Source: a virus (taxonomy: Duplodnaviria > Caudoviricetes). From it: DNA of 28,667 nt. Under the pieces are notes generated by a model that did not search any database, had not been told where the DNA came from, and saw only the letters and a list, made by a program, of their open reading frames with translations. Position numbers and translations under genes: made by a program. The number at the start of each line of letters is the position of its first letter. The stretch's first letter is position 1. Positions 1-28,667 of the stretch are shown in pieces. The stretch is from the IMG/VR virus record IMGVR_UViG_3300037991_001232, positions 1 through 28,667 of that record, one strand, 5' to 3'.

Positions 1-128
1 TGAAAGAAATGAAACAGATTGTTGAAGAATACGAAAAATAAGACATGGCAAAATTAGTTTTACCAGTAAGCGTCGAAACAATTGCAACAAGACATGATGG
101 TTCTGTCAAGATTGTGATGGGAACATAT
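1..128. repeat. Terminal direct repeat, left copy (circular overlap)
   Basis: 1-128 matches 28540-28667 except C/T at 71 vs 28610 and 74 vs 28613; ORFs run continuously across the junction. Confidence 0.95.
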
Positions 129-419
129 GAACTGAACACACAATCAGCAGTCAAATTGTTTGATTTAAGAAAGTCAGAAGCATTGATGTATCTTTCAAGT
201 GATAATATATCACAAGAAGAATTGGATGCTTTAGATGGCTTTAAATTAGATGCAGAAAAGACAGATGGAAAAACACCATCCCAAAGATTGAGAGCAGTTC
301 TCTATGTTTATTGGAAACAACACAAGCAAAAAGACATTGAATTTGACATCTTCTATTTAAAATACATGAATAGAACTATTGACAGAATCAAAGATAAACT
401 TGATGCAGAAACATACTAA
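45..419 (+). CDS. Hypothetical phage protein
   Basis: 124-aa ORF with ATG 3 nt after the upstream stop; contains a KTPSQRLRAVLY helix motif; function not recognised. Confidence 0.75.
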   Translation: MAKLVLPVSVETIATRHDGSVKIVMGTYELNTQSAVKLFDLRKSEALMYLSSDNISQEELDALDGFKLDAEKTDGKTPSQRLRAVLYVYWKQHKQKDIEFDIFYLKYMNRTIDRIKDKLDAETY

Positions 420-660
420 AATATATTTGAATTATTTTGATGCATTGTTTGGTGAATTTGTTCCTTGTGAAATGTGTGGAAAAGAAGCAGTGGATATTCA
501 TCACATTGAACCAAGACAAGCTGGTGGTTCAAAACTTAAAGACACTATTGATAATCTTATGGCATTGTGTAGAAAATGTCATTTGAAGTATGGTGATAAA
601 AAACAATATAAACAATTACTAAAAGAAAGGCACAATGAAAGACTTCAATCCAGACAATGA
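403..660 (+). CDS. HNH endonuclease (terminase-associated type)
   Basis: CEMC...DIHHIEPRQAGG...NLMALCRKCH (CxxC-HH-N-CxxCH); upstream of terS; ATG 403 preferred to TTG 379. Confidence 0.9.
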   Translation: MQKHTKIYLNYFDALFGEFVPCEMCGKEAVDIHHIEPRQAGGSKLKDTIDNLMALCRKCHLKYGDKKQYKQLLKERHNERLQSRQ

Positions 661-982
661 AAAGCATATGGAAATTGTTCAAGAAACAGAACAAGCTATT
701 AAAGAAGAAGCAGAAAAGCAAGTTGAAAAAGAATATCCAAGACTTGAAAATGGACAAGTGGATTTCATGACAATAATTTCACAAATGTTTGAAGGACAAA
801 TTGGTGTTGTTAACTATGTGCAAGGAATTTGCAAAGGTTATGCACTTGATATGTCTTTAAAGACTGCAAACAATCTAATGTCTGAACTTGACAATGGAAA
901 AACTAAACTGACTATGGATGATATTATTCCAGAAGAAATAAAACCAAGTCATGAGAAAGTGACACAAAATGACATAAAGTAA
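635..982 (+). CDS. Hypothetical protein
   Basis: 115-aa acidic ORF overlapping the HNH end, genome-typical codon usage. Confidence 0.75.
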   Translation: MKDFNPDNEKHMEIVQETEQAIKEEAEKQVEKEYPRLENGQVDFMTIISQMFEGQIGVVNYVQGICKGYALDMSLKTANNLMSELDNGKTKLTMDDIIPEEIKPSHEKVTQNDIK

Positions 983-987
983 TAATT

Positions 988-1062
988 ATGATATACATAT
1001 TTTTATTAGTACCAATTTTGATTGCAACCATTGTTGCTTACTACAAACTATTTGAAGAATAA
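988..1062 (+). CDS. Putative 24-aa single-pass membrane peptide (not in ORF track)
   Basis: ATG988-TAA1062 encodes MIYIFLLVPILIATIVAYYKLFEE and fills the gap between ORF 635-982 and terS. Confidence 0.5.
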   Translation: MIYIFLLVPILIATIVAYYKLFEE

Positions 1063-1064
1063 AA

Positions 1065-1352
1065 ATGCCATTTGAAAAAGGAAATCAACTTGCTGGTTCA
1101 AGAAAGGGTGTTCCAAACAAAACAACTGCTGAAATCAGAAATGCTTTTCAGATGCTTGTTGAAGACAACCTTGACAACATGAAAGTGTGGTTGTCTGATG
1201 TGGCAGCAGAAGACCCAGAAAGAGCATTGGAAATAATATTGAAGATGTCTGAATATATTGTTCCAAAGCTATCAAGAACAGAAGTCAAAGCAGACATCAC
1301 TGATAAATCAATTGTCATAAACTTAAACAGATTAAATGCCAAAGACAATTGA
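1065..1352 (+). CDS. terS: Terminase small subunit
   Basis: N-terminal MPFEKGN...SRKGVPNKTT motif typical of terS; overlaps terL start. Confidence 0.8.
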   Translation: MPFEKGNQLAGSRKGVPNKTTAEIRNAFQMLVEDNLDNMKVWLSDVAAEDPERALEIILKMSEYIVPKLSRTEVKADITDKSIVINLNRLNAKDN

Positions 1353-2652
1353 CATTGATTTGTTTGATAAACAAGCAGACTGTTTTGCTTATCTTGAAGA
1401 TAAGGTCACCACAGAAATATTGTTTGGGGGTGGTGCTGGTGGTTCAAAAACATTCACTGGTTGTCTATGGCAAATACACAGAAGACTTCAATATCCACAA
1501 ACAAGAAGTGTGATTGGAAGAAGTAAGTTGAAGAATTTAAAAGCAACAACACTAAACACATTCTTTGAAGTTGCACAAGACTTTGTTGGTCTTAAACCAA
1601 ATGAAGATTTTACATACAATGCACAAGAATCAACAATCACATTCTTTAATGGCTCAATCATATATTTGAAAGACTTGTTCTTATATCCATCAGACCCAGA
1701 CTTCACATCACTTGGTGGACTTGAAATCACAGATGCATTTGTTGATGAATGTGCAGAAGTATCACACAAGGCAATCAACATATTGAATTCAAGAATTAGA
1801 TTCAAGCTGGACAAGTTTGGTTTGATTCCAAAAACATTGATGACATGCAATCCAACAAAGTCATGGTTGTATTCTGAATTTTATAAACCATCTAAAGAAA
1901 ACAGATTGCCAGAACACAGACAATTCATTCAGTCACTTGTATCTGACAACACTGCAATTTCAGAACACTATGTCAAGCAACTTGAAAAGCTGGACAAGGT
2001 GTCAAGACAAAGACTTCTTCTTGGTGACTGGGAATACAATGAAGATGATGCACTTTTATTTGATTATGATTCAATTCATGATATGTTCACAAACAATGTT
2101 GAAGGTGGTATGAAACACATTACTTGTGATGTTGCAAGATTCGGTGCAGATAAAACCATCATCATTCTTTGGAATGGTCTAAATGCTGAAAAGATAGTTG
2201 CAAAGAATCAGTCATCAGTGACAGAAACAATTGATGCAATAAAACAAATGTCACATGAAAATAGTGTGCAAAGGTCACATATAATTGTTGATGAAGATGG
2301 TGTTGGTGGTGGTGTCAAAGATGGTCTGTCTGGTTGCAAAGGATTTGTCAATGGAAGTAAAGCACTAAAGTCAGAAAACTTTCAGAACCTAAAGACACAA
2401 TGTTTTTTTAAACTTGCAGAAATGGTCAACACTGGCAAGATTGCAATCAAAGACACCAGACACAAACAGACAATCATTGAAGAACTTGAAATCATTAAAA
2501 GAGATAAAATTGACAAAGACACACAGAAACTTGCTATCATACCAAAGGACACAATCAAATCATTGCTTGGAAGGTCACCAGACTTTGCAGATGCTTTGAT
2601 GATGCGAATGTGGTATGAAGTAAAAGGAAATTATGGTGTGTATGCTTTTTGA
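1336..2652 (+). CDS. terL: Terminase large subunit
   Basis: Walker A GGGAGGSKT, Walker B AFVDE, motif III TCNP, RNase H-like nuclease with CDVARFGADKT and SPDFADAL. Confidence 0.95.
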   Translation: MPKTIDIDLFDKQADCFAYLEDKVTTEILFGGGAGGSKTFTGCLWQIHRRLQYPQTRSVIGRSKLKNLKATTLNTFFEVAQDFVGLKPNEDFTYNAQESTITFFNGSIIYLKDLFLYPSDPDFTSLGGLEITDAFVDECAEVSHKAINILNSRIRFKLDKFGLIPKTLMTCNPTKSWLYSEFYKPSKENRLPEHRQFIQSLVSDNTAISEHYVKQLEKLDKVSRQRLLLGDWEYNEDDALLFDYDSIHDMFTNNVEGGMKHITCDVARFGADKTIIILWNGLNAEKIVAKNQSSVTETIDAIKQMSHENSVQRSHIIVDEDGVGGGVKDGLSGCKGFVNGSKALKSENFQNLKTQCFFKLAEMVNTGKIAIKDTRHKQTIIEELEIIKRDKIDKDTQKLAIIPKDTIKSLLGRSPDFADALMMRMWYEVKGNYGVYAF

Positions 2653-2687
2653 AAGGAAATTCACTAAAAACAACCTTTAAACTATTG
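2651..2687 (+). promoter_or_regulatory. Putative late promoter, copy 1
   Basis: GAAAGGAAA(2651-2659)-N15-CTTTAAACTATTG(2675-2687); same boxes and spacing at 13629-13665. Confidence 0.65.
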
Positions 2688-2689
2688 AA

Positions 2690-3262
2690 ATGAAGAAAAC
2701 TTTTGAAATATCAATTCCAACAGAATGGGAAGATGTAAGCATTGAAAAGTTTGTGAAATATTCACAAGCAGTCAATCATTTAGAGGATGACAAAGAAATT
2801 GTTGTCAAGACAATCAGCACATTGTGTTCAATTGCTGAAGAAGTGGTTGAAGTGATGAAAATGAAAGATTTGCAAAAGATTCAAACTACTCTGCAAAAGC
2901 TAATCAGCAAACCAATCAACAAAGAAATCATCAACAAAATTAACATTGAAGGAACAGTGTATGGATTTCATCCAAAACTTGATGAAATGACAATGGGTGA
3001 ATTTGTAGATGTTGAAACTTATGCAAAAGAAAATGACTTTGCTGGAATGATGTCTGTTCTTTACAGACCAATAATTCAAACACAAGGCAACAGATATAAT
3101 ATTGAACCATATGACACTGATGTCCATTATTCAAATTCTCAAAAGTTTAAAAAATTATCAATCAATGTAGGAAATGCAATTGCAGTTTTTTTTTGGGATT
3201 TAGGGAAAACACAACTTCAGCATTTCCAACAGTATTCAAAAAAGGTGGAAAAAGAAGTGTAG
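2690..3262 (+). CDS. Tail assembly chaperone, short (G-like) form
   Basis: 190-aa ORF with IPTEWEDVSI and MTMGEFVDVE motifs; slippery T9 run near its 3' end. Confidence 0.65.
   Translation: MKKTFEISIPTEWEDVSIEKFVKYSQAVNHLEDDKEIVVKTISTLCSIAEEVVEVMKMKDLQKIQTTLQKLISKPINKEIINKINIEGTVYGFHPKLDEMTMGEFVDVETYAKENDFAGMMSVLYRPIIQTQGNRYNIEPYDTDVHYSNSQKFKKLSINVGNAIAVFFWDLGKTQLQHFQQYSKKVEKEV
3186..3194 (+). promoter_or_regulatory. Programmed -1 frameshift slippery site (T TTT TTT)
   Basis: GTT TTT TTT TGG in frame 0; the -1 frame reads TTG GGA TTT AGG... and stays open to 3435. Confidence 0.75.
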
Positions 3263-3435
3263 GAAGCAACTATGGTTGGTTCAATGTAATTGATAACCTT
3301 GCATCTGGTGATTTGTTAAAGTTTGATAGCATCACAAAATTGCCATTGAATTTATGTTTGACAAAGATGTCATTGGATGCTGACAAGATGATTGAAAGAA
3401 ACAAAGAGTTGAAAAAGAAACAAAATCAAAGATGA
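3193..3435 (+). CDS. C-terminal extension of frameshifted chaperone (GT-like fusion 2690-3435, ~248 aa)
   Basis: -1 frame relative to 2690; no early ATG; NYGWFNVIDNLASGDLLKFDSIT motif; its stop overlaps the next ATG (ATGA). Confidence 0.7.
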   Translation: MGFRENTTSAFPTVFKKGGKRSVGSNYGWFNVIDNLASGDLLKFDSITKLPLNLCLTKMSLDADKMIERNKELKKKQNQR

Positions 3436-4637
3436 TTACATACAGAGGAATTATAGCATATTTTGATGCAATATGTGACAGACATCAACAGATTCAATCA
3501 TTTACATATGGTGAAATTGATTTGTTTGACAAGGATAAGTTTACCAAATATCCAGCTTTACACTTGACACCAACTGGAACTGCTATTGACAACCAAACAA
3601 TTGTATATGGTTTTGATGTGGTAGTGTTTGACAGATATGATGTTTCATCCAATAAGATGCGACATGAAGCAAATTGTTTGTCTGATTCATTGCTTATTCT
3701 TCAAGATATATGCAAAGAACTGACTGATGGAAAGTATTTCATAAATGAAGACACTAATATTTCAATGGATGTGCCAGTGGTATGTCAGCCATTTATTGAC
3801 ACTGAACCAGACAATTGTTCTGGTTGGACTACAACATTTAATGTAATCACACCAAATGAATCAAGTGCATGTTCTATTCCATATTATAATTCTGAAATAT
3901 GGAATCATAAAACTGCAACATTGCCATCTGGAACACCATCATCATATGCATGGTATTCAATGCTAAACACTGCAAACATTTTTGCATATAGTGGAAATGA
4001 AGTTTCTTCAGTTGCACCTTATCAAGATACTCTTGCTGGAAGTGACACACTGACTTTGACTGGTCAATCACTTACATTTGATAAAATTAAAAATGGTTTA
4101 TTTTTTAATGACCCATCAGTGAACACAGAATGCTATCTTGAACATCAAGGATTGACTGGTTCTGAATATACTTTCTTTATTAAAATAAAAGACTTTTCAA
4201 GATTTGGTGCAGATGCATTTTCACAAAGTTTGTTGACTTTTGAAAATAGTGCTGGAACAACTGATGTCATACTTAATATTTCAAATCAAAGTGGAAAACT
4301 TGCATTGCAAAATGCATTGACAAGTCTTTCTGAATTTCCTATCTGTCCAACAAATGGAACAAACATTGACACTGCACACAGAAGAATGCAACCTTTAACA
4401 TTAGCAATTAAATTTGATGCTGCTGCAACATTTATTGAATGTTATTACACAAATGATGCTCTGGAACAAATGAAAGTGACAACATCTGGTTTTGATTTAA
4501 ATGGTGGTAAATTTTACATTGGTTCAAAAGGGGTGACAAGATTTTGCAATTTCTACATGTCTGAATTCTTTTTTACAGATAGTGCAATGAATGATGCAGA
4601 TATATTGACAACAATAGAATGGTTGAATTATAGATGA
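3432..4637 (+). CDS. Putative tail terminator/completion protein fused to a C-terminal LamG/ConA-like domain
   Basis: First ~150 aa (KYPALHL, LSDSLLILQDI, CQPF...SGWTTTF...CSIP) resemble tail-terminator proteins; the last ~230 aa are beta-rich and end FYIG...SEFFFTDSAMNDADI. Confidence 0.55.
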   Translation: MITYRGIIAYFDAICDRHQQIQSFTYGEIDLFDKDKFTKYPALHLTPTGTAIDNQTIVYGFDVVVFDRYDVSSNKMRHEANCLSDSLLILQDICKELTDGKYFINEDTNISMDVPVVCQPFIDTEPDNCSGWTTTFNVITPNESSACSIPYYNSEIWNHKTATLPSGTPSSYAWYSMLNTANIFAYSGNEVSSVAPYQDTLAGSDTLTLTGQSLTFDKIKNGLFFNDPSVNTECYLEHQGLTGSEYTFFIKIKDFSRFGADAFSQSLLTFENSAGTTDVILNISNQSGKLALQNALTSLSEFPICPTNGTNIDTAHRRMQPLTLAIKFDAAATFIECYYTNDALEQMKVTTSGFDLNGGKFYIGSKGVTRFCNFYMSEFFFTDSAMNDADILTTIEWLNYR

Positions 4638-5212
4638 TAGGAACTACTAAACAACAGATGAACAAACTTGGTGCAAGGGTTGTCAAGTTAGCACAAATCA
4701 ATCTTGGTGCATCACAAACAATTGATGGCAAGAAGCGTGTGACTGATAACACTGGTGCATTAAGAAGTTCACTTGGTTACAGAATAAAACAAAACAGAAC
4801 TTCAAGTGGTCAATTCAGTTCTGGTTTTAAACTTGAACTTACTTCATCTGTTGATTATGCATCTTTTATTGAACAAGGTGTTCAAGGTTCAGAAAGCACA
4901 AAACCAAGTGCAAAAAAATCACCATTCAGATTCAAGTCAAGAAATCTTCCACAAGGTGTCATGGCTGGATGGATTGAAAGCAAACCAATTAAACTGCGTG
5001 AAATGGGAACTGGAAAGTTTTCAAAGAACACTGATGTTGCAAAAAAACAACTTGCATTTGTTCTTGGTAGAGCAGTTGCAACCAAAGGTATTTCAGCAGT
5101 CAATTACTTTGCTGATGCAGTTGAACAAGCAGTGCCAAAAGAAGGTGGTGAAGTAGCAGTTGCAATGGCACTTGATTGGATAAACGAATCATTAAAAAAA
5201 GGACTAAAATAA
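4634..5212 (+). CDS. Neck/tail completion protein (HK97 gp10-like)
   Basis: Basic protein with TGALRSSL, DYASFIEQG and KGISAVNYFADA motifs. Confidence 0.7.
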   Translation: MIGTTKQQMNKLGARVVKLAQINLGASQTIDGKKRVTDNTGALRSSLGYRIKQNRTSSGQFSSGFKLELTSSVDYASFIEQGVQGSESTKPSAKKSPFRFKSRNLPQGVMAGWIESKPIKLREMGTGKFSKNTDVAKKQLAFVLGRAVATKGISAVNYFADAVEQAVPKEGGEVAVAMALDWINESLKKGLK

Positions 5213-6771
5213 TGGCAATCACAACAGTTACAATAAATGATGACAATTTTATTTCATCCACTGGTGAAAACATGGCTTATATTGAAAGCAACAATGTTGT
5301 AAATTATAATTTAAGATTTTTGTGTGAAATCACATATTATACAGATTATTATTCATCTTCTGGTGGACAGAAAACAATTAAATTTGTTCAGCAACCAACA
5401 CAACAAGTTGGAATATACAGTTCAGCAGTTTTCAATTTGACTGAAATCATCAATTCAATAGTGACACCACAAATCAGTTCTTCAAATTTAGCAAATCCAC
5501 CAGACCCTTCAGCAATAGTTCCAACTGAATTATATAATATTCATGCACTTCCATCATATAAAGGAAATGCTGGTGTACAAGTTTTTTCAAATGGGATGTT
5601 GATGGGAACGGCAGTAATTGGATATGAAGACATCAGAGGTGTATCAAATGTGATGAATTGCAATTTTTATGAAATGTATTCACTTACTGAAGAAGGAATG
5701 CCAACAAAAGACCAGTCAACACAAGTATCAAAAAGACTTTATGTTTTCAAAGGTAGAGGTCAATCAGATTATGGTGCATTGCCAGATTTAAAAAACATAT
5801 ATGGACAATACAGTGATGGTTCAACAAAGCCAGTTTTAACATCAAACTACAATCCAACTGGTGGTGGTGACTTTGATTATGAAATAAATATTGGAAAGGA
5901 TGAATTCCACACCATGTCTTTTTTTGGTCGGTGTAACATAACACCAGCAACAGTTGCAGAAGCGTTTCAAATAAAATATTACAAAGCATCTGATGACTAT
6001 TATCTTGGACAATTAACATGCACAATGAATCTTGGGGCTGGTGCAAAATACTGGGAAAATTATATTGACAATATATATCCAGATTTTTATCGGATTTGTG
6101 GAGTTGGTTTTGAAAATCTTAACAGATTAGACCCTGACCCATTAGACCCATCTGAAGCATATTATGGAAATAAACCATCAGCATTTGAAGGCTGGATTCC
6201 AATAAGTGGTATGTATTATACATTCCAGCTTGGAAGTCTTGCACCAGTCACACATGCTTTTACTGGTTGTTCTGCATTGTACAAATTCAATATTGTATCA
6301 TATTGTGACAAATATGAACACATCCGACTTGCTTATATGAACAAGTTTGGTGCATGGGAATATATCACTTTGAACAAAAAGAAAGAAGAAACATTGAAGG
6401 TTGAAAGAGATTACATCACAAAACCTTTATTGAATCAAGCATTTTATCCAAGATTTACAACTGGTTTTGATGTTCCAGATGAATATATAAATGCAGCATA
6501 TCCTTTAAATGTTGCGAAGCGTGGAAAGATGACAACAGAAGTCAGACCAACAGAACATTTGACATTGTTTACAGATAACTTAAAACCTTATGAAATTGAA
6601 CAAATAAAAGACATGATGATGTCACCAGAAATTCATGATGTGACAACAATTAATGCTCAATCATTAATTTTGGAAAACACTGAAATGAAATTGAAAGGTT
6701 CAAAAAATACTGGGTTGTATGAATATGAATTAAAATTCAGTTATGCAAATCCAAAAAACAGAAAGTGGTAA
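5212..6771 (+). CDS. Virion tail structural protein (distal tail/baseplate-like)
   Basis: ATG5212 overlaps the upstream TAA; C-terminal RLAYMNKFGAWEY...MMSPEI...YELKFSYA; precedes the large tail protein. Confidence 0.6.
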   Translation: MAITTVTINDDNFISSTGENMAYIESNNVVNYNLRFLCEITYYTDYYSSSGGQKTIKFVQQPTQQVGIYSSAVFNLTEIINSIVTPQISSSNLANPPDPSAIVPTELYNIHALPSYKGNAGVQVFSNGMLMGTAVIGYEDIRGVSNVMNCNFYEMYSLTEEGMPTKDQSTQVSKRLYVFKGRGQSDYGALPDLKNIYGQYSDGSTKPVLTSNYNPTGGGDFDYEINIGKDEFHTMSFFGRCNITPATVAEAFQIKYYKASDDYYLGQLTCTMNLGAGAKYWENYIDNIYPDFYRICGVGFENLNRLDPDPLDPSEAYYGNKPSAFEGWIPISGMYYTFQLGSLAPVTHAFTGCSALYKFNIVSYCDKYEHIRLAYMNKFGAWEYITLNKKKEETLKVERDYITKPLLNQAFYPRFTTGFDVPDEYINAAYPLNVAKRGKMTTEVRPTEHLTLFTDNLKPYEIEQIKDMMMSPEIHDVTTINAQSLILENTEMKLKGSKNTGLYEYELKFSYANPKNRKW

Positions 6772-6774
6772 ATT

Positions 6775-9700
6775 ATGGCAACAACAATAAAAGCTCAAGT
6801 TCAATATTCAAGCACAAGTAGTCCCACTTATGAAACAGATTTTGTCATATTAGAACTTTCTGATGACCAGCCAGTAAACGCAAATTATCAGTTTAAAGAC
6901 ATACAAGACTTTTCAAACAACAAGGGAAGTCACACATACAACTTTAGAGTGCCATCAACACCAAGAAATGACATGTTCTTCAATCAGTATTTTGAAGTGA
7001 CACAATCTGGTAATTACAACCCAAAAGTAAAAGTCAATGCAACTATTCAAAAAGATGGTCTTGACATATTCAGAGGGTATTTGCAATTGGTTAATGTTTA
7101 TTGCAAAAATGATGATGCGTATTCATATGAATGTATTGTGTTCAATAACATTGGACAACTTGGTCAACTATTATCAGCAAGAAAATTATCTTCTTTTGAT
7201 TGGGACACATATGACCATCTAATGACAATTAACAACATAACAGAGTCAATGAACAGAGATGTCACACCATTTAAGAATGGTGACATTGTTTATTCCCTTT
7301 TTGATTATGGGTCAATGTTTGTTGGTGGTGATGAAGTTGGTTCAATTCAAATGACCCAGTCACCAATTGATGTGAGAAAGTTGAAACCACAATTGAGAGT
7401 TTCAAAAATATTTTCCACCATCATGGAACAAATTGGATATACATATGAATCAGATTTCATTGACAATGAAATCACTGATTTGTACATGGATTTGAATAAT
7501 GGTGAATATAGTATAAATACTCTTAATCAAGATTATTACAATATCAATGCAAACACAGTTGGTCAAACTGCTCAAACTTTCACAAGCGAACTTTTTCAGA
7601 CAATTCCACTTGAATTTTCAAATGCAACACTGAATTCTTCTGGAAATTGGGACACTTCAACAAGTGTATATTCACCAGACAACTTGTGGAATGAAGTTCA
7701 AATTCAATGCACCATTTCATTGGATGTATCACCATCAACTGGTTTGGATTCAAATTCAACTTTTCGTTTAATGGTTTGGGAAGTCAATGGTGCTGGAAAC
7801 TTGGTTGATTCAATTTATTCTTCACCACTTACTGCAATTTATGATGATGGAACTGGTGCATCATCATTTATCTGGTTTCAAGAATCACTTGCAATTGACA
7901 CATCATTAGAATATCAAATTGTTCTTCAACAATGGAATCCATCTGCGTCTGCTGGAAATACACTGACAGTATTAGTTGGTCAACTTCAAATTACACCTTT
8001 AGCAAGTGAAGGTCTTCCATACTATGTTCCAAATGGACTTCAAGTGATGGGACTAAATGCATCATTTACATTCAAAACTGCATTGAATATGCCAGACATG
8101 AATGCAATTGACTTTGTCACTTCATTATGTAAAAAGTTTAATTTGGTTGTGATTCCAGATGAATTCATTGACACACACTTTCAAATCATTCCATACAAAG
8201 ATTGGATTGACATGGGAAATGATGTGGACTGGACATCAAAACTTGACACTTCAAAAGATGTACAATTAAAACCAACAGTTGAACTTCAAGCAAAAAATTT
8301 GACATTTACAGATGACAAATCTGATGATGCTTGGAACAAAATGTTTTTTAATGCATCATCAAGAATATATGGTTCTGTTGAAATACAAAATGACAATGAC
8401 TTTGGAAAAGATAAGCAAGAAATAAAAACAGTATTTAAACCAACAATTACAAGGTTTATTTGGGGAACTGGATTCAAAAATACAATATGCTATGAAGAAG
8501 GGGACAAGAATGCTGGTGGTGCAAGGTTGTCTTGGTATTGTGGTTATCAGTACAGTACAACAGTTGTTGGTGAAATGTATTATTTAAGAGAAGGTGAAAC
8601 TGGTGGTTCACAAGGAAATTCAAAATATGCAGTTCTTCAAAATTGGAAAGATGCAGAACCAACATCAACAACAGAAGCAATTTCATTTCAAGGTGAATAC
8701 ACATATGAACTTGGCTATCCTTTAACACAAGGAGTTTATAACACATATTGGAGAAGATTTGTTGAAGAAACATATTCAAGGGATGCAAGACTTTTAGTTG
8801 GTCATTTTCATTTGACTTCCATTGACATCATGTCAATGAATTTCAATGACATTGTGCTTGTCAAAAATGAATTCTTCAGAATCAACAAGATTACCAATTA
8901 TCCGTTGATGGGAACTGGAACTTGTAAGGTTGAATTAATAAAGGTTAAAAGGTCACCATTGCTTGTTCTACCAGATGCAATTGATTGTGAAGCATCATTT
9001 ACTGGTGGTATAAATGCAGATGGAACAACTATTTGGAATGACAATAATAACTGGGGTTCAACACCAGTCATTCCAACAGAGAGTTGTTGTATTGCGCAAG
9101 GTTTTACCTTTGTAGATGGCAATTGCTACAATATTCCGTATGGTGGAAAACCACCAAAACCAGACATTCAAAATGATTCTTCACTTGGTGGAAACAATGC
9201 CATGACTGGAATCATGAATCATGTTGTTGGTCACAACAATAACATATCATCTTTTTCAACAATTAAAGGTTCACAAAATACAATGGACATCAATTCATCA
9301 CATATGGAAATCAGTGGTGATGAAAATTTAGTTTTTGATGGGACAACAAGGTCAAAGATAACTGGCAGCAATAATAAGCTGCAACCATATTCAATGCAAC
9401 TGGATGGTACAAGACTAAAAACATTTGTACTTCAATCACATAAAAATACCAACATGATTGGTGATTATGGGATTTCATTAGCAAGTGGTGATGTGTTTAT
9501 TTCTGGTGGTGCAGATAAGTTGTATAATACTGTTGGAAGAAGTGGTTCTGGTCAATTCATAAAACAAGGATGGACAACTGGTGAGGAAACAATATTGATT
9601 GGTCAAAATGGTGAATTCACACTTGACAGAACTTCAAATGACTTGTTCTTTTCAAGTCAAGGAACTAACATGTTCAGACTTCAATATCCATCATATATAA

Positions 9701-10791
9701 CTTTTGAAGTTACAATTGGGGGTCATAATAGAGGAACAACAACACACAGAAGTCAATTGTTTTCATTCAGAAAATATGTTGGAGTAATACAAAACACAAA
9801 CAATTCTGGAAATATAAATGCAAAAGAAACCACAATTGAAATACAAAAAGAATCTTCAGACTTTTCAAATTACCAATTTAAAATTGTAAACGGAATTTCA
9901 ACCTTTCAAGATTCACAATATATTGATGATGGAATGTTCTGTTTTTCAATTAACACAAATGGTTGCACTAAACTGGATGATGTGGATTGGACAATTGATT
10001 TTAAATATACATTGATTGGACTTCAAAACATGGGAAGGTCTGCTGGTTCAACTATCTTTGCACCAACTTCAATTAATGGTTGTTTGTTGTGGCTTGATGC
10101 ATCAGACTATTCAACTTTGACATTTGACACTGGAAGCACTTCTGATGTTGAACAATGGGATGATAAGTCTGGAAACAATCATCATGTGCAAGTTGTTGTC
10201 AATGGTTCTTTTCCAACTTACAATGATGAAATTTTTGACCCTTTCCTTCAATTTGGTGCATCTAATGTTGGAATGGTCAATTTAGATTCCAGCTTGTATA
10301 ATTATTCAGACACAGAAAACACAATCTTTGTTGTGTTTAAAGCAGACACATCATCTGATGGTGGAAGGTATGGTCATCATATTGCTGGTGATTCATATCG
10401 TGGAAGACAATCAAATGGAATCTTTGGTGAAGCAAATTCAGATTTAGGTGGTGGTGGTGTTGGACATATAGGTTATTGCAATAATGGTGGTGACAGAACT
10501 TGTGATTCAAACAACATTGCACCAACAACAAAACAAGTTGTGTGTGGAACATTTGATGGTTCTTCAACTTGCAAGTTTTACAATCAAAATGGTTTGCAAA
10601 CAACAACTTCAACTGGTGTGACAACATCATCAAAAGACCAGTTTGCAGTTGGTGGTGGCAAGTTTAGTTCCACAGTTGTTAATTCAGAATTTGATGGTAA
10701 AATTTATGAAGTGATTGCCTATGATACTGAATTGACAGATGCACAAAGGGAACAAGTATTCAACTATTTAACAACAAAATGGAACACATAA
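6775..10791 (+). CDS. Large tail tip/baseplate hub-fibre protein with C-terminal LamG-like domain
   Basis: 1338 aa; N-terminal DIQDFSNNKGSHTYNFRVP hub-like motif; GxxN repeats in the second half; C-terminal LLWLDASD...WDDKSGNN...FDGKIYEVIAYD. Confidence 0.75.
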   Translation: MATTIKAQVQYSSTSSPTYETDFVILELSDDQPVNANYQFKDIQDFSNNKGSHTYNFRVPSTPRNDMFFNQYFEVTQSGNYNPKVKVNATIQKDGLDIFRGYLQLVNVYCKNDDAYSYECIVFNNIGQLGQLLSARKLSSFDWDTYDHLMTINNITESMNRDVTPFKNGDIVYSLFDYGSMFVGGDEVGSIQMTQSPIDVRKLKPQLRVSKIFSTIMEQIGYTYESDFIDNEITDLYMDLNNGEYSINTLNQDYYNINANTVGQTAQTFTSELFQTIPLEFSNATLNSSGNWDTSTSVYSPDNLWNEVQIQCTISLDVSPSTGLDSNSTFRLMVWEVNGAGNLVDSIYSSPLTAIYDDGTGASSFIWFQESLAIDTSLEYQIVLQQWNPSASAGNTLTVLVGQLQITPLASEGLPYYVPNGLQVMGLNASFTFKTALNMPDMNAIDFVTSLCKKFNLVVIPDEFIDTHFQIIPYKDWIDMGNDVDWTSKLDTSKDVQLKPTVELQAKNLTFTDDKSDDAWNKMFFNASSRIYGSVEIQNDNDFGKDKQEIKTVFKPTITRFIWGTGFKNTICYEEGDKNAGGARLSWYCGYQYSTTVVGEMYYLREGETGGSQGNSKYAVLQNWKDAEPTSTTEAISFQGEYTYELGYPLTQGVYNTYWRRFVEETYSRDARLLVGHFHLTSIDIMSMNFNDIVLVKNEFFRINKITNYPLMGTGTCKVELIKVKRSPLLVLPDAIDCEASFTGGINADGTTIWNDNNNWGSTPVIPTESCCIAQGFTFVDGNCYNIPYGGKPPKPDIQNDSSLGGNNAMTGIMNHVVGHNNNISSFSTIKGSQNTMDINSSHMEISGDENLVFDGTTRSKITGSNNKLQPYSMQLDGTRLKTFVLQSHKNTNMIGDYGISLASGDVFISGGADKLYNTVGRSGSGQFIKQGWTTGEETILIGQNGEFTLDRTSNDLFFSSQGTNMFRLQYPSYITFEVTIGGHNRGTTTHRSQLFSFRKYVGVIQNTNNSGNINAKETTIEIQKESSDFSNYQFKIVNGISTFQDSQYIDDGMFCFSINTNGCTKLDDVDWTIDFKYTLIGLQNMGRSAGSTIFAPTSINGCLLWLDASDYSTLTFDTGSTSDVEQWDDKSGNNHHVQVVVNGSFPTYNDEIFDPFLQFGASNVGMVNLDSSLYNYSDTENTIFVVFKADTSSDGGRYGHHIAGDSYRGRQSNGIFGEANSDLGGGGVGHIGYCNNGGDRTCDSNNIAPTTKQVVCGTFDGSSTCKFYNQNGLQTTTSTGVTTSSKDQFAVGGGKFSSTVVNSEFDGKIYEVIAYDTELTDAQREQVFNYLTTKWNT

Positions 10792-11021
10792 AAATAAGAA
10801 CATCAAAGAAAGCAGACTTGTCAAAAATAAAAGTAATTGACATGACCAATATGTTTGAATATTGGACTGGTGCAATGTTAATCATTCCACAAGCAATCAA
10901 AGGAATTGATGTTGTTGATTATAAAAACAACAAGTGTCTGACATGGTATGAAAGACAGAAACTACATCATGACCAAATTATGGAAGAATTTAAAAACATA
11001 TTCAAATGGCAGAAGAAATAG
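10779..11021 (+). CDS. Hypothetical protein
   Basis: 80-aa ORF overlapping both neighbours. Confidence 0.65.
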   Translation: MEHIKIRTSKKADLSKIKVIDMTNMFEYWTGAMLIIPQAIKGIDVVDYKNNKCLTWYERQKLHHDQIMEEFKNIFKWQKK

Positions 11022-12835
11022 TTGTTGACATAGAATTTAAAACGAATGTCAAGAAGATTTCAAAAGATTTGGATTCAGTGAAAGATTCACTTGCTGAAAC
11101 AAATCAAAATCTTGAAGACATTGCAAAGACTGGAAAAGGAACAGAAACTGCAATTGGCAAGATTGGAAAAGGTTTCAAAGGAATGGGACTTGCAATGAAA
11201 GGTCTTGGAATTGGATTGATTGTTACTGCTTTCAATGCTCTTAAAGACATAATGATGTCAAATCAAACAGTGATGGATGGCGTTGCAATAGCAACTGAAA
11301 CAATTGGTGTTGTATTCAATCAAGTTGTATCAGTTGTCACAGATGTTTACAATGCAGTGTCTGAATCAACTGAAGGCTTTGAAGGCTTAAAAGCAGTTGG
11401 AATGGGTTTAATAAGTTTAGTGATTGAACCTTTAAAACTTGGATTCTATGCAATACAATTGGGTGTTCAGTCAGCAATGTTGGCTTGGGAAGATTCGTTT
11501 TTTGGTGGTGGTGATGAAGCTAAAATGGCTAAATTAAGAGAAGATATTGGTGCAACAAAAGATGCAATTGCAGACACTACTGATGCAATAAAAGAAGCTG
11601 GAAGTGAAATTGTTTCTAATCTTGGTGAAGCAGTCACAGAAATTGGTTCTGTTGTTACTATTGCAACTGACACTGCTGTTGAAGGTGTGAAAAATATTTC
11701 TATTGCTGGTGCAATTGAAACTGGAAAAGCACTTGCAGATGCAAAGAAGAATGAAGAACTTCTTGAAGTGATGCGACAAAGACAACAAATGCAAAGTCAG
11801 TTGGATGCTGAATTGCAAAGGCAAATTCGTGATGATGTGTCTTTGACATTTGAAGAAAGAATCAAAGCAAATGAAGAACTTGGAAAAATACTGGATGAAC
11901 AACTGCAAAAAGAACAAGCAGTTGCAGATGAAAAAGTTCGAATTGCAAAACTTGAACTTGACACAAACAAAAACAGTGTTGAATTACAAACTGCATATCA
12001 ACAAGCACTTCTTGAACAAACAGACATTGAAGAAAGACTTGCTGGTCAAAGGTCAGAACAATTGACAAACACCAATGGTTTGATTCAAGAACAACAAGAT
12101 GCAATTGCAGAACTTGCATTGATTGGTCAAACAGAAAGGGAACAAGAATTCATTGCACTTGAACAAGACTATGCAGCAAAACTTGAACTTGCAAGAAAAG
12201 CTGGTGTTGATGATTTAATTGTCACAGAAGAATATGAAGCATCACTTCTGGCATTAAAAGAGAAGTTTAGACAAGAAGATTTGGAGGCACAAAAACAAGC
12301 TGATGCAGAAAAACTTGCAGCAGCAGAACTTCTTGCACAACAGAAGATGGAAGTTGAACAACAAGCATTTACACTTGCAAAATCATTGTTCAATGAATCA
12401 ACAAAGGCATATAAAATTTTTGCATTAACTGAAATTGGAATTGACACTGCCAGAGCAATATCTTCTTTGACTGCTAATTCAGAAGCGAATCCAGCCAATG
12501 CAGTGACATTTGGTGGTGCTGGTATTGCGCAATTTCTTGCTGGGATGATTAGAATTGTTGCAAATGTAAAGAAAGCAAAAGACTTATTGAAAGGTGGCAA
12601 AGTTACTGCTGGTGGTGGTGGTGGTGGTGGTGATGATGGTGGTGCAAGTAGTGCAGCATCAGCAGCAGTTGAAAGTGCTGCATCATTAGTTGACTTGTCA
12701 GACACACCATCATTGACAGAACAATTCAATCAGAACTTTACAAATGAACAACCAATTCAAGCATATGTGGTTGAACAAAATGTCACATCTGCACAACAAA
12801 TAAATGCACAAATTGAACAAAAATCAACACTTTAA
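11006..12835 (+). CDS. Tape measure protein
   Basis: 609 aa, helical Ala/Glu-rich, hydrophobic GMGLAMKGLGIGLIV stretch, long coiled coil, C-terminal PIQAYVVEQNVTSAQ. Confidence 0.85.
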   Translation: MAEEIVVDIEFKTNVKKISKDLDSVKDSLAETNQNLEDIAKTGKGTETAIGKIGKGFKGMGLAMKGLGIGLIVTAFNALKDIMMSNQTVMDGVAIATETIGVVFNQVVSVVTDVYNAVSESTEGFEGLKAVGMGLISLVIEPLKLGFYAIQLGVQSAMLAWEDSFFGGGDEAKMAKLREDIGATKDAIADTTDAIKEAGSEIVSNLGEAVTEIGSVVTIATDTAVEGVKNISIAGAIETGKALADAKKNEELLEVMRQRQQMQSQLDAELQRQIRDDVSLTFEERIKANEELGKILDEQLQKEQAVADEKVRIAKLELDTNKNSVELQTAYQQALLEQTDIEERLAGQRSEQLTNTNGLIQEQQDAIAELALIGQTEREQEFIALEQDYAAKLELARKAGVDDLIVTEEYEASLLALKEKFRQEDLEAQKQADAEKLAAAELLAQQKMEVEQQAFTLAKSLFNESTKAYKIFALTEIGIDTARAISSLTANSEANPANAVTFGGAGIAQFLAGMIRIVANVKKAKDLLKGGKVTAGGGGGGGDDGGASSAASAAVESAASLVDLSDTPSLTEQFNQNFTNEQPIQAYVVEQNVTSAQQINAQIEQKSTL

Positions 12836-12847
12836 ATTAAAATCAAA

Positions 12848-13648
12848 ATGACAAAAATAGTTGAATTAATTATTTCAGAAGAAGAAAAAGAAGACCAAGA
12901 TGGTGTCTTTGCAATCAGTTTAGTTGAAGACCCAGCCATTGATGAATATTGGGTTGCATTAAGCAAAGAAAAAAGACAATTGAAATTTGCAAAAGTAGAT
13001 GAAGACAAAAGACTTTTGATTGCACCAGCACTTGTTCCAAATAAACACATTTTCAGAATGGCTGATGATGGTTCTGATTATTATGTGTGGTTCAGTAAAG
13101 AAACAATCAAGAAAGCATCAGAATTGTACATGAAAAGAAATCATCTACAATCAGCAACATATGAACATGAAAAAGACATTGATGGATTGTGTGTTGTTGA
13201 ATCATGGGTCAAAGAATCAGTTGTTGACAAATCTGTCAAGTATGGATTTGAACATTGTCCAATTGGAACTTGGTTTGTTACAATGAAAGTTGAAAATGAT
13301 GAAGTGTGGAACAAAGTCAAGAATGGTGATGTTCTTGGATTCAGCATTGAAGGTTTCTTTACTGATAAAATGCAACAGATGTCAACACAATCATCTAATG
13401 AAGAAGCACAAATTCAGATGATAAAAGAAATGATTGAAGAAGCAGAAACAACATATCTGGATGCGTATGACTGGGACACTTGTGTTTCAGATATGATGAA
13501 GGAATATGGCAATGAAGAAACTGCAAAGAAAGTTTGTGCAGCAATCAAGAATAGGACAATTGCATACACACTTGTTCCAAAGATGAAAGAAGTGATTGAA
13601 AACGGATATAAAAAGAAATCATCAAAACGAAAGGAAAAAAAGAAATAA
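12848..13648 (+). CDS. Prohead protease (XkdF-like) with extra C-terminal mini-domain
   Basis: AISLVEDPAI, TYEHE, VVESW, GTWFVTMKVEN, VLGFSIEG motifs; upstream of scaffold and capsid genes. Confidence 0.85.
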   Translation: MTKIVELIISEEEKEDQDGVFAISLVEDPAIDEYWVALSKEKRQLKFAKVDEDKRLLIAPALVPNKHIFRMADDGSDYYVWFSKETIKKASELYMKRNHLQSATYEHEKDIDGLCVVESWVKESVVDKSVKYGFEHCPIGTWFVTMKVENDEVWNKVKNGDVLGFSIEGFFTDKMQQMSTQSSNEEAQIQMIKEMIEEAETTYLDAYDWDTCVSDMMKEYGNEETAKKVCAAIKNRTIAYTLVPKMKEVIENGYKKKSSKRKEKKK

Positions 13649-13665
13649 ATATCTTTAAACTATTG
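13629..13665 (+). promoter_or_regulatory. Putative late promoter, copy 2
   Basis: GAAAGGAAA(13629-13637)-N15-CTTTAAACTATTG(13653-13665), directly upstream of scaffold/capsid. Confidence 0.65.
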
Positions 13666-13683
13666 GAAATTAAATTCACACAC

Positions 13684-14289
13684 ATGGAAAACATTTATAA
13701 AGAAATGAAAGCACTTCTTGGATTCACTGAAGAACTTTCTGAAGAAAGCAACACAGAAGTCAAAATGATGGCTGAAAAAGTGTTGGTTGATGGTACTATT
13801 GTCATGACTGATTCAGACACATTTGAAGAAGGTGCATCAGTTTTTGTGATGGGTGACAATGAACAAAGAATTGCAGTTCCAGATGGTTCATATCAAGCTG
13901 AAGATGGTTCAGACATGGATGTGAAAGATGGAAAGATTGTTGCAATTTCTGAAGCAAAAGAAGAATCAGTTGATGAAGAATTATCTGCTGAAAATAAAGA
14001 AGAAGTTGTTGAAGAAACAACTGAAGAAGTTAAACCAGAAATTGACTTGTCATCTTATATGACAAAGCAAGATGGTTATGAACTTGGTAAAATGATTACT
14101 GAAGCAATTGATTTAAAGATTGCTGACTTAATAAAAGCACACAACACTGAACTTGAAAAAGTGAAGAAGTTGTCTGCAACAAAAACATTCAAGAATCAAC
14201 CATCAACAAAGAAATTTGTTGAAGCTAAAAAAACAGATGATGTTGATTCAAGAATTTTCGCAATCTTTAATAAAGTAAAAAACAAGTAA
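13684..14289 (+). CDS. Capsid scaffold protein
   Basis: Highly acidic; LVDGT...VPDGSY...VKDGKI motif then coiled coil; between protease and MCP; ATG 13684 preferred to TTG 13663. Confidence 0.7.
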   Translation: MENIYKEMKALLGFTEELSEESNTEVKMMAEKVLVDGTIVMTDSDTFEEGASVFVMGDNEQRIAVPDGSYQAEDGSDMDVKDGKIVAISEAKEESVDEELSAENKEEVVEETTEEVKPEIDLSSYMTKQDGYELGKMITEAIDLKIADLIKAHNTELEKVKKLSATKTFKNQPSTKKFVEAKKTDDVDSRIFAIFNKVKNK

Positions 14290-14290
14290 A

Positions 14291-15277
14291 ATGGCAAATA
14301 AGCAATACAATTTAACAAGTCCAACTGTTGGGACTGGTTCATGGACTTATGGTGGTGAATTAGCACTTCCATATATTCATGCAGCAGTAATTTCTGCACC
14401 AACTTTGCATGGTGGTAATGTTACACTTTTAGATGGTGTAAGATACAAAGCAATCATTCCAGTAATGGCAACTTCAAATTTGATTGAATCTGCTGCATGT
14501 AATTTTCAAACTACTGCAACAACTTCATTGACTGAAGCAGTTCTTGAAGTTACTGATTTAATGGTCAATTTAGAATTATGTAAAAATACATTCAATGTTT
14601 CAGACACTACTGGTTTAACTGGAAAAGCGTGGTGGCAAGGTGATGCATATTCAAATGAACAAGGTGTTCCAGATGATTATGCTGATGCTTTACTATTATA
14701 TGTTGCAAAATCAGTTCAAGCAGACATTGAACACAACATCTGGGATGGAAATGCAAATGGTTCATCATACAATTCATTCAATGGATTCAGATATTTAATT
14801 GCTGGTGCTGCTGATGCTGATGGTTCAGAACTTCCAGCATCACATGGTTTGGATGGTGCAAATGTAATTGCTGGTTTAAGACACATTGTTGCAAACATGC
14901 CAAGTGGATTGGTTGGTGACTTTGAAAATACATCAATATATGTAAGTCCAGCAACAATATCTGCTTACAATCTTGCAATAGGTCAAACTGGAAATGGTTA
15001 CAATGATGCATCTGCAAATGGTGGTCAAACAAACTTTGTTGGTTACAAGTTAGTTTCTTGTCCAGGAATGGCTGCTGGTCATGCATTAGTTGCACAAAAA
15101 TCAAATTTATTTGTTGGAATTGGAACTGCTGATTCTGATTCAATGGCACAAGCACTTGACATGACACCATTAGATGGTTCAAACAACTATCGCATTTCAA
15201 TGCGTTTTGCAGTTGGATGTCAAGTTGGTGTGAACAATGCATCTGATGTAATTTGGTTCATTCCATATTCAGAATAA
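14291..15277 (+). CDS. Major capsid protein
   Basis: 328 aa after the scaffold; VNLELCK, IEHNIWDG, FNGF motifs; followed by an intrinsic terminator. Confidence 0.85.
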   Translation: MANKQYNLTSPTVGTGSWTYGGELALPYIHAAVISAPTLHGGNVTLLDGVRYKAIIPVMATSNLIESAACNFQTTATTSLTEAVLEVTDLMVNLELCKNTFNVSDTTGLTGKAWWQGDAYSNEQGVPDDYADALLLYVAKSVQADIEHNIWDGNANGSSYNSFNGFRYLIAGAADADGSELPASHGLDGANVIAGLRHIVANMPSGLVGDFENTSIYVSPATISAYNLAIGQTGNGYNDASANGGQTNFVGYKLVSCPGMAAGHALVAQKSNLFVGIGTADSDSMAQALDMTPLDGSNNYRISMRFAVGCQVGVNNASDVIWFIPYSE

Positions 15278-15282
15278 TATTT

Positions 15283-15316
15283 TGAAAGGTGATGTCAAAG
15301 TCACCTTTCACTTTTT
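15283..15316 (+). terminator. Rho-independent terminator after MCP
   Basis: TGAAAGGTGA(15283-15292)/TCACCTTTCA(15301-15310) perfect 10-bp stem followed by CTTTTT. Confidence 0.85.
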
Positions 15317-15336
15317 AACTTTTTAAATAAAAACAA

Positions 15337-15972
15337 ATGGCTGGATGTAATATAACAAAAGGTAGAGGTTACTTTTGTGGTGGTCAAGTTGGTGGAATTA
15401 AAAGAATTTTTCTTGCTAATTTTTATGGTAGTGAAGCCATATGGAATGTTGTCACTGCAACAACTGACACAACTGACCCATTTGGGTATGTGACTGAAGT
15501 GTGGTGTGGTGACCAATGGTCTTATGAAAAGACTGGTCAACAAGACTTTTATGAATTTGATTTGGACAGACAAATGTCTTCCTTTAATCAAACAATCTTG
15601 ACTGGAAAAGGTGGTGCAATAGCATACCAAACTGAACTTGAATTGCACTTGTCACATGATTCAACTGAATCATGGATGCGAATGCAAAATGTTGTTGAAG
15701 GATTGTGGCAAGTAATTATTGAAGACAACAATGGTGTCTTCTATCTTGCTGGTGTTGAAAATGGAATTGAAGTTTCTGGTGGGTCTTATGCACATGGTGG
15801 TGATGTTGCTTATGGTGACTATGTTGGATATGTAGTTAGCATGATTGGTGCTGAACCATTACCAGCATACAATCTTGGAACAGAAACACCATTTGGTTCT
15901 GCAAGATGGGATGTTGCAGACACTGGTCAATTAGCTTTAACAGAAACGCAATATAATACACCACAAGTTTAA
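15337..15972 (+). CDS. Major tail (tube) protein
   Basis: GCNITKGR...C...VGGIKRIFLAN N-terminus and IIEDNNGVFYLAG motif; flanked by terminators. Confidence 0.75.
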   Translation: MAGCNITKGRGYFCGGQVGGIKRIFLANFYGSEAIWNVVTATTDTTDPFGYVTEVWCGDQWSYEKTGQQDFYEFDLDRQMSSFNQTILTGKGGAIAYQTELELHLSHDSTESWMRMQNVVEGLWQVIIEDNNGVFYLAGVENGIEVSGGSYAHGGDVAYGDYVGYVVSMIGAEPLPAYNLGTETPFGSARWDVADTGQLALTETQYNTPQV

Positions 15973-15996
15973 AAATTGTTTGGTTGATTAATAATT

Positions 15997-16029
15997 GAAG
16001 GTGGTGGTTTGTTCCATCACCTTTTTTTT
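15997..16029 (+). terminator. Rho-independent terminator after tail tube gene
   Basis: AAGGTGGTGG(15998-16007)/CCATCACCTT(16014-16023) stem with one G-U pair, then a T run to 16029. Confidence 0.85.
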
Positions 16030-16040
16030 ATCTTTATACT

Positions 16041-16226
16041 ATGAAAATAAAAAAAGAATGTATTGGTTTATCATTTAAAATTGGTGGCAAGAAAATCATC
16101 TTGTCAGATATTATGACTGAAAGAGATTTCAAATATGTCCAAAATGTTGCACCACATTTTTTTATTGAAGACAAACCAAAGAAAAGTGCAAAGAAAAAAG
16201 AAGTTGAATCTGATGAATTAGAATAA
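16041..16226 (+). CDS. Small hypothetical virion-module protein
   Basis: 61 aa with Lys-rich tail; stop 1 nt before the next ATG. Confidence 0.65.
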   Translation: MKIKKECIGLSFKIGGKKIILSDIMTERDFKYVQNVAPHFFIEDKPKKSAKKKEVESDELE

Positions 16227-16227
16227 G

Positions 16228-16731
16228 ATGCTGCATTTAAGAAGTTCAGATGGTTATCAGAATATATTTTCACTTGATGTTTATGGTGAATTATATGGAA
16301 ACACTATAAATTCAACAACATCTTCTTCACCAAATGTGCAATATGTTCCAACTTCACCATTTTTGGTTGTTGCAGAAACAACTTGGTATATAAAGTTGAC
16401 AGAACAAGCAACATCAAAAGAATACTTCACAGAGCTTGGATATACACCATATGGTCTTGGTAATTTTCCAAGAAGCAGACAGTTTTTTTTGTATCTTGAT
16501 GACTATGTTGGAAGCTACCATTTGAATATTGCCACAACTGGTTTGTATAATTATGAAGTGTTTTGGGGTGCAGTTGGCGCAACAAATCCAAATGATTCAC
16601 AAATTACTGCATCAGTTTGTGTTGGCATGGCTTTAGTTCACAATGACAACTTTGAAAACAACTATTTCCAGAATTCAGAAAATGGTGTGGAAGAATTAAC
16701 AATACCAACAACAATTGCATACAATGGATAA
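16228..16731 (+). CDS. Putative head-closure/structural protein
   Basis: 167-aa beta-rich ORF (TGLYNYEVF...VCVGMALV) overlapping the portal start. Confidence 0.5.
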   Translation: MLHLRSSDGYQNIFSLDVYGELYGNTINSTTSSSPNVQYVPTSPFLVVAETTWYIKLTEQATSKEYFTELGYTPYGLGNFPRSRQFFLYLDDYVGSYHLNIATTGLYNYEVFWGAVGATNPNDSQITASVCVGMALVHNDNFENNYFQNSENGVEELTIPTTIAYNG

Positions 16732-19129
16732 TAAAGAATTTATGTTTTCAGCAATGGGTTCATCATATGACATGACTGATTCCAGCGAAATAGACAAGAA
16801 AGGATTTGATTATATTTGGTATGGTTCTGACAATCTATTTCCACAACATACAAATATGTTGTATAAAAATTCAAGCACACTGAATGCACTTGTCAATTCA
16901 ATATCTTCTTGGATTTATGGTGGTGGTCTTGATGCAGATGACAAGTCAGAACACATTGAAGAATGGACATCACTTCAAAAACTAATCAACCAACAGATTG
17001 GAAAGAATGATGTGCAATTGATGTGCATGGATTTAAAACTTCATGGTGGTTTTTATTTGTCAGTTGCTTATTCATTGGATAGGGAATCAATTACTGAAAT
17101 TGAAGTTTTGCCATTTGAAACAATGAGGGCTGGACACACTGATGAAGATGGTGAAGTAAAATCATATTTTCATTCATACAATTGGGAAGATGGAAGAAGG
17201 GCAAAAACAACTGAACTTCCAGCATTCAATCCTAAACACAAAGACATTCATCCAAATCAAGTGTTGTGTGTAAAGATGAATTCTGTTGGTTCTTATTACT
17301 ATCCAAAACCAGACTGGATTGGTGCATGGAATTATGCAGAACTTGAAGCAAACATCAGTCAGTTTCACTTGTCAAATATTGAACATGGTCTTGCACCATC
17401 ATTTGTCATCAACTTTGCAAATGGTATTCCAGCAAGGGAAAAGAGAGAAGAAATAAAACGAACTATTGAACAAGAATTGTCTGGTTCAAGAAATAGTGGA
17501 AAATTCCTTTGCACCTTTTCAGATGGTAGAGATACAACACCAGAAATCACACCAGTGCCATTGTCAGATGCAGACAAGCAATTTCAATTCTTATCAGAAG
17601 AATGTCAAAAGAAAATAATGGTGTCAAACAGAGTTGTTTCACCAAGACTTTTTGGAATCATTGATGGTGGTGGCTTGGGAAATAATGCAGAAGAACTTCA
17701 AACTGCATCAGCATTGTTTGAACAAACAGTGATTGAACCTTTTCGTGATGTCATATTGGATGCATTAAAGATGGTAATGGCTGAAAGTGGAATGACACTT
17801 GACTTGTTCTTTAAACCTTTTGATTTGTTCAAGACAGAATTTGCAGACACAGAAGCAGAAGTCATCAATGAAGAAGTTGCAACAGAAGTGATTCCAGATG
17901 CAAAGGCTACAATATCAGATGAAGTTGGTGGAATGGTTGATGAAGTAGAATCAGAAGATATTGAAAAAGTTGATGCATCATACAATGGCGCACAGATTAG
18001 TTCTGCAATTGATATTGTTGCAAAGGTTCAAGAAGGTGTCTTGACAGAAGCACAAGCAATTGTGTTCCTTGTTCAGTTCTTACAATTACCAGAAGAAGTT
18101 GCAAAAGGTTTTTTCAGTAGCACATCAGAACAATTGATGGAAAAAATGTCATCAAAAAAAAAAGATGAAAGACCAAAACTGACTGAAGAAATGTCTGCAT
18201 ACTTTCTTTCAAGATTAGAAGAATGTGCAGAAAAAAATGATGATGATGAATGGGAACTTCTTGTTGAAGACAAAGCATCTGAAGTCAGTCTTAAAACCAT
18301 TGATGACATAGACAGAAAGCCAACAAAACAAATGATGGCTGAAGCAAAGAAAGGTCTGGAAATGCGAAAAGAATTTGGAAGGGGTGGAACAGAAGTTGGT
18401 GTTGCAAGGGCAAGAGATATAATGAATGGCAAGAATCTTTCTGTTGAAACAATCAAAAGAATGTATTCATTTTTTAGCAGACAAGAAGAATCAGTGAAGA
18501 AAGGAAAAGGATTCAAGAAAGGTGATGAAGGTTATCCAAGTGCTGGAAAGATAGCGTGGTTGCTTTGGGGTGGTGAAGGTGGATTCAAATGGGCTGAAAG
18601 AAAAGTCAAAGAAATTGAAAGTGTGCAACAAAATCTGCACAAGTTTGCAACCAATAAGATGCCAAGAAAATCAATGGCTGACCCAGATGGAAAATCACAA
18701 CATGATGTTGGAATGTACAAAGTCAGATATTCATATCAAAAGACCAACAATGTTCCAAACAAAGCTGGAAACAAATCAAGAAAGTTTTGTGACATCATGA
18801 TGGATTGGTCAAACACTGGTCTTGAATGGACATTTGAAGACATTCAGAAAATGTCTGATGATGCAGTCAATGGTGAATTCGCAATGAAAGGTCAATCAAG
18901 ATATGATTTGTTTGAATTCAAGGGTGGATGCTATTGCAGACATGGTTGGATAAGAAGAATATATTTCAGAAAGAGAAATCCAGATGGGACATTCATGCCA
19001 TCTGAAGGTCTTGACAATGAAGTCAGAGTTGGAAACAATCCATTTATTAGACAAAAAGGAACTGAAGCGATTGCACCTTATGACATGCCAAAACATGCAA
19101 AGGTCAATCCACCATTTATGAAAGACTAA
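16724..19129 (+). CDS. Portal protein with multi-domain C-terminal extension
   Basis: WYGSDNLFPQ, YYYPKPDWIGA, NIEHGLAPS, DKQFQFL, VSPRLFGI, LGNNAEEL motifs in the first ~370 aa; ATG 16724 preferred to TTG 16715. Confidence 0.85.
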   Translation: MDNKEFMFSAMGSSYDMTDSSEIDKKGFDYIWYGSDNLFPQHTNMLYKNSSTLNALVNSISSWIYGGGLDADDKSEHIEEWTSLQKLINQQIGKNDVQLMCMDLKLHGGFYLSVAYSLDRESITEIEVLPFETMRAGHTDEDGEVKSYFHSYNWEDGRRAKTTELPAFNPKHKDIHPNQVLCVKMNSVGSYYYPKPDWIGAWNYAELEANISQFHLSNIEHGLAPSFVINFANGIPAREKREEIKRTIEQELSGSRNSGKFLCTFSDGRDTTPEITPVPLSDADKQFQFLSEECQKKIMVSNRVVSPRLFGIIDGGGLGNNAEELQTASALFEQTVIEPFRDVILDALKMVMAESGMTLDLFFKPFDLFKTEFADTEAEVINEEVATEVIPDAKATISDEVGGMVDEVESEDIEKVDASYNGAQISSAIDIVAKVQEGVLTEAQAIVFLVQFLQLPEEVAKGFFSSTSEQLMEKMSSKKKDERPKLTEEMSAYFLSRLEECAEKNDDDEWELLVEDKASEVSLKTIDDIDRKPTKQMMAEAKKGLEMRKEFGRGGTEVGVARARDIMNGKNLSVETIKRMYSFFSRQEESVKKGKGFKKGDEGYPSAGKIAWLLWGGEGGFKWAERKVKEIESVQQNLHKFATNKMPRKSMADPDGKSQHDVGMYKVRYSYQKTNNVPNKAGNKSRKFCDIMMDWSNTGLEWTFEDIQKMSDDAVNGEFAMKGQSRYDLFEFKGGCYCRHGWIRRIYFRKRNPDGTFMPSEGLDNEVRVGNNPFIRQKGTEAIAPYDMPKHAKVNPPFMKD

Positions 19130-19135
19130 AAAAAT

Positions 19136-19696
19136 ATGGGACTATCAGCACAAGTCATCTTCATTGATGCATCATACATAAAAGCCTATTCACACATTGA
19201 TGGAAGTGTGGATGAAAAAGACATGTTGCCATCTATTATTCAAGCACAAGATTCACAGATTCAACCGATACTTGGAACTGAATTGTTTAATGCCTTAAAA
19301 ACCAAAATCACTGCTGGTTCAATCTCTGGTGATTATGATACTTTGCTGAATGACTATGTGCGAATGACAACACTGAAGTGGTTCTTGGTGCATTTTTATC
19401 CATACTTACAAGGCAAGATTCTGAATGGAACAATTGGTTCAAGAAATGTTGACAATATCACTGCGCTTTCACAAGCTGAAGTTGGTCGATTGGTGGACAT
19501 TGAAAGAAGCAATGCACAATTCTATTCTGAAAGACTGATTGACTATTTGTTGAACAATTCATCTTTGTTCACTGAATACAATCAAAATTCTGGTGCAGAT
19601 ATGAATCCAGAAACACAGACTTATTCTGAAGGTGGTTTGACTATTTCTGGTACAAATAGGATGAACAGACTTGCAAATTGGAATTGTTGCAAATAA
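19136..19696 (+). CDS. Head-to-tail adaptor
   Basis: 186-aa helical protein, IIQAQDSQIQPILGTELF...FYSERLIDYL motif; directly after portal. Confidence 0.7.
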   Translation: MGLSAQVIFIDASYIKAYSHIDGSVDEKDMLPSIIQAQDSQIQPILGTELFNALKTKITAGSISGDYDTLLNDYVRMTTLKWFLVHFYPYLQGKILNGTIGSRNVDNITALSQAEVGRLVDIERSNAQFYSERLIDYLLNNSSLFTEYNQNSGADMNPETQTYSEGGLTISGTNRMNRLANWNCCK

Positions 19697-19818
19697 TGGC
19701 TGGAAGAAAAAAAGGTTGCAAAAGCAATCAAGAAAAAAGAGAAATCAACAAGAAATTGTTGGAACTATATTTGAAGAAAAGACATGGAAAACAAAGTGAC
19801 AGAATTAATCGGTTTTAA
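19696..19818 (+). CDS. Small basic hypothetical protein (40 aa, not in ORF track)
   Basis: TAATG overlap with the adaptor stop; MAGRKKGCKSNQEKREINKKLLELYLKKRHGKQSDRINRF. Confidence 0.55.
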   Translation: MAGRKKGCKSNQEKREINKKLLELYLKKRHGKQSDRINRF

Positions 19819-19939
19819 TTCAATTAATCTTGGTGCAATATCACTTTCATTTATGGATGTTGAAAGCATATTGACAATTGCAGTGTTAATTTCAGCACTT
19901 GTGTACAATATTAAAAAAATTAAAAGTGACAAAGTTTAA
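19784..19939 (+). CDS. Putative holin-like membrane protein (51 aa, not in ORF track)
   Basis: MENKVTELIGFNSINLGAISLSFMDVESILTIAVLISALVYNIKKIKSDKV; hydrophobic core and basic tail; directly before the endolysin. Confidence 0.65.
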   Translation: MENKVTELIGFNSINLGAISLSFMDVESILTIAVLISALVYNIKKIKSDKV

Positions 19940-20285
19940 ATATTTCACAGAAAAAGAATTTCATTGTGATGGTGTGAATTGTTTTGATTTGATGAATCAT
20001 GATTTGATTGAAAGATTGGACATTGCAAGGGAAATGTGTGGATTTCCTTTTCACATCACTTCATCTTGGCGAAGCAAAGAACACAATGAAAAAATTGGTG
20101 GTGTTAAAAATTCAGCACACTTGACTGGAAATGCAGTTGACTTATCATGTGAAAATTCTACAACAAGAATGTACATGATTGAAGCATTATTGACTGCTGG
20201 GTTTACAAGAATAGGAATATCAAACAGATTTATTCATGTTGATGTGGATGAAGAACTTCCACAGAATGTGATTTGGACTTATTAA
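19926..20285 (+). CDS. Endolysin, peptidase M15 (zinc D-Ala-D-Ala peptidase-like)
   Basis: ITSSWR...HN..IGG...SAHLTGNAVD...FIHVD zinc-ligand motifs; GTG 19926 is the probable start. Confidence 0.9.
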   Translation: MTKFKYFTEKEFHCDGVNCFDLMNHDLIERLDIAREMCGFPFHITSSWRSKEHNEKIGGVKNSAHLTGNAVDLSCENSTTRMYMIEALLTAGFTRIGISNRFIHVDVDEELPQNVIWTY

Positions 20286-20294
20286 AAAAAAGAT

Positions 20295-20453
20295 ATGGAA
20301 TCAAATATGATACTTGAATTAATAGTTGCATTAATGGCTTTCTTGAAAGTTGTTTTCAATTATGTAGAATCAGAAAAAGCAGTCAGAATCTTTGGAAGAA
20401 TTGATGACTTCATTAACTTCTTTGTAAAAGACAAGATTAAATATGAAGAATAA
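20295..20453 (+). CDS. Small membrane protein (52 aa, not in ORF track)
   Basis: MESNMILELIVALMAFLKVVFNYVESEKAVRIFGRIDDFINFFVKDKIKYEE; one TM/amphipathic helix; overlaps next gene. Confidence 0.65.
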   Translation: MESNMILELIVALMAFLKVVFNYVESEKAVRIFGRIDDFINFFVKDKIKYEE

Positions 20454-20673
20454 ATTTCTAAAGAATGCCATTTCTATTCTTCCAGACTTATTAAAAGACA
20501 AGAACAAGAAGTGGTCTGCAAAAAGAACAATCAGTGGTGTGCTGGTCTATGTTGTTGCTGATTATCTGCAACACCATGATTTGTCATGGATGGTTGTTGC
20601 ATTCACTTTGGTTTCAGTTTCACCATTGTGTTTGTCTTTTTTTGAAACGAATTGTAAACCTTGTAAAAAATAA
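20443..20673 (+). CDS. Small two-TM membrane protein (holin-like)
   Basis: KWSAKRTISGVLVYVVA...WMVVAFTLVSVSPLCLSFFE; two hydrophobic segments; within lysis cluster. Confidence 0.6.
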   Translation: MKNKFLKNAISILPDLLKDKNKKWSAKRTISGVLVYVVADYLQHHDLSWMVVAFTLVSVSPLCLSFFETNCKPCKK

Positions 20674-20676
20674 AAA

Positions 20677-20949
20677 ATGGCATTAACAGATAGAGAGAAA
20701 AAAATATTTCGCAAAAGTGGTGTAAAAGGAATGATTGCTGAATCAATCACAAAGTCAGATTCACAAAATTTATCACTTAATTCTGCAAATTTATATATTG
20801 GAACTGGTGGTGATTTAAAGATTGACACTGCTGATGGTGACACTATCACATTAAAAAACATTGCAAGTGGAACATATATTGACTTTATAAAAGTTAAAAA
20901 AGTTTATTCCAAAGGAACAACTGCAAGTGATATTGTTGCAATCTATTAA
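20677..20949 (+). CDS. Capsid spike base protein (RcGTA Rcc01079-like)
   Basis: LYIGTGGDLKI...GDTITLKNIASGT...VKKVYSKGTTASDIVAIY matches the Rcc01079-family pattern as I recall it. Confidence 0.75.
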   Translation: MALTDREKKIFRKSGVKGMIAESITKSDSQNLSLNSANLYIGTGGDLKIDTADGDTITLKNIASGTYIDFIKVKKVYSKGTTASDIVAIY

Positions 20950-22154
20950 TGCAATTCAGACCAAGATGGTCTGATTCAATTAGACCATACATACAAGAAT
21001 TCAGAAAACTTCCAAAAAGTCAACAACTGCACTTGCTCAAAACAATGTTGCAGTCAGACAAGATTGAAACTTCTGAAAATAAAAAGCATTTAAACATTGT
21101 ATCAAAGTCAAGTTCAAGAATTAAAACACTTGAACAACTTCTTCATGTTGCTGAAGTTGACTTGGAAAAATACCATGTTGACAAATATAATGTCAACAAA
21201 TGGGAAGTATCTGCTCAAATAGATGGACACATGGTGACTGAAGAACTATTTCAAGTCAAAGCATCACTTGTCAAAAATAAGGCTTTACAGATACGCAAAA
21301 GAATTATTGATGAACTACATCAAGACTTCAAGAATCATTCACCTAAAGCCATAAAAAGGACACACACTGGTGGCAATTACATGCTTGAAGTCAACATCTT
21401 TGATTTGCACTTTGGAAAGTTGTGTTGGAATGGTGAAACTGGTGAAGATTATGACACCAAGATTGCATCAAAAAGATTCCATTCTGCAATTGATGACTTG
21501 ATTCAAAAAGCATCAGTGTACAATATCAGCAAAATACTGTTTCCAATTGGAAATGATTTCTTCAATTCAGACAATCACAAGAACACAACAACAAATTTGA
21601 CACCACAAGATGAAGACTTGCGTTGGATGAAGACATTTAGAAATGGAAGAAAGCTGATTGTTGAAGGCATTGAAAAGTTGATGCAAGTTGCAGATGTTGA
21701 TGTTGTTATTGTGCAAGGAAATCATGACTTTGAAAGGTCATATTATCTTGGTGATTCACTTGATGCATGGTTCAGAAACAATCACAATGTGACAATCAAC
21801 AATGATGCAACACCAAGAAAGTATGTGAAGTATGGTCAGAACTTAATTGGTTTGACACATGGAAACAATGAAAAGATTGCAGAACTTCCATTGCTTATGG
21901 CATCAGAAAAGAAGAAGATGTGGTCAGAAACAAAGTTTCATGAATGGCATCTTGGACATCTGCATCACAAAAAGCAATTTCAGTTTCAATCAGTAGCTGA
22001 ACAAAAAGGTTGCACCATCAGATATATGAGAAGTTTGTCTGGCACTGATGCATGGCACAATCTAAAAGGCTATGTTCAGAATGTACAATCAGCAGAATCA
22101 TTCATCTGGCACAAGACTGATGGTCTTGTCTGTCATCAATTCTTTAATCTATGA
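20949..22154 (+). CDS. Calcineurin-like metallophosphoesterase
   Basis: All five motifs: DLH, GNDFFNSD, GNHD, THG, GHLHH; ~140-aa N-terminal extension. Confidence 0.85.
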   Translation: MQFRPRWSDSIRPYIQEFRKLPKSQQLHLLKTMLQSDKIETSENKKHLNIVSKSSSRIKTLEQLLHVAEVDLEKYHVDKYNVNKWEVSAQIDGHMVTEELFQVKASLVKNKALQIRKRIIDELHQDFKNHSPKAIKRTHTGGNYMLEVNIFDLHFGKLCWNGETGEDYDTKIASKRFHSAIDDLIQKASVYNISKILFPIGNDFFNSDNHKNTTTNLTPQDEDLRWMKTFRNGRKLIVEGIEKLMQVADVDVVIVQGNHDFERSYYLGDSLDAWFRNNHNVTINNDATPRKYVKYGQNLIGLTHGNNEKIAELPLLMASEKKKMWSETKFHEWHLGHLHHKKQFQFQSVAEQKGCTIRYMRSLSGTDAWHNLKGYVQNVQSAESFIWHKTDGLVCHQFFNL

Positions 22155-22303
22155 ACATAGAAATTGCACTTGCTATATTTAAAGGTCTTGCAATAGGCAT
22201 TAGACACTTTGACCCAGTAGAATATGCACCTTATTATGAAGTGCAAATTTACTTTCTTATGTTCAGACTTGACATCTTTTTCATTCCTACATCTGAAGAA
22301 TAA
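22151..22303 (+). CDS. Small hypothetical protein (50 aa, not in ORF track)
   Basis: ATGA overlap with the phosphoesterase stop; MNIEIALAIFKGLAIGIRHFDPVEYAPYYEVQIYFLMFRLDIFFIPTSEE. Confidence 0.6.
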   Translation: MNIEIALAIFKGLAIGIRHFDPVEYAPYYEVQIYFLMFRLDIFFIPTSEE

Positions 22304-22306
22304 CAA

Positions 22307-22382
22307 GTGATTAAGACTAATCACAAAAAATACTTATGCATTTCATTGTTTAAGTATTTGTACAATTAAAAACAATTTGTAC
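22307..22382. repeat. Three consecutive inverted repeats in the main intergenic region
   Basis: GTGATTA-N4-TAATCAC (22307-22324); AAATACTTA-N14-TAAGTATTT (22328-22359); GTACAA-N11-TTGTAC (22360-22382). Confidence 0.65.
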
Positions 22383-22387
22383 TTTTG
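22357..22387 (+). promoter_or_regulatory. Bacteroidota housekeeping-sigma (-33/-7) early promoter
   Basis: TTTG (22357-22360), 19-nt spacer, TACTTTTG (22380-22387) = TAnnTTTG; ~30 nt upstream of ATG 22417 with an AT-rich leader. Confidence 0.8.
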
Positions 22388-22416
22388 TAAATATTAATCA
22401 ATTAAATAAATTTAAA

Positions 22417-22785
22417 ATGGACTATCAAAAAGAATTACACAATTCAGTTGTCAGATTGTATGAAGACAAGGCAAGGGAATGTGAAAGACTTGAAGGTGAA
22501 TTGAAAAGAGAAAGAAATCTGACAAGACAACTTGAAGAATTGGTTGAATTATATTCATCACTTGCAAAGTATGGTGCAATTTATGTCAATTCATATCAAC
22601 AAGATTGTGATGGTGTTGAATCTTATTCAACCTATGTCTTCAAAACTATTGAAGAACACAATGAAGCAGAAAATCTTTTTTCTGAATCTGTTGAAGGTGC
22701 ATGTTCATGGAAGGTTGTTGCACCAGAAGATGCAAGACCAGAAGAAGAATGTGGAACATTTGGTCAAGGATGGGGAATCAATTAA
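22417..22785 (+). CDS. Early hypothetical protein with N-terminal coiled coil
   Basis: First ORF after the host-type promoter; A-rich translation initiation region. Confidence 0.75.
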   Translation: MDYQKELHNSVVRLYEDKARECERLEGELKRERNLTRQLEELVELYSSLAKYGAIYVNSYQQDCDGVESYSTYVFKTIEEHNEAENLFSESVEGACSWKVVAPEDARPEEECGTFGQGWGIN

Positions 22786-22795
22786 TCTTTGTACT

Positions 22796-22960
22796 ATGTT
22801 TAAAAACTGCTTAATCAAACAAGTGCTGAAACAAGCACACTGCAAGAAGGTATCTTTGGAAGTTGTCCAAAGGTATCTTCTTTTGTATTATAATATAAAC
22901 ACATCAATGTTTGTTTTGAGAAAAAGAAAGACAATGATGACTATAATGAATCAATTATGA
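22796..22960 (+). CDS. Small basic hypothetical protein (54 aa)
   Basis: 3' part of track ORF 22532-22960; ATG 22796 follows the upstream stop; ATGA overlap downstream. Confidence 0.55.
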   Translation: MFKNCLIKQVLKQAHCKKVSLEVVQRYLLLYYNINTSMFVLRKRKTMMTIMNQL

Positions 22961-23223
22961 TTGAAGGAAAGACACACAAAGAAAGACTGCTGAACTATCT
23001 TATTGAATATGGTTCAATCACAAGTCTTGAATCAATTCGTGATTTGGGAAACACCAGATTGTCTGCAACAATATTTCAATTAAGGGAAGAAGGTCACTGC
23101 ATACCAACAGAAATGACCAGTGTTGCAACCAGATGGGTTGACCAAGATGGAAACAGAAAGAAGACTTCTGTTGCCAAATACACTTTAATTCGTGAAAATG
23201 TACAACTTGAAATTCCTATATAA
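22957..23223 (+). CDS. Winged helix-turn-helix DNA-binding protein (HTH_39-like)
   Basis: RLLNYL..GSITSLESIRDLGNTRLSATIFQLREEGHCI pattern. Confidence 0.8.
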   Translation: MIEGKTHKERLLNYLIEYGSITSLESIRDLGNTRLSATIFQLREEGHCIPTEMTSVATRWVDQDGNRKKTSVAKYTLIRENVQLEIPI

Positions 23224-23495
23224 TGAAATTAAGATTAAACAAAAGTCAGCGTGTTGAAAGATGTGACACACAAAAAGCATATGCAATCCAGTTTTCAAAA
23301 TATGGTGATTCAATGTTGTTCTTGTCCAAGAAGTACACAAGAATAAAAGAAGACATCATTGAAAAAGATGGTCTTTACTTTACAACTGAATATCATGTTG
23401 AATTTCCACAATGGATTTATGAATACATGGATGACAATCAAAAAGGAACAATTAAACTTATTCAAGAACAATGGAAGCAAGAACACAATTCTTAA
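23223..23495 (+). CDS. Hypothetical protein
   Basis: 90 aa, TAATG overlap; TQKAY...FLSK...FPQWI beta-rich pattern. Confidence 0.7.
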   Translation: MKLRLNKSQRVERCDTQKAYAIQFSKYGDSMLFLSKKYTRIKEDIIEKDGLYFTTEYHVEFPQWIYEYMDDNQKGTIKLIQEQWKQEHNS

Positions 23496-23722
23496 TGCGA
23501 ATGCAAATGATGATTAATGAAATCAAAGCAAGTGGATTTGGTGATGAACATATTCAAAAGATGCTTGACTTTCAGTTGTCATGTAGGGAAAAAGAACTTG
23601 TCAAAGAAGTCAAAAGAAAAGTTGTTGGTGCAATTGAAATGAAAAACAATAGGGGTGTGACTGCAACTTATATTGTTGCAAAAACCAATGACAAGTTTCT
23701 TGACATCATTGATGATATGTAA
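23471..23722 (+). CDS. Hypothetical protein
   Basis: 83-aa ORF overlapping the upstream gene. Confidence 0.65.
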   Translation: MEARTQFLMRMQMMINEIKASGFGDEHIQKMLDFQLSCREKELVKEVKRKVVGAIEMKNNRGVTATYIVAKTNDKFLDIIDDM

Positions 23723-23765
23723 AATTTATTTAACTATATTGCACAATAATTTAAACAACTAAACA

Positions 23766-23975
23766 ATGAATTTATTATCTAAACTAAAGCCAGAATACAA
23801 AGTGGTTCTGGTTGAAAGGATGGAAGAATATCCATCAACAAAAGAATCAATTTTTAAATCACTTACTGAAAAAGAATTTGTTCTTCATTTAACTATCAAA
23901 GAAGCTGGTGATATTACTTGGTATTTAAGTGACCAACCATTTGGTCATATTTATAAACTTTTTAAAGAAGAATAA
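23766..23975 (+). CDS. Hypothetical protein
   Basis: 69 aa after a 43-nt AT-rich gap with A-rich initiation region. Confidence 0.7.
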   Translation: MNLLSKLKPEYKVVLVERMEEYPSTKESIFKSLTEKEFVLHLTIKEAGDITWYLSDQPFGHIYKLFKEE

Positions 23976-23976
23976 G

Positions 23977-24252
23977 ATGTCAAGACTATTTGAAAAATTT
24001 ATTGAAGAAGTGTTTGGAAGCAATCCACATCTTCATGCAGAAGCAAAAAGAATTGAAGCTGAATCAAAAGAATCACAATGGTATGATGCAAGACAAAAAT
24101 GCAATCCATTAGACAACACTATTGAAGAATGGAATGCACTTGGTAAACCAAATAAAAAGAATCAAACTTTGAAATGTGATTCATTGAATCATATCTTTGG
24201 AAATCCAGTTGAAGAATTGGATGAATTAATTAATCAAACATTTAATAAATAA
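23977..24252 (+). CDS. Hypothetical protein
   Basis: ATG 23977, 1 nt after the upstream stop, preferred to the track start at 23929. Confidence 0.65.
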   Translation: MSRLFEKFIEEVFGSNPHLHAEAKRIEAESKESQWYDARQKCNPLDNTIEEWNALGKPNKKNQTLKCDSLNHIFGNPVEELDELINQTFNK

Positions 24253-24255
24253 ATT

Positions 24256-24798
24256 ATGGAAATCAAAAAAGGAATTGTCAAAAGTGTTCAATCAAATGGA
24301 AACTTGAAACTTCAACATGGAATGTTTTACAAATTTGAAATTGAAATTGGTGAAGATGTTGGTGAATATTTGTCAAAATCAGAAGATGGTGGAAACAAGA
24401 ATTTTCCAGTTGGTCAAGAAAAGGAATATCAACTGACTGAAACTTCTTATGGTAAAAAAATCAAACCACACTTTCAGCAAAAGTCATTCACACCAAGACA
24501 AGCATTTGGTGAAAATCCAGACAGACAGAAGATGATTGTGAAGCAATCTTCATTGAAGGTGGCATCAGACTTGTGTATTGCAAACAACAATACAGACTTA
24601 AATTCTGTTTTTAATATGGCTGATAAAATTGTTGCATGGGTTATGGATGACAAACCAGTTCAACATGCTGAATTAAGAACTGGCATTGAAACAAAGTCAG
24701 TGACAAGAACACAAGCAAAAAAAGACATTGCAAATGAAATGGAAAATTTTGCTGAACAAAGTGGTCAAACAATGCATCCAGAAGACTTGCCATTCTAA
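24256..24798 (+). CDS. Putative single-stranded DNA-binding protein
   Basis: Beta-rich OB-like N-terminus and acidic C-terminal tip EDLPF typical of SSBs; in the replication block. Confidence 0.6.
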   Translation: MEIKKGIVKSVQSNGNLKLQHGMFYKFEIEIGEDVGEYLSKSEDGGNKNFPVGQEKEYQLTETSYGKKIKPHFQQKSFTPRQAFGENPDRQKMIVKQSSLKVASDLCIANNNTDLNSVFNMADKIVAWVMDDKPVQHAELRTGIETKSVTRTQAKKDIANEMENFAEQSGQTMHPEDLPF

Positions 24799-25004
24799 TG
24801 ACTTGGACACCTAAAAACAAAGCAGAACAATTGTTCAAGAATTTGTTTGAAACAAAATCAAACATGGCAAAAGAACTGAACTTGTCAAGAGTAACACTTG
24901 ACACATATCTTTCTGATGCAAATTTGATGAATTCACAAATCAAAAAAATTGCTAAATTGAAGCAGATTTCTGAACTGAAACTTTTTAAAGCAATAAACAA
25001 TTGA
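24798..25004 (+). CDS. Small Cro/XRE-like HTH protein
   Basis: KSNMAKELNLSRVTLDTYL helix-turn-helix; just upstream of the initiator. Confidence 0.65.
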   Translation: MTWTPKNKAEQLFKNLFETKSNMAKELNLSRVTLDTYLSDANLMNSQIKKIAKLKQISELKLFKAINN

Positions 25005-25006
25005 AA

Positions 25007-25771
25007 ATGGAACATTCTTTTGACATAAATCTTGCAAAAGAAATTGGTCTTGCTGAATCTATTATGATGAAACACTTCATCTTTTGGATTCGTAAAAACA
25101 AAGCCAATGATAAACACTTTCACAAGGGCAGATTCTGGACATACAATTCAGTGTCTGCTTTTGATGAACTTTTTCCATACTTCACAAAAAGTCAAATCAG
25201 AAGAATATTGAAGTCACTTGTTGACAAGAAATACATTATTGAAGACAACTTCAATTCAGCGAAGTATGACAGAACAAAATGGTTTGCAATTGCAGACACA
25301 GAAAGATTTGTTGATTCTGACAAATGGAATTGTTCAAATACACAAATGGATTTGTCAAAACACACAAATGGATTTGCTAAAATAGACAAACCAATACCAG
25401 ATACTAAAAACACAAATACTAAATCAGATGCTAAAGACATATATAAAATGTCTATTGACATTTATCACAAATTCTGTTTGTCAAATTTTGATGCACCAGC
25501 AAAGATTGATGCAATTCAAGGTAAAGCAATGAAGACCATTTTAAGCTATCTGAAGACACTTTGCAAACAAAAAGGTGATGACACACCAGAAAGTGTTTTG
25601 AATGCTTTAAAATACATCTTTAATAACTGGAAGAATCTTGAACCATTTTTGCAGAAGCAAGTGAAATTGTCACAAATAAATTCTAATTTGGTGAATATTA
25701 TTAAACAACTAAAACAAACAACAAAACAAAATGACATTGCAGATGACATCCTTGCCAAGTACAGACAATAA
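25007..25771 (+). CDS. Replication initiator (replisome organiser, lambda O-like architecture)
   Basis: N-terminal wHTH HSFDINLAKEIG...GRFWTYNS...FPYF...YDRTKWF; internal direct repeats; linker; C-terminal helical domain. Confidence 0.8.
   Translation: MEHSFDINLAKEIGLAESIMMKHFIFWIRKNKANDKHFHKGRFWTYNSVSAFDELFPYFTKSQIRRILKSLVDKKYIIEDNFNSAKYDRTKWFAIADTERFVDSDKWNCSNTQMDLSKHTNGFAKIDKPIPDTKNTNTKSDAKDIYKMSIDIYHKFCLSNFDAPAKIDAIQGKAMKTILSYLKTLCKQKGDDTPESVLNALKYIFNNWKNLEPFLQKQVKLSQINSNLVNIIKQLKQTTKQNDIADDILAKYRQ
25299..25390. repeat. Iteron array / putative replication origin
   Basis: CAAATGGAWTTG at 25321, 25343, 25365 (22-bp period), degenerate copies at 25299 and 25387; core CAAAT-GG-ATTTG is palindromic. 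Confidence 0.75.
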
Positions 25772-26249
25772 AATGTTGACACCTATTGAACCAGAATTTA
25801 ATAAACAGATTCTGAAGATGAAGATGAATGACATTGTTTCAATTGCACTTGAAGACAAACCACCATCATTGACAAAGCAGATGAAGATGGAAGAAGAAAA
25901 AACAATTGACATCATCATGTTGTTGTTGATTAAGTTTCAAGACTTTTACAATTGCAAAAGCAAAATGGATAAACACCAACTTGAAGAAACTGCATATTTA
26001 ATCACACAAAAGTTTGGTCATTTTAATTGGTATGATATATCAATGTGTTTAAAACTTGCAAAGATTAATGAAAAAGTATTTGACAGAATTGATGGTGGAA
26101 TGATTCTGGAATGGCTTGTCAGATATGACATCACCAGAACTGGAATGATTGTGACTGAAAGAGAAAAACAACATTCACAATACAATTCAAACTGGTCAAC
26201 ACTATCTGAAAGAAGTTCAGTGCAAAGATTGAAAGATTTTTTGAAATGA
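25731..26249 (+). CDS. Replication-associated protein (possible helicase loader/recruiter)
   Basis: Directly after the initiator (lambda P position); KVFDRIDGGMILEWL motif; true start uncertain. Confidence 0.5.
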   Translation: MTLQMTSLPSTDNKMLTPIEPEFNKQILKMKMNDIVSIALEDKPPSLTKQMKMEEEKTIDIIMLLLIKFQDFYNCKSKMDKHQLEETAYLITQKFGHFNWYDISMCLKLAKINEKVFDRIDGGMILEWLVRYDITRTGMIVTEREKQHSQYNSNWSTLSERSSVQRLKDFLK

Positions 26250-26401
26250 AAAAAGAAAAAAAGATGGTGACCAAATCACTTTGGGAATTGCAATTTGGTA
26301 CAATTGACAATGGTGAATTTTATGTCAAGCATAAAAACTACTACACAGAAAAATCTGTTCCAACATTAAATGGAAAAAAAATATATGCGCAAACAGAATG
26401 A
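26246..26401 (+). CDS. Small hypothetical protein (51 aa, not in ORF track)
   Basis: ATGA overlap; MKKEKKMVTKSLWELQFGTIDNGEFYVKHKNYYTEKSVPTLNGKKIYAQTE. Confidence 0.55.
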   Translation: MKKEKKMVTKSLWELQFGTIDNGEFYVKHKNYYTEKSVPTLNGKKIYAQTE

Positions 26402-26786
26402 ACATGAACTGCAAAAAGCAGTCATTAAATACATGAAACTTCAACATTCATCAATCTTCATCAATGGTTCACTTGGTGGAATATACATCAAGCATCATTC
26501 CCAAAGAAGAAAAGGAAAAGAAGGTGGATTCAGAAAAGGGTTTCCAGATTTGTTCATTTATGAACCAAGAATAATTCAAGGAAGAATCAGACATGGACTT
26601 GCAGTTGAATTGAAAGTCAAAGGAAACTATCCAACTGAAGCACAAAAAACAACACTGAATGAACTATCTAAAAGGGGATTTGAAGCACATGTCTGCACTG
26701 GATTTGACCAAGCTATTGAAACAATAGAATGGTATATCAATTGCACCATTCCAGATGTTGATGTGAACTATACAATCAAAGAATGA
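26370..26786 (+). CDS. VRR-NUC domain nuclease (PD-(D/E)xK; junction-resolving type)
   Basis: EHELQ...GFPDL...VELK...PTEAQK motif; start may be ATG 26385. Confidence 0.9.
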   Translation: MEKKYMRKQNEHELQKAVIKYMKLQHSSIFINGSLGGIYIKHHSQRRKGKEGGFRKGFPDLFIYEPRIIQGRIRHGLAVELKVKGNYPTEAQKTTLNELSKRGFEAHVCTGFDQAIETIEWYINCTIPDVDVNYTIKE

Positions 26787-27652
26787 AAAAAGTCAATTCA
26801 ATATCTGGTGGACAAACATCTGCATATATATCTGCTAATTATCCAGCAGACTTTGATGTGTTTGCATTAGTCAGAACAAATGACAAGTCTTGCTTGTTTC
26901 CAGATAAAAAAATCAGACAGATTGTTTCAGACAAGATTGGACAAGAATTCATTGGAACACTTGAACAAGATGATTGTGTGAAATACATTCTTCAACTTGA
27001 ACAAATGATTGGAAGAAATATCACTTTTGTGACTGGTGAAGCATTTGAAGACATTATCAATCAGAAAAAAAATCAAGGTAAAAATGGAAGTCACTATCTT
27101 CCAAATATGATGACAAGATATTGCACATCTTACTTAAAGATGTTTCCTATTTTTGAATGGTGGTTTCATACAATATCAGAACCAGTTGAAATGCGAATTG
27201 GTTTTAGAGCAAACGAAATGAAAAGAGCAAAGAAAGTCATTGAAAATCTGGATGACAATGGAATGGAATCAATGAAATATGCATTTGAATTTCATAAAAA
27301 TGGAAATAAAAAATGGAAAAACTATACATGGCGAAAACCAACATTTCCATTGATTGATGATGCTATTTACAAAGACCATATTCAAGAATACTGGAATGAC
27401 AAACCAGTGAAATTTTCAAAAGAATACAAAAACAATTGTGTTGGATGTTTTCACAGAAATGAATTGTATTTGAATAAGATGTCAAATGAACATCCAAACA
27501 AAATGAAATGGTTTTCTAAAATGGAAGAATTAAACAAACCAAACACATTCAGAAAGGGTGTGACATATAAAGAAATAATAAATTACAAACCACAGATTGA
27601 AATGTCATTTGATGACTTCAATGAATGTGATTCTGGTTATTGTGGGTTATGA
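26783..27652 (+). CDS. PAPS-reductase-like PP-loop (adenine nucleotide alpha hydrolase) protein with Cys clusters
   Basis: SISGGQTS PP-loop, RYCTSYLK, IGFRANE..RA, NNCVGCF, C-terminal ECDSGYCG. Confidence 0.8.
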   Translation: MKKVNSISGGQTSAYISANYPADFDVFALVRTNDKSCLFPDKKIRQIVSDKIGQEFIGTLEQDDCVKYILQLEQMIGRNITFVTGEAFEDIINQKKNQGKNGSHYLPNMMTRYCTSYLKMFPIFEWWFHTISEPVEMRIGFRANEMKRAKKVIENLDDNGMESMKYAFEFHKNGNKKWKNYTWRKPTFPLIDDAIYKDHIQEYWNDKPVKFSKEYKNNCVGCFHRNELYLNKMSNEHPNKMKWFSKMEELNKPNTFRKGVTYKEIINYKPQIEMSFDDFNECDSGYCGL

Positions 27653-28176
27653 AAAACAAGTGGCATCCAATTGAATGGATATACAAAGACTTTGACTACT
27701 TTCTTGGCTTTGCAATAAAGCAAACCAAAGACAAAGACTTGTCACAAGATTTGGTTCAAGAAACATTCCTTCAATTGATGACCATGAATCAACACAGATT
27801 ACTTATAATCATTGATTCTGGAAAAATAAAAACATATATCTGCAAAATCATGATGGTCAAATACTATTCAGCAAAGTCACAATTCAACAAGAAGATGGTG
27901 CAATATAAAAAGAAGAAGATTCAAAGTGATGAATCATTTCTTGAACATCTGGCAAATATAAATTCACCAGAACATCATCAAGAAACATTGAATGAAATGA
28001 ATGAAAAGATTGATGATTGCTTGACACACTTTGATGAATATGACAGAAAGTTGTTTCAACTATACTATGAAACTGGGTTGTCTGTCAGACAACTATCTGA
28101 AGAAACTGGAATCAGCTTTAAATCTATTCAGTACACAATTAATAAAGTAAAAAAGAACATCAAAGATTTAATATGA
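27649..28176 (+). CDS. Phage-encoded ECF-type sigma-70 factor
   Basis: Region 2 (SQDLVQETFLQL...KTYICKIM) and region 4 HTH (DRKLFQLYYETGLSVRQLSEETGISFKSI); ATG 27649 in an ATGA overlap. Confidence 0.85.
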   Translation: MKNKWHPIEWIYKDFDYFLGFAIKQTKDKDLSQDLVQETFLQLMTMNQHRLLIIIDSGKIKTYICKIMMVKYYSAKSQFNKKMVQYKKKKIQSDESFLEHLANINSPEHHQETLNEMNEKIDDCLTHFDEYDRKLFQLYYETGLSVRQLSEETGISFKSIQYTINKVKKNIKDLI

Positions 28177-28580
28177 TACCATTTAAAGCTGATAAAAAAC
28201 TTGCACAAAAAAGAATTGCAATATGTGAAGAATGTGAATACTTCAAACCAAAAACAAGAACATGTGGAACTGCAATAATTGGTGACAAGATTGGTGACAA
28301 AAAAACATGTGGTTGTTTTATGGATGCAAAAACAAAATTGTCATTCAGCAGATGTCCATTTGACAAGTGGGAATTTCTTCAAGTCACTGAAAATGATTAC
28401 CTTGCAATCAAGAAATTGTTGGATGAAGTTGACAACACTATCAATCCAAAACAGAAAGAAGTGTTGTTTGAAATGCAAAGAAAATACATTGGTGGAAATA
28501 CAAAGACATCCAATTGTGTTCCATGCATAAAATCAGCACTGAAAGAAATGAAACAGATTGTTGAAGAATACGAAAAATAA
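28173..28580 (+). CDS. Cys-rich putative zinc-binding protein
   Basis: RIAICEECEYF...TCG...CGCFMDAKTKL...CPFDKW plus C-terminal CVPC; its 3' end is duplicated at 1-41. Confidence 0.7.
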   Translation: MIPFKADKKLAQKRIAICEECEYFKPKTRTCGTAIIGDKIGDKKTCGCFMDAKTKLSFSRCPFDKWEFLQVTENDYLAIKKLLDEVDNTINPKQKEVLFEMQRKYIGGNTKTSNCVPCIKSALKEMKQIVEEYEK

Positions 28581-28667
28581 GACATGGCAAAATTAGTTTT
28601 ACCAGTAAGTGTTGAAACAATTGCAACAAGACATGATGGTTCTGTCAAGATTGTGATGGGAACATAT
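28540..28667. repeat. Terminal direct repeat, right copy
   Basis: Matches 1-128 with 2 mismatches; contains the 5' start (ATG 28584) of the gene at 45-419. Confidence 0.95.

Follow-up and report, generated by a model that had tools for sequence, protein, structure and literature searches.

GAG and its complement CTC have been purged from both strands of a marine tailed-phage genome, and the GAGs that survive are short of T exactly 7-10 bases past their A, which is the new observation here. The explanation that we consider probable, though by no means settled, is that GAG is an N6-methyladenine half-site common to many host R-M specificities, chiefly bipartite Type I ones.

The window, that is, the whole stretch of DNA analysed (1..28667; 28,667 nt), is a complete marine tailed-phage genome of 28.5 kb with 42 genes, all on the + strand. 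Three features are used below:
28540..28667, + strand: terminal repeat of positions 1-128 (128 bp; circular or terminally redundant assembly)
1336..2652, + strand: terminase large subunit, the bait for collecting relatives
26783..27652, + strand: PAPS-reductase-family (SspD-like) gene (phrog_424; SspD E=2e-9)
The best named phage matches of the terminase were a Flavobacterium phage (46%) and a Cellulophaga phage (45%), its best match in the genome collection reached 55%, and we infer Bacteroidota as the host phylum. The PAPS-reductase-family gene is variable cargo, present in 4 of the 24 relative loci spanning the site; it is thus not tied to the GAG trait, and a link of that trait with the phage's own copy is rejected. 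A PHROG 'DNA methyltransferase' match at 12848-13648 overlaps a head protease domain, and the methylase reading was not adopted. No anti-restriction gene was recognised when the 42 proteins were compared with PHROGs and Pfam and 15 of them were run in PADLOC. Relatives carry methyltransferase cargo of C5 or N6/N4 types.

The avoidance is confirmed as real. The + strand holds 53 GAG and 14 CTC, close to the ~50 and ~15 of the first-pass annotation's scan, against 383 and 177 predicted from base composition. Under a both-strand maximal-order Markov model, GAG is the most depleted trinucleotide of the window (67 GAG/CTC vs 484 expected, z -22.6), with ~86% gone from both strands, a ~7-fold loss. 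The remaining sites are distributed as follows:
1..28667, unstranded: GAG/CTC sites (67), evenly sparse, with 2-16 sites per 3-kb bin and a largest gap of 2.9 kb
This scatter over the whole genome rules out a purge confined to a local or first-injected region. The check that the first-pass annotation had named, comparison of junction-spanning sites with codon-shuffled sequence (300 amino-acid-preserving shuffles over 42 genes), gave 41 GAG vs 154 and 12 CTC vs 115, the observed counts falling under the lowest shuffle in every frame. In frame, Glu is read from GAA 655 times and from GAG 9 times, and CTC accounts for 2 of 687 Leu codons.

The synonymous route of escape is visible at Arg codons. 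The Met-Arg pairs (11) and Trp-Arg pairs (3) cited by the first-pass annotation were all verified; CGN is used in 11 of the 14, whereas neutral contexts have it in 14 of 209 (p=1e-9):
2602, 3657, 11771, 15200, 15676, 18362, + strand: ATG-CGN or TGG-CGA pairs (range 2602..27334)
20067, 23495, 26385, 27191, 27329, + strand: ATG-CGN or TGG-CGA pairs, continued
8749, 17123, 22026, + strand: Met/Trp-Arg exceptions without CGN
Arg preceding a G-initial codon likewise shifts away from AGA, as had been claimed (AGA 29/53 vs 179/209, p=4e-6), and the 8 AGG GAA positions of the first-pass list all fall in frame. Furthermore, costly AGA-to-CGN swaps were seen only where AGA would create GAG. The claim that CpG is accepted as the price of escaping GAG therefore stands as regards the swap, but ATG-CGN lies in the most tolerated CpG context (GCG 49/268, ACG 37/532, CCG 11/268), a tolerance of GCG that is partly due to these ATG-CGN codons themselves.

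GAG is one among several purged words, CpG standing at 0.09 and TA at 0.44 of expectation. The others, contiguous or bipartite with Type I spacing, are the following, all counted without regard to strand:
1..28667: GATC, CTAG, ACGT, CCGG, GGCC, CGCG, 0 each
1..28667: AAGCTT, CTGCAG, GATATC, GTGCAC, GAGAC, 0 each
1..28667: near-absent words, CAGG/CCTG 2 vs 67 expected and ACAGC/GCTGT 1
1..28667: bipartite, AAG-N6-CTT 0 vs 35 expected and GAAG-N6-TA 0/16
1..28667: bipartite, GAA-N7-TA 17/74, TA-N8-T 615/894 and TA-N7-T 708/916
Avoidance of the Ssp word CCA is ruled out, as CCA is enriched.

Among 951 sites pooled from the clade, T after GAG at distances 7, 8, 9 and 10 stands at 0.72, 0.75, 0.69 and 0.82 of frame-matched distal levels, on both strands; the loci are related and the pooled counts are thus not independent. 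No comparable run of low T at 7-10 was found for AAG, CAG, GAA, GAC or GAT in the pooled sites. The window by itself shows a modest deficit (two tests, p=0.04 and p=0.009), with 28 of 67 sites lacking T at 7-10 vs a background of 27.6% (p=0.009). Synonymously optional GAG was retained 1.68x more often when no T lay at 7-10, a direction shared by 31 of 33 gene families (p=1e-7), and six control windows gave 0.81-1.22, none significant. The most informative flank, cross-validated by gene family, was +7..+13; gains upstream and at +3..+6 were small, and GAGAC stood at 4/52. A G hole also occurs at distance 8 (GAG-N5-GG 13/37), and matching holes follow TA, GCC and CCC, T at 8 nt past the middle C being at about 0.68-0.70 for GCC and about 0.60-0.69 for CCC, as compared with 1.00 in chromosomes.

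The depletion recurs in relatives, a check proposed by the first-pass annotation: GAG/CTC loss was found in 39 of 39 close relative loci, and the T hole was below 1 in all 39 (0.33-0.91). Conversely, its refuting alternative, a chromosome with the same bias, was not seen in any of 20 Flavobacteriales chromosome pieces, which stand in for the true host; there the T ratio was 0.89-1.08, i.e. no hole. The bins containing the relatives L048 and L046 lack the signature of their phage contigs. A search of 401 Flavobacteriales genomes for host DNA returned only short or low-identity matches, and 153 of the 401 carry HsdS domains. As a set, 22 published aquatic Bacteroidota Type I motifs, none from the true host, showed no depletion (94/92 in the window, 813/846 in the pool), although a few were low (AAG-N6-CTTC 0/7, TAA-N5-GTTC 1/5).

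A similar pattern was found in the unrelated Pseudomonas phage 73 (PA73) and Burkholderia phage KL1, which share with the window clade the near-total GAG/CTC purge (28/1432 in PA73, 29/1449 in KL1) and the T hole at 7-10 (T in 4/26 and 8/24, respectively). They differ in host phylum, in being CpG-rich at 54% GC, in having purged T-bearing CAG as well, and in that the remaining GAG lies mainly in Shine-Dalgarno sites; the TA, GCC and CCC holes belong to the window clade. The distance from GGAG to ATG is 11 in 12 of 14 cases in PA73 and 13 of 15 in KL1, never 7-10, as compared with 7-10 in 8 of 19 cases in phage 11b. Type I pressure appears even to set ribosome-binding-site spacing in these phages, just outside the hole. 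In PA73, CAG follows a pure Type I half-site pattern (T-free 1.47, with T 0.14).

The HsdS subunits of Type I systems recognise two half-sites of 3-4 bp, with target adenines 6-9 bp apart, and reassortment of HsdS domains yields new specificities. In Type I families the target adenines are separated by 6, 7, 8 or 9 bp (PMC12707154 Table 1, where the sites of three enzymes begin with GAG), which places the partner T at distance 7-10 from the A; the hole at this spacing suggests that GAG is a half-site of many bipartite specificities. Sites of m4C/m6A Type I enzymes, CCC-N5-CTC and GCC-N5-CTCC (PMC5100572), match the low GAG-N5-GG and the T holes at 8 after GCC and CCC. Among spacer-flanking triplets in the motif table of PMC4752239, GAG occurs 29 times (GCA 31, CAG 24, CCA 23, AAG 20, GAA 11); GAG also recurs there among Type IIG and III motifs, and Polaribacter has GAG-N6-RTGC. 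The host population would couple a GAG-reading domain to many partner domains and spacers, so that nearly every GAG would be a target in some strain and the cheap escape would be to discard the half-site itself. Against this account stand reports that Type I motifs went undetected in pelagic genomes (PMC8919816) and that Type I or IIG sites were not avoided in a large phage survey (PMC6286503).

What Type I action predicts is only partly borne out. The partner base at 7-10 spacing is found in the window clade, PA73 and KL1, and the loss affects both strands and any frame, as expected of action on dsDNA, but a half-site harmless without its partner base is seen for PA73 CAG and not for GAG: the window still has T-free GAG at 0.24 of expectation, the clade pool at 0.36, L048 at 0.05, and PA73 and KL1 together at 0.07. 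Type I alone is thus insufficient for the purge, the spacing effect covering only 1.7- to 2.5-fold of the 7-fold loss. Even in the safest contexts Glu GAG remains at ~0.06-0.07, as compared with Gln CAG and Lys AAG at 0.18-0.32. We infer that the remaining context-free loss may come from many one-sided Type IIG/III systems with a G-m6A-G core, the weakest step of the account; T-free CAG is intact in PA73 although CAG/CTG strings are as common as GAG/CTC in the motif table (134 vs 109; PMC4752239), an observation that speaks against one-sided motifs acting as a generic union. The first-pass annotation's single short asymmetric target does not hold as one contiguous 4-5-mer, since survivors occur in all four GAGN and in AGAG, GGAG and TGAG (CGAG is absent with CpG loss), but a context-free second layer may still fit it.

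An alternative that deserves weight, although we hold it to be the less probable, is that a defence reading the bare GAG/CTC trinucleotide is behind the bulk of the purge, Type I sites adding only a second layer. The low T-free GAG in all these phages, set against the intact T-free CAG of PA73, speaks for it, as do the constancy of GAG loss in the 39 clade loci while losses of GATC, CAGG and ACAGC toggle between subclades, and AT-rich upstream contexts that are no safer than average; against it, one weakly depleted phage group has T-free GAG at 0.93 and T-bearing GAG at 0.63, a Type I pattern without the context-free loss. Of described systems, the phosphorothioation of NCTC by BREX type 4 comes nearest, an undescribed reader being equally possible. 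BREX-4 of Bacteroides salyersiae marks CCTC (17%), TCTC (4%) and ACTC (0.2%), GCTC being unreported (PMC12914056), and when class-adjusted survival is sorted by the base that follows GAG, the values (C 1.34, T 1.03, A 0.89, G 0.86) run in the inverse order; however, another normalisation leaves GAGG (CCTC) over-represented among survivors (1.7-1.9), GCTC, expected to be spared, is at 0.17, PA73 lacks any GAGC, the SspB/BrxP marker DUF4007 is limited to 12 of the 401 Flavobacteriales genomes, and a second strain targets GAAG and GACG instead, phage restriction by these variants being putative. That, besides Type I, a widespread unnamed defence of this kind drove independent purges in Bacteroidota, Pseudomonas and Burkholderia phages is a tentative and rather unlikely proposition. 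DarT2-type ADP-ribosylation of single-stranded phage DNA, selecting against its thymine motif, is very improbable: TCTC, a proven EPEC DarT2 substrate, is depleted (0.16), and a lesion-density effect would yield soft two-strand avoidance, but DarT2 has TYTN as its motif and does not act on ACTC (PMC13368585), whereas TTTC (1.53), TCTG (2.28) and TCTT (1.78) are abundant and ACTC is at 0.08, so that the fit would need an undescribed CTC-specific homolog.

The first-pass annotation had attributed the trait to selection rather than to tRNA bias, and selection on DNA, as opposed to tRNA bias or mutation, is supported by the loss on both strands and in all frames, the CGN swaps, the central-A changes and the unbiased sampled chromosomes. 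Erosion of GAG/CTC by mutation pressure without selection, e.g. by deamination of modified cytosine in CTC, with methylation perhaps likewise eroding CpG, could accommodate the over-representation of AAG/CTT and GAA/TTC in the window, the 64 G-to-A changes among 116 single-base differences at relatives' GAG sites, the two CpG/TpG mismatches between the copies of the 128-bp terminal repeat, and a C5-methyltransferase-like protein in five relative loci (two of them scanned). Yet AGA-to-CGN after Met/Trp requires a transversion into rare CpG, the central A is the changed base in 42 of the 116 differences, mutation supplies no reason for T to be scarce 7-10 nt away, and relative L037, with GAG at 0.27 and CpG at 1.27, shows the two losses to be separable; this account is largely refuted and highly improbable. 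A cause in translation, whether through the tRNA pool or through selection against an mRNA nuclease site or internal GGAG resembling a Shine-Dalgarno sequence, would suit the loss of GGAG on the coding strand (5 vs 74) and the near-exclusive use of GAA for Glu, but is contradicted by the two-strand pattern: coding-strand CTC is more depleted than GAG, out-of-frame sites are also lost, the T hole is on both strands, and PA73 and KL1 retain GAG mainly in Shine-Dalgarno sites. We give it hardly any credence.

Several known systems resemble the Type I half-site reading of GAG. Half-sites of this kind occur in EcoAI, EcoEI and StyLT7III/StySB (PMC12707154), M.Psp88ORFHP of Polaribacter (PMC4752239 table S4), the m4C/m6A enzymes BceNI and Apa12260I (PMC5100572) and Mme2I (PMC12455610), in which a T lies 7-10 nt, or a G 8 nt, from the A, matching the positions depleted after surviving GAGs. 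The window differs in that no single partner half-site stands out, the hole covers all four of the family spacings, and GAG is also depleted where the T is missing; for Mme2I a site counts only if it lies in the early-injected region, whereas the loss here is genome-wide. BREX-4 is alike in being a Bacteroidota system with an effectively CTC/GAG target that is asymmetric and partial, but its preference order was not robustly reproduced here, its motif-dependent phage restriction is putative and it predicts no T hole. The survey of virulent dsDNA phages likewise describes host restriction targets that were lost from both strands through synonymous change, and the window also lacks classic palindromes such as GATC, CTAG and AAGCTT; the survey's measure, however, divides out every sub-word frequency, so that loss of a half-site would be discounted, whereas in the window it is the half-site that has been purged, with the Type I spacing still showing (PMC6286503). 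GAG purging is not mentioned in the available portions of PMC10644984 and PMC13340088.

The largest survey that we found reported no Type I avoidance (PMC6286503), and the window suggests that avoidance is possible through deletion of the shared half-site. The leftover context-free loss points to a possible three-letter-reading defence. Moreover, Type I pressure can be read simply, and without knowledge of the host, from the A-to-T spacing hole in any viral contig, and the holes found here hint at half-sites in the host population: GAG, TA-containing, AAG, GCC and CCC.

The window contains 53 copies of GAG and 14 of CTC, together 67 sites over both strands against 484 expected from a maximal-order Markov model. 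The first-pass annotation had claimed that this avoidance reaches across codon boundaries, and indeed junction-spanning GAG and CTC number 41 versus 154 and 12 versus 115, respectively, in 300 shuffles preserving each protein and its codon usage. The shuffles form a conservative null, since the purge has already shaped codon usage (for Glu, 655 GAA and 9 GAG codons in the window). The Met-Arg, Trp-Arg and AGG GAA positions listed in that annotation were all correct on re-check, and Arg following Met or Trp is encoded by CGN in 11 of 14 pairs versus 14 of 209 neutral contexts. The window has also lost CpG (0.09), TA (0.44), GATC, CTAG and several 6-bp palindromes (absent); thus, GAG is one part of a heavy motif purge. 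CA/TG stands at 1.7 alongside the low CpG and TA.

The genome comprises 28,667 bases, including a 128-bp terminal repeat, and encodes a tailed phage with 42 called genes, all on the + strand. The annotated content is as follows:
+ strand, terminase, portal, head protease, tail proteins, M15 endolysin and replication initiator
+ strand, VRR-NUC nuclease, sigma-like factor and PAPS-reductase-family protein
Judging from sequence, the host is probably a member of the Bacteroidota. Among named phages the terminase comes closest to Flavobacterium phage 11b (46%) and Cellulophaga phage phi10:1 (45%), there is a weak match between the putative capsid protein and Nonlabens phage P12024, gene starts are A-rich and lack Shine-Dalgarno motifs, and the majority of 58 genome-collection matches are Bacteroidota records. 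The true host was not found among these matches or in a DNA search of 401 Flavobacteriales genomes; 92% of the window's sampled words are present in one marine metagenome study other than the window's possible source. The terminal repeat copies (1-128 and 28540-28667) differ at positions 71 and 74, with CpG on the left and TpG on the right. A similar element, AACTAT(A)TTTGAAGAA, lies at 1046-1064 and 19763-19783, ahead of the genes at 1065 and 19784, and resembles a putative Bacteroidota promoter element.

In the close clade, consisting of 35 loci collected by terminase (78-98%) and 4 by capsid (L024 and L042 being one contig), GAG falls to 0.07-0.34 of composition in 39/39 loci. The nearest outgroup, L104 (terminase 69%), has 0.90, and among 135 distant loci only L037 (0.32) and L048 (0.03) lie below 0.35. 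The first-pass annotation had considered that the host chromosome might share the bias; for the sampled order this is not the case, the ratio being 0.82-1.18 in 20 segments of Flavobacteriales genomes, each 20 kb long. The GAG purge is real, selected and clade-wide. For GATC, CAGG and ACAGC the close clade is divided, some subclades having purged them and others having them in abundance; in the subclade of L021-L023, L025 and L026 they reach 1.3-2.8 with GAG, CpG and TA low, a pattern that may mark a host shift. The relatives carry variable cargo, of which the methyltransferases fit restriction pressure:
L004:3059-4300, L011:2464-3681, L008:7398-8036, L009:4508-5131 and L021:48-671, C5 cytosine methyltransferases and N6/N4 methyltransferases
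L032:6093-7232, ATPase-GNAT acetyltransferase fusion
The distant L048 (terminase 51%), found in a bacterial bin, carries a still stronger signature, with CpG at 0.10 and TA at 0.21, and the chromosome pieces of the bin around it lack this GAG/CpG/TA signature. Four terminase relatives (L110, L138, L169, L174) show about 2-fold GAG enrichment and low CpG, with GAC low in three, and GAC is at 0.28-0.38 in L087, L090, L094, L096 and L097, which come from bacterial genome records.

Surviving GAGs are followed by a hole in T. With the window and 17 loci pooled (951 sites), T at distances 7, 8, 9 and 10 from the A stands at 0.72, 0.75, 0.69 and 0.82, with no deficit at 5-6 or 13-14, and GAG ranks first in this deficit among tested triplets with at least 100 sites. 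The hole is present on both strands and in 39/39 clade loci, and absent from the 20 Flavobacteriales chromosome pieces. In Table 1 of PMC12707154, the target adenines of Type I families ID, IC/IE, IA and IB are separated by 6, 7, 8 or 9 bp, which corresponds exactly to distances 7-10; three enzymes listed there begin with GAG. To guard against protein-level effects, the comparison was confined to sites at which a synonymous choice allows GAG (15,575 distinct contexts, of which 908 carry GAG; Leu class left out). There, lack of T at 7-10 goes with 1.68-fold higher GAG retention, and of the 33 gene families having 5 or more GAGs, 31 show this effect; six control windows gave 0.81-1.22. Of the window's own 67 GAG sites, 28 are T-free, that is, without T at 7-10, versus a background of 27.6% (p=0.009).

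A Type I specificity subunit recognises a pair of half-sites, and reassortment of specificities is established. Hosts that combined a domain reading GAG with numerous partners and spacers would make most GAGs a target in some strain, and a phage would then benefit from losing GAG wherever synonymous coding permits. HsdS domains occur in 153/401 Flavobacteriales genomes. According to table S4 of PMC4752239, marine flavobacteria have up to 4 Type I systems, whose halves often contain TA, AAG or GAG; by raw string counts in that table, GAG flanks a spacer 29 times, among the highest of six half-sites counted on both sides, and 'gag' appears 68 times in all, many of those listed being in Type IIG and III motifs. 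Parallel holes follow other half-sites. In the window, TA has a hole at 8-9 (2983/3618 over 7-10) and AAG-N6-CTT is absent (0/35 expected). The m4C/m6A Type I layout in Table 1 of PMC5100572 (CCC-N5-CTC, GCC-N5-CTCC, GCC-N6-TCC) is mirrored by a GAG-N5-GG deficit (13/37) and by scarcity of T at distance 8 after GCC (0.68) and CCC (0.60) in the window and 15 loci pooled, with chromosomes at 1.00. The share of contexts retaining an NNT-A junction is 0.49 when partner-free and 0.27 when doubly partnered. GC-N7-GC is at 80 versus 508 expected in the window and 15 loci but 38/79 in the window, and is therefore purged unevenly within the clade. Support for the proposed Type I half-site layer is statistical, and as such good.

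The independent phages PA73 and KL1 keep 28 and 29 GAGs, respectively, of ~1,440 expected, with T at 7-10 after 4/26 and 8/24 of the survivors. Most of these look like Shine-Dalgarno sites, in which the T of ATG lies at distance 11 from GGAG in 12/14 (PA73) and 13/15 (KL1) cases and never at 7-10, compared with T at 7-10 in 8/19 for phage 11b; a natural spacing preference could contribute to the distance of 11. CAG in PA73 has an equally sharp hole (194/744), and in both phages its ratios (1.1-1.5 for T-free and 0.14-0.19 for T-bearing CAG) are those of a clean half-site of the Type I kind.

Nevertheless, Type I restriction cannot be the whole cause of the GAG purge, because T-free GAG is depleted too (at 0.24 of the expected level in the window, 0.36 in the clade pool, 0.07 in PA73 and KL1), unlike T-free CAG in PA73 (1.47). 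In the safest contexts, costly Arg-AGA sites are near neutral (0.71 versus 0.81) and Glu GAG is still at 0.06. As a set, 22 published motifs of aquatic Bacteroidota show no depletion; PMC8919816 records Type I motifs as undetected in pelagic genomes, while according to PMC9516812 complete marine R-M systems are mostly Type I or III. T-free and T-bearing GAG stand at 0.93/0.63 in eight loci of the 49-51% terminase group, 0.60/0.22 in L037, 0.36/0.14 in the clade pool and 0.24/0.11 in the window; thus, this second, context-free layer grows with the first, and it is the larger of the two. Mutation and translation fail as explanations given the ATG-CGN swaps, central-A changes, two-strand pattern and spacing hole, and the known DarT2 specificity, as described in PMC13368585, does not fit.

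Two serious candidates for the context-free layer are an array of one-sided Type IIG and III systems that share GAG as their core, and a true triplet reader of GAG/CTC. The former is weakened by the CAG control, T-free CAG in PA73 exceeding expectation. A candidate triplet reader is BREX type 4 of Bacteroides salyersiae, which places phosphorothioate at CCTC, TCTC and ACTC (PMC12914056); GAGC/GCTC is another phosphorothioate motif on record (PMC11931770). The preference order predicted for BREX type 4 fits GAG survival under one normalisation but fails under another, and its marker domain occurs in just 12/401 Flavobacteriales genomes.

PMC6286503, whose ratio is normalised for every subsite, reports that phages do not avoid Type I or IIG sites, and bioRxiv 10.64898/2026.09.23.753747, which corrects for triplet frequencies, likewise states that avoidance of asymmetric sites is not uniform. 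Such subsite and triplet corrections would probably hide half-site loss. The purge also differs from the Mme2I case, in which, by the account in PMC12455610, a GAG-containing Type I site matters only in early-injected DNA. The literature searched, with few subscription papers, yielded no report of a genome-wide GAG purge or a Type I spacing signature. The GAG purge in these phages is probably a variant of restriction-site avoidance.
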